Below, piece by piece: positions 1 through 64,000 of a stretch of DNA of 64,000 nt (its first letter is position 1; the number at the start of each line of letters is the position of its first letter). The notes beneath the pieces were generated by a model. The model searched no databases and was not told where the DNA came from. It was given only the letters and a program-made list of their open reading frames with translations. Origin of the DNA: an uncultured Gammaproteobacteria bacterium (lineage in GTDB: Bacteria > Patescibacteriota > Patescibacteriia > Magasanikbacterales > JBBTXJ01); assembly GCA_964610305.1 (NCBI GenBank), contig CAZSVL010000002.1, forward strand, positions 40,522 to 104,521, written 5' to 3'. The position numbers were made by a program, and so were the translations under genes.

Positions 1-1112
1 AAGCACGGGCAGTTTAGTTGGCTTCCAATGAGCCACATTACCCAGATGGATTTTTTCAAGGACATTTCTGCGAGCAATCTGCGTGGTAATCAAGGACGGA
101 TTACCCTGGTCAGGCTTGTATCGCTCGTTAATAGCGTTTGTAACAGCAGAAGGCACGCCGTGGAACGGCGAGTCTACTTGTTGCAGCAATTTCCACGCCT
201 GCTTAAAGGTTTTGAAGATAACCAGATCTGCCGGGCCAAGCTTTAGGAGCTTGTCCGCTGCTGGCTTGGAATCCTTCTCTTCCTTCTTTGGGGGAGTGGC
301 AGCTTGCTCCGCTGGGGCAGTCTGCTGCTCTTGAGGCTGCTCTTGTTCACCAAGGTAATCAGTGACAGCACGCGCGATTGCTTCATCAGTAAGAGCAACG
401 GTGGTGCCAGTATTTCTGCTAACCTGCACAATAACATCAAGCGGTTCCCAAAGTGCTTTTACTTTGGATCCATGACGTCTTACTACTTTCTTAGCAAAGA
501 GCTTTCCTGCGTACATGCTCATGCCAGAGGGAAGTGTTGCCGGGAAGGCAAGCGCGGCAAGTGCTGTAGTAATGCTGCTGGGAATGCCCGGGCCGTCAAA
601 GCCTCGCTCTTTCAGGAGAGTCCAGGCTTTCTTGTATGCTCCAAAAAGAGCAACTTGCAAGGAAGATAGTCCAATTTCTGGACGCGGCGCGGGCGGGGCG
701 GGAACAGAAGCTGTTTTTGCAGCTCCATTTGTTGCCTCTAGACCCGTGTGCTTTTTCAGCAGAGCAGCAATGGTTTGCTTGCTCAGATTTTTACTCGGTG
801 CTCCAGACACCTTGATCTTGTGCTTTACACCTTCTTTAATGGACCAGCTTTTAATACTTCCCTTGGTGCTTCTATCAATCAGTCCGTGGTTCCACAGCTC
901 CTCAATGGCAGCTTGGGCGCCAGGGATAGTTGGCTTGAACTGCTTGCACATGTCAACAAGAATTTGTGATGGAAGAGATTCAGTGGTTCCATCAATCTGC
1001 TTTGCTAGATTCCAGGCAGCCTTAGCGGCACTATAGAGTGCCTTGCGTGAAGAGCTGAGCGTTATTGAACCCGTACTGGTACTTTCAGTGTTTGCGTTTT
1101 CTGTACTCACAT
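1..1112 (-). CDS. hypothetical protein with three internal ~75-aa repeats (K-x-A-W-x-L-L ... G-[IV]-P-S, HhH-like). The C-terminal part runs off the window edge.
   Basis: Translating the minus strand from about 1112 (GTG 1110-1112, AGGAGG just upstream) gives an uninterrupted frame to position 1 with three clear internal repeats. It is absent from the ORF track because no stop lies inside the window. Confidence 0.5.
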
Positions 1113-1228
1113 AGCCTCCTGTGGCCAGCATCAAATTATGCTAAGTTGAGCCTTTTTTTGTCAATGAATGCGAGATTTTTTTTATCAAAAAACACGCTTT
1201 TGTATAGTAGCGCGCTTTGACTGCTCTG

Positions 1229-1705
1229 TCAAGCAGCAAGCAGTTTTTGCTGCAGGTCTTTTAATCTACTGTAAAAGCCCCTGGTGTGGATAGAATTAAG
1301 ACCTAATTTGCAATGGTCATAATGATGCATCCATTCGTGCAAGAGTGTATTGAGGAACGTTTTGGCTGCTAGAGTTTGTCCACGCACCGCCGTTTTATTG
1401 TTTATATAAATATATTTGCTACCCGGTTTGTAGTAGCCGTATTGCCTAAACACTACTCGGCCGCCACTTTTTTTATGATGTTGGTTTGCGCTAGAGATTT
1501 TTAAGTTCACAATGTCAATGCGAGCCATATCTGCCAGCTCATCAAGAAGCTCATCTCCTAAAAACTGCCTTTTTTCTGTGCTACGAGCTTCCATAAGTTG
1601 CGCGCATAAGTTTCTTGATCTTTTTGATATATGAAAGTCTACGGTGAGGACCGCATTGCTTTTTTCGTAGTTATTTTTAGGCCTTGAAAAGATTGCCATC
1701 ATCAT
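1229..1705 (-). CDS. SprT-like / DUF45-type zinc metallopeptidase (HExxH)
   Basis: LLHEWMHHYDH contains HExxH plus a downstream His, with GFYSRL after it. The start is placed at the MMM codons because the longer ORF would translate the CATACAA repeats. Confidence 0.5.
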   Translation of the reverse strand: MMMAIFSRPKNNYEKSNAVLTVDFHISKRSRNLCAQLMEARSTEKRQFLGDELLDELADMARIDIVNLKISSANQHHKKSGGRVVFRQYGYYKPGSKYIYINNKTAVRGQTLAAKTFLNTLLHEWMHHYDHCKLGLNSIHTRGFYSRLKDLQQKLLAA

Positions 1706-1709
1706 GCAG

Positions 1710-1799
1710 CATACAACATACAACATGCAACATACAATATAGCCATATCAAAATTGGCATGTGGTTGTATTATCTGTATTATTTGATGTATGTTGTATG
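1710..1799. repeat. heptamer iteron region: CATACAA x4 (1710-1737), short palindrome GCCA..TGGC, then inverted TTGTATG-like copies (1765-1799)
   Basis: Read directly in the divergent intergenic region between 1229-1705(-) and 1829(+). Confidence 0.6.
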
Positions 1800-1828
1800 A
1801 TGAATGTCTGTTGTAGAGGGAGGATATC

Positions 1829-2452
1829 ATGAATGTACGGGGATTGCGACCGCAAAGATGTGTGTATATGCTTTTTTCTGGCGATCAGGCACAGGTAGTG
1901 CCGTTTTTGACAGAAGATTCTTATGCAAAGAGCGTTTTTAGGCAGCCCGGCTGGGTGGCAGAGCTTGGTTTAACATCTTGCGGACACTACGTGAGGCTGT
2001 TTGGGAGTTTTGGAGGGCTTTTGTGTGCAGAGATGCTTGTTGGTGGGCCGCTAAAGTCAAAGATTATAGCAGCGGATAGTTGCGCTATGGCGGAATTTGA
2101 TAAGTTCCGCGCCGTCCAACTGGTTGCGCGTGATGAGTCATTTAACGTCGGCGAGCATCGGGTGGATGCAGACTTTGAGCTTTCCATTTTGAAAAGAATG
2201 AAGTTCTCGCCGTTAGAAGGCGTAAAGGTGACATCTGAAGGTGGCACGCTAGAGCTGGGCGGTTTGTGGGGTCGCTCTAAACTATCCGTGCAGGCAATAG
2301 AGGGCGGCATTGAGATTCAGAGCGTGCACGAATTTGCGCAAGAAGTAGAAGGAAAAGTGCGCAAGGTGATTCCGCTAACCACCAAAAGCAGATTTTTAAG
2401 TCAGCAGCTTAATACAGATACGGCGTTTGAGCAGTTAGCTCTAGTAGGATAA
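1829..2452 (+). CDS. hypothetical protein
   Basis: GGGAGG RBS 7 nt before ATG 1829. The ORF is clean and is followed by an intrinsic terminator. Confidence 0.5.
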   Translation: MNVRGLRPQRCVYMLFSGDQAQVVPFLTEDSYAKSVFRQPGWVAELGLTSCGHYVRLFGSFGGLLCAEMLVGGPLKSKIIAADSCAMAEFDKFRAVQLVARDESFNVGEHRVDADFELSILKRMKFSPLEGVKVTSEGGTLELGGLWGRSKLSVQAIEGGIEIQSVHEFAQEVEGKVRKVIPLTTKSRFLSQQLNTDTAFEQLALVG

Positions 2453-2484
2453 AAAAAGGGACCCACGTGGGTCCTGTTTTATTA
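2453..2484. terminator. bidirectional rho-independent terminator
   Basis: AAAAAAA then GGACCCAC/GTGGGTCC, a perfect 8-bp stem, then TGTTTTATT. Confidence 0.75.
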
Positions 2485-3063
2485 TGCACAGGGTTGTCTA
2501 GCGCTTAAACGTTATAGCGTTGGTGATCCTTTGCTTGATCGTTGCTTTTGGCCACTTGTTCATGGGGTCATAGAGGCCCACATAGAGGGCTGCGATTAGT
2601 ACAACTACGGGAGTTCCAATGAAGAGTCATGTAGTGCTAAGGATTTGCTCTACATCTTTTTTTAGATTCTCGTGGAGTGTTGCTTGTAGGTTGAGCGGCT
2701 GGAGATCTTCTGTGGTCGTCTTCTCGCGTGGAGCCCGGAGTCCAGAAAAACGTGCTCGCGCTTTTTTTGTTTGCCTTTGTATATTGTCCAGTACGGAACA
2801 CTCTATATAAGTGTCTGATGGTAGGCGCATCTAGTCTCTCTCCGATGGTTGAGGTTGATTCACTTACGGAGGTAGTATAGGGCAGAATGTTGTTATTGCA
2901 TACACTTGTTCGTCCTTGTCACGGGTTGTTGGTGATGGCCTTGGTGGGAATATCGCTTCGCGATACTGTCTTCGCTTGTTCAGGAAAAGGCAAGCAAGCT
3001 TTCCTTTTCCACTCTCTCCGCTCAGCCGGCGAACCCTTTGGGTTCGTAATCCCACCACTCTGC

Positions 3064-3095
3064 CAACAAAAATACTGCCGTTAGGCAGTTTTTTT
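3064..3095. terminator. bidirectional terminator just 3' of tmRNA
   Basis: CTGCC-GTTA-GGCAG hairpin flanked by A-run and T-run. On the minus strand it directly follows the tmRNA CCA end. Confidence 0.7.
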
Positions 3096-3498
3096 GTTGG
3101 TGGAGATGGTGGGAATCGAACCCACGTCTGGATACGGTCCGCTATCCATGGTTGTCACACGTTTAGCTTGTTGTGTTTTTAACCGCAGGGTAGAAACAAG
3201 CAAAATAATCTGCGGCGATTCCTTCTGCGTTTCGGTGGGGTGGTGAGGAAACCCAGCGCACCTACTCTCGGAGTTATTGCACCGCCGGCCCGCTACCGAG
3301 TGTTGCGGAGGCGATGGTTGTTGCTCTATTTAGGCTACAACGGTTGCTAGCTGTGGTACTGCAAAAAGATTTTTTACAGCGGCCTTAGCTCGCGTAACTA
3401 CATTTGCAAGTAGTATAGTGAATGAATTTATTTAACTCTGCTCATTCTCAGAGCACGTGCCACGGAGCGCTTTGCGCCCATCGAAGCCGATCATCCCC
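3096..3498 (-). ncRNA. ssrA: tmRNA (transfer-messenger RNA)
   Basis: Minus-strand 5' end GGGGATGATCGGCTTCGATGGGCGC and 3' end GGACCGTATCCAGACGTGGGTTCGATTCCCACCATCTCCACCA, a tRNA-Ala-like acceptor/T-arm. It lies immediately downstream of smpB. The candidate tag frame ends ...AVPQLATVVA-TAA. Confidence 0.8.
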
Positions 3499-3499
3499 A

Positions 3500-3943
3500 T
3501 TAGTTTCCTTTTAGAAGCCGTCTAGCCTCTCTGTCGGTGTCTCTTTTCTTTATGCTCTCACGTTTATCGTGAAGCTTCTTTCCCTTTGCTAGACCCAGTT
3601 GAATCTTAATAAGATTCCCCTTTATATAAACAGAAATTGGCACAATTGTCAAGCCCTGTTCATTCACTTTTCCTCTTAAATGTTCCACTTCTCTTTTGTG
3701 CAGGAGCAGTGGTCTTGTGCGCTCTGGATCATAAGATTTGTCTGCCGCAGGCGCGTAGGCATTAACATACATATTAAGAAGCACGGGCCCCTCTTGTGTG
3801 AAGGCGGCGTGCGCTCCTTTAAGTGAAACATTGCCCGCTTTTATAGATTTAACTTCTGCTCCGGTGAGGGCTATACCCGCTTCAATTACCTGCAGAATTT
3901 CGTAATCATGACGTGCCCGTTTGTTTGTTGCAAGATTTTTCAT
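3500..3943 (-). CDS. smpB: SsrA-binding protein SmpB
   Basis: MKNLATNKRARHDYEILQVIEAGIALTGAEVKSIKAGNVSL... is the canonical SmpB N-terminus, with TRPLLLHKREV near the C-terminus. Confidence 0.85.
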   Translation of the reverse strand: MKNLATNKRARHDYEILQVIEAGIALTGAEVKSIKAGNVSLKGAHAAFTQEGPVLLNMYVNAYAPAADKSYDPERTRPLLLHKREVEHLRGKVNEQGLTIVPISVYIKGNLIKIQLGLAKGKKLHDKRESIKKRDTDREARRLLKGN

Positions 3944-3956
3944 TATACTTATAGCA

Positions 3957-4982
3957 ATGAAACCGCATTTAATAACTATTAGCACCAAAACCATTCTTAA
4001 GATCGTGGTGACGGTGCTCTTGTTGTGGCTTCTCTATATTATACGCGATATTGTATTACTTTTTTTTGTCGCGGTGATTTTGGCTTCTTTGATAGAACCG
4101 TGGGCAGCGTGGTGGGAGCATCGGAAGGTTCCGCGGTCGCTTTCCATCTTGGCCATCTATGTTGTTTTAGTGGGAATTGCAGCTGCTGTGGTGGTTTTGC
4201 TCTTGCCGCCTATTGTACGCGAGGGTCAGGGGCTCGTCAAAAATTTAAATACGTATTGGGAGGCAACGGCCGGATCAATTGGGGATCTTCAGCACTTTAG
4301 CACTGATTTTAATATCTTAGAGAGGGCAAAAGGTCTGCTTTTGCCAAGCTCTGGCGCGGTAGGGAAAACACTGGGCGGCATTGTTGCCACGGTGAGTGGT
4401 GTTTTTGGCGGCGTATTTTCATTGCTTCTTGTGTTGGTGCTGGCATTTTATTTGGTAGTAGAAGAGGAGAGTGCTGGCCGATGGATACGGGCTTTTGCTC
4501 CAGATCACTATCAGCCTTTTTTAACGCGGCTTTTCAAAAAAATGCAGCGTAAGCTGGGAAGTTGGCTGAGGGCTCAGCTTATCTTAAGCTTAATCGTGGG
4601 AGTCTTTACCTACGTTGGCCTTACTATTTTAGGAGTTGAGTACGCCTTAGTGCTTGCCCTTATTGCCGCGGTGCTAGAGTTAGTGCCGTACGTTGGGCCG
4701 GTGCTCTCGGCGGTTCCGGCATTATTTTTGGCGTTTACTCAAACAGGAGGCTGGACATTGCCTCTTGCCGTGCTTGCGCTTTTTGTGGTTATTCAGCAAT
4801 TAGAAAATGATCTTTTGGTGCCGCGCGTAATGCAAAAGGCTGTGGGGCTCAATCCGGTGGTGAGTATTATGGCTATTTTAATTGGAGCTCGTCTTGCTGG
4901 TATTGTAGGAGCACTTTTGGCTATTCCTGTGGCCACCGTCATCTACGTATTTACTGAGCAGATGAGATCTGAGCGGGCATAA
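3957..4982 (+). CDS. AI-2E family transporter (PerM/YdiK-like, UPF0118)
   Basis: About 8 TM helices and conserved AI-2E blocks (LLLWLLY..., LIAAVLELVPYVGP, FLAFTQTGGW). The start M is chosen to avoid overlapping smpB. Confidence 0.6.
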   Translation: MKPHLITISTKTILKIVVTVLLLWLLYIIRDIVLLFFVAVILASLIEPWAAWWEHRKVPRSLSILAIYVVLVGIAAAVVVLLLPPIVREGQGLVKNLNTYWEATAGSIGDLQHFSTDFNILERAKGLLLPSSGAVGKTLGGIVATVSGVFGGVFSLLLVLVLAFYLVVEEESAGRWIRAFAPDHYQPFLTRLFKKMQRKLGSWLRAQLILSLIVGVFTYVGLTILGVEYALVLALIAAVLELVPYVGPVLSAVPALFLAFTQTGGWTLPLAVLALFVVIQQLENDLLVPRVMQKAVGLNPVVSIMAILIGARLAGIVGALLAIPVATVIYVFTEQMRSERA

Positions 4983-4984
4983 TT

Positions 4985-5494
4985 ATGAGACGCTACAAGC
5001 GGTTTGATGACGGTAAGGAGCGCACCCCAGTGCTTTTTTTTGTTGGTGCTTTTGCTCTTTTAACCGCTACACTTGCGCTAGTTTTTATAAAATTTAACTC
5101 AAGCCAGCCAAAAGAGCAGCCAGTGGTTGCGCGCCAGATTAAGATTGATCCGGTTTTAAAACCACTTACTCCCGCTCCTGCCGCGGCGCAATACGATAAA
5201 AAAATTAATGAGATAGTAACGGTACTCACAGAGGAGTTAAAAAAAATTTGGGGAACAAGAGAAGATCAGCAGTGGGAGCAACGGGTCAGAGAGAAAAGTA
5301 GCTCAGTAGAAGCTATAAGTTTTATTGAGGGTACAGAAAAAGAAGTTTTGGCGCAAAGAGTTCCCGCATTAAGAAAAGAAGCTCACTTAACACTTGTTGT
5401 GCAGCTCTCCTCGTTGCGCCAAGGCCTGCAAAAAGGTCAGATTGACACGGTAGAAGAAAATTTGGTTAAAATAGAACACACCTTAGAATTATGA
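4985..5494 (+). CDS. hypothetical membrane-anchored protein
   Basis: N-terminal TM helix. Its start is separated from the upstream stop by two bases. Confidence 0.45.
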   Translation: MRRYKRFDDGKERTPVLFFVGAFALLTATLALVFIKFNSSQPKEQPVVARQIKIDPVLKPLTPAPAAAQYDKKINEIVTVLTEELKKIWGTREDQQWEQRVREKSSSVEAISFIEGTEKEVLAQRVPALRKEAHLTLVVQLSSLRQGLQKGQIDTVEENLVKIEHTLEL

Positions 5495-6252
5495 GAGTAG
5501 AGCCCAAAGTAGTGATATTAAGTGCGCTAGCCGGCTTGTGCTTTATTTTGTTATCTGTAAGTAATGGCTGGTTTGGCACGCTTGTGTGGTCCTTGGTACT
5601 TCTTGCGGCGGGCTTTTTTGCGGCATATTGGGCTCCAGAACTAGAGCACAAACATGCCAACAGAGCCATGATAACTATCCCGATACTCTTTTTCCTTCTT
5701 GGTGGCGTATTACTTTTTGTTCTGGTTGAGCAGACGCTTGCCAGGAGACTAACAGCACTGCTTACAACGTTTGGTTTCTTTGTTGCGCTTACTGCTATTT
5801 ATGATAAACAGCTACCAGCGCAGCTTCATATAAGAAGACTTATTCCTACCATGAGAATGGCTTTATATGGAGGTCTTTATGCCCTTTTTTCTGCTGGTTT
5901 TGGCATTATGATATTTCTTAAGCTGCCTGTTTGGTTTTTTGCGCCTGTATTGTCCGCCCTGTGTGGTCTTGCGGTCTGGAGCTTGCTTATAATTGCCGAT
6001 TGTAGCAAACAAAGACTGCTTCCTTCTGTCTATGTTATATCGGTCTTGACATTTGAGCTGTTTTGGGTTATAACATTCCTGCCCCTGGCATATCCGGTTG
6101 CCGGATTTGTGTTGAGCAGTGCCGTTTATATTGCGGTGCAAGCCATAGCTCAGCACGGCGCAGGGGAAAGACTTAAAAAACGTGCGCGCTCCAGAATGAT
6201 AAGCGCAAGCCTAGCAACGGCTTTTGTTCTTGCAATAGCCCGTTGGATATAA
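5491..6252 (+). CDS. hypothetical polytopic membrane protein
   Basis: ATGA start/stop overlap with the upstream gene. About 7-8 TM segments. Confidence 0.5.
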   Translation: MRVEPKVVILSALAGLCFILLSVSNGWFGTLVWSLVLLAAGFFAAYWAPELEHKHANRAMITIPILFFLLGGVLLFVLVEQTLARRLTALLTTFGFFVALTAIYDKQLPAQLHIRRLIPTMRMALYGGLYALFSAGFGIMIFLKLPVWFFAPVLSALCGLAVWSLLIIADCSKQRLLPSVYVISVLTFELFWVITFLPLAYPVAGFVLSSAVYIAVQAIAQHGAGERLKKRARSRMISASLATAFVLAIARWI

Positions 6253-6254
6253 CT

Positions 6255-7358
6255 ATGAGTGCACCTCATTTGCCTCCAAAACAACCAAAAAGAAAATCAA
6301 ACATAGCGGGCTCTGTGCCCGCGCTTTTACTTTTGGTTTTTACGGGCCTTTTAGCCGGCGCTACAGCAGCTCTTATGGTGCTCTCTTATTATCCTGATAT
6401 TGTGGGATTCCGTTTTCCCTATGAGATTAATCAGCCGCAATTAAAAAGCACCCTTAAAACACCAAGTGATGCTGGCGTGCAGGCTCGCGTAACGCAGCAG
6501 TCTATCTTAAATATTTTTTCTGCCAGTGCGCGCGTTAGCCGTGGTGGTGTTTCTTGGTTACCAAAACAAAAAGCTTTGGGTCAAGCAGTGTTGCTTACGG
6601 AAGATGGGTGGGCTCTGAGCAGCGCAGCGGTTGGTTTGCGCAGTATTGATGTGATTGCAACAGACGATCAAGGAAGTGTGTATCCGGTAGAGAAAACCGT
6701 AGTAGATGCCCAAAGCGGTTTTGCTTTTATAAAAATTGATGTTGGAGGAATGAGTGCTGTTCCTCTCTCAACAAAAAATAACTTTTTTCCTGCTGACAAT
6801 GTTTTCTCTATCACCGATGGCGTCTTTTTCTCTCACACTCTTTTACCCAGTGTTTACGATTCAAACAGACCTCTGCGATCAGACAGCATAACAAGATTTC
6901 CGGCTTTGGGTGGTGCCGACTATCTGCCTGAAGGTGCGCCACTTTTTGCTCTTGACGGGTCTTTGGCTGGAGTAGTAAATACCAAAGCAGCTCAGGTTTC
7001 TATGGTGCCTATTTCCGCCGTGCGATCAGTGGTAAAAGATGTCATAGCGGGCGATGGTCTAGCAGACGCGCAAGCGTATATTTCCTACATTTCAATGCCC
7101 GATGTTGTTCCAGCGCAGTTAAGCGCACAGTCTCCGCGAGCAGGCGCCTACGTAGTGGGCGTTGGAAGGACATCTACGGCAGTGCCATTACCAGCGCTGA
7201 GAGTTTCTGATATAATAGTGGCAGTTAATGACGAGCCGGTGACCGGTAGAGCTGATTTAGCGCTGCTACTCTCTCGCATGAGACCGGCACAAGAGGTGCT
7301 TTTGTCTGTTTTTAGAGACGGGCAATATATACGCATCCCCATTATTGTCTCTGCATAA
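6255..7358 (+). CDS. membrane-anchored PDZ-domain protein with a degenerate HtrA/trypsin-like domain
   Basis: C-terminal PDZ (VAVNDEPVTGRADLALLLSRMRPAQEVLLSVFRDGQYIRIPI). The upstream region resembles the HtrA core, but the GNSGG Ser motif is replaced (EGAPLFALDGSLAGVV). Confidence 0.45.
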   Translation: MSAPHLPPKQPKRKSNIAGSVPALLLLVFTGLLAGATAALMVLSYYPDIVGFRFPYEINQPQLKSTLKTPSDAGVQARVTQQSILNIFSASARVSRGGVSWLPKQKALGQAVLLTEDGWALSSAAVGLRSIDVIATDDQGSVYPVEKTVVDAQSGFAFIKIDVGGMSAVPLSTKNNFFPADNVFSITDGVFFSHTLLPSVYDSNRPLRSDSITRFPALGGADYLPEGAPLFALDGSLAGVVNTKAAQVSMVPISAVRSVVKDVIAGDGLADAQAYISYISMPDVVPAQLSAQSPRAGAYVVGVGRTSTAVPLPALRVSDIIVAVNDEPVTGRADLALLLSRMRPAQEVLLSVFRDGQYIRIPIIVSA

Positions 7359-8010
7359 TATGATTCACTACGCAATGCACCTGGCGCGCAGTTGGCGAGC
7401 CATGGTGTTGGTGGGATTGCTAATCGCGGTTATCGCCGGCGGTCTTTCTATGGTATCTGAACTGCAGTATCGCGCTCAGACTCAGGTGTTTGTGCTACCT
7501 ACGGCAACAGCTGGCAGTGATCCTTTTACGCTCGTAAAAACCGCTGAGAGAATCGGCGATAATTTGTCTCATGTGGTAAACACCAGTTCTTTTTTTGAGC
7601 GTGTTATAGAGAGAACTAATGGAACGTTTTCTAAATCTGATTTTGGAAAAAATGATAGAGTAGCGCGCAAAGTATGGAGCAGGTCTATTTCTGTAACTCC
7701 GGTTGTGGGTACCGGCTTTGTGCAAGTTGCGGCTTTTGATGGGAACAAACGTAATGCTGCAATACTGGCTAGTGCTGTGGCTGGTGTTCTGGCAGAGCGA
7801 GGTGGAGAGTTTGTTCCGGGAGATGTCACTATTAAGGAGGTAGACGCGGTGGTGCTGTCGCGTTTTCCGGTTCGCCCCAACGTACCGCTGAACATGATTT
7901 TTGGCTTTTTAATTGGTGTTTTGGGCGTTTCTCTGGTTGAATTGTTTAGAAATCCACGTCATTCTCACGCAAGAGAGCTGACAGCGGTGGATTGGGTGAA
8001 GCATTTGTGA
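7345..8010 (+). CDS. Wzz/CapA-like polysaccharide chain-length-determinant family protein (short)
   Basis: Two TM helices at the ends. The C-terminal TM carries the Wzz-type P..P....G...G..G motif (RFPVRPNVPLNMIFGFLIGVLGVSL). The start may be a downstream M. Confidence 0.45.
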   Translation: MSLHNMIHYAMHLARSWRAMVLVGLLIAVIAGGLSMVSELQYRAQTQVFVLPTATAGSDPFTLVKTAERIGDNLSHVVNTSSFFERVIERTNGTFSKSDFGKNDRVARKVWSRSISVTPVVGTGFVQVAAFDGNKRNAAILASAVAGVLAERGGEFVPGDVTIKEVDAVVLSRFPVRPNVPLNMIFGFLIGVLGVSLVELFRNPRHSHARELTAVDWVKHL

Positions 8011-8013
8011 TTT

Positions 8014-8122
8014 AGTAACTCGTAACTCGTAACTAGTAATTAGTAACTGGTCATAATTGGCTAATTTTAGCCATTTTTTTATATTTTTCTTTCTAGTTAC
8101 CAGTTACCAGTTACAAGTTACA
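8014..8122. repeat. heptamer iteron region: NGTAACT x5 (8014-8048), palindrome TGGCTAA/TTAGCCA, then inverted AGTTACN x4 (8095-8122)
   Basis: Read directly. Same architecture as 1710-1799 and 12300-12363. Confidence 0.7.
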
Positions 8123-8131
8123 AAAAACAAC

Positions 8132-8160
8132 TTGACATTTTGGCCAAAATGTGCTATTAT
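8132..8160 (+). promoter_or_regulatory. sigma70-type promoter TTGACA-17-TGcTATTAT, with a 12-bp palindrome TTTTGGCCAAAA in the spacer
   Basis: Perfect -35, 17-nt spacer, extended -10. The TSS would lie about 255 nt upstream of ATG 8422. Confidence 0.65.
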
Positions 8161-8421
8161 ATGTAGCTACAAAACGTCTAATGCAGAACAAGTAAGATAT
8201 AGTTGCTGCGGAGAAAAAGGCAGTTTTGGAGTAGTATTGCTAGGAGGAAACGTATAGAGCAAGACAAGTAAGAAATAGTTGTTGCGATAGATACGAGAGA
8301 AACTAAGCAATATCGGTAGTTTTCTGCGCGCTACCTGTTTGGCAAGGTGTTGCCCAAACAGGTGGAAGCGCAGAGGTGCTCGCCATAACAATGTCCATAA
8401 AGCGCAGGAAGGAGAAAAACC

Positions 8422-9345
8422 ATGCGTGTATCTTTTGCCGCGCTTGCGGCAGTTCTGGTGAGTGGTCAGTACGCCTACGCTCAGACTCCGGCTCCGGCTG
8501 CAGCTGCTGAGAACAAGTACGAGATCGTCCTCGTTGATCCTACTGATGATGAAGAGATCACGGGGGGCGAGCACGATGCGTCTATTGAATTCAATGAAAA
8601 GCTGCCCTGTTTTCCGGTGACTACCAAGCCAACGGCAGGTCTGGAGGTAAGGATTGCTTTTCAGGGGAAGGATCCGCGCGCTCGTAGTGCCACGGTTGTG
8701 GCGCCCGGTGTTTGTTTGGAGCTTCCGGTAGGAGTTCATGGCATGCTGCGTGGTTGCGTGATGAGCGACGGCCATTGTCACGTGGTTCGGGACTTGGGAA
8801 AGTTCACCGTGACTCGTCTGGAAAAGCCCAAGCCGCAGAAGCGGGTTCGTCCCGGTGGCAAGAGTGGCTCTTCAAAGAAGAAGGCTGCCCTTAAGCCGCT
8901 AGAGGTTCCACTGGGAGTCAGCGGCGGCACCTGCTACGATTCGGACGTGTATGAATGCGTGGGCGCAACGGGAAAGAAGCGCTCTGGCAAGTGCAGCGCG
9001 TATGTGAAAGAGGTGATCCTCTGTCCGACCCCTGGCCGCGTCTTGCTTGCAAGTGCTGATCCTCCTGTGGATCAGGCGCAGGCTGAGCGAGACGATGCGC
9101 AGGATGCGCGGATTGACGGACAGAGTGATCGGATTGGTGACATAGAAAGGCACGTGACAAGCCGGGCTGGCAACGACGATCCTCCCGCTCAGGCCGTAGT
9201 GCCTAGTGGCACTACTGATCCGTGTGTAAGAGAACGACTCAAGAGCAGGTTTTTTGTGCCTGATAGGAAGCCGGCAGCTCGCGCAGAAGCTGCAAAGCGA
9301 GAGTGCGAGATTGCTCACCGAGAGCGGACCGGCACCTCTCATTAG
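8422..9345 (+). CDS. secreted protein (signal peptide), Cys-containing, Ala/Arg/Asp-rich, unknown function
   Basis: RBS GGAGAAAAACC before the ATG. Signal peptide MRVSFAALAAVLVSGQYAYAQ. GC-rich relative to flanks. Confidence 0.55.
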   Translation: MRVSFAALAAVLVSGQYAYAQTPAPAAAAENKYEIVLVDPTDDEEITGGEHDASIEFNEKLPCFPVTTKPTAGLEVRIAFQGKDPRARSATVVAPGVCLELPVGVHGMLRGCVMSDGHCHVVRDLGKFTVTRLEKPKPQKRVRPGGKSGSSKKKAALKPLEVPLGVSGGTCYDSDVYECVGATGKKRSGKCSAYVKEVILCPTPGRVLLASADPPVDQAQAERDDAQDARIDGQSDRIGDIERHVTSRAGNDDPPAQAVVPSGTTDPCVRERLKSRFFVPDRKPAARAEAAKRECEIAHRERTGTSH

Positions 9346-9497
9346 AAAGTAAGGGTAATGGGTACTGTCACGCTGTGGCGGTACCCCTCTTTACACCGCA
9401 GCCAAGGTTTGGCTTCGGTGAGCAGAGCAGGAGGAGAGCACTTTGAATTAAGCTATAGCCACAGGGTTTGCGCCCTGCAATCCGAAAGGAGTTTGAC

Positions 9498-10112
9498 ATG
9501 AGGACGTCAACACAAGCGGCGCTGTGCGCAGCGCTCCTTCTGTGCCCAGAGTTGGCACGTGCAGATGAGAGGGTCCCTCCGCATCGTATTGATGGGTTGA
9601 GAGGCCGCGCAGCAGACCAGGAAGAAGAGACGATTAGGCGTAGCTCACGTTACTATCTTTTGGGTGGTACGTGGGGTCACTTGCGACCACATCCGGGTAA
9701 AACGGAGGGGTATCGCACGTTTGGTGGCGTAGGCTTTGGCCTGACCACGCCTTTTTATCGCAGAACAGCTGAGCTAGACGTAGAGCTTAAGGTTGGGCTG
9801 AGCGAAGCGGCGAAGACGGGCCCCGTTGTGGTGGTACGTATGCGGCCTGCGCTTGAGAGTCGTTTCCAGGCAGGTGGCGTAATTCAGTACTACTGGGACA
9901 ACAAAGATCTGTTTGATCTGGTGGATCACGGCTTTGGTGTTGGTGGAAGCTTTCTGTACACGCTGACATCTCGTCACAATGCGGCAGTCATGGCGGAGAG
10001 GCTTGATGCGTCGGTCGTAGCAGATCTAACATTGGGTAAAAATCGTTCAAAGACCGTAAACAAGAACACGTGGTCGCCGGCTTTTAGTTTGGCCATGGTG
10101 TTTCGTTTCTAG
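9498..10112 (+). CDS. secreted protein, possible outer-membrane beta-barrel (C-terminal ...FSLAMVFRF)
   Basis: AAAGGAG 6 nt before ATG 9498. Signal peptide ends ARA. Alternating hydrophobic C-terminus ending in Phe. Confidence 0.5.
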   Translation: MRTSTQAALCAALLLCPELARADERVPPHRIDGLRGRAADQEEETIRRSSRYYLLGGTWGHLRPHPGKTEGYRTFGGVGFGLTTPFYRRTAELDVELKVGLSEAAKTGPVVVVRMRPALESRFQAGGVIQYYWDNKDLFDLVDHGFGVGGSFLYTLTSRHNAAVMAERLDASVVADLTLGKNRSKTVNKNTWSPAFSLAMVFRF

Positions 10113-10117
10113 TCCGT

Positions 10118-10146
10118 GTGGTGAAGTGATCTTCACCCCTTTTAAG
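10118..10146 (+). terminator. putative intrinsic terminator
   Basis: GGTGAAG-TGAT-CTTCACC hairpin followed by CCTTTTAAG, a weak U tract. Confidence 0.4.
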
Positions 10147-10382
10147 CACATATTACTATTCATGGGCAGTAGTATATGCTTACAAGCGGACGACCACGCC
10201 GTTCTGCGTGTGTGCGAGGTATGCAACCTTCCGGTTGCATTGAGCATGGGCCTCACACCACGTAGAACGGCTTGGTCGACGCATGAGCGTAAATTAGGCC
10301 TTTACAAAACAAAGAAGACAAGTAAGCAAGAAACCGTTTCTTGGTGCGCCGAGGAAAGCGTATCAACATGCAAGGAGTTAAC

Positions 10383-12239
10383 ATGCGAAAGCTTTTTGTT
10401 CTACTGAGCGCCTGTATTTTCAGCATTGCCTGCGAGGGTGGGTGCGGCGATAACGCCGTTCCAGGAGGAGACTACGCGATCGCTGAAGGTGAGGGAGAAG
10501 GCGAAGCCGTTGCGGAGCCCGAGCCCGATCCAGAGCCTGAGTGCGATGAGAGTACGGCGTGCGATGAAGGTTTCAGTTGCGTCTCTGGCGAGTGCCGAGA
10601 AGTAGTTGAGGTTCCGGTAAAGCCTGAGTGTACTGACGATGATCCCTGCGATGAGGGCTTCCGCTGCGAGCGGGGCCTGTGCATTGAAGAGGTTGAGCCA
10701 GAGCCACTCGGCTGCACTTCTAACGCGGATTGCCCCAATCCGGCACAGTGCGATAGGGAGTCCGGTCTGTGTGTGGAGTACCGCATTCCGGATCCGGTTG
10801 AGCCGCCGTGCCGCGGCGTGGTGAGCTGCCCGTGTTACGATAACGGAACGTGTGACGACGGCGCGCTGTGCGTGGAGTCTGACAGCTCGGATATGTGTTA
10901 CCCCGATTCTGACAACGATGGCGTTGTTGATGAAGAGGATAACTGTCCGGCGGATGCAAACGGTCCGGCTGATGTTTCCAATCAGGTGGATCTGGATGGA
11001 GACGGCGCTGGCGATGCGTGTGATGAAGACGTGGACGGGGACGATGTTCCCAATGACGTTGACACGTGTCCGCGTACGCATAACCGGGATAACGATCCTG
11101 GCGCGTGCGCTCCGGAGCCTAACTGTCGGCAGAGCGATCAGTGTAATGATGGAAACGCGTGCACGGCAGATGTCTGTACGCCGCAGGGTACCTGTGAGAA
11201 TCGCCCCGTCAATTGTGACGATGGCGTGGATTGCACGGTTGATACCTGCATTCCGGCACTCGGTTGCTCTCATGAGGAGTCGGACGATCTGTGTGGTGAT
11301 GAGCTCTCGTGTTTCTCTTTTGGAGATGAGAGCGTCTGGCTGGATTTCTTTGGTGATCAGCTTGACCTTGAGTCTGGGTGCCAGCAGTGTGCCCCTGGCT
11401 TCCTTGGTAACGAGGACCAGTGTGACGACGGGGATCTGTGTACCCGAGGATCGTGCACGGATGAAATGACCTGCGAGCAGGAGCCTTTCTGCCATGAGAA
11501 TGAGCAGTGCCTGGTTTTCGGTGAGGAGCCGGACGAGGGTGAGGAAGATGAGCGGTTCGCTGCATGCGGAACGGATCAGGATGGAGACGGCTTCTTCCGT
11601 GGTTTCCGTATTCCGCTAGATGAGCGTGACTGCAATGACTGGAATGAGGACAGTAATCCGGATGCTCCTGAGCTGTGTGATCGAACTGACAACGATTGCG
11701 ATGGCGACATTGACGAGGGGTTTGAGTTTGGTTGGTGCGAGGTGGGCGTTGGTGCCTGCCGCCGTGTTGGTCAGCTCATCTGTAGCCCGGATCGTCGTGG
11801 AACGGAGTGCTCGGTCCGCGCTTGGGATCCTGATCCTGAGGTCTGCGGAGATGACATTGACAACGACTGCGATGGCGCAGTAGATGAGAACTGCAATGAT
11901 GGTGGTGGTCCTGGTCCCAATGGTGGGACGGACACCGTGCGTGTGTGCGTTCCGGCTGATCCGGGAGGCACGTGGCAGAGCAGCATCTTTGGGGATCCGT
12001 CCGGTGGGACGGAAAACCAGAATGCAGGCGCCTGTCGCGATGAGGTGACTCAGGAGCTCAATAGGAGTTTCCTGCGCTTTAACGCACGCAAGCCGAGCGG
12101 TTCGTACTGCTGCGGTTGGCATAACAACCCGGACGATGTTCGGGATACGTGTCAGGGACTGCGCGTTTACGTTGACGGCGTTGCTCAGGAGATTGAGTGC
12201 GTCAACGAGGACGGTCAGTACAACTATCGCCTTGAGTAA
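10383..12239 (+). CDS. Cys-rich secreted/lipoprotein with thrombospondin-type-3-like Ca-binding repeats and Myxococcus-type Cys-rich 'metal-binding' motifs
   Basis: AAGGAG RBS before ATG 10383. Signal MRKLFVLLSACIFSIAC. Contains [56 protein letters not shown] and CGDDIDNDCDGAVDENC. Confidence 0.65.
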   Translation: MRKLFVLLSACIFSIACEGGCGDNAVPGGDYAIAEGEGEGEAVAEPEPDPEPECDESTACDEGFSCVSGECREVVEVPVKPECTDDDPCDEGFRCERGLCIEEVEPEPLGCTSNADCPNPAQCDRESGLCVEYRIPDPVEPPCRGVVSCPCYDNGTCDDGALCVESDSSDMCYPDSDNDGVVDEEDNCPADANGPADVSNQVDLDGDGAGDACDEDVDGDDVPNDVDTCPRTHNRDNDPGACAPEPNCRQSDQCNDGNACTADVCTPQGTCENRPVNCDDGVDCTVDTCIPALGCSHEESDDLCGDELSCFSFGDESVWLDFFGDQLDLESGCQQCAPGFLGNEDQCDDGDLCTRGSCTDEMTCEQEPFCHENEQCLVFGEEPDEGEEDERFAACGTDQDGDGFFRGFRIPLDERDCNDWNEDSNPDAPELCDRTDNDCDGDIDEGFEFGWCEVGVGACRRVGQLICSPDRRGTECSVRAWDPDPEVCGDDIDNDCDGAVDENCNDGGGPGPNGGTDTVRVCVPADPGGTWQSSIFGDPSGGTENQNAGACRDEVTQELNRSFLRFNARKPSGSYCCGWHNNPDDVRDTCQGLRVYVDGVAQEIECVNEDGQYNYRLE

Positions 12240-12253
12240 GGAGAAGTAACACC

Positions 12254-12292
12254 CCGGCCCAGTGGAGTATTCCACTGTGGCCGGTTTTTTTA
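12254..12292 (+). terminator. rho-independent terminator
   Basis: CCGGCCCAGTGGAGTATTCCACTGTGGCCGG hairpin followed by TTTTTTT. Confidence 0.75.
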
Positions 12293-12299
12293 AGTAGAA

Positions 12300-12363
12300 A
12301 GTAACAAGTAACAAAAAACGCACAGTGCGAAAAATTGTTACTTGTTACTTGTTACTTGTTAAT
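12300..12363. repeat. heptamer iteron region: AGTAACA x2, palindrome CGCACAGTGCG, then inverted TGTTACT x4
   Basis: Read directly. Shares the core CAAGTWACAAAAAAC with the 8116 copy. Confidence 0.7.
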
Positions 12364-12370
12364 TTATAAT
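12342..12370 (+). promoter_or_regulatory. promoter TTGTTA-17-TATAAT built from the inverted heptamers
   Basis: -10 TATAAT at 12365-12370. -35 TTGTTA at 12342-12347, which is the first inverted repeat. Confidence 0.5.
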
Positions 12371-12376
12371 AAGAGC

Positions 12377-13753
12377 GTGTCGCTATCAGTACGACAACTT
12401 TTGGGTATTTTAGCTCTTTGTGTTTTGGGGGCGCTTTTGGCCGTGTACGCACCGGCCTTGGTGTTTGTGTTGCTGGTTTTGGCAATGGTGGTTTGGCTTT
12501 TGTCTTTTTCTGCACACGTAGGATGGTATATCCTACTTTTTTTATATCCGCTTTTGGGGTGGAGCGTTTCTCTCTCATCATTTGATTTAACTAAAGGAAC
12601 ATTTCTTGCCTCTTTTAACGCGCCGGTTGCTGATTTTTGGGCGCTTATCTTGATAACGGCAGTAGGTATTTGGATGCTTAGAGAAGATATGCGCGGTAGA
12701 GCAGTGCCTTTGCGCGCGCCGCGAGCCATGTGGTTTGGTTTTTTTGTGCTGTCTGCGCTTGTTTCATTATTCAATGCTCCTGCCACAGAGGTTTTTGATG
12801 GCTTCAGGTTTATTATTCGTAACCTGATCTTTATTTATGTGGCCTATGTGGTTTTGCCCACAGCCGCGCTCCGTAATCAGGATCAGATAAAAAAGAGCGT
12901 TGGGGTGCTATTAAGCATGGGAGTTGTGCTTATGGGTTGGGGTATTGCTTCTTTGTTTGTGCTGCAGCCGTTTTGGGGAGTGTGGCGGCGGGTGAGCCCG
13001 TTTGGCATTGGTGGTTGGGCGCCGCTTGGACTTTTTCATAATGATTTGGCAGAAGTGATGGTGGTGATGGTGCCTTTGGCTCTGTGGTGGTATGCAAATG
13101 AAAAACGCGATCATCTAAAACGTATAGCGCTGCTTTATGTAATCTTAATGACAACGCTAACGCTGCTTACCTTTAGTAGAACCGCGTGGATTGTGCTTTT
13201 TGTACAGTTGCTTGTCTATTGGATGTTGAGCGCTCAGAAAGTCAGACAGAGAGCCGCTCGTATTATAAGTCCTGTAGCTTTGATGTTGTTGATTCCCATT
13301 GGTGCGTACATGGTATTTTTTTCTGCTTCAGACTATGTGGCGTCTTCTACTTCATCAAGATTAGACATGACGCGTATTGCTCTTATGTCTTTTGCAGAGC
13401 ATCCTTTTATTGGTAATGGCGCGGGCAGACACATAGATTTAATTGCGGGAGCAGAGGCGTTTAGGATTGTGTATGGTCCGGCTTTTGATGCTCATGGGGT
13501 TATTCAAAAATTGCTCTCTGAGCAAGGTCTTTTTGGACTGATTTCCTTTTTTGCCTTTGTGCTTTGGCTTGTTTATGATATGGTTTTTGCGTATAAGCAT
13601 CAAAGAGCAGGTTCCTATAAACAGCTTTTGTTAGCACTGTGCGCCGTGGCTATTGGAGCGGTGGTGTATCAGCTATTTAATACGCAGTACTATACGGCCA
13701 AGATGTGGGTCCCTGTAGGTTTTGCGTACGCCGCATCTAGATTAAAACATTAA
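12377..13753 (+). CDS. Wzy_C/O-antigen-ligase-like polytopic membrane protein
   Basis: Multi-TM, with the O-antigen-ligase block (LTFSRTAWIVLFVQLL). The start is uncertain: GTG 12377, while the track's TTG 12335 would translate the repeats. Confidence 0.55.
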   Translation: MSLSVRQLLGILALCVLGALLAVYAPALVFVLLVLAMVVWLLSFSAHVGWYILLFLYPLLGWSVSLSSFDLTKGTFLASFNAPVADFWALILITAVGIWMLREDMRGRAVPLRAPRAMWFGFFVLSALVSLFNAPATEVFDGFRFIIRNLIFIYVAYVVLPTAALRNQDQIKKSVGVLLSMGVVLMGWGIASLFVLQPFWGVWRRVSPFGIGGWAPLGLFHNDLAEVMVVMVPLALWWYANEKRDHLKRIALLYVILMTTLTLLTFSRTAWIVLFVQLLVYWMLSAQKVRQRAARIISPVALMLLIPIGAYMVFFSASDYVASSTSSRLDMTRIALMSFAEHPFIGNGAGRHIDLIAGAEAFRIVYGPAFDAHGVIQKLLSEQGLFGLISFFAFVLWLVYDMVFAYKHQRAGSYKQLLLALCAVAIGAVVYQLFNTQYYTAKMWVPVGFAYAASRLKH

Positions 13754-13759
13754 CGTATC

Positions 13760-14974
13760 ATGAAAATTCTAATTGTATCGCAAGAAATTGCCATTGATCA
13801 GCCCGGAGGCAGCGGTAGGGTGGCGTGGGAACAGGCCAGAGGTTTAGCGCAAGCTGGGCATACGGTTGTACTGTGCGCTCCTATGCCGCGAAAAGGCTTA
13901 AAGAAAACCCAGAAAAGAGATGGCGTTACTATTTTTAGATATGGGAACGTAAAGCGGCGTGGGGTTTTAGGAAGATCATTTGCTGATATTGTGGATACTC
14001 CTGCTTTTATAAAAAAGACGCTTGCCGGCGCAAAGTATGACAAAATTATTGCTCATCACCCTCATGTAGCTTACGGGCTCTTGCGCGTTTCTGCGGCCAG
14101 GGCAATTCCGCTTTTATACGTATTCCATGCTTCTGCGGCAGCTGAAATAAGATATGAAGGGCTCTCCAGAAAGTCGCTTAGTAAATGGAATGAGTGGCTA
14201 CTGCGACCGGTGTACGTGCGCTGGACAGCATGGATTGAGAGATCAGTGCTCAAAAGAGCAAGAGCGGTGGCTGTTTTTTCTCATTTTTCTGCAAAGCTGC
14301 TTGAGGATTTATATGGAAGATCGGTTAAAGGGAAAACGGTAACCCGTTTGGCCATGGGTGTTGACATGAAGCGCTTTTCTGCGGCAAAATCAAAAAATGC
14401 GGTTCGCAAGAAGTTAAAGATTGATCAGAATAAGCTTGTTTTTTTAAGCGTACGCAGGCTAGTACCGCGAACGGGCGTTCATGTACTCATTGAGAGTTTT
14501 AGAATAGCGTATGACAGGCTGGGGGAGGACATAGAGCTTGTTATTGTGGGAGAGGGAAGAGAGCAGAAGCGACTAGAGAGCCTGAGCCGTTCAATAGGCC
14601 TGCGGAAAGTGGTGCGTTTTGTGGGAAGATCAAGCGATGAGCAGCTACCACTGTGGTATCAGGCAGCGGATGTGCACGTGATACCAACGGTTGCATACGA
14701 GGGATTTGGTGTATCAACTATAGAGTCTATGAGCAGCGGGGTGCCGGTTATTGGCGTGCCAACGGGCGCCATACCAGAGGTGTTGCTGTCATTTGATGAG
14801 CGGCTGCTTGCCGATGCTGCAAAGCCGCTTCCGCTGGCAGAGCGTTTGGTGTGGTTTGCAGAGGAGGGTGTGGCTGAAAAGTGGCCTGATCGATGCCGAG
14901 CATTTGTAAAAAGATTTTATAGCTGGTCTAAGCATACAGCGCAAGTAGAGGGGGTTTTGAAAGAAATAAAATAA
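13760..14974 (+). CDS. GT4-family glycosyltransferase
   Basis: EGFGVSTIESMSSGVPVIGVPTGAIPEV is the GT4 E-x7-E region. Confidence 0.7.
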   Translation: MKILIVSQEIAIDQPGGSGRVAWEQARGLAQAGHTVVLCAPMPRKGLKKTQKRDGVTIFRYGNVKRRGVLGRSFADIVDTPAFIKKTLAGAKYDKIIAHHPHVAYGLLRVSAARAIPLLYVFHASAAAEIRYEGLSRKSLSKWNEWLLRPVYVRWTAWIERSVLKRARAVAVFSHFSAKLLEDLYGRSVKGKTVTRLAMGVDMKRFSAAKSKNAVRKKLKIDQNKLVFLSVRRLVPRTGVHVLIESFRIAYDRLGEDIELVIVGEGREQKRLESLSRSIGLRKVVRFVGRSSDEQLPLWYQAADVHVIPTVAYEGFGVSTIESMSSGVPVIGVPTGAIPEVLLSFDERLLADAAKPLPLAERLVWFAEEGVAEKWPDRCRAFVKRFYSWSKHTAQVEGVLKEIK

Positions 14975-14980
14975 GAAGCC

Positions 14981-17041
14981 ATGAGTCTAGCGGTACTTAA
15001 TTCCTATACGCCGCACATAGAGCGCCTTTTAAAGGGCGCGATTTTGATTAATTTGGCAACTCCGTTGATTGTTTTTTTTGATATTTTGCCGTATCCCTTT
15101 GTTACCTCTAAAGTATTTTTTTTGCAGATTCTTATTTCTTTGAGCGCCTTTTTTTATGGACTACTTCTTTTTTTAGAGCCTAAGAAGTATTGGCCGCGCG
15201 TTGGGCTCTTGCATGGCGCTGTTATTTTGTATGGATGTGTGATGCTGCTATCTACTCTCTTTAGTGTAGACTCGGCCAGATCCTTGTGGGCAAATCATAC
15301 GCGCATGCTGGGGAGTTTTGCGATGCTGCATTACGGTATTTTGTTTTGGATAGTGAGTGTGCTCTATGATGAGAAATTTTCTTCTCTTTTAAGGCGTGTG
15401 CTATTAGGGGTAATTTTTGCTGTTGGTGTTTTAGCGCTTTTGGAATGGGCTGGTGTTTTATTTCCCAATAGAGAGTGGCAGCGCATTGGCAGCACCGTGG
15501 GAAGCCCATTTGGCCTTTCTCTTTTAGCGCTTTATGGCGTGGCGCTCAGTATTTTAGAATTTTATAAGAAAAAGAGGTTGTTAGCAGCAGTGCTGAGCAT
15601 TTTTTTTATTGCTCTGGTGTTTTTGACCGGAACGCGAGGAGCTGTTGTTGCAATGGTTGGCGGCGCTTTGTTTGTTGGTTTAGTGTTGGTATTGAAAAAG
15701 TCGTTGTTGAATCTTTCGCAAAAAAAAGCCGCTTTGCTTGTCGGGGCAGTATCACTTCTGTTTGTGGTCGGTCTATTTGGTGGTGTTGCAGTCTCCAAGT
15801 TGCCTGCGTTTGATACGCTCAGTAGTGCCGCAAGCATTGGATCGCGCCTTACGGCATGGGATATATCTGTTAAGGCAGCACTAAGCAAGCCGCTCCTTGG
15901 CTACGGGCCGTTTACTTTTTTGTATGCCTTTAACGAGTTTTATGACCCCGCGGCAATTAGTTTTGCTTTTGATGAAACCTGGTTTGATAATGCCCACAAC
16001 TATTTTTTTGAGCAGCTTAGCAGCATGGGAATGGTAGGATTTTTTGTGTACATAGGCATTTTTGCGCTCGCCCTATTTTATTGTTGGCGATTAGCAAAAG
16101 ACGGCAGGCAATCTTTAGCTTTGGCCTATGCCACTATTGTGGTAATGCACGCGCTTTGGTTGGTTTTTGAGTTTGAAGAAGCCAGTTCACTACTTGTTTT
16201 TGTGATAATTCTAGGCCTTCTTGCCGCATCACAGAAAAAAATGTTATCTGAGAAAAAAGTATCAAAAGCGCTTCCTCTTGTTTTAATGGTTGCCGCTCTG
16301 CTTATGGGACGATCAAGCATACGATCAGTTCAAGCAGCTGCTGCGCACCAGCAGGCACTCAATTATGCGCGCAGCGGAGAGGTGGGGGGATGGTTTGAGG
16401 CGCAAAAAAAAGCGCTCAGCAGTGCCGGACCTTACGCTCACAGTATGAGGCTAGATATGGCGCGTGTATTTTCAGAATTTGAGCTTCCGCCAGACGCATC
16501 TTCTGTGCCGCTTGTTGATGCAGTATTTACTTTTATGCGCTCGCAAATGGCGTTGTCTCAAGAGGATCGCCCTTTGGATCCGTTTGCTTATCTTTTTGAT
16601 GCCGATATTGCCCGCAGAAGGTATACTATATTTAGGGCTACGGCCGATGCTGACAGGGCTCTGCAACTTTATGAAAAAGCGCAAGAAGTCGCGCCGCGTA
16701 GGCCACAGCTTTTCTTAAGTAGTGCCTTTGCCTCTATTGATTTTAAAGAGTTTGATGAGGCAAAAAAGGAAGCGTACGCAGCTTTAGCATTAGCTCCAGA
16801 AGATGAGCGTGTGGCTAAGTTGTTGGCAGATGTTCTAGTGGGGATTTATCAAGACGGTGAGGACAAGGCTCTCTTAGAAGAAGCGCTTGGTTTGTATGAG
16901 CGTGTTTCTATTAAACGTCCACCTGGAACGTACGATGCTTTGTACAAGAGTTGGTCAACGGCGCTGCAGCTAGCCGGACAGCCAGAAAAAGCAGCTGAAA
17001 TGTTAGGCAATATTGATAATGAAAATACTACTCGTCAATAA
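14981..17041 (+). CDS. O-antigen-ligase-like membrane protein with C-terminal TPR-like helical domain
   Basis: About 10 N-terminal TM helices with the Wzy_C block (FLTGTRGAVVAM), then a soluble C-terminal ~280-aa TPR-like repeat region. Confidence 0.6.
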   Translation: MSLAVLNSYTPHIERLLKGAILINLATPLIVFFDILPYPFVTSKVFFLQILISLSAFFYGLLLFLEPKKYWPRVGLLHGAVILYGCVMLLSTLFSVDSARSLWANHTRMLGSFAMLHYGILFWIVSVLYDEKFSSLLRRVLLGVIFAVGVLALLEWAGVLFPNREWQRIGSTVGSPFGLSLLALYGVALSILEFYKKKRLLAAVLSIFFIALVFLTGTRGAVVAMVGGALFVGLVLVLKKSLLNLSQKKAALLVGAVSLLFVVGLFGGVAVSKLPAFDTLSSAASIGSRLTAWDISVKAALSKPLLGYGPFTFLYAFNEFYDPAAISFAFDETWFDNAHNYFFEQLSSMGMVGFFVYIGIFALALFYCWRLAKDGRQSLALAYATIVVMHALWLVFEFEEASSLLVFVIILGLLAASQKKMLSEKKVSKALPLVLMVAALLMGRSSIRSVQAAAAHQQALNYARSGEVGGWFEAQKKALSSAGPYAHSMRLDMARVFSEFELPPDASSVPLVDAVFTFMRSQMALSQEDRPLDPFAYLFDADIARRRYTIFRATADADRALQLYEKAQEVAPRRPQLFLSSAFASIDFKEFDEAKKEAYAALALAPEDERVAKLLADVLVGIYQDGEDKALLEEALGLYERVSIKRPPGTYDALYKSWSTALQLAGQPEKAAEMLGNIDNENTTRQ

Positions 17042-19376
17042 ATTTTGGTATCCACGCGGCGGAGCCGAGCATTATGTTTTGGCGTTGCGTGAGCAGCTAA
17101 AAGCAAAAGGTCACACCGTGATTGAATTTGGGATGCATCATCATTTGAATATAAAAACGCCGTTTGATACATATTTTGTATCAGAATTGGATTTTAAAAA
17201 ACGCGGCGGGATAAAAGATAGTCTGCACAAGCTGATGCGGGTTATCTATTCTCCGCAAGCGCGCAAGAAGTTTGCTCAGCTTTTGGTAGATGAGGCGCCT
17301 GATGTTATTCATATTCATAACATTTATCACCAACTCTCTCCGTCAATTTTGCTTGCTGCTGAGCGTGCGCGGATTCCTGTTGTGATGACGGCCCATGATT
17401 ACAAGATTACCAATCCTAACTATAGAATGTTTCACCGTGGGCAGGTGTGTGAGCATAGTGATCATGGCAGATTTTGGGAGGCGCTCAGATATAGGTGCAT
17501 GGACACCTGGAGCGCCAGCTTTGCAGTTATGGTGGAGAGCTATGTGCATGCTTTTTTGGGTACGTACAGACGAGCCGTTACGCGTATTGTGAGCCCTAGC
17601 AATTTTTTGATTGATTTAGCGGTGAGTCGTGGCGCGCCCAGAAAATGGTTTATCAAAATTCCTACGGGCATTGCTATGCCCGCTATGCCAAAAGAGTTGG
17701 GGCAGCAGGCAGTAGTTTATTTTGGGAGACTCTCTGAAGAAAAAGGATTGGGCGTTTTGCTTGAGGCGGCTAAGATGGCTCGTACCACGCCATTTGTAAT
17801 TGTTGGCAGAGGGCCCATGGAAGCGGCTTTGAGATCTCGCGCGGGAGAGCTTGGATTGCGCAACGTTACTTTTGCGGGTTTTTTGCAGGGTGAGAGTCTG
17901 TGGAAAGTGGTGGCTGGCGCAAAAGCTGTGGTGGTGCCCACCCTTAGTTTTGAGAATTACCCATTGTCTGTGCTTGAGGCTCAGGCTTTGGGCACTATTG
18001 TTATAGCGAGTGCGGTAGGCGGTCTGCCAGAGCAAATAGTTAATGGGGAGACGGGTTTTTTGGTTCCTCCCGGAGATGCCGTAGAGCTAGCTAAAGCGGT
18101 GGAGCGCGCCATGGAAATGGATGAGGATGATCTAGCGCACATGGAGGCGGCAGCGAGAGCGGGAGTGATGCGCGTTAATGGTCATGACGAGCATATAAGC
18201 AGAATAGAGGCTTTATATAAGAGCGTGCAAGATACTGCTGCAGACGATGATAAATCCTTGCGCGTTGCTGTTATTGGGGCTAAAGGGTATCCACCGTCAT
18301 ATGGTGGCGTAGAACAGCACGTAGCGGCTCTAGGGCGCGTTTTTGCAGGGCTGGGGCACAAGGTGGTTATCTATAGTAGGTCATGGTATAGCCAAAAAAA
18401 TCAAAATGGCGATGATCCTGTAATAAGTCGCCGCCTCTGGAGCCCCAAGATAAATGGGCTGGATACACTTTATCATTCGTTTGCCAGTACGCTGTCGGCT
18501 TTGGTGGGAGATTATGATGTGGTGCATTTTCATGGAGTAGGCCCTGCTGTTTTTGCCTTTTTTGTGCGTTTGTTTTCAAAAGCTAAGGTGATAGTAACTG
18601 TTCATTCGCTTAACAGAATGCATCCTCAGTGGGGATTTTTTGCTCGGCTGTGGCTTCGTTTTGGAGAATGGGCCGCCGCAATATTTGCCCACGAGACTAT
18701 TGTTGTCTCCAGAGATTTAAGATCATATTTTAGAGGAAAACATAAAGCTGCCCGGATCCACTTTATTCCTAATGGCGTGGCGGTGAGAGAGAAAAAACCA
18801 GCGGCATCTTTGCTTGGTAGATGGGGCTTGCAGGAAGCTTCTTATGTTGTGGTGGTGGCGCGATTGGTAAAATCAAAACGTGTAGATGAAATTTTGCAGG
18901 CGTGGCGGTCCCTGCGAGCGGCAGATAGAAAGGATTGGAAGCTTGTCATTGTGGGAGATCAAAGTTTTTCATCTGATTATGTTGACGAGCTTAAAGATTT
19001 GGCGGGGAAAGATAAAAGTATTATTTTTACGGGCTGGCAGGAGGGCGAGGCACTGCAGGCCTTAATTGCTCATGCCCAAGCCTTGGTTTCTGCGAGCGCT
19101 TCTGAAGGGTTGCCTCTGACGCTGCTAGAAGCAAGTGCTTATGGGGTGGGCGCACTAGTCTCAGATATTGCTCCTCATAGAGAGATAGTTAAAGTAGACG
19201 CCGCGCGTTTTGCTGTGGGAGATGTGCCAGCGCTTGGCGCAGCCCTCAAACGGCTTTTAACTGACCCTGGATGGTTTGAGCAACTAGGAGAGCAAAATAA
19301 AAAACTCGTGGCGAGCGAGTATCAATGGGAGTCGGTAGCAGACAAAACGCTTAGTTTATACTATGATAGGCTTTAA
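17013..19376 (+). CDS. tandem two-domain GT4 glycosyltransferase (GT4-GT4 fusion)
   Basis: Two complete GT4 units (...ENYPLSVLEAQALGTIVIASAVGGLPE... and ...EGLPLTLLEASAYGVGALVSDIAPHRE...). Confidence 0.65.
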   Translation: MIMKILLVNKFWYPRGGAEHYVLALREQLKAKGHTVIEFGMHHHLNIKTPFDTYFVSELDFKKRGGIKDSLHKLMRVIYSPQARKKFAQLLVDEAPDVIHIHNIYHQLSPSILLAAERARIPVVMTAHDYKITNPNYRMFHRGQVCEHSDHGRFWEALRYRCMDTWSASFAVMVESYVHAFLGTYRRAVTRIVSPSNFLIDLAVSRGAPRKWFIKIPTGIAMPAMPKELGQQAVVYFGRLSEEKGLGVLLEAAKMARTTPFVIVGRGPMEAALRSRAGELGLRNVTFAGFLQGESLWKVVAGAKAVVVPTLSFENYPLSVLEAQALGTIVIASAVGGLPEQIVNGETGFLVPPGDAVELAKAVERAMEMDEDDLAHMEAAARAGVMRVNGHDEHISRIEALYKSVQDTAADDDKSLRVAVIGAKGYPPSYGGVEQHVAALGRVFAGLGHKVVIYSRSWYSQKNQNGDDPVISRRLWSPKINGLDTLYHSFASTLSALVGDYDVVHFHGVGPAVFAFFVRLFSKAKVIVTVHSLNRMHPQWGFFARLWLRFGEWAAAIFAHETIVVSRDLRSYFRGKHKAARIHFIPNGVAVREKKPAASLLGRWGLQEASYVVVVARLVKSKRVDEILQAWRSLRAADRKDWKLVIVGDQSFSSDYVDELKDLAGKDKSIIFTGWQEGEALQALIAHAQALVSASASEGLPLTLLEASAYGVGALVSDIAPHREIVKVDAARFAVGDVPALGAALKRLLTDPGWFEQLGEQNKKLVASEYQWESVADKTLSLYYDRL

Positions 19377-19675
19377 TCTTCTGGAGATTCAGAGAGGTCA
19401 TCTTCTTTCTTAGATTTTGCTGTTTTACTGCTTGGACTATAGAGTCTGCCGGCAATATTCCACCGGTCTACATACTGACCGATGCCTTTTTTTTGCGATT
19501 TTTTACTAATGGTGCTTTTTTGAGACCATTTAACAAGGCTTTCAAAGTTTATTTTGTATCGCCCCGCTACAACGATGTAGGAGAGCTCATCATCCAAAAT
19601 AGCACGTCTTATGGTTTGCTGACTCACTCCAAAGAGTTTTGCAGCTTCTGAGACTGATACGCGGATGATATTCAT
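19373..19675 (-). CDS. helix-turn-helix DNA-binding protein, excisionase/MerR-type HTH family
   Basis: VSEAAKLFGVSQQTIRRAILDDEL is a typical HTH_17/Xis-family motif. Basic C-terminal tail. Confidence 0.6.
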   Translation of the reverse strand: MNIIRVSVSEAAKLFGVSQQTIRRAILDDELSYIVVAGRYKINFESLVKWSQKSTISKKSQKKGIGQYVDRWNIAGRLYSPSSKTAKSKKEDDLSESPED

Positions 19676-19680
19676 AGCTG

Positions 19681-19704
19681 TTTGTATAGACTAGTGTATA
19701 CAAA
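19681..19704. promoter_or_regulatory. 24-bp near-palindromic operator TTTGTATA-N8-TATACAAA, copy 1, abutting the HTH gene start
   Basis: Read directly. It begins 6 nt upstream of the HTH ATG. Confidence 0.55.
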
Positions 19705-19793
19705 CAGCGTATATTACTAGCGTTTTTGTGTCAATTTGGACCATCAATGAATATTAGATTGAAACTGTGGATAAGTTGACCTAAATAGGCCTC

Positions 19794-19817
19794 TTTGTAT
19801 ACACTAGTCTATACAAA
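19794..19817. promoter_or_regulatory. second copy of the 24-bp operator, the exact reverse complement of copy 1
   Basis: TTTGTATACACTAGTCTATACAAA. The two copies are about 110 bp apart centre to centre. Confidence 0.55.
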
Positions 19818-19958
19818 TAGAGCTGGTAACAGGTAATGAGGGGGTGAGTATTAGTACATTTTCTTTTTTCTCTTGTTGCCCGTTATCGGGCACCTGTTTC
19901 CAATAAGTTATCCCCACCCGTTATCAAAAGCCGTGATTAGCTACAGCTATACCCAAGG

Positions 19959-20510
19959 ATGAAAAATAAGGCTCACGATCACTTGCTGCTTTTCAGGCTT
20001 CAGACCAAACAAGATAAACAAGCCTTTACGCAGCTCTACGATAAATACTACGCCGATATTCATCGGTTTGTTTTGTTTAAGGTGCCGACCGCAGAGATAG
20101 CCGACGATATAGTGGCGCAGGTGTTTGAAGGGCTTTGGATGTATGTGGTACAAAGAAAGCGTATCATTCACTTTAGGGCGCTGATGTATCGCATAGCAAG
20201 AAATAGCGTTGCTGAGCATTATCGCAGGGAAGGTAAAACTATGGATGTAGCCATAGAGTACGTGGAATTTGATGTAGCGCAGGATAATGACGGGTTGCTG
20301 GGAGTAGCGCGAGAAGATTTGTTGGCCGCGTTTGTGCAGCTTACCGAGGATCAAGCGGAGCTCATACAACTAAGATATATAGAAGGATTGCCCATAAAGG
20401 TGGTGGCAGAAGTAGTGGGAAAGAGCCGTGGCGCGGTGAGTGTTAGCTTGGGGAGGGCGCGGGCTAGTCTCAAACGCATTTTGGACGCAGATGTCCACAA
20501 GAAAAAATAA
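19959..20510 (+). CDS. ECF-type RNA polymerase sigma factor (sigma-70 regions 2 and 4)
   Basis: Region 2 (FTQLYDKYYADIHRFVLFKV...) and region 4 HTH (GLPIKVVAEVVGKSRGAVSVSLGRAR). Confidence 0.75.
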   Translation: MKNKAHDHLLLFRLQTKQDKQAFTQLYDKYYADIHRFVLFKVPTAEIADDIVAQVFEGLWMYVVQRKRIIHFRALMYRIARNSVAEHYRREGKTMDVAIEYVEFDVAQDNDGLLGVAREDLLAAFVQLTEDQAELIQLRYIEGLPIKVVAEVVGKSRGAVSVSLGRARASLKRILDADVHKKK

Positions 20511-20531
20511 CTATCGCAAGGTATACTGACT

Positions 20532-21539
20532 ATGGCGATTAGCCAAAAACAATTAAAGGATTCTCTTGCTGCATTGGGCAGTGATTTTTCTGCAGTTGAT
20601 GAAAAGAGAAGTAAGCAAACGCGAGAGCGTGTGTTGGCTTTTATGGATAACAATCCTATTGCCACTGCGCCAAGCGCATACGAAAGATTGAGATTGGCAG
20701 GAAAGTATATAATGCCGTCAGGCGTCTGGCATTATGCCTTGCAGCCTATAATGGTGGTGGTGCTTGCCTTTACGCTGGTTACCGGCGGTTGGGTGACATC
20801 GGTATCTGCCGCTAGTGGGAGTCTGCCAGGAGATGCGCTTTATACGGTAAAATTGGTTTCGGAAAAAACGCAGCTGCAACTTGCATACTGGTCTGATGAT
20901 CCGCTGGTGGTAACAGGGCTGCAGGTATCTTTTGCAAAAAGAAGGATAGATGAAATAAAAGCGGTGAGCGAGCTCTCGCCGGGAGACAAGGAGGAGCGAA
21001 TAGACAAAGCAGTGAGAGGTTTTAAAAAAGGAATCGCGGCAGTGCGCGAATCATTAGAGACAGCGGCCGATAATAAGCCTGAGCAGGTTGCGGCGATCGC
21101 CAGAAAAATACAGGATCAGGGCACTGATTTGGTAGAAGCCATAGAGCAGGCGGAACAAGCGTTGCCTCAAGATGTGGCTCAAGAGCTTGCCAGTGCAAAA
21201 GAAGTTGTGGAAGATGCAACGGATCAGGCGGTAGAGGTTATTGTGGAGAGTCGGCAACAGGGAGATCAGTTGGTTTCTTCAGACGATATAGCCAGTGTAA
21301 TTGTTGGAAAGCTGGATCGCGCTACGGTAAGCGCAGAGCCAAAAGAAGCTCTCTTGAGCGAGAAAGTTGTGCAAAAGCATCTAAAAGACGGAGAATTTGA
21401 GCAAGCGCTGGACGAGGTAAAACGCATGCGCGCTTTGGTAAAAGAGCAAACTGCGCAACAAGAAGAGCAGGAGCCAAGCTTGCCAGGTGTGCTTATAAGG
21501 GTGATAGAGAACGTAACAAGCACTATAATAGGCGAATAA
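20532..21539 (+). CDS. putative anti-sigma factor (single-pass membrane protein with acidic coiled-coil extracytoplasmic domain)
   Basis: Immediately downstream of the ECF sigma. Cytoplasmic N-terminus, one TM (IMVVVLAFTLVTGGW), then LYTVKL... Confidence 0.5.
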   Translation: MAISQKQLKDSLAALGSDFSAVDEKRSKQTRERVLAFMDNNPIATAPSAYERLRLAGKYIMPSGVWHYALQPIMVVVLAFTLVTGGWVTSVSAASGSLPGDALYTVKLVSEKTQLQLAYWSDDPLVVTGLQVSFAKRRIDEIKAVSELSPGDKEERIDKAVRGFKKGIAAVRESLETAADNKPEQVAAIARKIQDQGTDLVEAIEQAEQALPQDVAQELASAKEVVEDATDQAVEVIVESRQQGDQLVSSDDIASVIVGKLDRATVSAEPKEALLSEKVVQKHLKDGEFEQALDEVKRMRALVKEQTAQQEEQEPSLPGVLIRVIENVTSTIIGE

Positions 21540-21561
21540 CCATACGTTTAGTTAATTATTA

Positions 21562-21735
21562 TTAATCATTTCTCGTCCCTTGTGGGGAGGATTCAGCCGA
21601 TTGGCGGGCTGTATCCTCCTCTGATAAGGGGAGTAAGGAAAAGTAGTTGTGCATTAAGGTCGAGCTTCCATAAGGGAGTGTGCACGGCATTGTAACTGAT
21701 CTTGGTTGCGAGAAATGATCATTGCCAAGATCGGT
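21562..21735 (+). promoter_or_regulatory. structured 5' leader with long-range and local alternative pairings
   Basis: TCATTTCTCG (21566-75) pairs with CGAGAAATGA (21709-18). The latter also sits in the loop of a local hairpin GATCTTGG..CCAAGATC. Internal hairpin GGAGGATTCAGCC..GGCTGTATCCTCC. Confidence 0.35.
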
Positions 21736-21758
21736 ATCTAAAAAAGTCTAAATAACTT

Positions 21759-24700
21759 ATGACTACAGCAATAGCATATTCTAGAAAAGCATTTACGGGT
21801 GTTGTTGTTGCGTTGACGGTACTTTGGTCAATTGGTGCGGCCGCACTGATTTCTCCACTAGTAGCACAAAGCGCAGTCGCTCTAGCAGATCTCTCAGACG
21901 GAGATTTGATCATGACTGACGGCGCTGCAGCAGGGGCTACGGTATACGTGCACAACGACGGTAAAAAATACCCATTCCCTAACGCCAAGATCTACGCATC
22001 ATGGTACGGGGACGACTTTTCAAGCGTGATGCGCATTTCTGCGGAAGACATGGGATCCCTTGCATGGGGCTCCAACATGCTCTACCGCCCAGGCTCACGA
22101 TTGATTAAAGTTCCAGACGATCCAAAGGTGTACGCTGTTTTGCCAGGAGGCACAGTAGCGTGGGTCAAGGATGAAGCAACAGCACAGAAGTTTTACGGAG
22201 ACGCATGGGCAGGTCGTGTAGACGACTTGTTGGCATCTCTATTTGTAGCTGACTACACCAATGATCCAAACATGGATCTAACCGCTGATTCAAACTACCC
22301 TGACGGTACACTTATTAAAGTAGATGATGGCGAAGTAGCTGCATCTGCTTTGATGTACTACTACATTGACGGTGGTATGAAGCGCGCAGTGGGAGACGAC
22401 GCAATGGGACAGTTCAACTTGGACTACGCCATTGAAGTTTCCTCTGACGACGCAGCAGCATTTGACGACGGCGACGCTATGGGATCAGGAGAATTCCTTA
22501 ACCCAGTAGCCGTACAGGAAGGTACAACCACTCCTGGAGCAGACGCACCAGACGAGGTGGTAGCAGACGGAGACCTTTCCTTTAGTCTAGCCGCAGACAG
22601 CCCAACTGCTCGTCTTCTTGACGGGACAGGACTCAACGCAGTGTTGAAGGTGGCTGTAAGTGGTGAGGGTAACATCGACGAGCTAACCTTTAAGAAGGTT
22701 GGAACAACCGCTAACACCAACATTACTGGTATGCGCGTTGTTGACAGTTCTGGCGCACGTCTTGGTAACGTAGTTTCTTCAATCAATGAGGATGACACGG
22801 TTACCTTTACAGGACTTGACCACGACGTTGATGGAAGCGACTCACTTGAATTGCAAGTGGATCTAAACACCTCAGCAGGCGCTTCTGACGCACGCTTTGA
22901 GTTGACTGGTGTTGACTCTGGCGCAAGCGTATCAGGACTTCCTGTTGCAGGATTCTTGCTAGACGTTAAAGACGGTTCAACTGTTGTAACCACGGTCACC
23001 TTTGACCTTGATGGTCCAGCGGATAACTCCAGTGTTCAGCTTGGTAATGAGATTGAAATATTCAACTTCACACTTCGCGACACCGGAAGTAAAGAAAAGT
23101 CAACTTTTGACGGTATAACTCTTTACAACAACGGTTCTGTTACTGATGAAGACGTAGAGGACTACAAGCTTGTAGCTCCAAACGGCGACATCTTGGCAAC
23201 CGTACAGCAAGACGGCAAGTGGGTAGTATTTGACGGCTTGGACTACGAGCTGATCAAGGGTGCTACCAAGTCATTTAAGATCAAGGCTACACCTAAGACA
23301 GGTGCAACCAGGACTATTGACTTGCAGCTCCAAAATGACTACGACTTGAAAGTAATGGGCAATACTTCTGCTCACTACATCCTAGCTACCGCTGACGGTA
23401 GCGGAACTAACGACTCAACCTTCCCTGTAGGTGACGCTTCTGGCTACACCGACATGACTTTGGCTTCAGGTTCTCTAACCTGGAACAAGTCTGGAGAGAA
23501 CCCAACCTCTAACTACGCCGTAGGAGAGGCTGACGTAATCTTGGGAAGCTTTGACGTTAAAGCAACTGGTGAAGATATTGAAATCAGAAAAGTAAGCTTT
23601 GCCGTTCTTGAAAGCACTTCTGGTTCAACTTCAACTTCACTTGACGGAAGCGTCTTTATTAAGGCTGACGGCCAGACACTCTACAGCGCAGCATTTGCAC
23701 GTAGCATGTTTACCGGAACCAACACAGACGTAACTGAGTCAAGTAAGTCACTAAGCACCTTCCTAACCGTTCCTGCGGGAGAAACCAAACGTATTGACAT
23801 TGTTGGTACTATTGGATCCGCTGCAGCTTCAACGGACAGCTACGGTGCCGTGTTTAATGTTGCTCAGAACAAGCGCCTAACTACGGGCGACTTGCAGACT
23901 CCAACAGCTAGCATTGTTAACGCAGCAGTACGCTCTGTGAAAGCAGCAGCACTGACGGTTAACAACATTACCATGGCCGCTTCTGGAACCTACAAGATTG
24001 TTGCAGGAACCAACGGCGCGCTTGTTGGTAAGTATGTGCTTGACGCCAGCTCTGGTGGTGAGGACGTACGCGTTAACAGCATTGTAGTAAGCCAGGGTAA
24101 CGGTGGTTCCGCCGCAAGCGTAACTGACTGGAGCAACTGGCGCCTCTACAGAGTTGAAGCTGATGGATCAGAGACTGCTCTGGACACCAGCAACGATACT
24201 AACACGGGTGCTGCTAACATGACCTTTACCTTGATCACTCCTGAAGTGATTGGTAAGTCAGACGTAGACGGAGTTACCTACCACTTGCGTGCTAACCTTG
24301 CTTCCGCCGCTGGCGCAAGCGAGACCGCCGTATTTGTTGTGGGTAATGAAGGAAGCGCAGCTGTGGGAGATGTTACTGGAAACTCAGTGACGGAGAGCGT
24401 ACTTAATGGTACTTCAACGGGAAGCACCTCACTTGGAAGCACGGTAATTATTACCGCTTCTGGTGGAGCAATTAAGATTGCTGTTGATTCCGCAAACGCA
24501 CCGGTGAAGAACTCTCTGGTTAACATTGGTACTACCAATTACAACCTGGGTGCCTTTACTATCAAGGCAGAAGATGAAGATCAGAAAGTTACTGACCTTG
24601 AGGTGAGCTTGTTTGGAACAGCAAGTCTAAACGATGTTAGAAACGTCCGCCTATACTTGGATGACGCTTCAACACCACTTGCTCAGGTAACACAGCTAAC

Positions 24701-25529
24701 CACGGGTGGAGACAATGCTGCTACCGGATATCACACATGGACTTCTGCTAGCGAGTTGTTCAGAATTGAAGCTGGACAGACACGCCGCGTGAAATTCCTT
24801 GCAGACATTGCAGGAGCTGGTACTGCTAAGCTTGGTAATGATGTTCGCCTTGAGATCCGCGACGCAAGTCACGTATCCTCAACCGGTGTCAGCACCAACA
24901 CAGCATCAACCAAGACCGTGCTTAACACCAACTCAATCACTCACACCATTCAGCCATTTACCGTAACGGTAGCAGAGGCAAGCCCTGCATATCCTGCTTC
25001 TAACTTGGAGAAGGACGTGTCAACGGGATCCCTCTTGGCGCAGTTTAAGATCACTAACTCTGGTTCTGCTACAATCACTACCACGCAGTTTAAGATCTTT
25101 AACAACGGTGCATGTACGTTTGATTCAGACGGTGCAACCACCTGTAACTCTACCGGTGTTCAGTACTCACTGAAGACTTCAGCTGAGAACGCAAACTCCA
25201 CAACCAACTTGGTATCTGGAGAGGACACTGAAGAGAGCTCTGGTGTAATTACCTTCTCTGGTGGAGGACTTGCATCATCAGCTAACATTGTAATTGCCGC
25301 AGGACGCTACAGAACCTTTGGTGTGTATGTGTCTGGTACTAACGATGGATTTGCTAAGGGTGCTAGCTGGCAGCTCTCTGTTGCAACTGAAGGTGATATG
25401 ACCTTTAGCGTGCAAGATGAGAACTTGGGTTATGACGGTAACGTTGACGGTAATCAGGACGACTCTAACACGGGTCTAAAGATGACTGGTCAGCCTAGCT
25501 TGCCATCTGTCACAGACAGCGTAACCTAA
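21759..25529 (+). CDS. giant secreted surface protein (1256 aa; acidic, S/T/G/D/V-rich tandem beta-sandwich repeats), putative S-layer or adhesin
   Basis: Signal peptide (VVVALTVLWSIGAAALISPLVAQSAVA), repetitive Ig-like composition, strong terminator after the stop. Confidence 0.65.
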   Translation: MTTAIAYSRKAFTGVVVALTVLWSIGAAALISPLVAQSAVALADLSDGDLIMTDGAAAGATVYVHNDGKKYPFPNAKIYASWYGDDFSSVMRISAEDMGSLAWGSNMLYRPGSRLIKVPDDPKVYAVLPGGTVAWVKDEATAQKFYGDAWAGRVDDLLASLFVADYTNDPNMDLTADSNYPDGTLIKVDDGEVAASALMYYYIDGGMKRAVGDDAMGQFNLDYAIEVSSDDAAAFDDGDAMGSGEFLNPVAVQEGTTTPGADAPDEVVADGDLSFSLAADSPTARLLDGTGLNAVLKVAVSGEGNIDELTFKKVGTTANTNITGMRVVDSSGARLGNVVSSINEDDTVTFTGLDHDVDGSDSLELQVDLNTSAGASDARFELTGVDSGASVSGLPVAGFLLDVKDGSTVVTTVTFDLDGPADNSSVQLGNEIEIFNFTLRDTGSKEKSTFDGITLYNNGSVTDEDVEDYKLVAPNGDILATVQQDGKWVVFDGLDYELIKGATKSFKIKATPKTGATRTIDLQLQNDYDLKVMGNTSAHYILATADGSGTNDSTFPVGDASGYTDMTLASGSLTWNKSGENPTSNYAVGEADVILGSFDVKATGEDIEIRKVSFAVLESTSGSTSTSLDGSVFIKADGQTLYSAAFARSMFTGTNTDVTESSKSLSTFLTVPAGETKRIDIVGTIGSAAASTDSYGAVFNVAQNKRLTTGDLQTPTASIVNAAVRSVKAAALTVNNITMAASGTYKIVAGTNGALVGKYVLDASSGGEDVRVNSIVVSQGNGGSAASVTDWSNWRLYRVEADGSETALDTSNDTNTGAANMTFTLITPEVIGKSDVDGVTYHLRANLASAAGASETAVFVVGNEGSAAVGDVTGNSVTESVLNGTSTGSTSLGSTVIITASGGAIKIAVDSANAPVKNSLVNIGTTNYNLGAFTIKAEDEDQKVTDLEVSLFGTASLNDVRNVRLYLDDASTPLAQVTQLTTGGDNAATGYHTWTSASELFRIEAGQTRRVKFLADIAGAGTAKLGNDVRLEIRDASHVSSTGVSTNTASTKTVLNTNSITHTIQPFTVTVAEASPAYPASNLEKDVSTGSLLAQFKITNSGSATITTTQFKIFNNGACTFDSDGATTCNSTGVQYSLKTSAENANSTTNLVSGEDTEESSGVITFSGGGLASSANIVIAAGRYRTFGVYVSGTNDGFAKGASWQLSVATEGDMTFSVQDENLGYDGNVDGNQDDSNTGLKMTGQPSLPSVTDSVT

Positions 25530-25566
25530 AGCATCTAGCTTTACTTTATACGCCTAGCGTATAGCA

Positions 25567-25596
25567 AAAGCCCCCACACGGGGGCTTTTGTTTTTA
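25567..25596 (+). terminator. rho-independent terminator
   Basis: GCCCCC-ACAC-GGGGGC followed by TTTTGTTTTT. Confidence 0.8.
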
Positions 25597-25603
25597 GTAC
25601 GCA

Positions 25604-25755
25604 GGGGTTAGGGTGTAGGGTGTAGCCTCTTAGCGTCATCCTGAACTTGATTCAGGATCCAGGCAGGAGTATAAGACGTGCTCTATTTCTACCCTAGATT
25701 CTGAATCAAGTTCAGAATGACAAGTGGGCAACACTACACCCTACACCCTAACCCC
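25604..25755. mobile_element. MITE-like 152-bp palindromic element with perfect 22-bp terminal inverted repeats (GGGGTTAGGGTGTAGGGTGTAG ... CTACACCCTACACCCTAACCCC)
   Basis: Terminal IRs are exact reverse complements. Two internal hairpins (TCCTGAA-CTTGAT-TTCAGGA and TTCTGAA-TCAAGT-TTCAGAA) are themselves mutual reverse complements. Confidence 0.55.
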
Positions 25756-25771
25756 TATACCCTAGAGAAAC

Positions 25772-25800
25772 TTGACAAAAGCGCAAGAATTTGCTAAGGT
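25772..25800 (+). promoter_or_regulatory. promoter TTGACA-17-TGcTAAGGT
   Basis: Perfect -35, 17-nt spacer, extended -10 TG. Confidence 0.55.
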
Positions 25801-25856
25801 AAGGGGCTCCTTGTAGTATGGGAGTAGTTCTTAAACAAATAAAAAAGGAGAGAACC

Positions 25857-27998
25857 ATGAAGACGCCCCTATTGGGTATCGCGGTGCTCTTGAGCGCAAG
25901 CGGATGTTTGCAGTTTGAAGACAGGGCTTTTGTGTGCGAGAGTGATGATGACTGCGCGCAGGGAGTATGCGCCAGAGCATCACTGGATGACACGCAGACC
26001 TACTGCTTGGTTAACCCACCTGATTTATCTGAAAGCCAAGAAGGTGAAGGGGAGAAGCCTTCTGAGGGCGAAGGTGATAATCCAGAGCCTCAAGAGGGTG
26101 AAGGCGAGACGCCAAACGGTGAATCTGGAGGCGAGGGTGAGGGTGAGGAGATTGACCCGCCGGATGGTGAAGGAGAGGGCGAGCACGTCATTGGCGAAGG
26201 TGAAGGCGAGCTTGATTCTGGCGAAGGTGAGGGAGAAGATTCGTCTGGAGAGGGAGAAGGCGAGGTAATTGATCCCGGCGAAGGTGAAGGAGAGTTTGAT
26301 CTCGGCGAGGGAGAAGGCGAAGGAGAGGGCGAGGGCGAGCCTGATTGCCTTTTGGATGATCAGTGTATTGCTCATGATCCTTGTACCATAGGCCGTTGTC
26401 TTGCGGGAGAGTGTCGTATTGTTTTAGCAGATGATAACACTCCGTGCAGCGATGACAATGCCTGCACAGCGGCAGACACGTGTCAGGCTGGCAATTGCAT
26501 GCCGGGCGATGCTCTGGATTGTAGTGATTTTGAAGATCAGTGCAATGAGGGAGCGTGCGATCCTGATTCAGAGCAGGAGAATCCCTGCTTTAGCGAGCCG
26601 CGTCTCTCAGACGAACCGCTCGCCTGTCAGAGTGGGCTTTTTTGCGCGGTGGACGGCGTTTGCCTTGATGGTATTTGTGAGGAGCAGCAAAGAGATTGTT
26701 CTGAGTTTAATGGAGCGTGCGCAACGGGCGTGTGCTCTGAAGATCTAGGGCGCTGCCTTGCAGATGGCGCTCCTCATGAGGAAGATTTATGTGATTTGGA
26801 GCAGCCGGCGCAGTGTCATCATGGTGCATGTCAAAATGGGGCCTGCGCGGTAGTCCGGGACCAGAACGGTAGTCAGTGCAGCGATGGAATGTTGTGCACG
26901 GGCGCTGATAGTTGCGAGGACGGCGTTTGCGAAGGGATTGCCATCTCATGCGGTCATCTAAGTGATCAGTGCAATGAGGGAGTTTGCAACTCTGATACGG
27001 GCGCGTGTGAAGCGCGCGCCGTGGATGATGAGACTCAGTGCAATGACGGACTTTTTTGCACGGTGCTGGACCAGTGCAGCGGCGGCATCTGCTCAGGCGC
27101 TGCGCGCGATTGTAGCGTCGCAGATGAGATCTGCTCTATTGGCGTTTGTTCTGAGGAGCAGTCCGAGTGTGTTGCGGATGACGCTTTAGCCAATGCTACG
27201 CCGTGCGACGATCTGGATGTGTGCACGGGCGAGGGAAGCTGCCAAGATGGCGCTTGTCAGCCCGGAGAGGCGCTTAATTGCGACCATGCGGCTGATCAGT
27301 GCAATGCGGCGGTTTGCAATCCTGAATCGCTAGAGGATGATCCGTGTGAAGCTGTTCCTGTAGATGATGACACGCCTTGTACTGACGGCGATGATCTGTG
27401 CACGGTTGAAGACAGCTGCCAGCAAGGTGTCTGCGAAAGCGGAGACGCTCCTGACCGGGATGAAGATGAGCACATAGATGACCGGTGTGGTGGCGACGAC
27501 TGTGATGATGGCGATCAGACCGTTTATCCCGATGCTCCGGAGCTTTGCGACGGAGTTGCTAATAGCTGTGGTGGCCAGGTAGACGTGTTTTATGAGGTGC
27601 CGACACCTTCATGGTCTGAGTGGGGTCCTGTGGATGGTTTTGCGCGTGTTTGGACAGAGGCTGCCCGCGCTGGAAAGGTGTGTGTAGAGACAATTCTAGA
27701 GAATGCACATGCACGCTCTTCTCAAATTGGATTGCCAGAGAATTGTTCTCTTGAGATTTGCGTTGAAATTCAAAACGGTGATGAGGGAGCTGCCATACGT
27801 TTTGATGTTGTTGACTATGGACAAGTATGGCTTCTGGAAGAAGAGGATGGGGAGTTTTGTCAAAGTCTTCCGGACGATTTGCCGAATCCGCTAGAAGTGG
27901 AAATAATTTCGGTTGGTAATGGTGAACGATATATGTGCAACTTCAAAATCCGCTCCACGCTCTCTGCAGAAGGTGAGGGAGAGGGTGAAGGTCTGTAA
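25857..27998 (+). CDS. Cys-rich GE-repeat secreted lipoprotein (more than 15 ~40-aa Cys modules; C-terminal [10 protein letters not shown] motif)
   Basis: AAGGAG RBS before the ATG. Signal ...LLSASGC. Long (GEGE)n acidic linker. Repeated C-x-D-x-N-x-C-T-x-x-D-x-C-x-x-G-x-C modules. Confidence 0.7.
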
Positions 27999-28004
27999 AG
28001 TAAT

Positions 28005-28035
28005 GAGGTTACCTCACGCGAGGTAGCCTTTTTTA
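28005..28035 (+). terminator. rho-independent terminator
   Basis: GGTTACCTC-ACGC-GAGGTAGCC (one G-U pair) followed by TTTTTT. Confidence 0.75.
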
Positions 28036-28042
28036 ATACTCC

Positions 28043-28071
28043 TTGACAAAAATGAAAAAGAGTGGTACGGT
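28043..28071 (+). promoter_or_regulatory. promoter TTGACA-17-TGgTACGGT
   Basis: Perfect -35 and extended -10 TG. The -10 hexamer is weak. Confidence 0.45.
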
Positions 28072-28126
28072 TTGGTCAGGGGAAAAGCAAAAAAACGCTA
28101 AAACAAAAGAAAAAAAAGGAGGGGTC

Positions 28127-29719
28127 ATGCGAGTACTCACGGGGACCCTGGCAGCTTTGCTGCTGTGTTCAACCAATGCATTAGCTCAGGATGATCAAGA
28201 TGAGTCCTCAGAGTCACTACAAGAGAGTGAAAGCTCTGACGATGAGCCGCAGAAGATTGGTGTGTTGGTTTTGCCAGCCAACAAGAAGCTTAGAGCCGTG
28301 GCAATGGATCTAGAAGAGCTTTTAGCCATGTCATTTAGCGATAAGACGCCTTTTGCTGTCCTAGATGGTGAACAATTGCGCAAAATTGTTGCGCCAGAGC
28401 AGCCGTTTAAAAAGCAAAGCAAGGCCGTAGAGCAGTGCCTAAAGGATCCAGGCTGCATTGCGCCGCTCATGGTCCAAGAAGACATGATTTTCTGGACCGT
28501 AAGCTACGTGGGTAAGAGTGGTAAAGGTTTGCGTCTGCGGCTCAACCTGTTTGATCTGGATGGTAACGTGATTGCTACCCATGATTCTGGGCGCGTAACG
28601 CAAGAGCAGCTTTACGAGGGCACCTTTTTGACAGCAGAAAAGCTGATTGGAAAGCACCGTGGAACGCTCATTGTAAAGACCCCTAGCGATGCGCATGTCA
28701 TCATCAATGATGATAAGCATCCCAGTGGCGAGCATACGTTGTCATTTCTTGAGCCCGGGCCGTATAAGATTGTGGTAAGCAGCAAAGGGAAGAGACCCTT
28801 TGAGCAAACCGTAGAGCTGAGGGCTTCGGCCCTAGAGACAGTAGAGGTTAAAGCTACCGATCTTAAACCTTGGGTAAGTAAGGCCGTGGCTCAGAAACGC
28901 GATCAAGGCATTGCTTATTTCCGCAAGGACCTCTTTGAGATGGCGGCAAGTACGCTTGCAGAGGCGCGAGCCCTGCCGGGCGGGGATCAGGATAGTAAGT
29001 TGCTTTTCTATCTGGCGCGTAGCTACGTAGATCTCAATGAGCTTGCAAAAGCGTTTGAGTCCGCAGAAGCGGCTACCAAAACGCATGATCCAGAAGGTAA
29101 GTTTGGAAAGCGTGCTGCAGAGTTGTTGAAAAATCTGCGCAAATCATACGGAAGCGTCATCTTTAAGCGTTTGGCTAGCTCCACTGTAAAACAGGGCTAC
29201 ATCTATCTTGATGACATTGCCGGGCTCATTGGAAAGGAAAAGAAAGAGCAGTTTAGAAAACTGCGGAATCGTCTGAAGAGCCAAGCGGTAGATTTGAGCA
29301 CAAGTGGGTACGTATACTTTTTGCCCTACGGCCAGTATCGCGCCAATGGGGTTCCCTTTACGGTAGAGCAGGGAAGTCTGCCAGAGGTAGAGATTCTGCT
29401 AGAGGCCACGCCTCGTGAGCAGGAGTCAAAGGGTCTTTCTGTGCCGGTCATGGTAGCCTCTGGGGCTGGCGCTGCGCTGCTCACGGCATTTGGCATGCAT
29501 TTGATGGCTGTTTCAGAAGCTGAGGATTATGAAACAGCAGGAAATCAAAAGAAGGCTTTTGAGGCGCGCGATTGTGCAGAGTTTTATCAGAAAACAGCCT
29601 TTGTTGGCTACGGTTTAGCCGCCGTCGCTGGAGGTGTTGCTGGATGGCTCTGGTGGCAGGACCAAAGCAGAAGCGTTGTTGCGCTTCCTGGTCAGCTGAT
29701 TTTGCAGGGATCATTTTAG
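28127..29719 (+). CDS. secreted PEGA-domain protein with TPR-like helical region and C-terminal TM segment
   Basis: AAAGGAGGGG RBS before the ATG. Signal ...STNALAQ. PEGA-like block GTLIVKTPSDAHVIINDD...YKIVVSSKGKRPFEQTVEL. Confidence 0.6.
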   Translation: MRVLTGTLAALLLCSTNALAQDDQDESSESLQESESSDDEPQKIGVLVLPANKKLRAVAMDLEELLAMSFSDKTPFAVLDGEQLRKIVAPEQPFKKQSKAVEQCLKDPGCIAPLMVQEDMIFWTVSYVGKSGKGLRLRLNLFDLDGNVIATHDSGRVTQEQLYEGTFLTAEKLIGKHRGTLIVKTPSDAHVIINDDKHPSGEHTLSFLEPGPYKIVVSSKGKRPFEQTVELRASALETVEVKATDLKPWVSKAVAQKRDQGIAYFRKDLFEMAASTLAEARALPGGDQDSKLLFYLARSYVDLNELAKAFESAEAATKTHDPEGKFGKRAAELLKNLRKSYGSVIFKRLASSTVKQGYIYLDDIAGLIGKEKKEQFRKLRNRLKSQAVDLSTSGYVYFLPYGQYRANGVPFTVEQGSLPEVEILLEATPREQESKGLSVPVMVASGAGAALLTAFGMHLMAVSEAEDYETAGNQKKAFEARDCAEFYQKTAFVGYGLAAVAGGVAGWLWWQDQSRSVVALPGQLILQGSF

Positions 29720-29776
29720 TAAAGTAGTCGTCTGTTTTGTGCAGGCGGCTTTTTGTTTTGGTCGAGCTTTGCTACT

Positions 29777-32038
29777 ATGGGAGCCATGAGTAGAAATCTA
29801 CCAATAAAACAGCGGATAGTACAAGCTTTACTGCTCCTTGTGTTGGCTACGCCACTTGTCATGTTGCCAAGTACATTTTATTTCCCTTTTTCTACCACAA
29901 AGGCTTGGTTTTTTAGAGCTGTCATTCTTGCGACCCTTTTTGCTTGTGTATTTTTTTCTAAAGACTTGCGCGCCATCAAGCCAAAAAATAATCTGGTGGC
30001 ATTTGCCGTTTTATTTTTTTTGTTAATTTACGCTGTAACCACCGCTACGAGCATAGATGTGCATAGATCTTTCTGGGGGAATTACGAGAGGATGATGGGT
30101 CTTGTTACTATGATATATTTTGTGGTTTATTTCTTTTTATTGAGAACCTTCTTTTTTGATAAACAATCGTGGCGCTGGTTTTGGGGTATTTTTGGTGGTG
30201 TTGGTATTGTGGTTTTTTTGCTTGGTTTGTATCAAAGCTACAATCCTGACTTTTTGATTGGTAGGCAATTTGGTGGAAACCACGGATACCGTGAAAACAT
30301 TACGCTCGGCAATCCGCTTTATGTTGGGCAATATAGCGTGTATCTCCTTTTTTTGGGCTTGTATTGGCTTAAAGATACATTTGATAGATGGCGCATAGAT
30401 AAATCACGTGTTAAAGAGCTGTGGTTTTGGGGGGCCGCAGTGTTCTCTAGTCTTGGTTTGTTATATTTGTCTCAAACAAGAAGTTCGTTTGTTGGACTAG
30501 TAATGGCGGTTTTTTGTGGCTGCGCTTTGATGGCTTTGCTTCATCAAAAAAAGAGGGATAGGCGCATCTATTTGATTGCTTTTGTTCTTATGAGTTTGGT
30601 GGCTGCTTTTATTTTAAGTCCTCTGAGTCAATCGGTGACCGCTCATCTGGGAAAAGTAAATCGGTTTACCGACTTAAATTTTTTGTCCTCTTCAAACATC
30701 AATCGTATACATGCATGGAAGACGGCCGCAACAGCATGGAAAGACCGCGCTTTTCTAGGTTGGGGTCCTGGCACTTTTTCTATTGCTTATAATCAGTATT
30801 TTGATAGTAGGCGATTAATTAAACGAGACTTTACCGACACGTGGTTTGACAGCTCTCATAATCAATACCTAGACGCGCTATCAGAGCAAGGTGTTTTGGG
30901 GTTTGTTGCGCTGCTTTTTTTGTATGCAAGTGTGCTGATAGGACTTATGGTTGCTTGCCGAAGAGGACATATCAAGCTCATTGATATGATGATGCTTGTG
31001 GGACTGTTGATAACGGTGGGTGTTACTAATATATTTGTTTTTGAACAAGTTACTTCATATTTCAGTCTTTTTTCTTTTTTGGCATTTGTTAGTTTTATTA
31101 TAGATGGACAAAAAAATGACTTCGTTCTTAATCGTTCCTCAGTGCCGATCCGCGGGGCACTTCTTTACGGATCAGTTATAATTTTGTCAGTGGTCTCGTT
31201 TTACACCGTGATAATACCTGCGCGTGCAAACGCTACGGTACTCTCCTCACTTCTGCAAGTGGTACGCACAGGATCTGTTGAAGACCTCTTGCTCTCAGCG
31301 GAGCAGGCAACGCGTAGCGGCTTTGCTCACCATGAGCATAACTATTCAAAATTAGCAGAGCTTTTACTCAAGACGGCCTACATACCGCAGGAGCATCTGC
31401 AGCCCATGATTTCGCTTTACCGCTTCACTATTGAAGGGTTGCAAGAGCAAATGAAAAAACACCCAAGAGATGTATCTTTGCCTATGCTGATAGCGCCCGT
31501 CTTGCATGATGCTTATAGGGTGGCGCCGGCTCTATTTCCGCGTGGCAGAGAGCGCGGCGATCAATATTTTGTTAAGGCTTCTGAGCTTTCTCCCAATCGG
31601 CAAGAGATATTGGCCTATTGGGGTAATCAGATTATGCAGTCAGGCAATTTAAAGGATGCGCGGGAGCCGTATGTAAGAGCGCTGGCGATGGCTCCAAGCT
31701 CTCCAATTTCATTTAATTTGTATGCGGATTATGTAATGGCAATAGAAGAAAATCCCAGCAAGGCACTTCATTTATATGAGTGGGGGATTAAAGAACGTTT
31801 GGTAGACATAAACAGTAAACGCTTGGTGGACATGGTGCGAGCTGTTCAGAGCGCTCATGGTAAGCAGCAGGCTTTAGAGCGGCTTGATGTGTTGATCTAT
31901 TGCTTTACACATGGTGGTGATAGGTCGGACTGTGGCGTTTATGGGCGCACAGACCCTGTTTATGGGCGCATAGATCCGATTCCTTCTTTTATGGGCCCGC
32001 TTTACGACCTAAGAGAAGAATTAGTGAGCAGCACTTGA
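29777..32038 (+). CDS. O-antigen-ligase-like membrane protein with C-terminal TPR-like domain (paralog 1 of 3 tandem)
   Basis: Wzy_C-type core (LSQTRSSFVGLVMAV) plus a helical C-terminal domain. The start is ambiguous (29753-29786). Confidence 0.6.
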   Translation: MGAMSRNLPIKQRIVQALLLLVLATPLVMLPSTFYFPFSTTKAWFFRAVILATLFACVFFSKDLRAIKPKNNLVAFAVLFFLLIYAVTTATSIDVHRSFWGNYERMMGLVTMIYFVVYFFLLRTFFFDKQSWRWFWGIFGGVGIVVFLLGLYQSYNPDFLIGRQFGGNHGYRENITLGNPLYVGQYSVYLLFLGLYWLKDTFDRWRIDKSRVKELWFWGAAVFSSLGLLYLSQTRSSFVGLVMAVFCGCALMALLHQKKRDRRIYLIAFVLMSLVAAFILSPLSQSVTAHLGKVNRFTDLNFLSSSNINRIHAWKTAATAWKDRAFLGWGPGTFSIAYNQYFDSRRLIKRDFTDTWFDSSHNQYLDALSEQGVLGFVALLFLYASVLIGLMVACRRGHIKLIDMMMLVGLLITVGVTNIFVFEQVTSYFSLFSFLAFVSFIIDGQKNDFVLNRSSVPIRGALLYGSVIILSVVSFYTVIIPARANATVLSSLLQVVRTGSVEDLLLSAEQATRSGFAHHEHNYSKLAELLLKTAYIPQEHLQPMISLYRFTIEGLQEQMKKHPRDVSLPMLIAPVLHDAYRVAPALFPRGRERGDQYFVKASELSPNRQEILAYWGNQIMQSGNLKDAREPYVRALAMAPSSPISFNLYADYVMAIEENPSKALHLYEWGIKERLVDINSKRLVDMVRAVQSAHGKQQALERLDVLIYCFTHGGDRSDCGVYGRTDPVYGRIDPIPSFMGPLYDLREELVSST

Positions 32039-32079
32039 TATTTTTGTAGGGGCGCGCTACTATAGCAGCCACTGCTTTT

Positions 32080-34392
32080 ATGACAATTTTGCCACAACGT
32101 CATGTAAAAAAGTTGGTGCGTCTTGCTCAGGCGCTTGTTTTGTTGTCCATGACTATGGTTTTATTTGTAGCTCTTGAGCAGGTTGTATTTCCTTTTGTGG
32201 TCACAAAAATTTGGATTTTTCAGGCTTTTGTTGCGGCGGCTTTTGGTCTTTATTTGATAATTCTTTTATTTGATAGGAAATATTTGCCAAAAATCAGCGT
32301 ACTTTCTGGGGCGATAGCCTTTTTTTTGGTGGCAACGCTTATTAGTTCCTTTTCTGGCGTTGATTCTACCAGATCGCTCTGGTCTGTGCATGAGCGAATG
32401 CTGGGCTGGTTTAATGTAGCGCATTTTGCGGCTTTTTACGTTTTGATTATTGGTTTGTTTAGAACAAAAAAGGAGCGCATGTTTTTGGTGATGTGGTTTT
32501 TGCTTTTGAGCATCCCCAACAGCATAACGGTTATGATTCAAAAGCGTGTTCCCGGATTTTTGCTGAGCGATTCTAATCGTCCTGTGGGGCTTTTGGGGAA
32601 CGCCATTTACGTTTCTTTTTTTGGGGTTTATGTGATGTCATTTGCGCTGCTGGTATCACGTTTTTGTGTTGAAAAATTTAAAGCAAGTAAGCAGTACGCA
32701 ACGCGGCTTATTACTTATGGTTGGTTTAGTGGGATCGTGGTTTGTGCAGTAGCCGCTCTTTTGGCGGGGATAGCAACTGGTTTGTCAAACAGCAGAAGTG
32801 CGATGCTTGGCTTGATGGCCATGCTTATTTGGGCGAGCATAGTTGTGGCGATTGCAGCCTCTGCAAGGCGTGTAAGAAAAAAAGCCATCATGTTTTTGTT
32901 GGTAGTAGCGATGGGTGTAAGTGTTGTGGTGATTGGCAACAAGAGTCCACTGCTAGAAAAGGCTCCGCTTGTGGGAAGATTTGCAAACTTTTCGCTTATG
33001 AGCGGCTCAAATGATAATCGTTTATTTGCGTGGGAGGTGGGGTTGAAAGGATTTGCCGAAAGACCATGGTTTGGCTGGGGGATCTACAACTATAGTTCTG
33101 TTTTTAACAAATACTATGAGGGTCGTCGGCTTCAATCAGACAATTATGCAGAAACCTGGTTTGATAATGCTCACAATTTTTATATTGATACGCTTGTAAC
33201 GGGCGGTATTATTGGTTTGTTGGGTTATTTAAGCATGTATGTTGCGGCACTTTATTTGTGCTATTGGGGGTGGAAGAAAAATCGCCTTTCTTTTTTTGAA
33301 ACAACGCTGCTTAGTTCTTTGGTTGTGTTTCATGCGGTGCAGAATATTTTTGTCTTTGAACACATAGTTTCATATTTGAGTTTCTTTTTGCTGCTTGCTT
33401 TTATAGCAGGTGGTACCGGAAAAGTGCGGAATTATAGGAGAGGAGAAATCAATGTGTTTGTGGTTGTTCTAGCCGCTGTGTTGGTTGTGATTAGTACAGG
33501 TTTTGTTATATACAGGGCTAATATTGTCCAGTATCAAGCAAATAGGTATATGTATACTGGTTTGCATACGCTCTATGCTACCGGCAAAGCTGGCTTGTGG
33601 TTTTCCGATTTCAATAAGGCTTTGGCGCTTCCTACGCCTCACAGAGCACATATTATTGAAGAGATGGCTCGTTCTATTTTAGGTGCCAATATTCCACCAG
33701 AATTGGTTAATGATAGGCTCAGAGAAATGGGGGGATACATCATCAAGGAATTGGAAAATAATACTGCAGAACATGAGTATGATGTGATTAATCGCATGAT
33801 GCTTGCTGAGATGTGGTTTTTTATGGGCCGACTATTCCCTAATGAATATCCGGATGCCTTTGAGTTGGGAGATCAATATTTTACGGCAGCTATAGCTCAG
33901 TCACCACAGCGTCAACAGCTTTTGATTAATTGGGCCAGTCATCTTGCGCGCATTGGTATGTGGGATAAAAGCAGAGATGTTATGCTTCGTGCTCGTTCAT
34001 TTTCTCCCAAGGTTGGTGTAGTTGCCGAGGCGTATCAGGCCTATTTAGAAAGAACAAACCAAAAAATGACGGCATTAAGACACAAAGCTGTGCTTTTGGA
34101 TTTTCACCGAGGATCGTTTAAGGAGTACGAAGAGAATGCCATTGATTATCATAATTTTGTAGATAAAGAGAAAGGTGCTCGCAGGTTGGCGAATTTTATT
34201 GCGTGTACAGATCAGATTGTTCCCGCACAGTGTCCACCAGTTCAGCGCCGCGAGGTAATGGTAATTGTTCCTCGTGTTGAAACATTTGATATTGTAATTA
34301 ATTACTATAAGCAGTTAGATCCAGAGAATCTAGAGCCATTCCAGAGTGCTAAGCTGTTTTATTATCCAGCAGAGGAGTCTCATGAATCATAA
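32080..34392 (+). CDS. O-antigen-ligase-like membrane protein with C-terminal helical domain (paralog 2)
   Basis: Same architecture (SNSRSAMLGLMAM), ending ...ETWFDNAHNFYIDTL. Confidence 0.6.
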   Translation: MTILPQRHVKKLVRLAQALVLLSMTMVLFVALEQVVFPFVVTKIWIFQAFVAAAFGLYLIILLFDRKYLPKISVLSGAIAFFLVATLISSFSGVDSTRSLWSVHERMLGWFNVAHFAAFYVLIIGLFRTKKERMFLVMWFLLLSIPNSITVMIQKRVPGFLLSDSNRPVGLLGNAIYVSFFGVYVMSFALLVSRFCVEKFKASKQYATRLITYGWFSGIVVCAVAALLAGIATGLSNSRSAMLGLMAMLIWASIVVAIAASARRVRKKAIMFLLVVAMGVSVVVIGNKSPLLEKAPLVGRFANFSLMSGSNDNRLFAWEVGLKGFAERPWFGWGIYNYSSVFNKYYEGRRLQSDNYAETWFDNAHNFYIDTLVTGGIIGLLGYLSMYVAALYLCYWGWKKNRLSFFETTLLSSLVVFHAVQNIFVFEHIVSYLSFFLLLAFIAGGTGKVRNYRRGEINVFVVVLAAVLVVISTGFVIYRANIVQYQANRYMYTGLHTLYATGKAGLWFSDFNKALALPTPHRAHIIEEMARSILGANIPPELVNDRLREMGGYIIKELENNTAEHEYDVINRMMLAEMWFFMGRLFPNEYPDAFELGDQYFTAAIAQSPQRQQLLINWASHLARIGMWDKSRDVMLRARSFSPKVGVVAEAYQAYLERTNQKMTALRHKAVLLDFHRGSFKEYEENAIDYHNFVDKEKGARRLANFIACTDQIVPAQCPPVQRREVMVIVPRVETFDIVINYYKQLDPENLEPFQSAKLFYYPAEESHES

Positions 34393-36703
34393 TTTAGAAC
34401 AATTTTTACAAAAGATAGGGCAGGGCGCACTTTATGGTGCTGCGCTTGTTCCTGCTATTATTGCTACCTCTGGGTTTGTTTTTCCCTTTATTACACCTAA
34501 GGTTTTTGTGGTGCAAGCGATGGCAATGGTAGTTCTGGTTGTCTGGATGATTTTATATCTGTATGAGCCAAAGAGATACGCACCTAAAAAGTCCTGGATA
34601 TTTTTGACGTTGGCAGCGTGGGTCTTGTGGCTATTTATTAGCGCTATCTATGGCGTGGATTTTTATAGATCTATCTGGAGCGATCAGGAGCGCATGTTTG
34701 GTATATTCACGGTTGCCAGTTTTTTTGTGCTTGCGTTGGGTTCTAGCGTTTTTTTAAGAGAAAAGAAGGATTGGGGTGGTTTAGCTAAAGCCCTCTTACT
34801 ATCAGGAGCCGTTGTCATGATTGGGGGTGTATATCAACTTATTGATCCGACGGTTTTGGCTGGTGATGGTGGAAGAATTGAGAGTACAACCGGTAATGCA
34901 ACCTATTTGGCTTTTTACGCTGTGTTTATTTTTATACTGTCAATTTTTGTATGGGCTAAGAGGGCGGCTCTCAACGGTTCAAAAGAGATGCTGCTGCGGG
35001 GTGTATTAGCGGCTTTAATGGTTTTATCGGTCGTTAATTTTTTTGGAGCAGCGGCACGTGGTGTAGCTCTTGGATTAGCGGCAGCATTCATATGGGTTGT
35101 GGTAATAGCTGCGGCAATAGGTAGCAGTAAAAAAGTCAGGAACTATGCGCTTGGGGTGATGCTTCTTATGGTAGGCTTTTCAGCGCTATTAGTATTTGGT
35201 GGTAATACGCGACTGGTGCAGTCAGTGTCTCTGCTAAATCGTATTTCTGATTTTTCTATCTCAGGAACTGTAGAAACGCGACTGCGCACATGGGATAGCG
35301 CGTTTGCTGCAACGGCGGAAAAACCCCTCTTTGGGTGGGGGTGGTCAAATTTTGCTGCCGCATATGATAAGCACTATAATCCTGATCAGCTTAAACACGG
35401 TTATGGAGAAACGTGGTTTGATAATGCGCACAATACGGTCATTGAGGTGTTAACCACAAGCGGTGTTCCGGGCGCACTGCTTTATTTGATGATGTGGGTT
35501 GCCTTAATGGGATCACTCTTTGTCTTGTATAAGAAAGGGCGGCTGACAACGACAGAATATGCGATTTTGAGTGCCTACGTTGTCTTCCATTTTGTTCAAT
35601 CGTTATTTGTTTTTGACCATCCGCTGTCTTATCTGGCGCTGTTTTATGTGTTGGGCTATGTGGCTTATTTGGAGGCGGGGCAGCGTACCATATTTTCTCA
35701 AGGGTTGCGTTTAAAAGGCAACACAAAAAGAACGGTATCGGTGGCGCTTGTTCTTTTGGGAATCGTGATGCTTAATGTGACCGTTGTAAGAGCGGTGCGT
35801 GCCAATCGGCTTGAATCTGATTCACATGAGGCATTGGCTCTGCAGCGAGATATAGGCCTATGGCATGAATTAACCAAGCAAGCGGTAGAGGTTAGCGGAC
35901 CATACTCAAGTCATATTATTTTAAACGCCGGAAAGGCGCTTCAGGAATTGCCGCTTGTGGCTCTTCCGCGCACGCAAGATTTAGCACTCATTTATGAAGA
36001 CATGATCGGGCGCGTGGAGCGGAATATGGCCAAGCACCCACACTTTATCACCCACAAGCTGCTTTATGTGAGTCTTTTGGCCAATCAAGTGCTTCTGTTT
36101 GAGGAAACAAAAGAGGCTTCTGCGGCTCTGGCGCTCAGGGTGGCAGAGGATGCACGTGAACTATCGCCGCTTAGGCAGCAGATGTTCTATACGTTGATCC
36201 AGAGCTATATGGATGCTGATCGGTTTCAAAAAGCTCTTCCTCATATTGGCATGCTCCGTTCATCCTCTCTTTTGCGTGCCGATGTGCACAGGGTAATTGG
36301 CGGCTTTTACCTCTTGGCAGGTCAACACAAAGAAGCTATAGATTCATATGAGATGGCCATACGAGTTCATGGATCTCCTTTGGCCGTGGTTGGTGCTGGT
36401 GATAATGTGGAGTTATTGGAAGAATACGGGCTATTGCAGATAGAGCACGGAAATCCTATGCGAGGTGTGTGGTTTTTGGACAGCATTGCTTCGTGCCGAC
36501 AGTCTGATATAGATTGGGTTCCTTGTTTGTGGGGAAGCAGCGATATGGCCGCATTGTTTGTGCCAAGTAGGAAAGCGCTAGCAGCTGCTTTGATTTATTA
36601 TAGACAAGCGGGAAGAGATGATAGGGTTGCTGCATATACCACTTATACAGAGCGTTTTTATCAGGGACTGCAGCTGCAGCAGATTCTAGAGGCTACTCCT
36701 TGA
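34382..36703 (+). CDS. O-antigen-ligase-like membrane protein with C-terminal TPR-like domain (paralog 3)
   Basis: Overlaps the upstream stop by 11 nt. Conserved ...GETWFDNAHNTVIEVL block shared by all three paralogs. Confidence 0.6.
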   Translation: MNHNLEQFLQKIGQGALYGAALVPAIIATSGFVFPFITPKVFVVQAMAMVVLVVWMILYLYEPKRYAPKKSWIFLTLAAWVLWLFISAIYGVDFYRSIWSDQERMFGIFTVASFFVLALGSSVFLREKKDWGGLAKALLLSGAVVMIGGVYQLIDPTVLAGDGGRIESTTGNATYLAFYAVFIFILSIFVWAKRAALNGSKEMLLRGVLAALMVLSVVNFFGAAARGVALGLAAAFIWVVVIAAAIGSSKKVRNYALGVMLLMVGFSALLVFGGNTRLVQSVSLLNRISDFSISGTVETRLRTWDSAFAATAEKPLFGWGWSNFAAAYDKHYNPDQLKHGYGETWFDNAHNTVIEVLTTSGVPGALLYLMMWVALMGSLFVLYKKGRLTTTEYAILSAYVVFHFVQSLFVFDHPLSYLALFYVLGYVAYLEAGQRTIFSQGLRLKGNTKRTVSVALVLLGIVMLNVTVVRAVRANRLESDSHEALALQRDIGLWHELTKQAVEVSGPYSSHIILNAGKALQELPLVALPRTQDLALIYEDMIGRVERNMAKHPHFITHKLLYVSLLANQVLLFEETKEASAALALRVAEDARELSPLRQQMFYTLIQSYMDADRFQKALPHIGMLRSSSLLRADVHRVIGGFYLLAGQHKEAIDSYEMAIRVHGSPLAVVGAGDNVELLEEYGLLQIEHGNPMRGVWFLDSIASCRQSDIDWVPCLWGSSDMAALFVPSRKALAAALIYYRQAGRDDRVAAYTTYTERFYQGLQLQQILEATP

Positions 36704-36734
36704 TTTTTTAGGGTGGTTTTGTTAGGGTTGGTCC

Positions 36735-38735
36735 ATGCAAAAGATGCAGCTTTTTATAGCTATACCCTCATATAACCGTGCTGACGCCTTGCGAACGTTG
36801 CTAGGTCAGTTGCAGGTGCAAAAAACCGATTATGATTTTGTGGTAGTTGCATTAAATGATGGTGGTAATGAGCAGTCTGAGGCGGTTTTAAAGCAAGCCT
36901 TAGCACATGGATTACGTTTGGTGTGGAATAAGACATCCCGGGGAAGCGGTTTGCCTTCTGCTCGGAATAAAATTTTAGACACCATTGAGCGTCTTTACAA
37001 CAGACAACCAACCACGGTTGTTTTTTTGGATGATGATTGCGAAGTGGACGAGGATTTTGCGCAGAGGCTCTATGAAGCATCGCTGAAGTATGATGGTTTT
37101 ACCTTTGCTATTGAAACGGTTGGTCGCTCTGGCATTGTAAATACCAAAGATAATCCTCTTGTCAGTAGATTGCTTGCGCCGGCTTTAGGTAGAGCCTGGC
37201 TTAAGATTGGTTTTTTACGGGGCGGGTATTTTCAGAGAAGAAGCGTGCCGGTGCGGGTGGACCATCTTCCGGGTGGGTGCTTGGCTTATAGGTTTGATAA
37301 ATATAAAGAGCTCAGATTTGATCCGCAGTTAAACGACGGTAACTCAATTGCCGAGGATACGGATTTTTCACGAGCACTAAGTGTAGCGGGGGCGCAGCTT
37401 TGGTATTGTGGCTATTACGGCATTATCCACCGACCACCATCTCGTGGCGGCGTTCGTGTGGCTACTTCTAAGGAAAAATATTATTATTACTGGAGAAATA
37501 AACAGTACTTGTGCAACAAGTGGGAAGGTCGACGCTGGAATTTAGCGGCACGTACCTTTACGTTTTTTGAGGCTGTTGTGTTAAGCGTGATGCACAGAAC
37601 GTGGCTGTTGCCAGCTTGGCTAAAAGCAGGTAGGCAAATTTTTAATGTAGAAAAAAACGAACGTCTTTCTATTCTTGCGCCGATCTCTGGTATAAACCCA
37701 GATTCTACTTTTGGCGGAGAAGTATACGATGCGCACTTGCTTTCAGCACTCAGCACATATGCTGATGTACACGTGCTGGTTCCTGAGGGTGGAGTAATTG
37801 CAGACGGCGGTAGTGGTTGGAGCGTTACAACATTTTCCAAACCAAAATCATCACTGCGCTACTATTTTAGACAACTCCGTTTGGTGAAGGATATTTATAG
37901 AAAAAGGCCATTTGATATATTGTGGGTTCATTCTCCATACACGATGGCCCCATTTATGCTCATGTGCAAGTTGTGGATGCCTGGCATTAAGATACATGCG
38001 CAGTTTTTGCACAGAGAAACGTCTTTCAGTAGAACACTTTTGACGTGGTTTGGTCTGCATTTTTGGGATTCAATGAGTAGCTGTTCTGCTGCTAGTGTTA
38101 AAGATATAGTAGAGTATTTTGGGTTTGATGATAGCCGCTTTGTGGTTGCATATCCGGGCGTATCAGATGTGCCTGAGCTGCCAGTGGAGACTGAGCCAAA
38201 GGAAAGCGATTTTTTACTGCTACATGTAGGAAGTCTTATCAAAAGAAAAAATGTCTCATTTTTGCTTGATGTTATGGCTGCTTGTGGTTCTGATGTGAGC
38301 CTTGTTGTTTTGGGTGACGGGCCGCAGCGAGAGAATTTGGAGCAAAAGGCTGAGCAGCTTGGTTTGGACAAACGTGTACAATTTCTTGGAAGATGTAGTG
38401 ATGAGCAAAAGCATTCTTGGATGCAGCGCGCTGATGTGTTGGTTTTAGCTTCCTTGCGCGAGGGATTTGGTATGGTTGTTACAGAAGCAGCAACTCACGG
38501 CACGCCATCTTTGGTGTCAGACAGATTTTCTCTTCCAGAAGTGGTACTGGAAAATCAGACAGGTCTGGTGCGCTCGCTTGAAATAAATGCTTGGGTTAGT
38601 GCCATTGCGGATCTAAAAGATAACTCTGACAAAAAAGGGAAATTGGGACAAAGAGCCAAGGAGTGGACGGCAAGCCAGTTTAGTTGGGATGTCAGCGCGC
38701 AGAGAGTCCACAAACACCTAAAGACTCTCCTATGA
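36735..38735 (+). CDS. GT2-GT4 two-domain glycosyltransferase
   Basis: N-terminal GT2 (IAIPSYNRADAL...FLDDDCEVDED) and C-terminal GT4 (EGFGMVVTEAATHGTPSLVSD). Confidence 0.65.
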   Translation: MQKMQLFIAIPSYNRADALRTLLGQLQVQKTDYDFVVVALNDGGNEQSEAVLKQALAHGLRLVWNKTSRGSGLPSARNKILDTIERLYNRQPTTVVFLDDDCEVDEDFAQRLYEASLKYDGFTFAIETVGRSGIVNTKDNPLVSRLLAPALGRAWLKIGFLRGGYFQRRSVPVRVDHLPGGCLAYRFDKYKELRFDPQLNDGNSIAEDTDFSRALSVAGAQLWYCGYYGIIHRPPSRGGVRVATSKEKYYYYWRNKQYLCNKWEGRRWNLAARTFTFFEAVVLSVMHRTWLLPAWLKAGRQIFNVEKNERLSILAPISGINPDSTFGGEVYDAHLLSALSTYADVHVLVPEGGVIADGGSGWSVTTFSKPKSSLRYYFRQLRLVKDIYRKRPFDILWVHSPYTMAPFMLMCKLWMPGIKIHAQFLHRETSFSRTLLTWFGLHFWDSMSSCSAASVKDIVEYFGFDDSRFVVAYPGVSDVPELPVETEPKESDFLLLHVGSLIKRKNVSFLLDVMAACGSDVSLVVLGDGPQRENLEQKAEQLGLDKRVQFLGRCSDEQKHSWMQRADVLVLASLREGFGMVVTEAATHGTPSLVSDRFSLPEVVLENQTGLVRSLEINAWVSAIADLKDNSDKKGKLGQRAKEWTASQFSWDVSAQRVHKHLKTLL

Positions 38736-41700
38736 AACTCCTTATTCTAAACGAATATTGTCAGCCTTTTGTTCCTGGCGGAGCGGAAGCAAGCATGATG
38801 CAGTCAGCAAGAAGCATGCAAGAAAAAGGGCACGATGTCACTATCGTTACTCCAAATTACGGAACTGTCGCGCAAGAAGTAATTGACGGTGTTTCAATTA
38901 AGAGATATTGGTTTCCAGCGCGGCTTGCTAAGGGTTCTAGAAAAACCACCAGGGCGTGGTGGCACACCAGCATTTTTTGGTGGTTGTATGGTAGTTATGC
39001 GGTGCTCAGAGCCACTTCTAAAATTCGTCCTGATATTATTCATGTTCATGGCAAGTTTAGTCTTGTCTCTGCTTTGGTTGCACGTTTTTTTTACAAGATT
39101 CCGGTCCTTTTCACAGCCAGAGATTACAGGGCCTTGTGCAATTACGGACTTTGCATTACCAGTCACGCAAAGCGTTGCTCTACAACAGAATACTGGGGCT
39201 GGGAGTTTGCTGAATATGTCCGTATATATACCAAAGGCAGGCCGCAGGATTGGGCTATAAATGCTCTCTATGCGGTAAGAGGAAGGATGTGGTCATCATT
39301 GCTGCGCGCCTGCGCACGCAGGGTTGATAAGGTTATATGTGTCAGCAAAGCAGTTGAGTGTATATATAACAAAAGTGGAGTACTTAATACAACGACTATT
39401 TTTAACATTCAAAAAAAGTTGCCTGAGACCAAGGAAGTGATGCAGAGCCGTCACAGAGCCATTGCTGTCGGAAAACTATCCCCCGGCAAAGGTGGTGGAT
39501 TTTTGCCAGACGTAATTATCCAGAGCCTTGAGATTGATCCAACACTGAAGTGGGAAGTATATACCAGCGGTGGTCTTTTATATAATGATTTTATTCGCGT
39601 CCTAGACACTCATATTAAAAACGGAAGCGTTCTTGTTAGTGGATATATTCCCAATGACCAGCTGCTGGAAAAGATGGCGCAAAGCGCCGTGTTGGTTATT
39701 CCTTCTGTGTGGCAGGAGCCGCTTACCCGTCTGGCACTTGAAGCGCAGAGCGTTGGCACGCCGGTGGCCATTACTGATACAGGTGGCTCCAGTGAGGTTG
39801 TTAGAGATGGGGAAACGGGCTTGGTTTTGCCGCTAGAGTCTAAGGCGTTTGCGCAAGGTGTTGTTACAATAGCGCGTGATACAGACAAATACCGAAATGC
39901 CATTGCTGAAAATAGAGAGAGTCTATTGAGTACATTTTGTGTTCAACCAATTAATCAACACGAGCATCTCTATAAGAGTCTTATTGACAATAAGCCCTCT
40001 GCACTAGGTGTTATGCTTCCTCCAGGCGGCTCTTTTACGGTGCTGGATCATCATGGACAGAAATCACGTTTTATTTTTTATCTGGAGAAATACGCTAAAG
40101 CATTTAATCATGTCTATGTTTTTGTATATGAGCGCGAGGACATACGGGGATTGCCAAGCAATGTCACGGTAGTTCAGCCACCATTTGATATGGACAAGCG
40201 GTTGTACGGTTTTCTCCTTCCTTTTTATCATCGCAGCCTTATTAAACGTTGTTCTGTAATAAGGCTTACTCAGATGGATGGGTGTATTCCCGCTATCATG
40301 AGCACGCTTTTTTGGCGCGTGCCTTATGTGGCCACGTTTGGCTATAAGTACGCGGAGTTTGTAAGGCTTAATGGTAGAATTGCTTTTAGCTATCTTATGC
40401 GAGCACTGGAGCGTGTTGGTATTAGATATGCAAGCGCCGTAATTTACACTACTGAAGAGACCAAAAATCATTTACTAGGACGGGTTGGGCCCTGGCTGGC
40501 TCCCCGGCTGTGGTTTGTGCCCAACGGAGTTGATACATCAACTTTTGTACCAAAAGAAAGAGATTCTAGCATACTGCTTTTTGTAGGGAGACTTGAGAAG
40601 CAAAAGAATCTATTTGCTCTGCTGCAGGCCATTGCTGATGTACCTAAAGAATGCGCCACCAGAGTCGTGTGGATAGGTAGAGGTAGTCAAAAACGAGCGC
40701 TTGAGAATAAGGCCCAGCAGTTGGGTGTTGAGCTTGAAATTATTGATAAGGTGGATCACGCAGCGCTACCCGAGTATTTTGGTCGGGCTGGCATTTTTAC
40801 TTTGGTATCGTTTATTGAGGGTATGCCAAAGGTGTTGGTAGAGGCTATGGGTGCGGGGTGTTGTCCTCTTGTCTCTGATGCAGACGGAAACAGAATATTG
40901 GTAGAGCATGAGAAGACCGGCTATGTGGTAGGCACTGACTCGCAGAGCATTGCCTTGGGGCTTACAAAATTATTAAAGAATCCTCTATTGCAAAGGCGGT
41001 ATGGAGATGCAGCTAGATCCCATATTGTAGAGCGATATGATTTGAGCGCCACACTTGAAACAGAGACGCAAGCATTAAAGAAGTTTGACACTGCAACTCC
41101 TTCAATACTGCGGCGACTTTTTGTAAAACCGTTTGTATCGCTTTTGAAATTTTCAAAGAGAGGCAGTGGTTTTTCTATGCGCATTATCAAGTGGACAGGT
41201 AGAGCCGCAGTGCCTACCCATCCTAAACATCTTTACTCGCCTTCATCTCTGTGGGCGCTTGAGCATATAAAAGAGGGGAGTCGTGTACTTGATGTGGGCT
41301 GTTCGGCTGGTGCTCATAGTATGGCAGTTTCTCAAAAGGCAGGCTTTGTGCACGGGTTTGATTATGATAGGCGGAGGATCTTGCAAGCAAAGCAAGCCGC
41401 AGAGCGTGAGGGTCGCAAAAGTATAATTTTTTCACATGGAGATGCAACAAAAAGGTTTCCATTTGCAGAAAATACACTAGATCATGTACTATTGCTAGAC
41501 ATTTTAGAGCATGTGTATCAAAGAGATGATGTTCTGTCTGAGTGCGTCCGTGTTCTAAAGCCAGGCGGCACGTTGCTTTTGGCACTGCCAAACAGGGATA
41601 CAAAATGGAAGCAGTTGCAGCGTAGTGTGGGGCTCAGTTCATATACTGATCCTGATCATAAAATTGAATATACGTTGGATGAGTGCAAAGAAATTTGCCA

Positions 41701-41890
41701 ACGCTTTGGGCTTGAGGTAGGGCGCGTTGAGGGAGTTGTGGTGGACACACCGTGGATCGGTATAGGTGATGCAATCGGAGCGTTGCTACCACGTTTTTAT
41801 AAAGCCTATGCAAAGCGTCGTGCAGACAAAGTAAAAACACATCCACAGGAGAGTATTGGATTTAGAATTGTGGCAAATAAACCCCTATAG
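38732..41890 (+). CDS. three-domain GT4-GT4-class I SAM methyltransferase fusion
   Basis: ATGA overlap with the upstream gene. Two GT4 units plus a C-terminal methyltransferase (VLDVGCSAGAHS...LKPGGTLLLALPN). Confidence 0.65.
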   Translation: MKLLILNEYCQPFVPGGAEASMMQSARSMQEKGHDVTIVTPNYGTVAQEVIDGVSIKRYWFPARLAKGSRKTTRAWWHTSIFWWLYGSYAVLRATSKIRPDIIHVHGKFSLVSALVARFFYKIPVLFTARDYRALCNYGLCITSHAKRCSTTEYWGWEFAEYVRIYTKGRPQDWAINALYAVRGRMWSSLLRACARRVDKVICVSKAVECIYNKSGVLNTTTIFNIQKKLPETKEVMQSRHRAIAVGKLSPGKGGGFLPDVIIQSLEIDPTLKWEVYTSGGLLYNDFIRVLDTHIKNGSVLVSGYIPNDQLLEKMAQSAVLVIPSVWQEPLTRLALEAQSVGTPVAITDTGGSSEVVRDGETGLVLPLESKAFAQGVVTIARDTDKYRNAIAENRESLLSTFCVQPINQHEHLYKSLIDNKPSALGVMLPPGGSFTVLDHHGQKSRFIFYLEKYAKAFNHVYVFVYEREDIRGLPSNVTVVQPPFDMDKRLYGFLLPFYHRSLIKRCSVIRLTQMDGCIPAIMSTLFWRVPYVATFGYKYAEFVRLNGRIAFSYLMRALERVGIRYASAVIYTTEETKNHLLGRVGPWLAPRLWFVPNGVDTSTFVPKERDSSILLFVGRLEKQKNLFALLQAIADVPKECATRVVWIGRGSQKRALENKAQQLGVELEIIDKVDHAALPEYFGRAGIFTLVSFIEGMPKVLVEAMGAGCCPLVSDADGNRILVEHEKTGYVVGTDSQSIALGLTKLLKNPLLQRRYGDAARSHIVERYDLSATLETETQALKKFDTATPSILRRLFVKPFVSLLKFSKRGSGFSMRIIKWTGRAAVPTHPKHLYSPSSLWALEHIKEGSRVLDVGCSAGAHSMAVSQKAGFVHGFDYDRRRILQAKQAAEREGRKSIIFSHGDATKRFPFAENTLDHVLLLDILEHVYQRDDVLSECVRVLKPGGTLLLALPNRDTKWKQLQRSVGLSSYTDPDHKIEYTLDECKEICQRFGLEVGRVEGVVVDTPWIGIGDAIGALLPRFYKAYAKRRADKVKTHPQESIGFRIVANKPL

Positions 41891-41893
41891 ATT

Positions 41894-43918
41894 ATGCAAA
41901 AAAAGGCATTTATTACCGGTATAACAGGACAGGATGGCTCGTATTTAACCGAGCTCCTTTTGGAAAAAGGATACGAGGTGCACGGACTTATCAGAAGAAG
42001 TTCTAATTTTAACACACAAAGAATTGATCATTTGTATCAAGATCCTCATGCGCCCAACCGGCGACTTTTTTTGCATTATGGAGATCTGAGCGATGCAAGC
42101 GCCCTCTCTCGCTTGGTGGAGAAAATTCAGCCGGATGAAGTTTATAATTTGGGAGCGCAGAGTCATGTGCACGTGAGTTTTGACATACCTGAATATACAG
42201 CTGATATTGTCATGCTGGGGACGGTAAGACTGCTTGATGCGATTAGAAAACTAGGAAAAGATGTTCGGTTTTATCAGGCGGGCAGCTCTGAGATGTTTGG
42301 CCGTGTTCGAGAAGTTCCACAGAGCGAGCTTACGCCGTTTTATCCACGTAGCCCCTACGCATGTGCCAAGGTGGGAGCGCATTGGATGACGGTGAATTTT
42401 AGAGAAAGTTATGATTTATTCGCCAGCAACGGCATCTTGTTTAATCACGAATCGCCTCGGCGCGGAGCAACGTTTGTAACCAAGAAGATTTCTAGAGCTT
42501 TTGCTCGCATTAAGGCAGGGATAGATCCGTGCGTTTATTTGGGAAATCTTGAGGCACGCAGAGATTGGGGATATGCCAAAGAATATGTTGAGGTAATGTG
42601 GCGTATGTTGCAGCATGATACTCCGGATGATTTTGTAGTTGCCACCGGAACAAACCATAGTATAAGAGATTTTGCTCAGCGAGCGGGGCATTATGCTGGT
42701 TATGATTTAGTGTGGGAAGGTGCTGGTTTGGATGAGGTGGGTATGGACAGGACTACAGGAAAAATTTTGGTGAGGATTGATAAACGTTACTATAGATTAG
42801 CTGAGGTTGAGCGATTGGTAGGGGATGCAAGTAAGGCTGAACGTGATCTTGGCTGGAAGCCTCAAACTGATTTTGATCAGCTGGTAAAAATTATGACGGA
42901 GCATGATATGCAGGAGTATGGTGTGAGTGGCGGAGCTCCAATCCTTTTTGAGCAAAACTCAACAGATCAAAGCGCTATAGCTAAAGACGCAAAAATATTT
43001 GTAGCCGGACATAAAGGTTTGGTGGGGTCTGCTATTGTGCGGGCGCTGAAGGCAAAAGGCTATAATAATATCATCAGCAGAAGCAAAGAAGAGCTAGATC
43101 TGCGAGATCAAAGAGGGGTAGACGCCTTTTTTGCCCAAGAAAAACCAGAATATGTGTATTTGGCAGCAGCGCGTGTGGGAGGCATTTTAGCTAATGATAC
43201 GCATAAGGCAGATTTTATATATGATAATTTAAGCATTGAAACTAACGTTATCAGCAGCGCTCACAAGTACGGCGTAAAAAAATTGCTATTTCTTGGAAGC
43301 AGTTGCATTTACCCTCGTGGTGCCCAGCAGCCAATGAAAGAGGATGCTCTGCTTGAGGGTGCACTTGAGCCCACCAATGATGCATATGCAATTGCAAAAA
43401 TTGCCGGCATTTATCTGTGCAGGTCATATCGGCAGCAGTACGGAAGCAACTTTATATCGGTAATGCCTACAAATTTGTATGGGCCAGGCGATAATTTTGA
43501 TTTGGAGAGTTCCCATGTCATACCGGCACTTATTGCAAAGTTTGTAAAAGCAAAAAATGAGGGATCTTCTAGTGTTAATATTTGGGGGACCGGAAAACCA
43601 CGGCGCGAGTTTTTACATGTTGATGATTTAGCTGACGCCTGTATTTTTTTGATGGAATCCTACCAAGATGCTGAGCTTGTGAATATAGGAACAGGCGTTG
43701 ATATCACCATAGAGCAGCTTGCCAAGAGCATTGCAGAAAAAGTAGGGTTTACGGGAGCGCTTCGTTTTGACACCAGCAAGCCAGATGGCACGCCTCGTAA
43801 GCTTTTAGATGTGAGCCGTCTTCACCAGTTAGGCTGGCGTCATCAAATCCAGCTTGACGAGGGGCTCAGCAGTACTATTTCTTGGTATGAGCAAAACATC
43901 TCTAGCACCACGCAATAA
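41894..43918 (+). CDS. gmd-fcl: bifunctional GDP-mannose 4,6-dehydratase / GDP-L-fucose synthase (Gmd-Fcl fusion)
   Basis: N-terminal half matches Gmd ([33 protein letters not shown]). C-terminal half matches Fcl/WcaG ([53 protein letters not shown]). Confidence 0.9.
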
Positions 43919-44990
43919 GACAGATTTCCTTTTTGTGTATAGGAACCCCGCTCTCAATGAGGTTCTTGATAGTAAAGATGAGTGCGGATTGCCCCAAGAT
44001 TTTTTGTACGGGATGAGCGCTCTGTCGCCTGCGGGCAATTGGATTAATGTCCCCAAAGGAGCCAGAGTGGGCTTAAGAAGACTAACCAATGTTATTGAGT
44101 GGCCGTTTACTCGTTTGGCAAAACTGGGCTTTCCGCTAGAAATATACCCTCAATTTAAGGCCAAGCTTAATAGATCCCGAGTAGTGTTTGGCATTAATGA
44201 TGCAATAGGTTTTGGATTGCTTTTTTACAAGCGTCTTGGTCTGCTTAAGGCTGATGTGTGGGTAATTGCCCAAAGCGTTCATGAACGAGCGCTTAGACAT
44301 TTTAAGTTAAAGTGGCTTACTATGCCTTTTGTAAGGTGGCTTTTAAAAGGAGCTGAGCGTGTATTTGTTCTGTCTGATGCGGCAAAAGAGCCTATGATCG
44401 TCAATTTTGGAGTGGATGCTAAAACGCTGCATAAGTTCTCTTTTGGCGCTGATACTCAATTTTGGAAACCGGCGCGGGGTCCACGATCTAACTATGTTCT
44501 GAGTATTGGTAATGATTCTAATAGAGATTACAAAACCCTTCTTGCTGCCACTACTTCAAACGTACCGGTAAGAATAATTACGCATTTGTCAGTAGAAAGA
44601 TCTGCCGGAGAGCTCATGTTAGAATCGTCTCTTAGCTTTGAGCAGGTACGCGAGCGATACCAGAGTGCCGCACTTGTTGTTATTCCAACCACAGAATTAC
44701 TTTATGAATCGTCTGGTCTCTCATGCGCATTGCAGGCAGCTGCATGTGGAGCTCCTTTGATTTTGCCTGCTATACCGGCGCTGCAGGAAATTTTTAAGAA
44801 TAAGGAGCACTGTCTTTTTTATAAGCCGGGAGACAGCCGTGAGCTCGGGCACTTGATAGAGCAATTGCTTGAGGATAAAAAAAGGGCAGCACGCATGGGA
44901 CGGAGGGCGGCATCATACATAAAAAAATACTTATCTTTAGACGCTCCCGCTAGGAGCATAAGAAAAGTCTTGCAAAAAAAAGCAGCATAA
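43887..44990 (+). CDS. GT4-like glycosyltransferase
   Basis: C-terminal GT4 motif region ([24 protein letters not shown]). The start is uncertain: ATG 43887 overlaps the upstream gene by 32 nt. Confidence 0.5.
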
Positions 44991-45006
44991 GCTACCGTAT
45001 AATCTT

Positions 45007-45819
45007 ATGAAGGCATTGAAGAATGAAAAATTAGGCGTCATGGGCGCTGGAATGGTAGGGGGAGCGGTTATTGGCTATCTGGATAGTGTAGGCGCAGATT
45101 TTGTTATATATGATCCCGCTAAGGGGCATACCGATGCGGAGCTGCTCAATGAGGCTAGCATTGTATTTTTATGTGTTCCAACACCTTTTGAGGAAGATGG
45201 TTCTGGATTTGATTTAAGCTATGTTCACAGCGCACTGAGTACTCTCAAGGGACGAAAAATTGTTGTTATTAAATCAACCGTTGTTCCAGGAACAACAGAG
45301 CAGCTTCAGGCGCATTATCCGCAGCACAGGATTATGTATAATCCTGAGTTTTTAACCGAGCTTACCACCGAGCAAGACTTTGCTTATCCGGATCGTCAGA
45401 TAATTGGATACACTAAGAGAAGTTTTGGTGTGGCTACGGATGTTATGCTACTGCTGCCATCAGCGCCTTTTGAGCGAGTTGTGCCGGCTACGGAAGCGGA
45501 GATGATAAAGTATTATGGTAATACGTGGTTTTCCGCTAAGGTGGTTTTTGCTAACCAAATGTATGATCTCTGTCAACGATTAAATGTAGATTATGATCTG
45601 GTAAAAGATGGTGTTGCGGCCGACAAGCGTATAGGAAGAACCCATCTGGATATTTTTCATCGCGGTTACAGAGGTTATGGCGGAAAGTGCCTTCCCAAGG
45701 ATACGCGCGCATTAATTCAATTGGGCGATCAATTGGGCATGTCTATGGATATGCTTAAAATGGTAGAGCATATAAACAACAAGATTAGAAAGCAGTCAGA
45801 TTTGGATTTAGATAGGTAG
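45007..45819 (+). CDS. UDP-glucose/GDP-mannose 6-dehydrogenase-family protein, truncated (lacks C-terminal nucleotide-sugar-binding domain)
   Basis: GAGMVGG Rossmann motif and the catalytic GGKCLPKD Cys motif at residue 228. The protein ends at 270 aa. Confidence 0.6.
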   Translation: MKALKNEKLGVMGAGMVGGAVIGYLDSVGADFVIYDPAKGHTDAELLNEASIVFLCVPTPFEEDGSGFDLSYVHSALSTLKGRKIVVIKSTVVPGTTEQLQAHYPQHRIMYNPEFLTELTTEQDFAYPDRQIIGYTKRSFGVATDVMLLLPSAPFERVVPATEAEMIKYYGNTWFSAKVVFANQMYDLCQRLNVDYDLVKDGVAADKRIGRTHLDIFHRGYRGYGGKCLPKDTRALIQLGDQLGMSMDMLKMVEHINNKIRKQSDLDLDR

Positions 45820-45820
45820 T

Positions 45821-46243
45821 ATGTTTGTGTTGGACAAGAAACCGCCGCGCAACATGGAGGTGGAAAAAGTGGGATTTTTTATCTCTCTTTTTTTGTTTTT
45901 GAGTATTATTAATGTGATTTTCAGGTTGGGTGTTAGCGCCAGCAGTGTCAGACTCCCTGCTGGACTTTTTGTGGTGGCACTGCTCGTACTCTTAAGAAGT
46001 AGGTGGAATCGCAGGCATGCTATCTCACTTGCAGCGGGAATGAAGCGTTTTGGACAGCTTCTCAATGATATGGTGGTCGGTCTTGGTCTTTTTGTTGTTT
46101 ATGTGTGTGGAGTTGGCTTAACAGCATTGAGCGTGCGATTGATCAGAAAGCGTCTTTTGCCTGTCAGCAAGAAGGGCGATACGTATTGGCAACAACTGGA
46201 CTTAAGCAAGCAAGAGCGATCAGCATATCTTGATCAATTCTAA
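45821..46243 (+). CDS. small hypothetical membrane protein
   Basis: 2-3 TM helices, tightly packed between neighbours. Confidence 0.4.
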   Translation: MFVLDKKPPRNMEVEKVGFFISLFLFLSIINVIFRLGVSASSVRLPAGLFVVALLVLLRSRWNRRHAISLAAGMKRFGQLLNDMVVGLGLFVVYVCGVGLTALSVRLIRKRLLPVSKKGDTYWQQLDLSKQERSAYLDQF

Positions 46244-46244
46244 T

Positions 46245-47993
46245 ATGACAGTACTTGGAATATCTTGCTATTATCATGATTCTGCAGCAGCACTTATTGT
46301 AGATGGAAAGCTTGTTGCTTGCGCAGAGCAAGAGCGGTTTTCGCGAAAAAAGCATGATAGCGATTTTCCGCTAGATGCCATAACTTTTTGCCTGCAGAAG
46401 GCGGGCATTACAATTGATCAGGTAGATGCGGTAGCTTTTTACGAAAAACCACTTCTAAAATTTGAACGGCTTTTGTTTTCTCATATAGATGGATTTCCTA
46501 AGAGCCTCCCAACGTTTCTTAAGGCCATGCCGTCATGGCTTGGGACAAAATTAAGATTGCAATCAAAAATAAAAAGGACGCTTAAATACAGGGGGCCGGT
46601 ATATTATGTTCATCACCACATGGCGCATGCCGCAGCAGCTTTTTTGGTGAGCCCGTTTAAACAGGCAGCTGTCTGCACCAGCGACGGCGTGGGGGAGTGG
46701 ACCACCAATTCCCTTGGTCATGCATCAGAAAAAGAGATTACCCTTAAAAAAGAGATCCGATTTCCGCATTCTCTTGGCTTGCTCTATTCTACCGTCACGG
46801 CATATCTTGGTTTTTCAGTGAACAATTCAGAGTATAAGGTTATGGGTCTGTCACCTAATGGAGATCCAAGCGTATATAGGGAGCATTTTAAGCAGATAAT
46901 TGATGTAGCCGAGGACGGCAGTTACGCTTTTGACATGAGCTACTTTAATTTTCATGTGGGATCGCGTATGCCCTCCAGAAAGTTTTGCGATTTGTTTGGC
47001 GGGCCAGCACGCGATGCTGAATCGGAGTTGCTGCAACGTCATAAAGATATTGCCGCAGCACTGCAGGAGCGGGTTGAGGAAATACAGCTCATGCAGTTGC
47101 GCCACCTTTACAATATAACTAATTGTGAGAATTTAGTGATGGGCGGTGGTGTGGCTCTCAATAGCGTCTTCAATGGCAAGATTTTAAGCGAGACGCCTTT
47201 TTCTAAGGTATGGATACACCCCAATGCAACCGATGGTGGATCAAGTGTGGGGGCAGCTTTTTATGTTTATAACACTGTTTTTGACAATGAGCGGGATTAT
47301 GAATTTAACAACCCTTACCAAGGCCCTGCGTTTAGCGACAGGCAGATAAAGGGGTTTTTAGAAGAGCATGGTGTGGTGTATGATCAGTTTGAAAGTAAGG
47401 ATGCTTTAGTTGAGCGTACGGCAGAGCTCTTAGTTGAAAACAAGGTTATTGGTTGGTTTCAGGGCGGCATGGAGTGGGGGCCCAGAGCGCTGGGCGCGCG
47501 CAGTATTATCTCAAACGCAAGCAATCCAGATATGAAGGAGATACTCAACACAAAGGTTAAGCATAGGGAGCCTTTTAGACCATTTGCGCCGGTAGTGTGT
47601 GCAGAGGATGCTCCTGTGTATTTTGAGTGCGACGTGCCTGTGCCTGTGCCCGCAGATTACATGCTTATGGTCTATCCCATAAAAAAAGAGTTTCATGACA
47701 GCATACCTGCGGTAACGCATGTAGATGGAAGCGGGAGACTCCAGACGGTGCGCAGAGAGCAAAATGAACTTTATTACGATGTAATAAAGGCTTTTGGCAG
47801 ACTCAGTGGTATCCCCATACTGGTAAACACTTCTTTTAATATCAGAGGCGAGCCTATTGTGTGCTCGCCATTTGATGCATATCGTTGTATGATGGGCACG
47901 GGCATAGATTGTTTAATAATGGGATCATTTGTAATCTTCAGGGAAAATAATCCTCAACACATGTGGGATAGTGAGCAGCTTGCCATAGATTAA
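46245..47993 (+). CDS. NodU/CmcH-family carbamoyltransferase
   Basis: N-terminus MTVLGISCYYHDSAAALIVDGKLVACAEQERFSRKKHD is the carbamoyltransferase N-domain. Length about 580 aa. Confidence 0.75.
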   Translation: MTVLGISCYYHDSAAALIVDGKLVACAEQERFSRKKHDSDFPLDAITFCLQKAGITIDQVDAVAFYEKPLLKFERLLFSHIDGFPKSLPTFLKAMPSWLGTKLRLQSKIKRTLKYRGPVYYVHHHMAHAAAAFLVSPFKQAAVCTSDGVGEWTTNSLGHASEKEITLKKEIRFPHSLGLLYSTVTAYLGFSVNNSEYKVMGLSPNGDPSVYREHFKQIIDVAEDGSYAFDMSYFNFHVGSRMPSRKFCDLFGGPARDAESELLQRHKDIAAALQERVEEIQLMQLRHLYNITNCENLVMGGGVALNSVFNGKILSETPFSKVWIHPNATDGGSSVGAAFYVYNTVFDNERDYEFNNPYQGPAFSDRQIKGFLEEHGVVYDQFESKDALVERTAELLVENKVIGWFQGGMEWGPRALGARSIISNASNPDMKEILNTKVKHREPFRPFAPVVCAEDAPVYFECDVPVPVPADYMLMVYPIKKEFHDSIPAVTHVDGSGRLQTVRREQNELYYDVIKAFGRLSGIPILVNTSFNIRGEPIVCSPFDAYRCMMGTGIDCLIMGSFVIFRENNPQHMWDSEQLAID

Positions 47994-47994
47994 T

Positions 47995-49572
47995 ATGAAA
48001 TTACTAAGGAGCATTACCAGATATCAGCTCAGCATTGCTGGGCTGTTTGTAATGGCGCTTTTTTTGCTTCTCTTTAGGTTGGACATGCGTTCTTTTTGGA
48101 CGGATGAGTGGTATTCGTTTAGGTTTTTTGACATGAGTTTATTTGAGTATTTAAAGTATTATTGGCAACATCCTGATAATCATCCGCCTGGTTTTTATGC
48201 CATTACCACGTCTTTTGTTAATTTCTTTGGAAGATCAGATGTTGTAGTTAGGCTGCCAGCTGTTATAGGTGGTTTGTGGGCCTTTGTGGCGAGCGCTTTT
48301 CTTATTAAAGAGACGGTGGTTAAGAATAGGAGGGGTATTATGCTGCTCTCGTTGCTGCTTATAGCAACCGCTCCTTACTTGATTCTAATAGGACAGACGG
48401 CGCGTTATTTTACCCTTGCGGCAGGCGCTGGACTTTCAGTGCTATATGCAATGCTTAGATTAATAAAGAAGCCCAGCATAGCCAGAGGATTGTGGTACGC
48501 TTTTGCGCTTGTTGTTGTGGGTTACCTTGATTACCCAACTCTTTTTTACAGTGTTTGTGGGAGTGGGGCGGTCATAGCACTTCATTATTTTCGCAATCGA
48601 CAAAAGCGGGCAGTTTATACGTGGCTTGGGTCTGGCCTTCTTGCTGGTTTAGTAGTTTCCCCGCTTGTTCCTATTTTGCTCGCGGAGATCAGGGCAGAAT
48701 CTTTATCTGGCCCTGATGTGCTCTCTGGCGGTCTTATGGCGTGGGGCATGCGCGTGCTGTCTTACGGGTATGCTCTTAGTCACGGCATGATAAGCTTGCC
48801 CTTTGGTATTGTTACCGTGTTGTGGCTCGTCTTATTTGCTATACTGGGATTTATTTTTCTTAAAAGGCGAAGGGCGGCAATTCCTCGGTTAGCAGAGCTT
48901 GATTATGTAATAGTCTACGGAGCTGTGGGGCTCATCTTAAATACGCTCCTTTTTGCTGCGCTTGAGAGATATAGCCCTATAGCATTTCCGCGTTATGTGC
49001 TTTTGTCGCTTTATCTGCTGTTTATAGTACTTTCTGCCTTCATAATGCGGCTTTCTGCATCAAGGCATATCAAGGCCGTTCTAGCGGGTCTTTTAGTGGC
49101 AATTCACGTTTTTGGACTAAGCGCTTATTACAGCAGATCTCATTTTGTGGACGCAACTTTTTTTGCCGACAATAGGGGTATGTTCGCTTTCGTAAAAGAA
49201 AACGCGCAGGAGGGCGATGCCCTTTTGCTTTCTGATGATTTGCCGGAAGAGATTTATCGGTGGTATAAGGAGCGCTATTTTGAGGGTCTGGTTACCTATG
49301 ATGGTAAGATAGAGACGCCGGCCGATAGGATTTGGGTGGTGGCGATGGCACATGATTATGCGGCAGGCAGTTGGGGGTCTGACTTGTTTGTTCATGAACT
49401 TGTGGATCGTCTTGGGAGCACTCAATGGCACATAAGCAAAAGTAGATACGGTTCACCTCTTCATGATGAAGTGGTCGCTATAAAAAGCGGTGTTACAGGC
49501 GTTCAAAGTTATCTGTATAAGGTGGGAGCCTTTTTAGTGGAAAAGCGTGTTGAGCCGTTGCCAGAGCTGTGA
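47995..49572 (+). CDS. GT-C fold glycosyltransferase (ArnT/PMT-like, GT39/GT83-type), polytopic membrane protein
   Basis: Many TM helices. First periplasmic loop has the DE motif (FWTDEWYSF) typical of ArnT/PMT enzymes. Confidence 0.55.
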   Translation: MKLLRSITRYQLSIAGLFVMALFLLLFRLDMRSFWTDEWYSFRFFDMSLFEYLKYYWQHPDNHPPGFYAITTSFVNFFGRSDVVVRLPAVIGGLWAFVASAFLIKETVVKNRRGIMLLSLLLIATAPYLILIGQTARYFTLAAGAGLSVLYAMLRLIKKPSIARGLWYAFALVVVGYLDYPTLFYSVCGSGAVIALHYFRNRQKRAVYTWLGSGLLAGLVVSPLVPILLAEIRAESLSGPDVLSGGLMAWGMRVLSYGYALSHGMISLPFGIVTVLWLVLFAILGFIFLKRRRAAIPRLAELDYVIVYGAVGLILNTLLFAALERYSPIAFPRYVLLSLYLLFIVLSAFIMRLSASRHIKAVLAGLLVAIHVFGLSAYYSRSHFVDATFFADNRGMFAFVKENAQEGDALLLSDDLPEEIYRWYKERYFEGLVTYDGKIETPADRIWVVAMAHDYAAGSWGSDLFVHELVDRLGSTQWHISKSRYGSPLHDEVVAIKSGVTGVQSYLYKVGAFLVEKRVEPLPEL

Positions 49573-49585
49573 TAAGGTGTTTTGT

Positions 49586-49792
49586 ATGGAAGAAATGTTA
49601 GAACAAAAAAAAGAAGATCTGCAGCAGATCCCAGAGACAAATCCTGGTTTTTTTAGACAGTTTGCGCGTTTTTTACGCGTGAGAAAACTCTACTGGCTTA
49701 CCCCTATTGTACTCCTTCTTCTTTTGGTGGGAGTGCTTATTGTGGTGGGGCAAAGCTCTAGTGTCTCGCCTTTTATCTACGCTCTGTTTTAG
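49586..49792 (+). CDS. small single-TM membrane protein
   Basis: AAGGTG RBS before ATG 49586. MEEMLEQKK...LTPIVLLLLLVGVLIVV. Confidence 0.4.
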   Translation: MEEMLEQKKEDLQQIPETNPGFFRQFARFLRVRKLYWLTPIVLLLLLVGVLIVVGQSSSVSPFIYALF

Positions 49793-49797
49793 AAACA

Positions 49798-50502
49798 CTA
49801 GCGCTCCAGCCAAAGATCAGCGCCCACACGGAGACCTTCAAGCATCATGGCTTTAGTCATTTTTGATGAGCCGGCCGTGCGATCCGCAAAGGTGATAGGA
49901 ATTTCTTTGAAGCGCGCTCCGCATTTCATAGCTCTGAATTTCATTTCAATTTGAAATCCATAGCCATCAGCCTTGATGGTGTTTTTTAAAATGCATTCTA
50001 AAAGGTCTCTTTTGTAACCAACAAATCCAGCAGTCGCATCTTTAGTTGGCAGTCCAGTTGCCGCTCGGGCATAGAGGTTTGCCGCCTTTGATAAGAGGAG
50101 GCGGTAAGAAGAGAACTCAGTAACGTTTCCACCGGGGACATAACGTGAACCAATGACCACATCATGGTTTGATAGAGCACTGATCATTGAGGATAAATAA
50201 CGTGGATGGTGAGATAAATCCGCATCCATTTGAACGATAGCGCTAATTTGTGAATCTGCTAGCACTTTTATAAATCCATCAATATATGACTGACCGAAGC
50301 TTTTAGGTTTTTGCCGCTTAAGTAGCTCTACAGCATTGTTTTTTTGTTGGTAGGATTCAACGGTCGTCGCGGTTCCGTCTGGCGATCCGTCGTCAACAAC
50401 TAAGACGTTTATGTCAGAATTCGCATATTGAAATATAGTATCCAATGTTTTTTCAATGGTGAGGGCTTCGTTGTACGTTGGTATTATAATGGTAGTTTTC
50501 AT
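49798..50502 (-). CDS. GT2 polyprenyl-phosphate glycosyltransferase (Dpm1/ArnC-like)
   Basis: IIIPTYNEALTI...LVVDDGSPDGT...QMDADLSH is the Dpm1-type DxD GT2. Confidence 0.75.
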   Translation of the reverse strand: MKTTIIIPTYNEALTIEKTLDTIFQYANSDINVLVVDDGSPDGTATTVESYQQKNNAVELLKRQKPKSFGQSYIDGFIKVLADSQISAIVQMDADLSHHPRYLSSMISALSNHDVVIGSRYVPGGNVTEFSSYRLLLSKAANLYARAATGLPTKDATAGFVGYKRDLLECILKNTIKADGYGFQIEMKFRAMKCGARFKEIPITFADRTAGSSKMTKAMMLEGLRVGADLWLER

Positions 50503-51950
50503 CGGCCCATGGCTTTTGCAATAATGTGGACGGTTTTAAGCACGATAACAATGTCCATCAGAAGGGATCGGTATTTCATATAGTATAGATCATATTCCAG
50601 TTTCACCAGATTTTCTTCTAGTGTTGCGCCGTAGCGGTAGCTTACTTGTGCCCAGCCGGTAAGACCGGGGCGAATAAGATGTCTAATACTATAGTAGGGC
50701 ATGCGTGATTGCAGTTGATCAACAAACGCAGCGCGCTCAGGTCTCGGGCCAATAAGATTCATTTCTCTTTTCAGGATATTCCATGATTGAGGAAGCTCAT
50801 CAATTCTGAGTTTTCTTAGCCATTTACCCACTTTGGTTATGCGCGTGTCATTAGCACTGGCAAATTGTGGGCCGCTCTCTTCTGCCAGCCCATCTTTACC
50901 TTTTGCATACATGGTTCTGAGTTTGTAAATGGTGAACGGCTTATTATGCAGGCCAACGCGTTTTTGTTTGATAAAAAGAGGTCTGCCTGATTCTGCTAAA
51001 ATAGCGATCGCCACAAAGGGAAGCAAAATGAGTAGTAGTAGGCCGAGCGCTATGGCAAAGCCAACGTCTGCAACCGTGCGCAGCGCATCGTAATATTGCT
51101 TTCGGCTTTCCCGCAAGTTTTGCCAAAACCAGCTCTCGTTTACCATATCGGCATTTACCCGGCCGGTTATGTGTTCATAAAAAGTAGCTAAATCTGCCAT
51201 TTCCACGCGCCAGAAAAGTAACTCATAGAGTTCTTTTTCTAGCTCTCCTGCGCGCGCAAGGTGAGGAGCGATTACCACGGTGTGGATTTCTTTGATGTCT
51301 ACTACTGATCTAATGCGCATGGGGTCCGAGAAAAGCTGCACGCTAGAGCTGATGTGGTGGGGAATAAGGTGCTGCTCTGGTTCCATGATTGCAGCCGTAG
51401 TAAAACCAAGCTGAGGATCTTTTGCAAATGAGGTGACAAGGTCCTCAACACGCGGATGAAATCCTAAAAATAGGATGGTGCGACGCAATAGTTTTGGACC
51501 AAGTGAGTGATTAAAAAGGGCGCGCCAAAGGGAAATCAGTACTATGCTAAGCAGTACCGTTAGTACTAAATTGGTTTTTGGCGTGATTCTAAAGGCGGGA
51601 ACAAAGTAAAAGAACATGAGCCCCACAAAAAAGTTTGCGATGAAGCTAATGAGAAGATTTTGGAAAAAACGAATTGAATTTTTTGCCTTCCTAATATCGT
51701 AGAGGCCATTGATAAAAAAGATTATAACCCACAGAGCAAAAACGATCCCAAAGGCAACTCGGTGCGTACTCCAATAGGGGCCAATGTCAAGCGTTTTGTA
51801 GCGAATCATAAGAGCCACAAGAAGCGCTCCTTGCATGAGCAATAGATCGGCAGCGGCTAGAATAATTTGTTTAAACTTTATGACCCGGTTATTCATAGAT
51901 GCCTTGAGCTTATCAAAAAGAGGGGTTTTTTTCAAGATAGACCCTTGCAC
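50499..51950 (-). CDS. initiating polyprenyl-phosphate sugar-1-phosphate transferase (WbaP/CpsE Bac_transf family)
   Basis: C-terminal Bac_transf domain (PLFIKQKRVGLHNKPFTIYKLRTM...DELPQSWNILKREMNLIGPRPE...GLTGWAQV). Confidence 0.8.
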   Translation of the reverse strand: MQGSILKKTPLFDKLKASMNNRVIKFKQIILAAADLLLMQGALLVALMIRYKTLDIGPYWSTHRVAFGIVFALWVIIFFINGLYDIRKAKNSIRFFQNLLISFIANFFVGLMFFYFVPAFRITPKTNLVLTVLLSIVLISLWRALFNHSLGPKLLRRTILFLGFHPRVEDLVTSFAKDPQLGFTTAAIMEPEQHLIPHHISSSVQLFSDPMRIRSVVDIKEIHTVVIAPHLARAGELEKELYELLFWRVEMADLATFYEHITGRVNADMVNESWFWQNLRESRKQYYDALRTVADVGFAIALGLLLLILLPFVAIAILAESGRPLFIKQKRVGLHNKPFTIYKLRTMYAKGKDGLAEESGPQFASANDTRITKVGKWLRKLRIDELPQSWNILKREMNLIGPRPERAAFVDQLQSRMPYYSIRHLIRPGLTGWAQVSYRYGATLEENLVKLEYDLYYMKYRSLLMDIVIVLKTVHIIAKAMGR

Positions 51951-51984
51951 AGGAGCGAGGTGGCTGATATAGTTGATCTATTCT

Positions 51985-53985
51985 ATGTTTAAAAGCAGTA
52001 TTACAGTGGCAGCAGGGCGTTTCTTGGCGCTCGCTTTTTTAATAGGAAGTCTGGTGGCAACACCGGTTTTTGCTAAGCTGCCAAATGATCCCTATACTTT
52101 GGGTTCGTGGTTTTTTGATATTATCAATGCAAAGGAGGCGTGGGATCTTCAGACAAGTGCGCGCGATATTGTGGTGGCGGTGATTGATGGGCCGGTAGAC
52201 ACTAACCATCCAGAGCTAAAGAATAATCTATGGAGCAATCCTGCAGAGCGCAAAGACGGCGTGGATAACGATGGCAACGGGAAGACTGATGATGTTATAG
52301 GGTGGGATTTTATACATATGGATGGAGACCCTTCTCCTCAAATGGAGGGCGCGCGTGATACACTGGCGTTTCATCATGGGACAACCGTTGCGGGGATTAT
52401 TGGGGCAGAGGGGAATAATAAAACGGCGGTATCAGGCATGGCCTGGGATGTAAAAATAATGCCACTTCAGGTATTAGATGAAGATGGGAGCGGTTTGGTT
52501 GATCATGTGGTTCAAGCGGTAGAATACGCCATAGAGCAGAAGGTGGATATCATAAATTTGAGTTTTGTGGGTGATGATTATGATCATGATTTTTATAAAG
52601 TGGTAAAGCGAGCTTACCATGAGGGAATTGTGGTGGTTGCCGCTTCTGGCAACGATGGCAATGGAAAAGGCGGAGGAAACTTGAATTTTAAGAGGCGCTA
52701 CCCGGTGTGTTTGGATAGCGATGAGCAAGTACCCTTTTTACTTGGTGTAGCTTCTACTGATAAGAGGGATGAGCCCTCTATTTTCACCAATCATGGTAGT
52801 GGATGCATAGATATCTCTGCGCCCGGTTCTGGCATAACAAGCTTGTCAGTTCATGATCCAAGCAACGGTTTTCCCTCTCAAATACTAACGGGAATTTCTG
52901 GTACCTCTATAGCGGCACCGTTTGTCTCAGGAGTTGCTGCGCTCATAAAACAGCGCCATCCTGATATGAGCGCTGGATCAATTATTGATGTTATAAAGAG
53001 ATCTGCAGATGATATTGATGATAAATCAGATTTGGCGCGTGGTGCAATGGGCGCTGGAAGATTAAACGCCCAGAACGCATTAAAGTTAGCGGCGCAGGAT
53101 CGTGGTGGGCATGGGGCAGAATTTGTAGTGATGTTTGATGGTGGTCAGTGGACCAATGTGAGGCATTTTGCTCATGATTATAAAAAGATAACGCAGTTTA
53201 TTACTCCAGTGCCGTTTGCAGATATCATCACACTGGAGATTATTGATATCAACAGAGATGGCGTGCAGGAGGTAGTTTACGCTTACGCGAGTGATGAAGG
53301 TACGCGTTTGGTAGCGTATTCATTGGAGGGTTACAAAATTTTTGAATCGGTTATTTCTGCCGAAGTGGTAAGAACGGTAGGCTTAGCAGGAGCAGATGTG
53401 CTGCGCAATGGGGACGGTGGTGTTGTGGTGGGATTTCCTTCTGAGGGTCAATTCAAGATAGTAGAGTATAAGGCTGATGGAGATATTTTTCACTGGTTTA
53501 TTGGTGGGGAACTAGAGAGCGATCTAGAATCTGTTTCAGTTTCTTTTTCTGATACGGGATTTATTTATGGTCTAGCACACTACGGAACTCATACCGTTCG
53601 GTCAACATGGAATTTTATAGGCGCATTTGATAAATCAAAACGTTTTGATGTGCCTGATGGAAATGCACGCCCTATTGCGGGCAATGGTAACGGTAGTGTT
53701 TTGGCATACGGAGCCGCCAAGGAGCGCTCTTCAGCGGTGACCGTTATTAAAGAAGGAGAAGCTGCGGCAACCACTTTTTCACCGTATGGCAGTTTTTTGG
53801 GCGGTAGTTCAGTTACCCTTATTGATTGGGATGTAGATGGTCAGGAGGAAGTTGTTGTGGGGGCTGGGCCAGGCGGAGGACCTCATGTTAAAATATTTTC
53901 TTTGGAGGGTGAGCTAGAGGGAGAGTTTCTAGCGCATGGACCGCAATATCATCACGGAATTTTTGCCCGCGCCTTTTTAAAGTAG
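51985..53985 (+). CDS. secreted subtilisin-like serine protease (S8) with C-terminal FG-GAP/VCBS-like repeats
   Basis: Catalytic D, H and S blocks (VAVIDGPVDTNHPEL; HHGTTVAGII; GTSIAAPFVSGVAALI). Signal peptide present. Confidence 0.8.
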   Translation: MFKSSITVAAGRFLALAFLIGSLVATPVFAKLPNDPYTLGSWFFDIINAKEAWDLQTSARDIVVAVIDGPVDTNHPELKNNLWSNPAERKDGVDNDGNGKTDDVIGWDFIHMDGDPSPQMEGARDTLAFHHGTTVAGIIGAEGNNKTAVSGMAWDVKIMPLQVLDEDGSGLVDHVVQAVEYAIEQKVDIINLSFVGDDYDHDFYKVVKRAYHEGIVVVAASGNDGNGKGGGNLNFKRRYPVCLDSDEQVPFLLGVASTDKRDEPSIFTNHGSGCIDISAPGSGITSLSVHDPSNGFPSQILTGISGTSIAAPFVSGVAALIKQRHPDMSAGSIIDVIKRSADDIDDKSDLARGAMGAGRLNAQNALKLAAQDRGGHGAEFVVMFDGGQWTNVRHFAHDYKKITQFITPVPFADIITLEIIDINRDGVQEVVYAYASDEGTRLVAYSLEGYKIFESVISAEVVRTVGLAGADVLRNGDGGVVVGFPSEGQFKIVEYKADGDIFHWFIGGELESDLESVSVSFSDTGFIYGLAHYGTHTVRSTWNFIGAFDKSKRFDVPDGNARPIAGNGNGSVLAYGAAKERSSAVTVIKEGEAAATTFSPYGSFLGGSSVTLIDWDVDGQEEVVVGAGPGGGPHVKIFSLEGELEGEFLAHGPQYHHGIFARAFLK

Positions 53986-53989
53986 TAGT

Positions 53990-54940
53990 ATGAAAAAAAA
54001 GATATTGATTGGTGGGGGTGTAGCCTTGGTGGCACTTTTTTTTCTCTTGAAGTGGCAGCTAGATACACAAGCCATTGATGTGGATTCTTTGCAAGAAGTG
54101 GTAGCTTCAGATTTTTTATGGCCGTCTGGCCCTCCACTCTTGGTGCTTAAAGACTTGCAAGTAGATTTTAAAAAAACAACGTTTGTACTTGATGCTGGAA
54201 GTTTGACTCAACAACCCTTTTCCTCTGATTGGCATTTTAGATTTGTCAATCATAATGCGCTGTATGCCTTTACAAAAAAAAGGGAAATGGGACGCTCAGA
54301 ATTGCAAACACAGATTTACCGGATAGACCCAAAAGAATTGCTCCCGTTTGCTTTTAAACGATTTGGATCCAGAAGGCTGCTAGATCTGTATCCTAACAAA
54401 GATGGATCGCGGGTAGTTGTTATGTCTCGTATAGGCGAGACATCCAGCTACGAGTTTTGCAAATTGGCTTTTGGAGACCCTGAAAGGGTGGGGTGTCAGC
54501 ATAGACTAACGGTTACAGGGGAGAACATTAAATTTGCCTGGGATGATCAGGAAATGTTTGCTTTAACGTCAGAAAAAGAGGGTCACATAAATGTTTACGG
54601 ATCCGCCAGCGAACTAACGAGTCTAAGTGTTGATGAGCAAAAAGAGGAGTATGCGCTCTGGGAGGCAAGAATGAACAAGGACCGGGCCGCCAAGGTGCCG
54701 GCAAGAAGTTGGCGTGGATACTTGCTTGTTGATGATATGAGTGGCCGAACGCTGTTTAAAGCAAAATCTGCTAGAGCAGTTATTGTTGGATTAGACCGCG
54801 TCTTGCTTCTTGTCGATGGTAGATTGCTTGCCATAGATACAAAAAATCGCACTAAAGCGACCATTTTAGCTAATCCTAGTTTGAATGCGTCAACCATTTT
54901 AGTAGGAGGTGTTCAGGGAGATACGTTTATTTTTAATTAA
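53990..54940 (+). CDS. hypothetical membrane-anchored protein
   Basis: N-terminal TM. Immediately downstream of the S8 protease. Confidence 0.45.
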   Translation: MKKKILIGGGVALVALFFLLKWQLDTQAIDVDSLQEVVASDFLWPSGPPLLVLKDLQVDFKKTTFVLDAGSLTQQPFSSDWHFRFVNHNALYAFTKKREMGRSELQTQIYRIDPKELLPFAFKRFGSRRLLDLYPNKDGSRVVVMSRIGETSSYEFCKLAFGDPERVGCQHRLTVTGENIKFAWDDQEMFALTSEKEGHINVYGSASELTSLSVDEQKEEYALWEARMNKDRAAKVPARSWRGYLLVDDMSGRTLFKAKSARAVIVGLDRVLLLVDGRLLAIDTKNRTKATILANPSLNASTILVGGVQGDTFIFN

Positions 54941-55460
54941 GAGGTACAACGGTTCCGGTTATGCGGTTTCTATGAATAGGGCCGTATTCTCTTGAGTCAA
55001 TGCTGTTTTCCCTGTTGTCTCCTATAACAAAGTAGTGATGAGGCGGTATGTCAATGCTCTTGCGGGCTAACCCACGCGCTGCTGTTACAATAAATTCTCC
55101 CAAGTAGTCTTCCTCTAGAACGGTCTGCTTGCCAGAGCTGTCGGTAACGGTTATGCCATTGTTAACTATAGCCAGAGATTCTCCGGGCAAGCCAACAATA
55201 CGTTTTACAATAAGGGCATTTTCACGGGAAGGGTGATAGAGCTGAACAACATCACCGCGCTGTGGCGTCTTAAAATAGAGGGAGACGCGATTAACAATAA
55301 ACAGCGTGTCATCTTGCAGGTTTGGGTCCATTGAGAGCCCTTCTACTCTTCCTAATTCTAGTACAAAAAAGCGTATAAAAAAAACGGCAATTACTACCTG
55401 CACGGTAATAAATGCTACTTTTGCAAGGTATGAGCTGATTGCGGCGCTGCGAGTAGACAT
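54933..55460 (-). CDS. lepB: signal peptidase I (S26 family)
   Basis: GLSMDPNL (Ser box) and GDNRENSIDSREYGP (Lys/box E region). The start is taken at the M preceding the TM helix. Confidence 0.8.
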   Translation of the reverse strand: MSTRSAAISSYLAKVAFITVQVVIAVFFIRFFVLELGRVEGLSMDPNLQDDTLFIVNRVSLYFKTPQRGDVVQLYHPSRENALIVKRIVGLPGESLAIVNNGITVTDSSGKQTVLEEDYLGEFIVTAARGLARKSIDIPPHHYFVIGDNRENSIDSREYGPIHRNRITGTVVPLN

Positions 55461-55474
55461 GTTATACTTGTCTA

Positions 55475-55822
55475 ATGGAGAATGCGTGGTACGCACTACA
55501 AAACATAGGATTTGGTCTTAAATATGCATCGCTTTCCTTGTTAGCGGCCGATGCCGCCATAGGATTTGTGGTGGGTTTTGTAATGGCCACTTTTATGTAT
55601 CTATTTATAATGACAGAGCGTAGCCCGGTTCATATAAAGGAGATGGTGCGTCATAAAGATCCGGCACACGCCTTTACTAAAGTTTCAGCCAAGAATAAAA
55701 AAGGTATTTTTACAGACTCCTTTACATCTTTTCAAAATGAATATCACCAAGTGAGAACGCTTGTCTTTGGTACGGTGATATTATTTTTGATTGTCGTAAT
55801 GATTGCTGTTAGTCGCTATTGA
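55475..55822 (+). CDS. possible small membrane protein (doubtful)
   Basis: Two hydrophobic segments, but it lies in a divergent intergenic gap and no clear RBS was found. Confidence 0.2.
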   Translation: MENAWYALQNIGFGLKYASLSLLAADAAIGFVVGFVMATFMYLFIMTERSPVHIKEMVRHKDPAHAFTKVSAKNKKGIFTDSFTSFQNEYHQVRTLVFGTVILFLIVVMIAVSRY

Positions 55823-57153
55823 GAAGGAGAATTTTGTCCAGGACTGTTTGGTGGTGTTTGGTTGCTAGGAGGGGGTGTTGATTGTTGGTTTGGCGCTGCT
55901 TGTGCCACTTTTTTTGTTTTACGGTGATGAGAAACACTGTAGGCTATTGAGCCGCCGGCAATGAGGAGGATCAGACCAACGGCAGTAGCAAAGAGTGTGT
56001 TTTTGTTGGCAGAAAAGAAATTTAAAACCTCAAAACTAACGTCTCTTTTGTTGCTTTGATGAACACCATATGAAAGTTGGCCTGTAATGTAATACGTGCC
56101 TGCGTTTTCTGCCCTGAACGTGTGGGTAAATGATTGAGAATCGCTCACGGGAACAAAAAGGGCATCAGTAGAGGCAGTATCAATGAGAACCTCATCGTGG
56201 TATATGTCAAAAATCATCTTTGCGTCGACGCCACTTTCACCTACGTTTTCTGCTGCTGCATTTATTCTAACAAGTTCTCCTTGTCTGTATTCATCTTTCT
56301 CTACCGTAAATTCTGATAGATTAACCTCCTGCGCCAGGCTTCCTTTTGGAAAGACGCGAAAGCCAGAGATTTTTTCTATGATGGGATTATTGTCTTCGTC
56401 ATAGAAAACTACGGTGGCTTCATAAGAGCCTACGTCAAGCTCAAGATCAGTTTGTGCGGTTACCACCTGCCGCGTAAAAGCACCAATTATAGGTATGTTT
56501 TCAGCCTGTACACGCGCATTAAAAATAAAGTCTGGATTTTCTTTATCAATTACCGTGAGCTGAATCAGAGATGGGCGTGCTGCTACGTTACCGGTATTAT
56601 TCATAATAAAACGAAAGTCAATGTTGCGACCAACTTCTGAATTGTTGACTGAAATGTCCGAAATGTCGTAGATTACGCGCTCGTCATTAGTTACATGAAA
56701 AACAATAGTTCCTTGCGCGCCTGCGTACACTTTTACGGTAGTACCTCCCTGGCTATCGTCTGCTGCGCTTGCGGGTGGAATTACGGTTCCGGTAACGGTG
56801 GCGTGATACGTTCCGGCAGCCAGGTCTCTTGGCTCTATAAAAAATTCAAAGTTGGTCATGCGATCTCCCGGCTCAAATCCAACCGTCATGTCATGTTTTG
56901 GTTTTATGTATTGGGCCGCTGGGCCGCCAATTTCAACACTAATTTTTTCACTTCCATCAGTGCCGCCACGTGTAAAAAGAACAAAACCAGGAACTGATGA
57001 TCCTGAGAGAACATTATCTGCTCTAAATTGGGCCGGTGTGATACCAAAGGCCAACGTAGATTGCGGAAAGGCAGCTGTAAGAAGTAGCAAACTGACAGCT
57101 GCACAGAAAAAAAGTATCTTAAAAAAAAGGTCCTTTCTCAAAATATTTATCAT
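55816..57153 (-). CDS. cell-surface protein with signal peptide, beta-sandwich repeats, C-terminal TM anchor and Pro/Gln/Ser-rich tail
   Basis: N-terminal signal, mature end ...AFGITPAQF, C-terminal TM (LFATAVGLILLIAGGSIAY). Paralog of 57166-58095. Confidence 0.55.
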   Translation of the reverse strand: MINILRKDLFFKILFFCAAVSLLLLTAAFPQSTLAFGITPAQFRADNVLSGSSVPGFVLFTRGGTDGSEKISVEIGGPAAQYIKPKHDMTVGFEPGDRMTNFEFFIEPRDLAAGTYHATVTGTVIPPASAADDSQGGTTVKVYAGAQGTIVFHVTNDERVIYDISDISVNNSEVGRNIDFRFIMNNTGNVAARPSLIQLTVIDKENPDFIFNARVQAENIPIIGAFTRQVVTAQTDLELDVGSYEATVVFYDEDNNPIIEKISGFRVFPKGSLAQEVNLSEFTVEKDEYRQGELVRINAAAENVGESGVDAKMIFDIYHDEVLIDTASTDALFVPVSDSQSFTHTFRAENAGTYYITGQLSYGVHQSNKRDVSFEVLNFFSANKNTLFATAVGLILLIAGGSIAYSVSHHRKTKKVAQAAPNQQSTPPPSNQTPPNSPGQNSPSQ

Positions 57154-57165
57154 ACATTCATTATA

Positions 57166-58095
57166 TCATTTTTTTTTAAGTGAGTCTTGTGAAAAGCGGT
57201 AGAGATGAAAGAGTGATCCGCACAAGGCTAGAACCACAAGTAAAATAAACTTTTTTTTATGTTGAGCGAGGCGCTCAGTGAGTGTGAGTGGAGTAAGGAC
57301 AGTAAAAGTAACGGTATCGCTATCAATAAGAGCATTTTGTTTGTCATCAAGAAATGTTAGTTGTGCTGTGTGTTTTCCACTCCCAACTACATGATCAAAG
57401 GTGGGGAAAATGCTTGTTTCAGAAAATGGAGACAAGGTAATACCATCTTTTGGCTGGTAATATATTGTTTCTGTGGTGCCGTCAGGAGAGATGAGCTTTA
57501 CAGCGAGAGATGTAGCATAAAAGGGAATATTGCTGTCATTTACCCCCAAGAAAGACATTTCTACATTCTCTCCGGCACTTTTTGCTCCTATGCTTACTTG
57601 CTCAATAGCGCGTTTGTTTATGATGACCTCATTGGTTATAGAAAAATGTATGCGAGCTCCAACGGCGTGTATTACATTGAGTGTGGGGCCGTTTTCTTGC
57701 TTTCTTGCAGGTTCAAAAGAAAAAGCAGCAATTATCTCATAAGAGCCTGCAGGCAACTTTGAGCCATCAAGGCTAAAAGGGTAGGACAGTGTTGTTTTTT
57801 CTGTTTTCCAGGGAACAGATGTTCCAAGAGGGGTTTTAAGAGCTTGTTTTCCGTTTCCGCTAATGTGCACGTTTACCACCATATCCTCAGTTGGAACCTT
57901 TGCATTAGAAAGATGAAAAGCGCGATGAATATCGGCGGATGTGTGGATATTATCAATGGTGATCGCAGAGGGGCTTACACCAAACGCATACACACTCTGA
58001 ACTCCTAAAAAGGTGCCGAGGAAAAATATTGTGAGTGCAAGAATTTTTGTGTTTAGGAATCGGCTATGGCCGTAAAGACTATGGTATGTGTGCAT
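57166..58095 (-). CDS. cell-surface protein, paralog of 55816-57153, with C-terminal TM anchor
   Basis: Mature N-terminus ...AFGVSPSAITIDN matches the AFGITPAQFRADN of its neighbour. C-terminal TM plus KKK. Confidence 0.55.
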   Translation of the reverse strand: MHTYHSLYGHSRFLNTKILALTIFFLGTFLGVQSVYAFGVSPSAITIDNIHTSADIHRAFHLSNAKVPTEDMVVNVHISGNGKQALKTPLGTSVPWKTEKTTLSYPFSLDGSKLPAGSYEIIAAFSFEPARKQENGPTLNVIHAVGARIHFSITNEVIINKRAIEQVSIGAKSAGENVEMSFLGVNDSNIPFYATSLAVKLISPDGTTETIYYQPKDGITLSPFSETSIFPTFDHVVGSGKHTAQLTFLDDKQNALIDSDTVTFTVLTPLTLTERLAQHKKKFILLVVLALCGSLFHLYRFSQDSLKKK

Positions 58096-58958
58096 GTGCC
58101 GCCGGCGCCCTTGTCAGGCGCTTTTAGTAATGTATAAAGAGTTTTTGTTGATTCAGATGCGTCATTTGTTCTCTGAAGCAGATTCAATTGAACCGTGCTA
58201 GCATCGTTGGTAAATTCCGTGCCATCGCCATAGGTAAATCCAGAGGTGGCGCTGTAATGGGTGCTGGTTGTGTTAATGATGCCCGCTGTACAGCTCATGT
58301 TATCGGCACTTTGAGAAGCGTCCATGTCTCTGTTGCCTGTATTGGTGAATAAGAGGGATTTTTCAGCAGATTGTGCCCCTAGTGTTAGGGTTCCATAATC
58401 AACATTCTCAGTAATGTTAAGCGCCAACAGGCTGTTGTATTCCCATGTGTCGGTGCCCTCATCAGAGGCGGACGCGTCATCTTCAACTTTTATATATGAT
58501 GTCCAATTAGTACCAGAGTGAGGCGCCCCGGCATCGGTGGGGTCTGCGTAGTATTGCAGTGCAATGGAATACTCATAGACAATATCTTGATCAGCTCCGC
58601 CGCTGCAGCCGCTGAGTGTTACGGTGCCAGCGTAGCAATCATTATTGTCTGCAGAGCATGCTTCAGCTGAGGCAACGTTGGTACGGTGCATTACTTCTGT
58701 CCATTGAGAAACAGCGTCTATCTCCTCACAGCCGTCAAGATCAGAGGCGGTTCCGTGCACGTAGACGGTAACGGTGGTGTTTTCAGAAGGCGATATGGAA
58801 GATACATCTGATCCTAAAGATGTTAGGGATGTGGTTATAGTATCAATGGTGGGAGCATTATTAGCCTGCCCTTCCGCAGCGTCAAACCATAAAAAAAAGC
58901 TAAGCATCACTGATGAGCCTATAAGAATTTTTTTGAGTACGTTGGGTATTGTCACGCA
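58053..58958 (-). CDS. secreted T/S/D/G-rich protein with conserved Cys pairs (paralog A)
   Basis: Signal peptide when started at GTG 58958. The C-terminus ...GGTCTHTIVFTAIADS parallels its paralog. Confidence 0.5.
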   Translation of the reverse strand, partial: CVTIPNVLKKILIGSSVMLSFFLWFDAAEGQANNAPTIDTITTSLTSLGSDVSSISPSENTTVTVYVHGTASDLDGCEEIDAVSQWTEVMHRTNVASAEACSADNNDCYAGTVTLSGCSGGADQDIVYEYSIALQYYADPTDAGAPHSGTNWTSYIKVEDDASASDEGTDTWEYNSLLALNITENVDYGTLTLGAQSAEKSLLFTNTGNRDMDASQSADNMSCTAGIINTTSTHYSATSGFTYGDGTEFTNDASTVQLNLLQRTNDASESTKTLYTLLKAPDKGAGGTCTHTIVFTAIADS

Positions 58959-58983
58959 TATAGTATAGCATAATACACGGATC

Positions 58984-59012
58984 AAAAAACCCTCTGATAG
59001 AGGGTTTTTTGT
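58984..59012. terminator. bidirectional terminator
   Basis: AAAAAACCCTC-TGATA-GAGGGTTTTTT. Confidence 0.7.
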
Positions 59013-59029
59013 GCCATCGTAAAAGTGTT

Positions 59030-60085
59030 TTAGTTAGCGTGATCTGCGTCTTGCAGAGAGGTAAGGGTAATGGTACCCGTACAGGTTCCGCTTACACCAG
59101 TGGTAGGTGTATGGATAGCTAGATATAGCTGCGTGCTGCTAGAGGTAGAGCTAGTTGTTCTCTTAGTTAGTCCAAGAGAAATAGTCGTAGATTCTGATGT
59201 TCCCAAGTTCCTAGCGGTACCGGTAGCAAGTCCAAATTCTGACTCTGTTACGTTAAAGTAGATTCTTGAGAGTGAAATGGTACCAGCTCCGCATGACAGC
59301 GTTCCACCAGATTTGGTTACATCCAGTGTGCGGTTTCCGGTGTTACCAATTCCCAGCGTTTGGCGTCCTTTTGAACCGGTGCTGGATGCCAAAGGCATGG
59401 TGCCAAAGTCAATTCCAGTAGTAAGTTCCATGGCGAGTAGTCCGCCCAATTCAAATGCTTTAGAGGCAGTTCCAGCGTCACCATCGCTGTCATCAGTTAC
59501 TGCTGCAAAAGCTGCCCATGTAGTATCAGAGAATTGAGAATCCGCGTCTGTTGGCTCCATGTAGTGCGGCATGTGATACTTAACGTGATAGTTCATTTCA
59601 GTATCTGCAGCAGATGCGCAGTTAGAACCATCTGATCCTGCGTTTGGTGAGTTTGCATTTCCTAAAGTGGTAGACACCATATCAGTTCTTCTGCAGCTAT
59701 CTATGTCTTCCGTGCAAGAGCTTGTGTTGCTCACAGAGGCGCGGTACACAGAGAAGTCCCAGTTTCCTCCATCAGCATCTGTGCTTGGGTTATCAATTTC
59801 TTGGCAGCTGTTTTCATCCGTAACTTTTCCGTGAATGAACAGATCAGTAGGAGTTACTCCTTCTGCAAGCCAAATGGTTGTGGTGGCTGATCCGTATTCT
59901 GTAGCAGAAACGGTAATGTTGTTTATTACCGGATCTACATTACTTATGGTGACAGATCCGGTGCTGTCGTCAGCAGAGGATCTTGTCAGGATTAAGGCTA
60001 TCACTGCGGCTACGGCAATTATCGTAAAGGCAATTCCGTAAACCAAGTGAGCTGAGCCTTGCTTTGAGTTTGATGGCATACGCAT
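59030..60085 (-). CDS. secreted/anchored T/S/D/G-rich protein with conserved Cys pairs (paralog B)
   Basis: N-terminal signal-anchor. Shared motifs with paralog A (TGNR.LD; GTCTGTITLTSL). Confidence 0.5.
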   Translation of the reverse strand: MRMPSNSKQGSAHLVYGIAFTIIAVAAVIALILTRSSADDSTGSVTISNVDPVINNITVSATEYGSATTTIWLAEGVTPTDLFIHGKVTDENSCQEIDNPSTDADGGNWDFSVYRASVSNTSSCTEDIDSCRRTDMVSTTLGNANSPNAGSDGSNCASAADTEMNYHVKYHMPHYMEPTDADSQFSDTTWAAFAAVTDDSDGDAGTASKAFELGGLLAMELTTGIDFGTMPLASSTGSKGRQTLGIGNTGNRTLDVTKSGGTLSCGAGTISLSRIYFNVTESEFGLATGTARNLGTSESTTISLGLTKRTTSSTSSSTQLYLAIHTPTTGVSGTCTGTITLTSLQDADHAN

Positions 60086-60117
60086 GGTTTATGCAAGGTT
60101 TTAGTAAAAGTTAGTGC

Positions 60118-60354
60118 TTATTCTTCTATCTGTAGATTGACCTCTACAGAGTTATTTGAGCCTTCAGAGGGTGGAGTTATCTCTCCAATCTGCAGGCGTA
60201 CTTCCGTACTGTTGTTGCTCCCCTCCGATTGCACCATTTCATCAGGGGCAGCATCAGCAGGCTGCGTTGCGCTATTGCGCGTCGCAAGGTTTGCTACAAG
60301 TACGATAACGGCCGCTACAGCCACCACCGCAGCAATCCTACTGTATTGTTGCAT
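60118..60354 (-). CDS. small membrane-anchored protein with duplicated SEGSNNS.EV.LQI.E motif
   Basis: N-terminal TM plus two tandem 16-aa repeats. Has its own extended -10 promoter. Confidence 0.4.
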   Translation of the reverse strand: MQQYSRIAAVVAVAAVIVLVANLATRNSATQPADAAPDEMVQSEGSNNSTEVRLQIGEITPPSEGSNNSVEVNLQIEE

Positions 60355-60380
60355 AGCGTTGTTGATTAATGGATGGCATT

Positions 60381-60389
60381 AGTATACCA
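60381..60389 (-). promoter_or_regulatory. extended -10 element TGgTATACT
   Basis: On the minus strand about 25 nt upstream of ATG 60354. Confidence 0.4.
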
Positions 60390-60436
60390 CATTTCACTTC
60401 TTCTTTTTTTTGTAAATAATTTTTGATGTGGATAAG

Positions 60437-62080
60437 TTATAACTGCGTCCTTCTATCGCTCCAAAGAAATAGTAGAGACATGCCACAGATAGCAATGATG
60501 ATAGACAAAGTGGTGGCAGGACTTCTTTCTTTTTTACTGAGCTGTATGGATATGCGACGCGCCTCTTTTTTATCAACTGTTTTCACAAAGCTGTTTATAA
60601 AAGCGGTGTTGCCAGCTCTATCATGGGCGGTGATACCGAGTGTTATTTTTTTTGTCCCTCTTGTTTGTATTTCGTAGGGAGACTTGTCAATGGTGACGGC
60701 GCTCATTTCATTTTCTTGGATACTAAAATGGGATATTCCAGAGAGCTCATCAATCGCCTGGATATCAGCTATAAGGTGTGTGGAACGGTCAATGAGAAAG
60801 GCCTGATACTCCACGCCATGTATTTGAGGAGGTGTTGAGTCAATTTTTAGTTGCAGATGTGCCGTTGTTTCTGCCGACCCGCCTTCTGGTTTTACGTGGG
60901 CATACCATATGCCATCTTCTAATTCTTGCGTCAGAGAAAGAGCCTCTTGTGGTTCGCCTGCTGGGTCAGTAAGCGGATTTTGATCTATAGCGGCATACGC
61001 CCTGTCTGCTCCCTGCAGTTGCCATGAGATTTCTGCTGATGTGGCGCTATACCACTGGTATTCGCTAGGATGCGTTGGAGAGTTCAGTGATGTGACGCTG
61101 GGCTCTGAAGGGGCAATTTTGTCTTCCGGCGCATCGGGCGCCTTTTTTGGAACAGAAAGCGTTAATGTTTGGCTTTTGGGAGTGAGTGTTTTTCCCGTTA
61201 GAGCTTCATATATCCAAGAGCCGGCGTCCATTTCAATTTTATGCGACCCCTCATTGAGAATTTTAAACGTAACGCGCATGACCGGTACATCGCCGTGACG
61301 GTATCCACTTCCGGGCACACCACCAGAAAAGTGGATTTTTCCACGTTCATCATTAACGGGTGTTTGGTTCCATATGTTAAAGCCTGAATGGTCATATTTT
61401 ATATCCAGCACTTGCAGATCCCCATCAGGGAACGATACAGCACCTTCTAGAGCGTTTATATGGTTGTTTCCCGTGTTTATAGACACATCCACCACCAACA
61501 CTTCTGTAACGCCCTTTGTAACTACACTAGAGGCCGCTAGCTGAGCGGAGGCAATAATTTCTCTATGTTGCTTTATGAGCCATTGAGGGGTTTGCGTTGG
61601 CTCTACCTCTGGTAGTTCTGGCAATGGAGTAAGTGCAGGACACGCCGCCGTATTTAAAAAGGGGAGAAGTTGCGCCAGATCTGCTCCGCCAATAGACCCG
61701 TCTTCATTTAAGTCAAAAACGCCTTCCGATCCTCCCCAAAAAAGGCTCATGAGCGATAAATCCTTACAGTCTATTTCGTTATCGTCATTAAAGTCCGCTT
61801 CTCCTTTTTCTAGTTTTTTTATGGGGATAAGGCTGGGTGTTTCTTTTCTTGGTGGGGAGCCGCCATACGCCGGGTTAGGGTCTTCATTGTCCTGCGGATT
61901 GTAAGAGGATTCTGATGAAGAAGACGATGAGGATGAGCTTGATGATTCTTCTGCATCACCTATTCTTACAACCAAATAGGCAAAATCTGCCACTGCAATG
62001 CTTGGCGCCAGTACACCAAAAAGAAGCACCAAAAGGGAGCCTATTGGAAGGGCTTTTGTTTTAAGAAAATTAAAACCCAT
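60437..62080 (-). CDS. secreted dockerin-domain protein with poly-Ser linker, cohesin-like/Ig-like beta-sandwich region and C-terminal TM anchor
   Basis: Signal peptide MGFNFLKTKALPIGSLLVLLFGVLAPSIAVA. Two Ca-binding dockerin loops (DFNDDNEIDCKDL and DLNEDGSIGGADL). C-terminal TM. Confidence 0.6.
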   Translation of the reverse strand: MGFNFLKTKALPIGSLLVLLFGVLAPSIAVADFAYLVVRIGDAEESSSSSSSSSSSESSYNPQDNEDPNPAYGGSPPRKETPSLIPIKKLEKGEADFNDDNEIDCKDLSLMSLFWGGSEGVFDLNEDGSIGGADLAQLLPFLNTAACPALTPLPELPEVEPTQTPQWLIKQHREIIASAQLAASSVVTKGVTEVLVVDVSINTGNNHINALEGAVSFPDGDLQVLDIKYDHSGFNIWNQTPVNDERGKIHFSGGVPGSGYRHGDVPVMRVTFKILNEGSHKIEMDAGSWIYEALTGKTLTPKSQTLTLSVPKKAPDAPEDKIAPSEPSVTSLNSPTHPSEYQWYSATSAEISWQLQGADRAYAAIDQNPLTDPAGEPQEALSLTQELEDGIWYAHVKPEGGSAETTAHLQLKIDSTPPQIHGVEYQAFLIDRSTHLIADIQAIDELSGISHFSIQENEMSAVTIDKSPYEIQTRGTKKITLGITAHDRAGNTAFINSFVKTVDKKEARRISIQLSKKERSPATTLSIIIAICGMSLLFLWSDRRTQL

Positions 62081-62125
62081 CTTTCTTTGCAGCAAGTATA
62101 CCATAGGTACTCCATAAATAATGTG

Positions 62126-62131
62126 GTATAA
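62126..62131 (+). promoter_or_regulatory. -10 element TATAAT placed 10 nt before ATG 62142 (possible leaderless mRNA)
   Basis: TGGTATAATCTTCTCACTATG. No SD sequence is present. Confidence 0.35.
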
Positions 62132-62141
62132 TCTTCTCACT

Positions 62142-63158
62142 ATGGGTGACAATATCTCATTTGAGAAAAAAAATGTTCTTGTCACAGGAGGGGCCGGCTT
62201 TATTGGTTCTCTGCTGTGTGAAGAGCTTATAAAGGAAGCGCGTGTTATTTGTATGGATAACTTTTTATCCAGCAGCGCGTTTAACATAGACCATTTGTTG
62301 CCTTACGATGACTTTGAGTTTGTTAAGCATGATGTTTCCGTACCTTTTAAGCTCACCGATTTTTCAGAGATTGAAAAATTTGCCGTAGAGTTTCAGGGAG
62401 TGCAAGAGGTGTATCATTTGGCATGTCCCACAGCACCAAAACATTTTGATGAATTTAAGGTAGATACGCTTAAGGCAAACTCGCTGGCAATGATAAATAC
62501 GCTAGAGATTGCCAAGCAATACAAAGCCAAATATTTATTTGCCAGCAGCTCTGTGGTGTATGGTCCGCCAAAAGAAAAGGACATGAGATTTGCAGAGAAT
62601 TTTACGGGTGTGGTGGATCAGCTCAGCAAGCGTGCTTGCTATGACGAGGGAAAGCGTTTTGGCGAGACATGCGTTGATACGTACCGGCAAATGTTTGATC
62701 TTGATGTAAGGATCGCCAGGATTTTCCGCACGTATGGCCCACGCATGCAACTGCGCGAGGGGCGCATGATTCCTGATTTTGTTCTCAGTGCACTTGATGG
62801 AAAAGATTTGGTTATTCATGGAGATGAAACGTTCTCTACCTCTGTTTGCTATGTTTCAGATATTGTAGATGGTCTTATAAGGCTGATGCACAGGAATGAG
62901 TACTTGGGACCGGTAAATATTGGAGATGATAAACGTTACCTGATTTCAGAAATCGCTCAGAAGATTATTGATTTGTTAGAATCAGAGTCCAAGATTACGT
63001 ATGAGGCAAAAATTGCCTTTATGACATCACTTGGTTTGCCTGATCTTACAAAAGCGCGCGAAGAGTTGGGTTGGGTGCCGCTTGTTCGTTTAGAGGATGG
63101 TCTGCGTAAGGTAATTGACTACACTATCGCAAACAAGGAGTCTTTGCGGGAATTTTAA
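62142..63158 (+). CDS. UDP-glucuronate decarboxylase-like SDR (UXS / ArnA-C-like)
   Basis: VLVTGGAGFIGS; ASSSVVYG; ACYDEGKR (YxxxK); RIARIFRTYGPRM..GRMIPDF. All closely match UXS-family blocks. Confidence 0.75.
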   Translation: MGDNISFEKKNVLVTGGAGFIGSLLCEELIKEARVICMDNFLSSSAFNIDHLLPYDDFEFVKHDVSVPFKLTDFSEIEKFAVEFQGVQEVYHLACPTAPKHFDEFKVDTLKANSLAMINTLEIAKQYKAKYLFASSSVVYGPPKEKDMRFAENFTGVVDQLSKRACYDEGKRFGETCVDTYRQMFDLDVRIARIFRTYGPRMQLREGRMIPDFVLSALDGKDLVIHGDETFSTSVCYVSDIVDGLIRLMHRNEYLGPVNIGDDKRYLISEIAQKIIDLLESESKITYEAKIAFMTSLGLPDLTKAREELGWVPLVRLEDGLRKVIDYTIANKESLREF

Positions 63159-63159
63159 G

Positions 63160-63245
63160 TCAGGCATTAGGCAGTAGGCATTAGGCTTCAGTGATCGCAC
63201 CTTAAAAGTGCGCTAATGCCTGAGGCCTACTGCCTAATGCCTCAA
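63160..63245. repeat. nested palindrome built from (TAGGCA)-type repeats: AGGCATTAGGCAGTAGGCATTAGGC ... GCCTACTGCCTAATGCCT, with inner hairpin CGCAC..GTGCG
   Basis: Read directly. It sits between the UXS stop and the terminator. Confidence 0.6.
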
Positions 63246-63268
63246 AAAAGGCGCTTGCCTTTTTTTTG
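63246..63268. terminator. bidirectional terminator
   Basis: AAAAAAGGC-GCTT-GCCTTTTTTTT. Confidence 0.7.
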
Positions 63269-63289
63269 ATCCTGATGTTCACTACTAGG

Positions 63290-63946
63290 ATGAATGACAC
63301 GGTAGTGGTAATCCCTGCGTACAATGAGAGCGGTAGAATAGGGCAGACTATTAAAGGGCTTGCTGATTTGCCCTATGATCTTGTGGTGGTAGATGATGGC
63401 TCTTCTGACGGGACTGCTCAGGCCTGCGCTGGCGCAACGGTTTTGCGGCACGGTCTAAATAGAGGGCAAGGGGCTGCTCTTCAGACCGGGACACAATGGG
63501 CGCTGCAAAGAGGCGCCTCTTACGTGGTACACTTTGATGCTGATGGTCAGTTTGAGCCATCAGATATAAAAAGAGCGCTTGACATAGTGCGCAGTACAGA
63601 TATCCACATTATTTTGGGGTCACGATTTTTGGGAGAGAGCAGCGAGCTCCCCTTTACTAAGCGCTACATTATTTTTCCAGTGGCACGCGTCATAAATTGG
63701 GCTTTTTCTGGCTTGTGGCTCTCAGATGTTCATAACGGCTTTAGAGTTATGACGAGCCGTGCCGCATCTGAAATAAATATTGAGGTTGATCGCATGGCTC
63801 ACAATACGAACATTTTAAGCCAGATCAGAAAAAAGAAGTTGAGCTATCAGGAAATGCCCGTACGGGTATATTATCATAGGTACGGACAGGGTGTTGGCGG
63901 AGGTTTTAAGATAATGGGAGATTTACTCATGGGTTGGTTTTCGTAA
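63290..63946 (+). CDS. GT2 polyprenyl-phosphate glycosyltransferase (GtrB/ArnC-like)
   Basis: VVVIPAYNESGRI...LVVVDDGSSDGT...HFDADGQ. Confidence 0.75.
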   Translation: MNDTVVVIPAYNESGRIGQTIKGLADLPYDLVVVDDGSSDGTAQACAGATVLRHGLNRGQGAALQTGTQWALQRGASYVVHFDADGQFEPSDIKRALDIVRSTDIHIILGSRFLGESSELPFTKRYIIFPVARVINWAFSGLWLSDVHNGFRVMTSRAASEINIEVDRMAHNTNILSQIRKKKLSYQEMPVRVYYHRYGQGVGGGFKIMGDLLMGWFS

Positions 63947-63948
63947 AT

Positions 63949-64000
63949 TATGGCATTTATTCAAACAGCGCTGCTGCTTTTTGTAGCATTTGCAGCGTAC
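63949..64000 (+). CDS. 5' fragment of a probable GtrA-like small membrane protein (continues beyond window)
   Basis: Begins 2 nt after the GtrB-like stop. MAFIQTALLLFVAFAAY... is a hydrophobic GtrA-like start. Confidence 0.3.

Follow-up and report, generated by a model that had tools for sequence, protein, structure and literature searches.

Gene content of the locus

The window, a stretch of 64,000 nucleotides, belongs to a Candidatus Uhrbacteria-type Patescibacterium and is populated by Wzz, Wzy_C, GT4, and GT2 genes. Between a Wzz-like and a Wzy-like gene of this large envelope-glycan cluster lies a block of three forward-strand genes, P1, P2, and P3. P1 (8422..9345, +) codes for a lineage-restricted secreted protein of 307 aa with 10 Cys and no Pfam match, which has only two representatives among 1.84 billion proteins searched and is 46-47% identical to its homologue in the related contig L041. 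P2 (9498..10112, +) codes for a 204-aa secreted beta-rich orphan ending in ...VFRF, with three proteins among 5.8 billion searched; its AF2 model has eight long strands at a pLDDT of 39.6, which makes this eight-strand model not reliable. P3 (10383..12239, +) codes for a 618-aa lipoprotein with 61 Cys, thrombospondin (TSP) type-3 Ca-binding repeats and MopE-type motifs. The preliminary description had attributed TSP3 repeats and a PF11617-like motif to P3, and an HMM search indeed places it above the Pfam cut-offs for both TSP_3 and PF11617. By inspection, all three proteins have signal-like N-terminal sequences, with a lipobox LSAC in P3, in agreement with the initial view of them as secreted. 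They had also been described as Cys-rich, which is true of P1 and P3 but not of P2, whose only two Cys are both within the signal peptide.

P3 resembles MopE-related/TSP3 surface proteins (PF11617, PF02412) in being Cys- and Asp-rich and exported, but differs from them in that its full-length architecture is limited to a handful of Uhrbacteria-type proteins. Its other matches cover the MopE/TSP3 repeats alone (6-48% of the query, mostly 10-20%). A cell-surface or adhesive structure is the most likely product of the P1-P2-P3 unit.

The region 8132-12291 appears to be transcribed as one unit. Within 7900-12500 there are just two strong sigma70-like sites (8132-8160 and 12342-12370), and the first, a promoter-like site ahead of P1 (8132..8160, +; TTGACA-17-TATTAT, 11/12, with TG), is kept in L041. 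It is followed by a conserved and probably structured P1 5' leader (8166..8421, +), with a long hairpin at ~8326-8395 and a pair of direct repeats of 39 nt (8172-8210 and 8248-8286), both of which include CAAGTAAG. The alignment with L041 shows 83% identity overall, higher in the leader, and includes paired changes; an Rfam search of this leader gave no match. The motif ACAAGTAAG occurs at 8188, 8264, and 10318, close to where related motifs had been reported within the block, and has four matches in the window against 0.43 expected. A hairpin 3' of P2 (10120..10143, +; GGTGAAG-tgat-CTTCACC, then CCTTTT) is kept in L041 and L048 and is a possible attenuator or terminator. The P3 leader (10150..10382, +) is also conserved and structured, and its long hairpin (~10178-10292) has both-side changes in 8 of 62 pairs across three sequences, with an apical stem that covaries in L041 and L048. 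The unit closes with a canonical intrinsic terminator (12254..12291, +; 13-14 bp stem and T7), again kept in both relatives. A dedicated module, which had been offered as an alternative to horizontal acquisition, is therefore roughly right, given the one-unit look, the conserved promoter and the conserved structured leaders.

Composition and conservation of the block

The block had been singled out as GC-richer than its surroundings, and this step is evident in both sliding GC and per-gene GC3. The block (8422-12239) has 54-58% GC and a GC3 of 0.54-0.59, against ~45% GC and a GC3 of 0.37-0.47 in the flanks; in 500-nt steps GC is 56-59% across 8501-12000, with a mean of ~46% over the full 64,000 nucleotides. 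Gene by gene, GC and GC3 are 0.58 and 0.56 for P1, 0.54 and 0.54 for P2, and 0.58 and 0.59 for P3, and neighbouring genes have a GC3 of 0.37-0.47. Tetranucleotide usage bears this out in part: the block is the strongest raw outlier in the window (z=3.5), but its GC-normalised deviation (z=2.2) is exceeded by that of the region 21.5-26 kb.

We found the same gene order (Wzz-like / P1 / P2 / P3 / Wzy / GT4) in L041, together with the GC step; the flanking genes share 62-96% protein identity, and P1 and P2 46-52%. L048 has P2-P3, and L042-L047 have P3 homologues directly 5' of Wzy (38-45% identity; 48-52% for Wzy and 61% for GT4). P1 and P2 are only weakly similar to slot genes in distant relatives (blastp 9e-5 and 0.1, hhalign P 0.01 and 0.002), and judging from these comparisons P3 alone among the slot proteins appears firmly conserved at depth.

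In distant relatives with 52-57% GC, the slot genes have a GC3 of 0.82-0.92 versus 0.54-0.65 in their flanks, and in genomes with 46-49% GC a GC3 of 0.54-0.60, there too above their own flanks. The P3 gene of more distant Uhrbacteria, just 5' of Wzy, reaches 0.87-0.89. The block is thus foreign-looking in synonymous-site composition in all relatives examined, and since the slot is GC-richer than its flanks in every one of them, this composition represents an old property of the locus and does not indicate that the block was inserted recently. The old GC excess may go back to a foreign source in the distant past or to a GC bias particular to this locus.

Mirrored heptamer elements

Both borders of the block have the architecture reported in the preliminary description, i.e. 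a heptamer array, a palindrome, an inverted array, and a promoter. The left element, E2 (8012..8128), starts 2 nt past the stop codon of the gene at 7345-8010 and consists of a left array (GTAACTN)x5 at 8013-8048 and a right array (AGTTACN)x4 plus AAAAAAC at 8095-8128 (the heptamer run itself at 8095-8121), around a conserved small hairpin GGCTAAttttTTAGCC followed by T7 (8058-8080). This centre includes a terminator-like site (8058-8073) that may serve the upstream operon; as this conserved terminator sits within E2, transcription may seldom extend into the right arm. The right element, E3 (12292..12370), has a left array AAGTAGA AAGTAAC AAGTAAC AAAAAAC (detected run 12299-12314), a centre CGCACAGTGCG with a palindrome at 12319-12329, and a right array (TTGTTAC)x3 plus TTGTTAA at 12335-12364 (detected run 12335-12361), and the Wzy promoter (TTGTTA-17-TATAAT, 12342-12370) lies within its right arm. 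RNA folds are -34.6 kcal/mol for E2 (z=-6.0 vs shuffles) and -28.9 kcal/mol for E3 (z=-5.9).

The two elements had been taken for direct copies of the same composite element. They do share a 15-mer (8114-8128 and 12305-12319), ~2 nt away from where it was first placed, and 11 of the 12 matches to GTAACNNGTAAC in the window (2.25 expected) are in E2 and E3. However, an alignment of E2 and E3 shows similarity in the heptamer arms only, with the GTAAC core alone in common and unrelated centres and promoters.

Nor is the architecture special to the block borders, as three more sites in the window display it with other heptamers. E1 (1703..1812) has the unit CATACAA and a promoter-like TTGGCA-17-TATTAT inside (fold z=-3.7). 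E4 (25603..25764) has the units GGGTGTA / CTACACC on either side of a nested palindrome of 104 nt, with a fold of -97.8 kcal/mol (z=-11.3), a canonical terminator before it and a TTGACA hexamer 6 nt after it. E5 (63160..63244), with the units AGGCATT / CTAATGC and a fold of -51 kcal/mol (z=-8.6), starts 2-4 nt past the stop codon of the epimerase gene at 62121-63158; it precedes a housekeeping-type gene, GT2. All five elements fold far better than shuffled sequence, their units differ among sites, and the full hairpins of E2, E3, and E4 have no U-tract after them. Such elements occupy 5 of the ~14 intergenic gaps of at least 90 nt in the window; from this proportion, the calculated probability of finding both block borders occupied is ~0.11, so that their bracketing of the block does not exceed chance.

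We found no heptamer arrays at either block border in L041. In the alignment, the E2 left array corresponds to a 33-nt insertion and the right array replaces equal-length non-repetitive DNA, while the central hairpin with its T7 is conserved, as is the promoter. In L041 and L048, no more than degenerate heptamers correspond to the right arm of E3, and the left arm is absent in both. Over 110 kb of relatives' loci, the only period-7 array is one in L048. As L041 has the block without the arrays, these arose after the block was in place. An independent Logan contig is identical over 4941-14288, indicating that the E2/E3 region is not an assembly artefact.

Mirrored arrays are also present in numerous unrelated contigs of metagenomes and viruses, with at least 73 further pairs in our scans. 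The metagenome sample was chosen by a GTAAC pattern, and pair counts are those of the matches listed and do not estimate population frequencies. The control cores GATAC and GACTA are as common as GTAAC, there is a strong preference for period 7 over periods 8-11, and one contig, L272, contains six elements, each with its own unit. Among the matches listed, 2 of 73 pairs are inside ORFs. They lie a median of 14 nt from the upstream stop and 81.5 nt from the downstream start, and 25 of 36 are nearer to the stop. Convergent and divergent contexts (14 vs 7) do not differ significantly from the background (242 vs 202, naive ORF calls).

Origin of the block and of the arrays

We consider it probable that the locus is an inherited surface-protein operon with young hairpin-forming heptamer arrays at its boundaries, which would be candidates for an RNA 3'-end or insulator role. 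Under this explanation, 8132-12291 would have been inherited vertically as one unit encoding three exported proteins, and E2 and E3 would not be scars of recombination or copies of a single mobile element, but two of at least five hairpin-forming mirrored arrays in the window, each with its own or a similar 7-nt unit. The arrays would fill dispensable DNA that begins where a transcription unit ends, at a stop codon or terminator, and extends up to the promoter that follows, and those at the block borders would postdate the divergence from the closest relatives sampled. They likely originated by slippage-type expansion of 7-nt units, with one arm copied onto the other around a pre-existing hairpin or promoter-proximal repeat. 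If the hairpins are active at all, the position of the pairs near upstream stop codons favours an RNA-level 3'-end or insulator role between transcription units.

The original proposal was a recent transfer of 8166-12295 from a high-GC Myxococcota-like donor through recombination between the repeats. The GC/GC3 step, the GTAAC-core elements on both borders and the frequency of MopE/TSP3 motifs in Myxococcota proteins all agree with such an event, but we regard it as hardly credible, as L041 shows this gene order and GC step with no flanking repeats, an observation that the proposal itself had named as refuting it, every Uhrbacteria relative keeps P3 5' of Wzy, E2 and E3 resemble each other in their heptamer arms only, and no integrase, transposase, or tRNA was found nearby. 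Nor is a Myxococcota donor supported by protein database searches, which found no homologues of P1 and P2 outside the clade and full-length relatives of P3 in Uhrbacteria-type contigs only. The same absence of donor homologues weighs against an ancient transfer in which the ancestor of the clade would have received the cassette, or just P3, from a high-GC bacterium, with partial amelioration afterwards. We give this scenario an appreciable but less than even chance. It would account for a slot-gene GC3 that always exceeds the flanks (0.82-0.92 or 0.54-0.60 by genome GC) and for P3 repeat modules common to Myxococcota, Bradymonadales, and others; the aromatic C-terminus and predicted beta-rich nature of P2-like proteins, as in outer-membrane barrels, point weakly the same way. 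However, a lasting GC3 excess could also arise by GC-biased gene conversion or selection in a fast-evolving, recombining surface locus, and the identities of P1/P2 (46-52%, against mostly 63-96% in flanking genes) fit such a locus. This scenario concerns the origin of the composition only and is compatible with the explanation that we prefer.

Concerning the arrays, they might be functionless: slippage and hairpin-templated copying would generate them as neutral or selfish by-products, which grow until they meet constrained sequence. Consistently, they are young and lineage-specific, occupy exactly the space from stop or terminator to -35 with terminator hairpin and promoter intact, and have arbitrary units, control cores being equally common. 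We nevertheless find this rather unlikely, since the preference for period 7, the recurrence of the mirrored arrangement in very different genomes and the bias towards stop codons suggest a specific generating mechanism or selection. Phase variation, by which gain or loss of 7-nt units would tune the surface operon and Wzy, has a precedent in Haemophilus influenzae, where the heptamer SSR (ATCTTTC)n in the hmw1A 5'-UTR arms an RNA hairpin regulating the HMW1 adhesin, with RNase III processing and phase variation demonstrated (PMC12721329). Here too a heptamer repeat forms the arm of a long hairpin beside surface-protein and envelope genes, and unit number and sequence vary between relatives. 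Unlike the hmw1A hairpin, in which a single arm is repetitive, the present elements have two repetitive arms, with promoter-like hexamers within or 3' of the right one, so that the hairpins are not in 5' UTRs. Moreover, the periodic arm of E3 would regenerate the same -35 after slippage, and copy number would hardly alter promoter geometry; elements also precede housekeeping-type genes (E5), and the only second assembly is identical. We therefore judge this improbable. Finally, the arrays could be operator- or centromere-like sites for heptad-binding proteins controlling the P1 and Wzy promoters. The parS sites of the pSM19035 Omega (ParB) protein consist of at least four contiguous 7-bp repeats, direct and inverted, overlapping promoters (PMC9499535), a geometry matched by E2 and E3, where the heptads overlap or abut promoters. 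However, Omega sites have a single consensus, WATCACW, and a ribbon-helix-helix (RHH) partner (PMC9499535), whereas the units here differ between loci, both in the window and in L272, so that no single protein could read the arrays, and a check of the window's small ORFs revealed no RHH protein. As the arrays are also absent from L041 despite conserved promoters, and many pairs elsewhere adjoin stop codons or separate convergent genes, this role is very doubtful.

Relationship to known intergenic repeats

The mirrored heptamer hairpins of our preferred explanation represent a little-described type of element, a variant of known intergenic heptanucleotide repeats. REP/BIME palindromes and MITEs are likewise intergenic, hairpin-forming, and concentrated at gene 3' ends, features shared by the elements described here. 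REPs and MITEs form families with many copies of a single sequence, accompanied by a transposase (RAYT) or by terminal repeats and target duplications, whereas the present elements have locus-specific sequences, are internally periodic at 7 nt and show no target duplication.

Heptanucleotide repeats include the TAACTGA repeats of Beggiatoaceae, cyanobacteria, and Bacteroidetes (PMC4679880), the GGGNATC/GGGGAYT repeats of Xanthomonas and Nostoc (PMC4692102), and the STRR of Calothrix, as cited in the latter. They occur as two to tens of tandem copies, almost exclusively intergenic, and favour gaps between co-oriented genes, ~50 nt or less from the stop codon (PMC4679880, PMC4692102). The elements described here are similar in their tandem 7-nt units, intergenic location and proximity to stop codons. 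However, known repeats have one or few units per genome in direct arrays, with a single inverted case (MacGregor), unlike the mirrored pair at each site, the long hairpin, the site-specific units, and the Patescibacterium host observed here. The E2 units TAACTCG and TAACTAG resemble TAACTGA (PMC4679880), and the arms of E4 are G-run/C-run heptamers like the G4-forming class of known repeats.

Gene setting and composition of the GC-rich block

The window has a GC content of 46% and carries nearly every gene on the plus strand. Envelope-polysaccharide genes predominate, coding for a Wzz-like protein, five Wzy_C (O-antigen-ligase-like) proteins and many GT4 and GT2 glycosyltransferases; further genes encode sugar-nucleotide enzymes, an ECF sigma factor with a DUF5667 partner, and large secreted proteins. 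The GC step that the preliminary description had reported over the three-gene block P1 (8422-9345), P2 (9498-10112) and P3 (10383-12239) is real, with 56-59% GC in 500-nt windows between 8501 and 12000 against about 45% in the surroundings. P1, P2 and P3 have GC contents of 0.58, 0.54 and 0.58 and GC3 values of 0.56, 0.54 and 0.59, compared with 0.43-0.50 and 0.37-0.51, respectively, outside the block; in the neighbouring genes GC3 is 0.37-0.47. Concerning tetranucleotides, the block is the strongest raw outlier of the window (z=3.5), falling to z=2.2 after GC normalisation, when the region at 21.5-26 kb deviates more. A composition deviating from that of the host, as looked for in a genomic island, is therefore present.

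A second GC-richer gene (25857-27998) codes for a lipoprotein-like protein of 713 aa with no match in Pfam. Its GC is 0.54 and its GC3 only 0.47, and it contains Gly/Glu-rich tandem repeats of 27 and 57 nt (26192-26339); in contrast to the block, its GC excess stems from amino-acid composition. Elsewhere in the window, 1088 nt without a long ORF (43919-45006) lie upstream of a UDP-glucose/GDP-mannose dehydrogenase gene whose product matches the N-terminal domain profile only after its first ~66 positions, and may represent a frameshifted or degraded start of that gene.

The block is inherited among relatives

A search of genome contigs with the PDZ protein (6243-7358) found no close relative, giving full-length matches of just 20-27% and short PDZ-domain matches, the best from a Patescibacteria MAG, and a metagenome scan with the conserved IG3 motif for more relatives returned 0 matches. 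The GT4 glycosyltransferase adjoining the block has a 61% identical counterpart in Candidatus Uhrbacteria bacterium RIFCSPLOWO2_02_FULL_51_9; together with the match to the Patescibacteria MAG, this places the organism among the Patescibacteria as an Uhrbacteria-type member. The same GT4 led to a relative with 82% identity. The contig of this relative (L041) has the gene order of the window: AI-2E transporter, two small proteins, PDZ protease-like protein, Wzz-like protein, homologues of P1, P2 and P3, Wzy, GT4, and the rest. Its AI-2E gene is preceded by smpB instead of the tmRNA gene of the window (3098-3498, minus strand), which is detected by Rfam (81 bits) and not reported by ARAGORN. The contig of a third relative (L048) carries P2 and P3, the latter 82% identical, with matching intergenic regions.

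The same locus can be followed into more distant Uhrbacteria-type contigs (L042-L047; GT4 61% identical), where a P3 homologue of 613-638 aa lies immediately upstream of Wzy. Ahead of it come a Cys-rich secreted protein that has GTCYDS.V..C in common with P1, and a protein ending in YRF or VKF with a weak resemblance to P2 in its C-terminal half. When P1 and P2 were compared by profile with the genes at this position, the matches were weak (P 0.002 and 0.01; probabilities 13% and 4%), and both links are no more than suggestive. An apparent inversion of P3 in two of the contigs (L042 and L044), called on the minus strand, was rejected as a gene-calling artefact of GC-rich DNA, as the P3 homologue lies on the plus strand by tblastn. 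The public gene calls have a 621-aa minus-strand ORF over it (L042 6418-8283; L044 1190-3055), and long antisense ORFs occur in GC-rich Cys/Asp-rich genes, with a 364-aa example in the window at 10401-11495.

The compositional step is shared as well. In L041 the block has 55-59% GC against 45-49%, with GC3 raised likewise, and the genes at the block's position in the distant contigs reach a GC of 0.67-0.71 and a GC3 of 0.82-0.92, with flanks at 0.54-0.65; the anomaly has thus been conserved along with the locus. Its source may be an ancient transfer with later amelioration, or a GC bias specific to a surface locus that evolves fast and recombines.

Other hallmarks of an acquired island are missing. 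The close relatives have no empty site, since L041 keeps the whole order and L048 P2-P3, and P3 is present even in L042-L047; nor do flanking repeats accompany the block as expected from integration or recombination, L041 having the block without arrays. We found no integrase or transposase domains in the neighbouring genes and no tRNA at the border; the tmRNA gene is 4.5 kb away, with five conserved genes between. Transfer by recombination between the repeats, as the preliminary description had proposed, is refuted: it had itself named in advance an equal gene order without flanking repeats as decisive against it, and this is what L041 displays. The block is an ordinary, if compositionally curious, inherited operon. 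A GC step together with flanking repeats mimicked fresh horizontal transfer, and the relatives reveal an old inherited surface-protein operon, which is a warning for composition-based island calling in Patescibacteria.

The block is moreover separately promoted and has conserved leaders. Two long conserved and apparently structured leader RNAs lie upstream of P1 (8166-8421) and P3 (10150-10382); in an apical stem of the latter (10215-10245) both sides have changed in L041 and L048 with pairing kept. The P1 leader contains two 39-nt repeats, each with CAAGTAAG. The reported 15-mer common to both borders and the ACAAGTAAG motifs were recovered no more than about 2 nt from the positions first assigned to them, and ACAAGTAAG occurs 4 times where 0.43 are expected; its third occurrence (10318) falls in an indel missing from L041. 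No Rfam family matched either leader or the hairpins described below.

The putatively secreted proteins P1, P2 and P3

The motifs ascribed to P3 hold at Pfam gathering scores, both for thrombospondin type 3 repeats (TSP_3, PF02412, 36.1 bits for a cut-off of 25) and for the MopE-type metal-binding motif (PF11617, 32.3 for a cut-off of 27), and sequence searches of Pfam and PDB gave no match for P1 and P2. By inspection, all three have the signal-like N-terminal starts expected of secreted proteins, and P3 a lipobox. P2, which had been grouped among Cys-rich proteins, is not Cys-rich.

All three proteins have a very narrow distribution. P1 has two representatives among 1.84 billion proteins, P2 is represented by three proteins among 5.8 billion, and P3 has six full-length relatives, all Uhrbacteria-type. 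Other P3 matches involve only the MopE or TSP3 repeats, span 6-48% of the query (mostly 10-20%) and come from Myxococcota, Bradymonadales, Gammaproteobacteria, Bacteroidota, other candidate-phyla bacteria and one Nanoarchaeota MAG; no donor of the block is visible in homologue searches with P1, P2 and P3. P1 and P2 evolve faster than most of their neighbours, with 46-52% identity against mostly 63-96% in the flanking genes.

We infer that P1, P2 and P3 form one operon for a surface structure, making them a candidate cell-surface or attachment module inside the glycan cluster of a presumably host-attached organism. About eight long beta strands are predicted in P2 (9498-10112) and its possible counterparts (L042 5396-6247; L047 1344-2246), and a C-terminal aromatic residue is found both in P2 (VFRF) and in the distant proteins. 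P2-type proteins would be reminiscent of small outer-membrane barrels, a resemblance for which model confidence is too low to rely on: the AF2 model of P2, built from 3 sequences, has a pLDDT of 39.6, too poor for a fold search. Such a barrel would be odd in this lineage, which presumably lacks an outer membrane.

Mirrored heptamer elements at the borders

Heptamer arrays do border the block, and their non-randomness is borne out by TRF and a shuffle control. Both border elements, E2 (8012-8128) and E3 (12292-12370), have the architecture first proposed: an array, a short palindrome, an inverted array and a promoter-like site, in that order. They are not two copies of one element, as had been supposed, since they can be aligned in their heptamer arms only.

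Alignment of the E2 site with L041 shows conservation of the stop codon region, of a small terminator-like hairpin followed by T7, of TTGACA-17-TATTAT and of the whole 255-nt leader. The left heptamer array is a 33-nt insertion immediately 3' of the stop codon, and the right array stands in place of an equally long non-repetitive sequence. At the E3 site, conservation covers the P3 terminator and the TATAAT region. The right arm has degenerate heptamers as its counterpart in L041 (CGTTAAT TGTGAAT TGTTCGT TGTTAAT) and a related series in L048 (TTGTTCA TTGTTAA TTGTTCA TTGTTAA), and the left arm and central palindrome have no counterpart in either, these contigs holding other, longer palindromic inserts. 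No other period-7 arrays were found in the loci of the relatives. Both E2 and E3 are reproduced without a difference in an independent assembly of the source sample and are therefore not assembly artefacts. The arrays are thus later additions to the borders of the block.

The DNA separating the P3 terminator from the Wzy promoter is a hotspot of hairpin-type insertion, with a different palindromic insert in each relative (L048 2860-3070; L041 8470-8590); that of L048 is GC-rich, about 190 nt long and bounded by GGGTCAGAGTGCCAT...ATGGCACTCTGACCC.

Three further elements of the same design with other units were identified by TRF and a period scan: E1 (1703-1812; unit CATACAA), E4 (25603-25764; units GGGTGTA and CTACACC) and E5 (63160-63244; units AGGCATT and CTAATGC). 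All five form long, strong hairpins, far stabler than shuffled controls (z -3.7 to -11.3). E2 and E5 start 2-4 nt past a stop codon, and E3 and E4 are preceded by canonical terminators. The -35 of a promoter-like site lies inside the right arm of E3, and the E2 arm ends 3 nt before a -35; E4 is followed only by a TTGACA hexamer with no good -10. The arrays thus fill DNA between transcription units, leaving conserved signals intact. As they occupy 5 of about 14 long intergenic gaps, the chance of finding both borders of the block occupied is roughly 0.11 by our own arithmetic.

Mirrored arrays in other contigs

A metagenome scan for four GTAACNN units returned at least 120 loci (GC 0.35-0.67); among those listed are 388 period-7 arrays with 161 different units and 29 mirrored pairs within 250 nt. 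In viral contigs the GTAAC scan gave 80 loci and scans with two control cores of equal composition 58 and 117, and these viral loci yielded 44 more mirrored pairs. We had considered GTAAC as a special recognition core, resembling an ECF sigma -35 or the TAACTGA family; in viral contigs, 4-unit arrays are similarly numerous with the controls GATAC and GACTA, and the core is therefore not special. An ECF-type promoter was also rejected on inspection, the spacing to the CGT -10 motif being unfit for the arrays.

The mirrored design thus recurs elsewhere, and it sits near 3' ends. Among the 73 pairs listed, just two are inside naively called ORFs, 36 lie between co-oriented, 14 between convergent and 7 between divergent genes; the convergent excess among them is not significant against background. 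The 36 co-oriented pairs lie a median of 14 nt from the stop codon of the gene before them and 81.5 nt from the start codon of the next gene, 25 being nearer the stop. Two contigs classified as viral in IMG/VR are suited to focused study: L272 (67% GC; 1241-12277), with six mirrored elements in 13 kb, each with a different unit as in the window, and L225 (1331-10660), with seven in 11.7 kb sharing one unit throughout. Neither has a useful match among annotated phages. Several of their hairpins lie immediately 5' of a ribosome-binding site and start codon.

Relation to known repeats and possible roles

In bacteria, 7-nt repeats are over-represented in the space between genes, and such intergenic heptanucleotide repeats are a known, though unexplained, phenomenon (PMC4679880; PMC4692102). 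TAACTGA repeats of Beggiatoaceae, cyanobacteria and Bacteroidetes are almost always direct, with a single inverted case (PMC4679880), and GGGNATC and GGGGAYT repeats in Xanthomonas and Nostoc are concentrated between co-oriented genes, at most 50 bp from stop codons (PMC4692102). The window agrees with this class in having seven period-7 arrays of at least three tandem units, beyond chance and against 0 for periods 5 and 8-10, and in the intergenic placement of all five elements, with E2 and E5, like the wider sample, close to upstream 3' ends. It differs in unit usage, since the TAACTGA and GGGNATC families have one dominant unit per genome and the window has four unit types in 64 kb. The repeats at the block's borders are a variant of this known, poorly understood class and the more interesting part of the finding: they are mirror pairs that form long hairpins, have site-specific units, are missing at orthologous sites and recur in unrelated metagenome and viral contigs. 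In a full-text literature search of incomplete coverage, we came across no account of mirrored arrays whose units are specific to the locus.

Tentatively, and with rather more doubt than conviction, we propose that mirrored heptamer hairpins might be a distinct, widespread and undescribed intergenic class in bacteria and viruses, arising by 7-nt expansion and hairpin-templated copying and serving as modular RNA 3'-end, insulator or processing hairpins. The arrays in the window would probably have grown by 7-nt slippage, with one arm serving as the pattern for the other around a hairpin already in place (E2) or a repeat close to the promoter (E3). If expansion is one-sided and copying templated by the hairpin, each locus would thus acquire its own unit. 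Were this true, the window would illustrate the class in a clean natural case, since its relatives provide orthologous 'before' states. The repeats give a concrete, testable handle on the origin of 7-nt repeats and on the question of an RNA 3'-end or insulator role. The arrays, if acting at all, would be RNA 3'-end or insulator hairpins; that they are a neutral by-product is nearly as likely.

Operators and phase-variation devices are less likely. In pSM19035, the Omega protein binds to 7-bp repeats in series, direct and inverted, over promoters (PMC9499535), and contiguous heptads likewise overlap the promoter-like site in E3 and stop 3 nt short of one in E2; however, the heptamer units differ from site to site, and no RHH domain was found in the small ORFs of the window. 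In H. influenzae, (ATCTTTC)n is one arm of a 5'-UTR hairpin that is processed by RNase III, tuning the HMW1 adhesin (PMC12721329), and here too a heptamer repeat forms an arm of a long hairpin; but by consensus scan the promoter-like sites of E2/E3 are at or past the right arm, placing the hairpin outside the 5' UTR. RNase III processing and phase variation are demonstrated for hmw (PMC12721329). The one further assembly of the sample is identical to the window at these sites. It also counts against both readings that the promoters are kept in a relative without arrays.

REP and MITE families are many copies of one conserved sequence, accompanied by RAYT or by terminal repeats with a target duplication. 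The window elements differ from them in being locus-specific, and no transposase was seen in the window. The centre of E4 (25633-25722) is a nested palindrome with the ends GTCATCCTGAA...TTCAGAATGAC, and a palindromic insert before Wzy in L047 (4508-4608) has similar ends (GTCATTCTGGAG...CTCCAGGATGAC); judging from these ends, the two may belong to a small MITE-like family in Uhrbacteria. The arms of E4 (25603-25625 and 25730-25764) consist of G-run/C-run heptamers (GGGGTTAGGGTGTAGGGTGTAG) and resemble the GGGNATC class of Xanthomonas and Nostoc; the right arm has four G-runs on the minus strand, so that a G-quadruplex is possible.

Follow-up and report, generated by a model that had tools for sequence, protein, structure and literature searches.

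Among the closest described systems are the slg clusters for S-layer glycosylation of Paenibacillus alvei and Geobacillus stearothermophilus. In these clusters, WsfB carries a Wzy_C domain followed by a C-terminal TPR motif, which is also reported for PglL; WsaB is TPR-less, and the TPR protein WsaA is encoded alongside it (PMC2943079). The multi-domain WsaE is a rhamnosyltransferase-methyltransferase, the initiator WsaP resembles WbaP, and the S-layer genes sgsE and spaA are drawn in the gene-cluster figures of the same review (PMC2943079). The genes of dedicated O-oligosaccharyltransferases often lie next to those of their substrates, and Wzy_C-type domains alone cannot assign an enzyme to this class, being common to polymerases, ligases and oligosaccharyltransferases (PMC12645811). 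The marker of the PglL and PglS classes is the co-occurrence of PglL_A and Wzy_C_2 with Wzy_C (PMC12645811). Our main new result from a 64-kb stretch of a patescibacterial (candidate phyla radiation, CPR) genome (the window) is a conserved cassette that runs from an ECF sigma factor through a DUF5667 anti-sigma-like protein and a secreted protein of ~1250 amino acids to an enzyme with Wzy_C and TPR domains. Because this enzyme family usually adjoins a big secreted surface protein, its members probably glycosylate surface proteins rather than act as lipopolysaccharide ligases.

An earlier note on this DNA had listed five Wzy_C/O-antigen-ligase-like ORFs, here called W1 to W5, and all five were recovered with differences in the start codon only. 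Pfam mapping assigned each membrane core to Wzy_C (PF04932) above the gathering score (46.5–78.2 bits against a cut-off of 31.7; E 4e-12 to 7e-22). All are on the + strand: W1 (12335/12377-13753, 472 aa; Wzy_C E 4.3e-12), W2 (14981-17041, 686 aa; Wzy_C E 3e-17, TPR_19 E 4.7e-5), W3 (29753/29777-32038; Wzy_C E 4e-21), W4 (32080-34392) and W5 (34346/34382-36703; Wzy_C E 5.2e-18), where two start positions denote alternative start codons. W3, W4 and W5 are indeed in tandem, with a 41-bp gap followed by a 47-bp overlap. The C-terminal TPR-like domains ascribed to all five hold for W2-W5 and not for W1, a stand-alone Wzy_C protein that lacks the extension and is only distantly similar to the others. 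When aligned to the family profile, W1 keeps the Arg, Arg and His positions. W1 is another kind of Wzy_C protein than W2-W5 and could act as a conventional polymerase or ligase, possibly with a two-TM protein of 221 aa that weakly resembles CpsC/Wzz chain-length determinants (7345-8010, + strand; Wzz E 0.003; TIGR01006 E 2.4e-6, below cut-off).

The predicted structure of W4 (pLDDT 86.8, pTM 0.86) contains 13 TM helices followed by a helical solenoid, and in this model the membrane core is the WaaL fold. The solenoid, ~280 residues following the 13th TM helix, has the helix-turn-helix arrangement of a TPR domain, is predicted to lie beside the catalytic loop, and matches the TPR domains of OGT and SPY in both Foldseek and profile comparisons. 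W2, W3 and W5 align to W4 over the full length, and the loop-charge pattern is common to all. Lys+Arg density is 0.21 in the predicted cytoplasmic loops and 0.06 in the outer loops, which places the TPR domain on the outer face and answers, as a prediction, the topology check that the earlier note had proposed. In sequence searches, TPR models matched single window proteins below threshold or not at all (W5 has weak TPR_1/TPR_16 matches), and the family profile matches TPR proteins with E values down to 4e-77, a score owed mainly to homologues whose TPRs are clear. No PglL_A or Wzy_C_2 domain was reported by Pfam for W1-W5 at E <= 0.01.

The family profile also matches WaaL (7tpg, E 4e-13) and the 610-aa chain 9rmk, deposited under the name 'Oligosaccharyltransferase' (E 4e-10); in both, the catalytic Arg, Arg and His line up. 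No solved polymerase is found among the sequence or fold matches. WaaL and PglL use such an Arg-Arg-His site to handle undecaprenyl-pyrophosphate-linked glycans. Each of the 19 aligned sequences carries the invariant R239, R314 and H365 (W4 numbering). The R300 position is nearly invariant, with a Thr in W2, and every invariant catalytic residue is kept in W2-W5.

Read by their Pfam name, these enzymes would belong to an LPS pathway as classical O-antigen ligases or polymerases, a reading favored by the Wzy_C match, the WaaL fold, and the occurrence of a WbaP-like initiator with many glycosyltransferases as in an O-antigen cluster. We regard this as very improbable. Identity to WaaL of Cupriavidus metallidurans (PDB 7TPG/7TPJ) is only 16–17%, and whereas WaaL has 12 TM helices and lacks a TPR domain, the modelled W4 adds a 13th helix and the extracytoplasmic solenoid, and W2, W3 and W5 follow it throughout. 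The 64-kb window holds no lipid A or core genes, and the close relatives are all from Patescibacteria. Patescibacteria are regarded as lacking an outer membrane, LPS and lipid A, and a classical O-antigen ligase role is therefore unlikely for a family whose related loci come almost entirely from this group. The acceptor of WaaL is lipid A-core, and synthesis of lipid A-core is not known from the host group.

W2-W5 fall into a large family that is uncharacterised and occurs mainly in Patescibacteria. It comprises 835 clusters (E<=1e-30, clustered at 50% identity), nearly all with proteins of 650–800 aa. We compared 82 distinct related loci, almost entirely patescibacterial, and the closest to the window are labelled Uhrbacteria and Magasanikbacteria. 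Most of these loci have one copy, ~20 have two, and three in tandem occur only in the nearest relative, L002. Thus, the description of the window as exceptionally dense applies relative to its relatives, where the trio is otherwise confined to L002, and not beyond. The multi-TM neighbours in related loci (n=55) include 16 Wzx-type flippases and 10 PMT_2 GT-C proteins. For one whole subclade of the family the surroundings are unrelated and include MurG and a permease.

The paralogs are 24–29% identical to one another, and the proposed phylogeny of the Wzy_C proteins resolved W2 as a lone deep branch and W3-W5 into separate ortholog clades. Each of the three tandem copies pairs 1:1 with an ortholog in L002; identities are 44% for W3, the most diverged, and 65% for W5. 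The W4 and W5 clades each also contain copies from two-copy lineages. Extra copies could in principle be redundant or decaying, with one functional enzyme and a copy number without functional meaning, as might be argued from the single copy that suffices in most relatives and from the divergence of W3. This appears improbable, given that W2-W5 are intact, full-length ORFs scoring 609–811 bits against the family HMM (W2 609 bits, W3 719 bits) and that the Thr at R300 in W2 is the sole departure in their active sites. Moreover, orthologs of W4 and W5 in more distant two-copy lineages, together with the 1:1 orthologs in L002, indicate that the duplicates have long been kept. The paralogs are old and separately conserved, which, judged from sequence, fits the distinct specificities that the earlier note had suggested.

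Surrounding the enzymes are the genes of a glycan pathway. The earlier note had counted about 10 glycosyltransferase domains, and we find nine GT-A/GT-B domains in six proteins: a GT4 enzyme (13760-14974, +; Glycos_transf_1 E 2.3e-32, Glyco_transf_4), a double GT4 fusion of 787 aa (17013-19376, +; two stretches each of Glycos_transf_1 and Glyco_transf_4), a GT2-GT4 fusion (36735-38735, +; Glycos_transf_2, Glycos_transf_1), a GT4-GT4-methyltransferase fusion of 1068 aa (38684-41890, +; two GT4 units, Methyltransf_11 at residues 869-965), a GT1/GT4-like enzyme (43854-44990, +; Glycos_transf_1 E 7.2e-11) and a small GT2 (49798-50502, −; Glycos_transf_2 E 1e-27). The last is a candidate polyprenyl-phosphate sugar synthase whose best NCBIfam similarities (AglJ, dolichyl-P hexose transferase, ArnC) are all below cut-offs. 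The GT2-GT4 fusion is conserved, following the enzyme genes also in L002, L005/L006, L010 and L012, and the GT4-GT4-methyltransferase fusion is conserved in L002, L006, L010 and L012. A Gmd-Fcl fusion for GDP-L-fucose synthesis (41894-43918, +) passes both NCBIfam equivalog cut-offs (TIGR01472 gmd, 569.5 bits against 415; NF047922 Fcl, 502.9 against 500). Of the 82 related loci, 61 have a homologue, typically a Gmd (GDP-mannose dehydratase) of ~340 aa, and in the examples inspected it comes immediately after the enzyme gene.

The expected methyltransferase domain, NodU/CmcH-type carbamoyltransferase (46230-47993, +; Carbam_trans_N E 1e-77, Carbam_trans_C E 4e-68) and WbaP/WcaJ-like polyprenyl glycosylphosphotransferase (50499-51950, −; Bac_transf E 2.9e-55; TIGR03025 323.5 bits against 295.55) are all present. 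Additionally, a nucleotide-sugar dehydrogenase (45007-45819, +) has UDPG_MGDP_dh N-terminal and central domains only, without the C-terminal UDP-binding domain, and scores 161.7 bits against TIGR03026, below the 189.8 cut-off. The supposed GT-C enzyme (47995-49572, +; 525 aa) has nine hydrophobic segments, giving ~nine TM, and a C-terminal soluble domain; it has no Pfam match, its sole match is sub-threshold (TIGR03663 Agl23, E 1e-6, 28 bits against a cut-off of 126), and it is possibly GT-C-like. An S8 subtilase (51973-53985) is the last gene of the region. The Wzx/Wzy-pathway set is incomplete in the window, with initiator and Wzy_C enzymes present and no Wzx, Polysacc_synt/MOP flippase or ABC exporter found by a Pfam scan of ORFs >= 120 aa across the 64 kb.

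The glycan locus is interrupted: ~10 kb (19959-29719) encode proteins unrelated to glycan synthesis. This surface-protein/regulator block went unmentioned in the earlier note, as did the distinctness of W1 and the missing flippase. The block, all on the + strand, begins with an ECF sigma factor (19959-20510; Sigma70_r2/r4, Sigma70_ECF; TIGR02937 above cut-off) and a single-pass DUF5667 anti-sigma-like protein (20532-21539; DUF5667 E 4.2e-7; one TM at residues 65-94), followed by a 1256-aa secreted protein (21759-25529). Cassette counts cover the 63 related loci whose sequence extends 4.5 kb or more upstream of the Wzy_C-TPR gene. The cassette occurs in 39 of the 63, where a homologue of the large protein lies upstream of that gene, directly adjacent in 31, and none was detectable upstream in the other 24. 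The sigma factor has homologues at the same position in 34 related loci and the DUF5667 protein has homologues in 36. The window cassette has three enzyme copies, compared with one or two in relatives. It also carries two lineage-specific inserts, found among relatives in L002 only: a 726-aa Cys-rich, Glu/Gly/Asp-rich secreted protein with no Pfam match (25818-27998) and a 558-aa PEGA-domain protein with a C-terminal TM segment (28043-29719; PEGA E 1.4e-4). Terminator-like hairpins lie 5' of W3 at 28005-28030 and 29726-29750, so co-transcription of W3 with the surface-protein gene is not assured.

The 1256-aa protein has no Pfam match and no PDB sequence match. Its AlphaFold model shows an N-terminal signal helix, an alpha/beta domain (residues 37-255) and then about seven beta-sandwich domains, with the Ser/Thr-rich loops disordered. 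In Foldseek it resembles Ig/MG-like, cohesin, pilin and adhesin folds, all of them generic matches, and no known S-layer protein, S-layer fold or anchoring domain (SLH, CWB2) was matched in Pfam, PDB sequence or Foldseek searches. The protein is acidic (155 D+E against 78 K+R) and 21% S+T. Across the family the Sec signal peptide with its AxA site is conserved, the proteins are acidic with few Cys, and the mean S+T content is 22%, compared with 11.6% for other ORFs, which puts it at about the 99th percentile among the neighbouring ORFs. The best-conserved part is the alpha/beta domain, whose invariant residues are aromatic (F73, W82, F87, Y125, W150 and Y166). This domain is common to other proteins carrying Big_1 domains (~50% identity) and matches more weakly a single PG_binding_1-carrying protein (47% over 8% of the query).

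We favor, at a probability of about 0.5, a reading in which the Wzy_C-TPR enzymes act at the outer face and transfer undecaprenyl-PP-linked glycans onto the neighbouring surface protein, as in S-layer glycosylation clusters. Domain identity, fold, catalytic residues, synteny and paralog history are observed here; topology (from loop charges), donor, protein acceptor and division of labour are what we infer. Weighing against this reading are the 24 loci with no large-protein homologue upstream, the subclade near MurG, the hairpins before W3, the generic Foldseek matches of the large protein, the undetected PglL_A and Wzy_C_2 domains, and the flippase or exporter not found among the scanned ORFs of the window. 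The WbaP-like initiator would prime polyprenyl phosphate, and the nine GT domains would extend the glycan with sugars including L-fucose from Gmd-Fcl, decorated by O-methyl and O-carbamoyl groups. A flippase encoded outside the window would carry the glycan across the membrane, and the Wzy_C-TPR enzymes would transfer it at the outer face. The likeliest acceptor would be a protein held by the TPR domain, with the Ser/Thr-rich beta-sandwich protein of the cassette as prime candidate. The three tandem copies could differ in donor or acceptor specificity, or divide polymerisation from final transfer. The gene position directly downstream of a secreted Ser/Thr-rich protein independently supports protein O-glycosylation at the level of gene order. 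The same proximity of surface protein and glycan genes could equally mean that the glycan is the wall anchor of the protein.

Indeed, the main rival holds that the enzymes serve as polymerases, ligases or both with a non-protein acceptor, a glycopolymer linked to the wall or anchored in lipid, like Gram-positive secondary cell-wall polymers, which the large protein binds through its N-terminal domain without being glycosylated. A Wzy_C domain does not tell polymerase, ligase and oligosaccharyltransferase apart, a set of two or three paralogs could combine a polymerase with a ligase, and the domain with invariant aromatic residues, shared with Big_1 proteins and more weakly with a PG_binding_1 protein, fits a wall-anchoring module. 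We hold this alternative as possible yet on the unlikely side. The weak Wzz/CpsC-like protein of the window would suit it, but none of the 82 related loci has a homologue of that protein, so the family has no conserved co-polymerase partner; the window scan turned up no LCP-type wall ligase; and the Ser/Thr content of the large protein is about twice the local average. An extracytoplasmic TPR, moreover, is a protein-binding module reported in the O-oligosaccharyltransferases WsfB and PglL (PMC2943079). Patescibacterial relatives and a conserved Ser/Thr-rich neighbour thus agree with the earlier suggestion of protein O-glycosylation over a single O-antigen, for an enzyme class that is itself predicted.

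Compared with known systems, the window enzymes share Wzy_C with the O-oligosaccharyltransferases PglL, PglS and TfpO (PilO), and the C-terminal TPR motif with PglL (PMC2943079). In contrast to the PglL and PglS classes, PglL_A and Wzy_C_2 were not detected in them. PglL, PglS and TfpO belong to Gram-negative bacteria, and no pilin gene adjoins the window's enzymes. Wzy O-antigen and capsule polymerases resemble the family in acting at the outer face on a lipid-linked donor of the same kind and, for some of them, in their Pfam assignment; in related loci, Wzx flippases are often encoded nearby. The polymerases differ in that a Wzz-type partner is not conserved with this family. No polymerase is known to require a TPR domain. 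OGT, SPINDLY and eukaryotic TMTC are TPR-bearing protein glycosyltransferases; the solenoid matches the OGT/SPY TPR while the catalytic domains are unrelated, and only by this analogy would the TPR domain select a protein acceptor. The slg clusters, likened to the window by description and not by sequence, name one transferase per cluster (PMC2943079), compared with three or four copies and an ECF sigma/anti-sigma pair here. G. stearothermophilus exports its glycan through a Wzm/Wzt ABC transporter (PMC2943079), which was not found in the window, and S-layer formation by the 1256-aa protein is putative. The slg counterparts in the window are the Wzy_C-TPR enzymes, the GT4-GT4-methyltransferase, the Bac_transf initiator and the adjacent large surface protein.

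We inventoried the genes of the window from its ORF listing together with Pfam and NCBIfam scans. On the plus strand, a weakly matching Wzz/CpsC-like protein (7345–8010, identified in the scans) and three small or Cys-rich secreted proteins precede the first of the five Wzy_C genes, W1 (12335–13753), which is followed by a GT4 gene. W2 (14981–17041), a Wzy_C gene with weak TPR matches, is followed by a GT4-GT4 fusion, and a gap of 582 bp separates this fusion from an ECF sigma factor gene (19959–20510). Next on the same strand are a DUF5667 single-pass anti-sigma-like protein, a 1256-aa protein without a Pfam match (21759–25529) and, 3' of the latter, a 726-aa Cys-rich acidic protein and a 558-aa PEGA-domain protein. 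W3, W4 and W5, all with Wzy_C, lie in tandem at 29753–36703. They are followed, again on the plus strand, by a GT2-GT4 fusion, a GT4-GT4-methyltransferase fusion, a Gmd-Fcl fusion, a GT1-like protein, a shortened nucleotide-sugar dehydrogenase, a 140-aa membrane protein, a carbamoyltransferase and a 525-aa protein with nine TM segments. From W3 through the 525-aa protein, adjacent genes either overlap or are separated by no more than 41 bp. The minus strand encodes a small GT2 and a WbaP/WcaJ-like initiator; the next gene is that of an S8 subtilase.

An earlier note, made from the sequence alone, had described 12335–53985 as a surface-glycan locus with five Wzy_C paralogs. The ORF listing and scans show that its inventory was essentially right, with four exceptions: the C-terminal domain assigned to all five paralogs is absent from W1; the GT-C enzyme rests on a single sub-threshold match; 10 kb of the region is a block of regulator and surface-protein genes; and its last gene encodes a protease. 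Pfam searches up to E 10 gave no match to the 525-aa membrane protein and Agl23 matched it only weakly, so it is unconfirmed as a GT-C enzyme.

Several further features of the window accompany these genes. The dehydrogenase-like gene (45007–45819; UDP-glucose/GDP-mannose type) encodes 270 aa with the N-terminal and central domains only; its product lacks the C-terminal UDP-binding domain, the following ORF is the unrelated 140-aa membrane protein, and the gene may be truncated or non-functional. Cys, Asp, Glu and Gly are strongly enriched in two secreted proteins (10341–12239 and 25818–27998), which also contain (GE)n runs, and the genes of these two proteins coincide with the only G+C-rich stretches of the window (0.53–0.56 versus ~0.45); the first has thrombospondin type-3 and MopE-like motifs. 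Directly 3' of the glycan genes, 51973–55496 encodes the S8 subtilase, a 316-aa protein that matches no family and has a hydrophobic stretch at its N-terminus, and a type I signal peptidase; these proteins may process secreted surface proteins. Four consecutive minus-strand genes (55816–60085) encode proteins of 445, 309, 310 and 351 aa, each of which has a hydrophobic N-terminus that would be either a signal peptide or an anchor. None has a convincing Pfam match, the single one (E 0.0055) falling under the cut-off. An additional TM segment lies at the C-terminus of the 445- and 309-aa proteins, those of 310 and 351 aa are alike and rich in Thr, Ser and Asp, and the set may represent another surface structure. 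Beyond the studied region, an NAD-dependent epimerase/dehydratase and a GT2 are encoded at 62121–63946; thus, surface-glycan genes run to the end of the window.

Sequence comparison separates the five Wzy_C proteins into two different things. W2–W5 can be aligned over their full length at 24–29% identity, whereas W1 shows only marginal local matches to them. An HMM built from W2–W5 and homologues scores W2–W5 at 609–811 bits over both the membrane and C-terminal parts; W1 aligns to it in the catalytic region only, where the Arg/Arg/His residues are still present. The Pfam domains PglL_A and Wzy_C_2, markers mentioned in PMC12645811, were not detected in W1–W5 at E <= 0.01.

For the W2–W5 family, an AlphaFold2 model of W4 calculated from a 19-sequence alignment is of high confidence (pLDDT 86.8, pTM 0.86). 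The model has nine TM helices, a loop of ~80 residues (287–366), four further TM helices and a helical solenoid (504–761). A profile of the membrane half matches WaaL (E 4e-13) and 9rmk, a 610-aa chain deposited as 'Oligosaccharyltransferase' (E 4e-10), and the TRG, RLxxW and AHN motifs of the family align with the corresponding motifs of both. R239, R314, H365, R106, W360 and D362 (W4 numbering) are invariant in 19/19 sequences, including W2–W5. A generic transporter, which the earlier note had given as an example of a finding that would count against its assignment of the membrane cores, was rejected on the WaaL fold and the catalytic residues. Identification of the solenoid as TPR draws on fold matches, on the many homologues in which Pfam clearly recognises TPRs, and on the family profile, which reaches E 4e-77 against TPR proteins; the repeats in the window's own W2–W5 are degenerate. 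TPR solenoids are best known as protein-binding domains. It is established that W2–W5 belong to a family of enzymes with the WaaL fold in which the site for a donor linked to polyprenyl pyrophosphate is intact; the family bears a TPR solenoid, is encoded inside a glycan assembly locus and, in most relatives, comes directly behind a secreted Ser/Thr-rich protein.

When the helices of the W4 model were mapped onto the alignment, Lys+Arg density was 0.21 in predicted cytoplasmic loops versus 0.06 in short outer loops, and this held for each of W2–W5. From these densities and 13 TM helices with the N-terminus inside, we infer by the positive-inside rule that the catalytic loop and the TPR domain would both lie outside, which is the predicted answer to the topology check that the earlier note had proposed for the C-terminal domain.

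The history of the paralogs was traced in a neighbour-joining tree of 105 family members, which is rough and carries no support values. W3, W4 and W5 each pair with their own ortholog in L002, the nearest relative among 82 related loci; therefore, the duplications are old and the copies have been retained. Recent duplication was rejected, as the paralogs are just 24–29% identical and each has its own ortholog. The two copies of the lineage of L005, L010 and L012 group with W4 and W5 respectively, and W2 is a lone deep branch. In two-copy loci of Magasanikbacteria, the upstream copy falls in clades apart from the near-universal copy downstream of it. Pairs in tandem are found repeatedly in the group; a tandem of three was seen in the window and L002 only.

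Searching the W4 membrane half exhaustively against 1.84 billion cluster representatives returned 835 at E<=1e-30 and 3443 at E<=1e-10. Among the best 150, nearly every one has a length of 650–800 aa and therefore possesses the C-terminal extension. W4 homologues with names come from Taylorbacteria and other Patescibacteria. We also scanned one genome per species with two peptide patterns, confirming 196 relatives and keeping 80. These 80 are labelled Magasanikbacteria, Patescibacteria, Paceibacteria, Parcubacteria or Nomurabacteria, except for one Candidatus Udaeobacter, three given just as 'bacterium' and 33 'uncultured Gammaproteobacteria' from one assembly project. Taken together, the cluster counts and labels indicate that the Wzy_C-TPR family is large and widespread in Patescibacteria. 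By the names of its relatives, the window too is assigned to this group. Sequences from the 'uncultured Gammaproteobacteria' project interleave in the tree with Patescibacteria-labelled ones. Records of this third-party project that contain the cassette described below include L011, L013, L014, L017 and L018, among others, and their label looks wrong.

To define the genomic context of the family, window proteins were compared with all ORFs of the 82 related loci, iterating with HMMs. Homologues of the ECF sigma factor were present in 34 loci, of the DUF5667 protein in 36 and of the 1256-aa protein in ~40. Gene order was always sigma factor, DUF5667 protein, large protein and then one or two Wzy_C-TPR genes on a single strand. 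In 63 loci the sequence extends 4.5 kb or more upstream of the enzyme gene; 39 of them encode the large protein there, and in 31 its gene ends within 1.5 kb of the enzyme gene. A GDP-mannose dehydratase homologue occurs in 61/82 loci, directly 3' of the enzyme gene in the examples examined. In one subclade, made up of single-copy loci, the large protein is missing and the neighbours are unrelated genes, MurG and a permease among them; linkage is therefore frequent, not universal. The window has the same cassette with three enzyme copies and with the Cys-rich and PEGA inserts, which are lineage-specific and otherwise found only in L002. There, the 25818–27998 gene is likewise kept between the large-protein gene and the enzyme genes. 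Thus, the window locus is a copy-number-expanded case of a widespread, uncharacterised Patescibacteria cassette, and this cassette is our main new result. In the literature on CPR/Patescibacteria O-antigen ligases, S-layer glycosylation, DUF5667 and Wzy_C with TPR, we found no account of the family or the cassette.

Across the large-protein family, the signal peptide is of the Sec type and its AxA site is conserved; the best named relative of the 1256-aa protein is from Candidatus Uhrbacteria (58% identity). Its AlphaFold model (pLDDT 74) has an alpha/beta domain (37–255) followed by ~seven beta-sandwich domains arranged as beads on a string, with several disordered loops rich in Ser/Thr. Foldseek returned generic multi-beta-sandwich proteins only (macroglobulin MG domains, integrins, cohesins, pilins and Gram-positive adhesins), and the family profile had no match among PDB sequences. 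With 155 D+E versus 78 K+R, the protein is acidic; it contains two Cys, and Ser+Thr make up 21% of its residues. Across the family, Ser+Thr averages 22.1%, compared with 11.6 +/- 3.3% in other ORFs of at least 300 aa from the same loci. Judged by sequence and model, these properties would be in keeping with a surface or S-layer-like glycoprotein of high abundance.

Genes for dedicated O-oligosaccharyltransferases often neighbour those of their substrates, and Wzy_C-type domains alone do not distinguish these enzymes from WaaL (PMC12645811). The earlier note's interpretation, protein O-glycosylation or multiple surface polymers, is reasonable and gains independent support from synteny, and is unproven. 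Our main reading, to which we assign a probability of about one half, is that the Wzy_C-TPR enzymes glycosylate the large surface protein. In its strongest rival, they would instead act as polymerase or ligase for a wall polymer that anchors this protein. The conserved, aromatic-rich N-terminal domain of the large protein, which is common to other surface proteins, speaks for such anchoring; we consider this rival less likely than the main reading. No Wzx/MOP flippase or ABC-2/Wzt exporter was found among the scanned window ORFs of at least 120 aa (64 kb), a gap for both models. Among 55 multi-TM neighbours in the related loci were 16 Wzx-type flippases, 10 PMT_2 GT-C enzymes and 5 ABC-2 permeases. 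Wzx often lies just 3' of the Wzy_C-TPR gene there (e.g. L023 11335–12798 and L081 12392–13858).

An ECF-type promoter-like motif, TGTAAC-N16-CGTCT, begins 31 or 32 nt 5' of an ATG in the ECF sigma gene in 24/34 loci (e.g. L014 2981–3013, L043 3515–3547 and L081 3972–4004). In 5 more loci, the first in-frame ATG precedes the motif by up to 28 nt, and another ATG is present ~7 nt beyond the motif. The motif occurs 34 times in 1.48 Mb on both strands, all but about three at the ECF sigma gene position. The spacing of ~7 nt from the -10 element to the start codon suggests that the sigma factor transcript of motif-bearing relatives is autoregulated and leaderless. No exact match lies upstream of the window's own ECF gene (19376–19959). 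The motif does not recur 5' of large-protein or enzyme genes; ECF control of these genes is therefore unsupported, read-through aside. Terminator-like hairpins with T-runs are present at 28005–28030, directly after the Cys-rich gene, and at 29726–29750, after the PEGA gene and just 5' of W3, so transcription of the W3–W5 trio may be separate or attenuated.

When the window is compared with L002, identity is 90% (protein) and 84.7% (DNA) for the large protein (window 21759–25529 versus L002 2–3691) and 86% for Gmd-Fcl. Neighbours other than Gmd-Fcl reach only 44–68% in protein and ~64–70% in DNA, including W3 (44%), W4 (62%), W5 (65%) and the two GT fusions (62% and 68%). This contrast suggests either that the glycan-handling genes diverge unusually fast or that the large-protein gene was recently exchanged.

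Cells of the CPR/Patescibacteria are very small, have for the most part not been cultured and probably live attached to hosts; to our knowledge, their surface composition is little described. The locus and cassette provide concrete candidates: a widespread secreted surface protein, an enzyme family that would probably glycosylate it or build its wall polymer, a GDP-fucose sugar pathway and a dedicated regulator. With these named, the question of the CPR surface becomes testable by metaproteomics, glycoproteomics and heterologous reconstitution. Additionally, 'O-antigen ligase' annotations in Patescibacteria genomes should not be taken as evidence of LPS. If the enzymes are oligosaccharyltransferases, they would form a new TPR-guided class that could serve glycoengineering. 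A broader joint reading, which we regard as improbable as a whole, is that the ~1250-aa Ser/Thr-rich beta-sandwich protein is the major S-layer-like surface glycoprotein of Magasanikbacteria- and Uhrbacteria-type CPR cells, with the Wzy_C-TPR family as its dedicated O-oligosaccharyltransferases and the unit switched by an autoregulated ECF sigma/anti-sigma pair. The tandem paralogs and fast-diverging glycosyltransferase genes would then be a glycan-diversifying cassette on a conserved protein scaffold, comparable to O-antigen variation and bearing on host attachment or phage evasion of episymbionts.

Similar arrangements are known from the S-layer glycosylation (slg) clusters of Paenibacillus alvei and Geobacillus stearothermophilus, in which the Wzy_C enzyme WsfB ends in a TPR and the TPR protein WsaA is encoded beside WsaB (PMC2943079). 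In the same clusters, WsaE unites a methyltransferase and two rhamnosyltransferase activities, and WsaP acts as initiator (PMC2943079). We regard the locus as encoding a probable outer-face glycan transferase of the Wzy_C/WaaL superfamily within a surface glycosylation cluster.

Follow-up and report, generated by a model that had tools for sequence, protein, structure and literature searches.

An "excisionase family" protein of Patescibacteria is most likely a chromosomal transcription factor with conserved palindromic operators at its own promoter

GlnR autoregulates glnRA via two adjacent operators. Like TnrA, it forms homodimers on palindromic sites and lacks the MerR coiled coil, and proteins of the classical MerR family also bind palindromic operators as symmetric dimers (PMC5859096). 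BldC-like regulators are by definition small MerR-like winged-helix proteins without a coiled coil; BldC itself is monomeric and assembles head-to-tail into oligomers on direct repeats, the number of which varies (PMC5859096). Here we describe a previously uncharacterised 100-residue protein with a helix-turn-helix (HTH) domain, encoded in a 64-kb stretch of DNA (the window, meaning the whole stretch that was analysed). Its orthologues were found in at least 366 species-level genomes of the Patescibacteria (CPR), tiny-celled and mostly uncultured bacteria whose transcriptional regulation has, to our knowledge, hardly been studied by experiment. The HTH protein is most likely a small chromosomal transcription factor belonging to a Patescibacteria-wide family. 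The gene and its upstream elements are:

19373 to 19675, minus strand: HTH gene, an open reading frame with an ATG start, for the 100-aa winged-helix (HTH_17 / MerR-like) protein
19681 to 19704, no strand assigned: O1, the proximal operator TTTGTATAGACTAGTGTATACAAA, between the -10 element and the ATG, over the predicted transcription start
19706 to 19734, minus strand: candidate sigma-70-type HTH promoter, TTGACA (19729-19734), a 17-nt spacer and TACGCT (19706-19711)
19794 to 19817, no strand assigned: O2, the distal operator TTTGTATACACTAGTCTATACAAA, 113 bp from O1 (start to start)

The protein matches Pfam HTH_17 (PF12728; E=7e-8, 33 bits against a cut-off of 27) and lies above the cut-off of NCBIfam TIGR01764, "excisionase family DNA-binding domain" (31.4 against 28.8 bits). 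It stays below the cut-offs of the Pfam models MerR (19.4 against 28.2 bits) and MerR_1 (12.2 against 21.6), and AlpA (Phage_AlpA) is not among the 17 Pfam families that match at E<=1. For structural comparison we used an AF2 model based on a 71-sequence alignment from two subfamilies (pLDDT 76.8); a model from a 27-sequence alignment reached only 51 and was discarded. Residues 1-55 form a winged helix of strand-helix-helix-strand-strand-helix order with pLDDT above 90, while the C-terminal half is of low confidence (pLDDT 39-77) and shows, past the winged helix, short helices only, at 54-60 and 65-72. Two parts of the protein matter for what follows:

residues 19-27 (approximate): recognition helix, with Q20, at its N-terminus in the model, as the predicted specificity residue
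C-terminal extension of about 35-45 residues: conserved, with the conserved columns WSQ...GIGQYV..W.I...LYSPS

The top PDB fold matches found by Foldseek were Xis, BldC, MtaN, RacA, RdfS and GlnR, with CueR also among the matches; their E-values of 0.01 or more are high because the winged-helix domain is small. A profile search against PDB sequences gave nothing meaningful (best match aIF1A, E=0.3). The assignment to an HTH family made in the sequence-only reading was borne out by family and fold matches alike.

Across the best 120 of about 1400 homologue clusters, identity to the HTH protein is 63-86%, which fits a vertically inherited core gene. Orthologous loci were taken with 3-10 kb on either side of each HTH gene; 69 of them were modelled, and 134 non-redundant loci were used for covariation and synteny counts. 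In a close, 86%-identical relative (locus L002), both operator sites and the promoter blocks are kept while the sequence between them has diverged.

Each of the two operators is a 22/24 palindrome and O2 is the exact reverse complement of O1, where none would be expected by chance (100 shuffles). The palindrome of O1 extends to 16+16 nt (19677-19708, 94% complementary) and is separated from the ATG by 5 nt (19676-19680), in keeping with the earlier description of a 24-mer abutting the start codon. With a weight matrix built from the orthologous sites, O1 and O2 score 40.7 bits each, whereas the next best 24-mer in the window scores 1.5 bits and the maximum in 20 mononucleotide shuffles, with one strand scored, was 10.2 bits. 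The operator consensus, TTTGTATAC-N6-GTATACAAA, occurs in one to four copies just 5' of the gene in 68 of the 69 modelled loci (one site in 10 loci, two in 31, three in 26 and four in 1), so that 58 have two to four sites. Matches of at least 15 bits are concentrated at the gene: 147 of 154 lie within 400 bp upstream of it, a space that makes up 4% of the 659 kb scanned, and the other seven also adjoin the gene, reflecting start-codon miscalls or longer upstream regions. Elsewhere in the roughly 630 kb of flanks there are no consensus sites. The duplicated near-palindromes proposed from the sequence alone are therefore real, and they are tied to the HTH gene promoter across more than 100 loci rather than being a generic scattered repeat. 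Their exact reverse complementarity is true of this pair but uninformative: asymmetry is confined to positions 9 and 16, both of them degenerate (0.3 bits), and O2 is kept but flipped in L002.

The link between protein and site is further seen at residue 20, which covaries with position 6 of the half-site. Loci with Q20 have A at this position in 344 half-sites, C in 13, G in 13 and T in 32 (402 half-sites), C or G thus being tolerated in 26. With R at residue 20 the base is C in 36 of 36 half-sites, with K it is C in nine and A in one, and with L it is G in three and T in one. The majority base is C in every R or K locus with a detectable operator and in no such Q locus, the same covarying base is present in both half-sites, and the natural half-site variants are GTATAC with Q and GTCTAC with R or K. 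On a neighbour-joining tree built without the helix columns, the residue-20 class changes at least six times. Pairing of Q with A, and of R or K with the G opposite C, are textbook side-chain/base contacts. From its place at the N-terminal end of the recognition helix, residue 20 would accordingly read base pair 6 of each half-site; if so, changing Q20 to R (or K) should shift the preference to TTTGTCTAC...GTAGACAAA.

The proximal operator also has a recurrent position relative to the HTH promoter. Most orthologous loci have TTGACA, about 17 nt and TAnnnT ending at operator position 1, with the consensus TTGACA about 22 nt upstream of the proximal operator; a variant class has the left half-site replaced by TGTTAATAT. 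The proximal site ends 0-12 nt 5' of the ATG in most of the 69 loci (mode 1 nt), and within 25 nt in 48 of them. In L002, TTGACA and TAATATACGCTG are the same as in the window. A consensus promoter scan did not list the HTH promoter because its -10 element, TACGCT, is weak and matches at only three of six positions. Transcription is predicted to start near 19699, inside O1, and the resulting leader is short, wholly covered by O1 and devoid of a Shine-Dalgarno sequence. The latter is unremarkable since most genes in the window lack one. Overlap of the cognate operator with the core promoter or start, as expected of an autorepressor, is found in the window and in most loci of the Q type.

From this arrangement we think it likely that the protein is a Patescibacteria-wide regulator that represses its own gene as a dimer over the transcription start, with O2 in an auxiliary role. 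Two subunits would bind each 24-bp palindrome. O1 follows immediately on the TTGACA-17-TACGCT promoter and overlies the predicted start site and the leader, so that its occupancy should block RNA polymerase, giving negative autoregulation as judged from position. O2, 113 bp upstream, would probably add cooperative occupancy; a further role, possible in this lineage, would be repression of a sigma-70-like promoter directed at the neighbouring operon. Regulation may differ in sign between members of the family, since several relatives of the R type have a single operator 25-35 nt upstream of the -35 element. Such a position is more typical of activators.

On the other side of the operators lies the divergent partner operon:

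19776 to 19805, plus strand: candidate sigma-70-like promoter toward the ECF operon, of uncertain status, TTGACC-18-TACACT, with its -10 inside O2
19959 to 20510, plus strand: ECF sigma factor gene, divergent, first in the operon (Pfam Sigma70_r2, r4_2, ECF)
20532 to 21539, plus strand: DUF5667 protein (Pfam DUF5667) in the position of an anti-sigma factor, second operon gene in 63 of 69 loci
21759 to 25529, plus strand: 1256-aa protein, third in the conserved operon, with no family assigned by Pfam or NCBIfam

The best NCBIfam match of the sigma factor is the BldN family (98 bits, below the equivalog cut-off). Of the 134 loci, 117 have an ECF sigma homologue in divergent orientation to the HTH gene. 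The HTH protein is most likely a chromosomal regulator whose genomic partner is a cell-envelope stress sigma factor. The order of HTH gene and ECF operon is shared by more than 100 genomes, which belong to several candidate phyla, and these regulators are linked to the ECF sigma module inside a large envelope-glycan locus. The gene had been described as wedged between a glycosyltransferase gene and the sigma operon; its place beside the operon is no accident. On the other flank, the HTH gene was correctly read as overlapping the convergent GT4-GT4 gene (17013 to 19376) at its stop; the overlap amounts to 4 nt and is kept in L002. We also observed an enrichment of about 3.5-fold for the DnaA box 9-mer between the genes, with a perfect box in only 7 of about 115 loci examined.

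The family name suggests a different function, in which the protein is an excisionase or recombination directionality factor (RDF) and the 24-mers are recombination or architectural sites. This agrees with the Pfam HTH_17 and NCBIfam "excisionase family" matches and with the best fold match, mycobacteriophage Pukovnik Xis. However, no integrase, recombinase or transposase family matched the open reading frames of at least 150 aa in the window, as had been noted before, and the L002 locus (20 kb) has none either; the sites form palindromes at the promoter of the HTH gene itself instead of direct-repeat arrays, and both the shared gene order and the core-gene-like identity among homologues speak against a mobile element. 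We regard an excisionase as hardly credible here, and the mobile-element connotation of the label falls with it. It also seems very improbable that another factor binds the palindromes, or that they act as RNA hairpins, with the HTH gene as a mere neighbour. O1 could form a 16-bp hairpin if fully transcribed and the protein-site link is a comparative inference, but the predicted start inside O1 means that the full hairpin would not be transcribed, the upstream copies lie outside the HTH transcript, and an Rfam scan of 19200-20200 gave no match. Moreover, base identity is conserved instead of pairing, with 1.5-1.9 bits at the outer positions and two half-sites kept identical, and it is residue 20 of the HTH protein itself that covaries with operator base 6. 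The question of looping, proposed from a spacing of about 110 bp or 10 helical turns, concerns the role of O2. A repression loop of about 113 bp bridged by the protein, with helical phasing as a constraint, would suit the two to three sites of most loci, the clustering of spacings beyond a jittered null (p = 0.0004) and some signal at 11-11.5 bp (R about 0.3; 113 bp is near 10 x 11.3). Yet the spacing itself is not conserved, adjacent sites in relatives being 31-166 bp apart, and the Rayleigh R at a 10.5-bp period is 0.10-0.15, which is not significant, with equally high peaks at 8.9 and 11.5 bp. The 8.9-bp peak points to a few favoured architectures, possibly through shared ancestry, and not to the helical repeat. 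Furthermore, a single site suffices in about ten loci of the Q type and in essentially all of the R/K type. A loop is possible but not indicated by this geometry, and we judge it rather unlikely.

Slightly more weight can be given to the idea that the HTH protein primarily regulates the ECF operon, with O2 as the operator of the TTGACC-18-TACACT promoter and autoregulation as a secondary effect. The conserved divergent pairing argues for it, as does the -10 element inside O2 in both the window and L002, where the counterpart reads TTGACT-18-TAGACT. The promoter matches the consensus at 9 of 12 positions, in a scan of the region that found three sites where 1.7 were expected. The ECF-type promoter of the relatives is also missing from both the window and L002; in 87 of 109 relatives the sigma gene has a TGTAAC-N16-CGTCT promoter to itself, placed exactly 33 nt upstream of the ATG. 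In such relatives, however, the nearest operator is 87-564 nt upstream of that promoter, and a TTGAC element beside the distal operator facing the sigma gene was found in no relative other than L002. In addition, the operators keep a fixed position with respect to the HTH gene, whereas their position with respect to the sigma gene varies. Anchoring of the operators to the sigma gene was considered separately and rejected, as their distance to the sigma start ranges from about 120 to more than 1,800 nt (mostly 120-600). Taken as the primary function, control of the ECF operon appears doubtful, and we prefer negative autoregulation from O1.

A broader and more speculative proposal, which we rate as quite unlikely, is that the HTH protein and the operon of BldN-like ECF sigma factor, DUF5667 protein and giant protein form a Patescibacteria-wide cell-envelope switch with a wider regulon. 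Such a switch would be loosely analogous to the developmental regulators BldC and BldN of Streptomyces. Besides its own promoter, the HTH protein would control envelope genes at other places in the genome and, through O2 in this lineage, the ECF operon; a code of one residue and one base (Q/A, R or K/C, L/G) would have made its targets differ from lineage to lineage. Our literature search found no paper that mentions DUF5667 and none that combines "ECF sigma" with Parcubacteria. Irrespective of this proposal, the analysis yields a conserved regulator family, a 24-bp operator, the surrounding promoter architecture and a predicted specificity residue with natural variants. All of these lend themselves to tests in vitro or in E. 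coli, with no need to culture the organism. The analysis also corrects an annotation: in these genomes the name "excisionase family DNA-binding protein" stands for core regulators and does not mark mobile elements.

Among known systems, the Xis-type excisionases and RDFs (lambda Xis, Pukovnik Xis 4j2n, RdfS 8dgl) share the winged-helix fold and the Pfam/NCBIfam family with the HTH protein, and Pukovnik Xis is its best Foldseek match (target-normalised TM 0.78-0.81, rmsd 1.5 A over 50 residues). They differ in that the present locus has core-gene synteny and sites that coincide with a promoter, with neither an integrase nor att-type direct repeats. Classical MerR proteins (MtaN, CueR, SoxR) have a comparable N-terminal winged helix, and MtaN and CueR are among the fold matches; the HTH protein, however, has 100 aa without a long coiled-coil dimerisation helix or effector domain, its promoter spacer is an optimal 17 nt, and its operator lies downstream of the -10 and not inside a 19-20-nt spacer. 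BldC of Streptomyces, the founding small MerR-like winged-helix regulator, belongs to the same HTH_17 / MerR-like class (fold matches 6ama and 6amk, target-normalised TM about 0.7). Both are small chromosomal regulators, not recombination factors, and lack a coiled coil and an effector domain; the AF2 model and fold matches place the HTH protein within the BldC-like description in this respect. In contrast to the asymmetric head-to-tail arrangement of BldC, the sites here are symmetric palindromes of fixed length whose half-sites share the covarying base, and the protein has a conserved extra 35-45 residues. GlnR and TnrA of Bacillus resemble it in combining a small MerR-type winged helix with a short C-terminal tail, and the GlnR-DNA complex 7tea ranks 19 among the fold matches. 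A profile search detected no sequence relationship to them, and the GIGQYV motif of the tail is unrelated to theirs. Here, moreover, there is no nearby glutamine synthetase gene, the genomic partner being the ECF sigma operon, and the operator is a 24-bp site downstream of the -10 element.

Upstream of the gene for the HTH protein, two near-palindromic 24-bp sites were located together with a candidate promoter:

19373..19675, minus strand: HTH gene, 100-residue ORF (ORF call)
19681-19704: proximal operator O1, TTTGTATAGACTAGTGTATACAAA, 5 nt from the HTH ATG
19794-19817: distal operator O2, exact reverse complement of the O1 24-mer
19729-19734, minus strand: candidate HTH promoter -35, TTGACA, with a 17-nt spacer
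19706-19711, minus strand: candidate HTH promoter -10, TACGCT

O1 and O2 lie 113 bp apart from start to start and are each 22/24 palindromic; around O1 the palindrome grows to 16+16 nt (19677-19708). No match to the 24-mer at ≤3 mismatches is expected by chance. The stop of the HTH gene shares 4 nt with that of the convergent GT4-GT4 gene (17013..19376). In Pfam/NCBIfam profile searches the protein exceeded the cut-offs of HTH_17 (33 bits, cut-off 27) and TIGR01764 (31.4 bits, cut-off 28.8), whereas it scored under those of the MerR models, and AlpA was not among its family matches. The ORF, the 24-mer search and these matches thus confirmed the sequence-only reading of an HTH gene with duplicated palindromes.

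The protein has homologues in more than 1400 clusters. Identity was 63-86% in the best 120, among which the named organisms were Magasanikbacteria and Uhrbacteria, and a further search that started from a divergent member returned homologues from Nomurabacteria, Komeilibacteria, Buchananbacteria and other Parcubacteria. Relatives are encoded in at least 366 species-representative genomes, and beyond the winged helix conservation extends through a C-terminal motif, WSQ.KTT.KNK...GIGQYV..W.I...LYSPS.

To score operators, a weight matrix was made from the orthologous sites (threshold ≥15 bits). Its arms, TTTGTATA and TATACAAA, are strong (1.5-1.9 bits per position); the centre, A-n-T-A-n-T, is weaker, and positions 9 and 16 are free. 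As many as 147 of the 154 hits fell within 400 bp upstream of an orthologue, which is 4% of the 659 kb, and the other 7 also adjoin an orthologous gene. At least one site was present in 68 of the 69 modelled loci (one in 10, two in 31, three in 26 and four in 1). Within the window, O1 and O2 each reach 40.7 bits and no other 24-mer exceeds 1.5, which speaks against a generic scattered repeat. In L002, a close relative of the window locus (86% identical), the two sites and the promoter blocks are unchanged, with divergent DNA in between. The O2 counterpart there has flipped orientation. Such a flip was to be expected, since asymmetry is confined to the degenerate positions, so the exact reverse complement relation mentioned in the sequence-only reading carries no separate meaning.

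Alignment of 48 loci anchored on the proximal site revealed a consensus TTGACA(AA) ∼22 nt upstream of it, then a -10 of the form (TGn)TAnnnT that ends on operator position 1. A second class of loci has TGTTAATAT in place of the left half-site, so that the -10 falls inside the operator. The gap from proximal site to ATG is 0-12 nt (mode 1 nt). Since the window -10 is one base away from O1, transcription is predicted to start near 19699, inside O1, with a leader of ∼24 nt that lacks a Shine-Dalgarno motif. An operator over the start site of a gene's own strong promoter is the classical layout of negative autoregulation, and from its position the HTH protein on O1 would cover its own start site and repress itself. 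The reading of O1 and O2 as autoregulatory operators, as had been proposed, has strong support from the specificity of the sites, the geometry of the promoter and the covariation between protein and DNA. The HTH protein is a predicted, uncharacterised, negatively autoregulated winged-helix repressor.

A metagenome scan with a variant-subfamily seed added 80 loci, and the covariation was followed in 134 non-redundant loci. Residue 20 (window numbering, V17-S-Q-Q20-T-I-R-R-A-I) predicts the base at half-site position 6.

Base at half-site position 6 according to residue 20 of the HTH protein
Q: A 344, C 13, G 13, T 32
R: C 36/36
K: C 9, A 1
L (one locus): G 3, T 1

C is the majority base in all R/K loci with a detectable operator and in no such Q locus. 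On a neighbour-joining tree of the HTH proteins, made with the helix columns left out, the residue-20 class switches at least 6 times; for example, an R/C locus falls within Q/A loci, and some Q/A loci fall within R/K loci. Standard recognition pairs are Gln-adenine and Arg or Lys-guanine (opposite C). An AF2 model (71 sequences; mean pLDDT 76.8, >90 across residues 1-55) has a strand-helix-helix-strand-strand-helix winged helix with Q20 at the N-terminus of helix 19-27, further short helices at 44-51, 54-60 and 65-72, and a disordered tail. The protein is predicted to read its operator via a clean recognition code. Several R/K-type loci (L052, L058, L076, L085, L086 and L088) have a single GTCTAC-type operator 25-35 nt upstream of a TTGACT/TTGACA -35 and not over the start site, and in L082, L087, L090, L092 and L108 the right half-site reads GTTGACAAA, which is -35-like. 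Subfamilies may differ in sign or mode of regulation.

The sequence-only reading had also seen a looping geometry of some 10 helical turns, which comparison of the orthologous loci did not support: adjacent sites are 31 to 166 bp apart, and Rayleigh R is 0.10-0.15 for a 10.5-bp period. Spacings near 33, 57, 66-69, 77-79, 83-84, 100-104 and 123 bp are favoured, and compared with a jittered null their clustering is non-random (p = 0.0004). In the periodogram the peaks at 8.9 and 11.5 bp are equally high, so that it is not readable as helical phasing. Looped or cooperative binding may occur.

The ECF sigma gene is divergent from the HTH gene in 117/134 loci and, in the 69 loci examined, usually precedes genes for a DUF5667 protein (63) and for a large protein of ∼650-1256 aa (49). 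The top NCBIfam match of the sigma factor is the BldN family, well under the equivalog cut-off. One MAG, CAYQNA01, seems to carry two distinct HTH/ECF modules (L032 and L069); because L068, from another MAG, is identical to L069, mis-binning is as likely here as true paralogy. In 87/109 relatives (L004-L163) the sigma gene has an ECF-type promoter, TGTAAC-N16-CGTCT, 33 nt (30-34) before its ATG, so the mRNA would be leaderless and probably self-transcribed. Upstream of this promoter, the nearest operator is 87-564 nt away, and operators keep a fixed distance from the HTH gene, not from the sigma gene. This promoter is absent in the window (19820-19958) and in L002, where the ∼140 nt from O2 to the sigma ATG differ in sequence from the relatives. 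A sigma-70-like TTGACC-18-TACACT, with a counterpart in L002, places its -10 inside O2. Given this -10 and the missing ECF-type promoter, O2 might also control the ECF operon in this lineage, a suggestion we consider rather doubtful.

A perfect DnaA-box 9-mer, TTATCCACA, occurs at 19766-19774 (-), between O1 and O2, where it adjoins the TTGACC element and is kept in L002, and again at 60427-60435 (-). DnaA-box-like 9-mers (≤1 mismatch) reach 1.18/kb in HTH/sigma intergenic regions versus 0.34/kb in the flanks; perfect boxes are present in 7 loci only, with three in the orthologous locus L005. Upstream of the sigma gene, GTTATC occurs three times (cccGTTATCggg ... aaGTTATCcccacccGTTATCaaa; 19868-19925, +), partly kept in L002. 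These copies could be part of the lineage's replacement sigma promoter or another binding site.

A single large locus for envelope glycans makes up the window; it is unusually large (10341-51950) and has many enzymes of the GT4 and GT2 families alongside Bac_transf and peptidases of the S8 and S26 types. It encodes fused GT4-GT4, GT2-GT4 and GT4-GT4-methyltransferase proteins, a fused GDP-mannose dehydratase/epimerase, a carbamoyltransferase and at least five Wzy_C (O-antigen-ligase-like) paralogues:

12335-13753: Wzy_C paralogue
14981-17041: Wzy_C paralogue
29753-32038: Wzy_C paralogue
32080-34392: Wzy_C paralogue
34346-36703: Wzy_C paralogue

An SmpB gene lies at 3500-3994 (-). The Shine-Dalgarno absence in the HTH gene is not special, as most of the 42 gene starts inspected in the window lack the motif; in some genes a TATAAT box precedes the ATG by a few nt, e.g. 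57153 (-) and 45007 (+). Together this suggests widespread leaderless or Shine-Dalgarno-independent initiation in the source organism.

By fold, the HTH protein groups with MerR/Xis/BldC winged helices. Its best PDB matches by Foldseek were Pukovnik Xis, BldC, MtaN, RacA, RdfS and GlnR, with TM-scores of 0.6-0.8 normalised to the small target and E-values ≥0.01. The mobile-element connotation of the sequence-only reading was not supported, and an excisionase was rejected on the missing integrase (no integrase, recombinase or transposase family match among window ORFs ≥150 aa, as that reading had noted for integrases), the palindromes at the promoter and core-gene synteny. The HTH protein belongs to a conserved chromosomal family that stands out by being conserved across Patescibacteria, by its fixed ECF sigma module partner and by its predicted recognition code. 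A classical MerR regulator was likewise rejected, because the protein lacks both a coiled coil and an effector domain and its operator lies outside any 19-20-bp spacer. No paper was found on this family or on DUF5667. BldC binds head-to-tail on direct repeats as a monomer-derived filament (PMC5859096), unlike the HTH protein with its palindromic sites. No sequence relationship to GlnR or TnrA was detected; by analogy, these small MerR-like proteins, which lack a coiled coil, bind palindromes as dimers and have a functional C-terminal tail (PMC5859096), would be its closest functional analogues.
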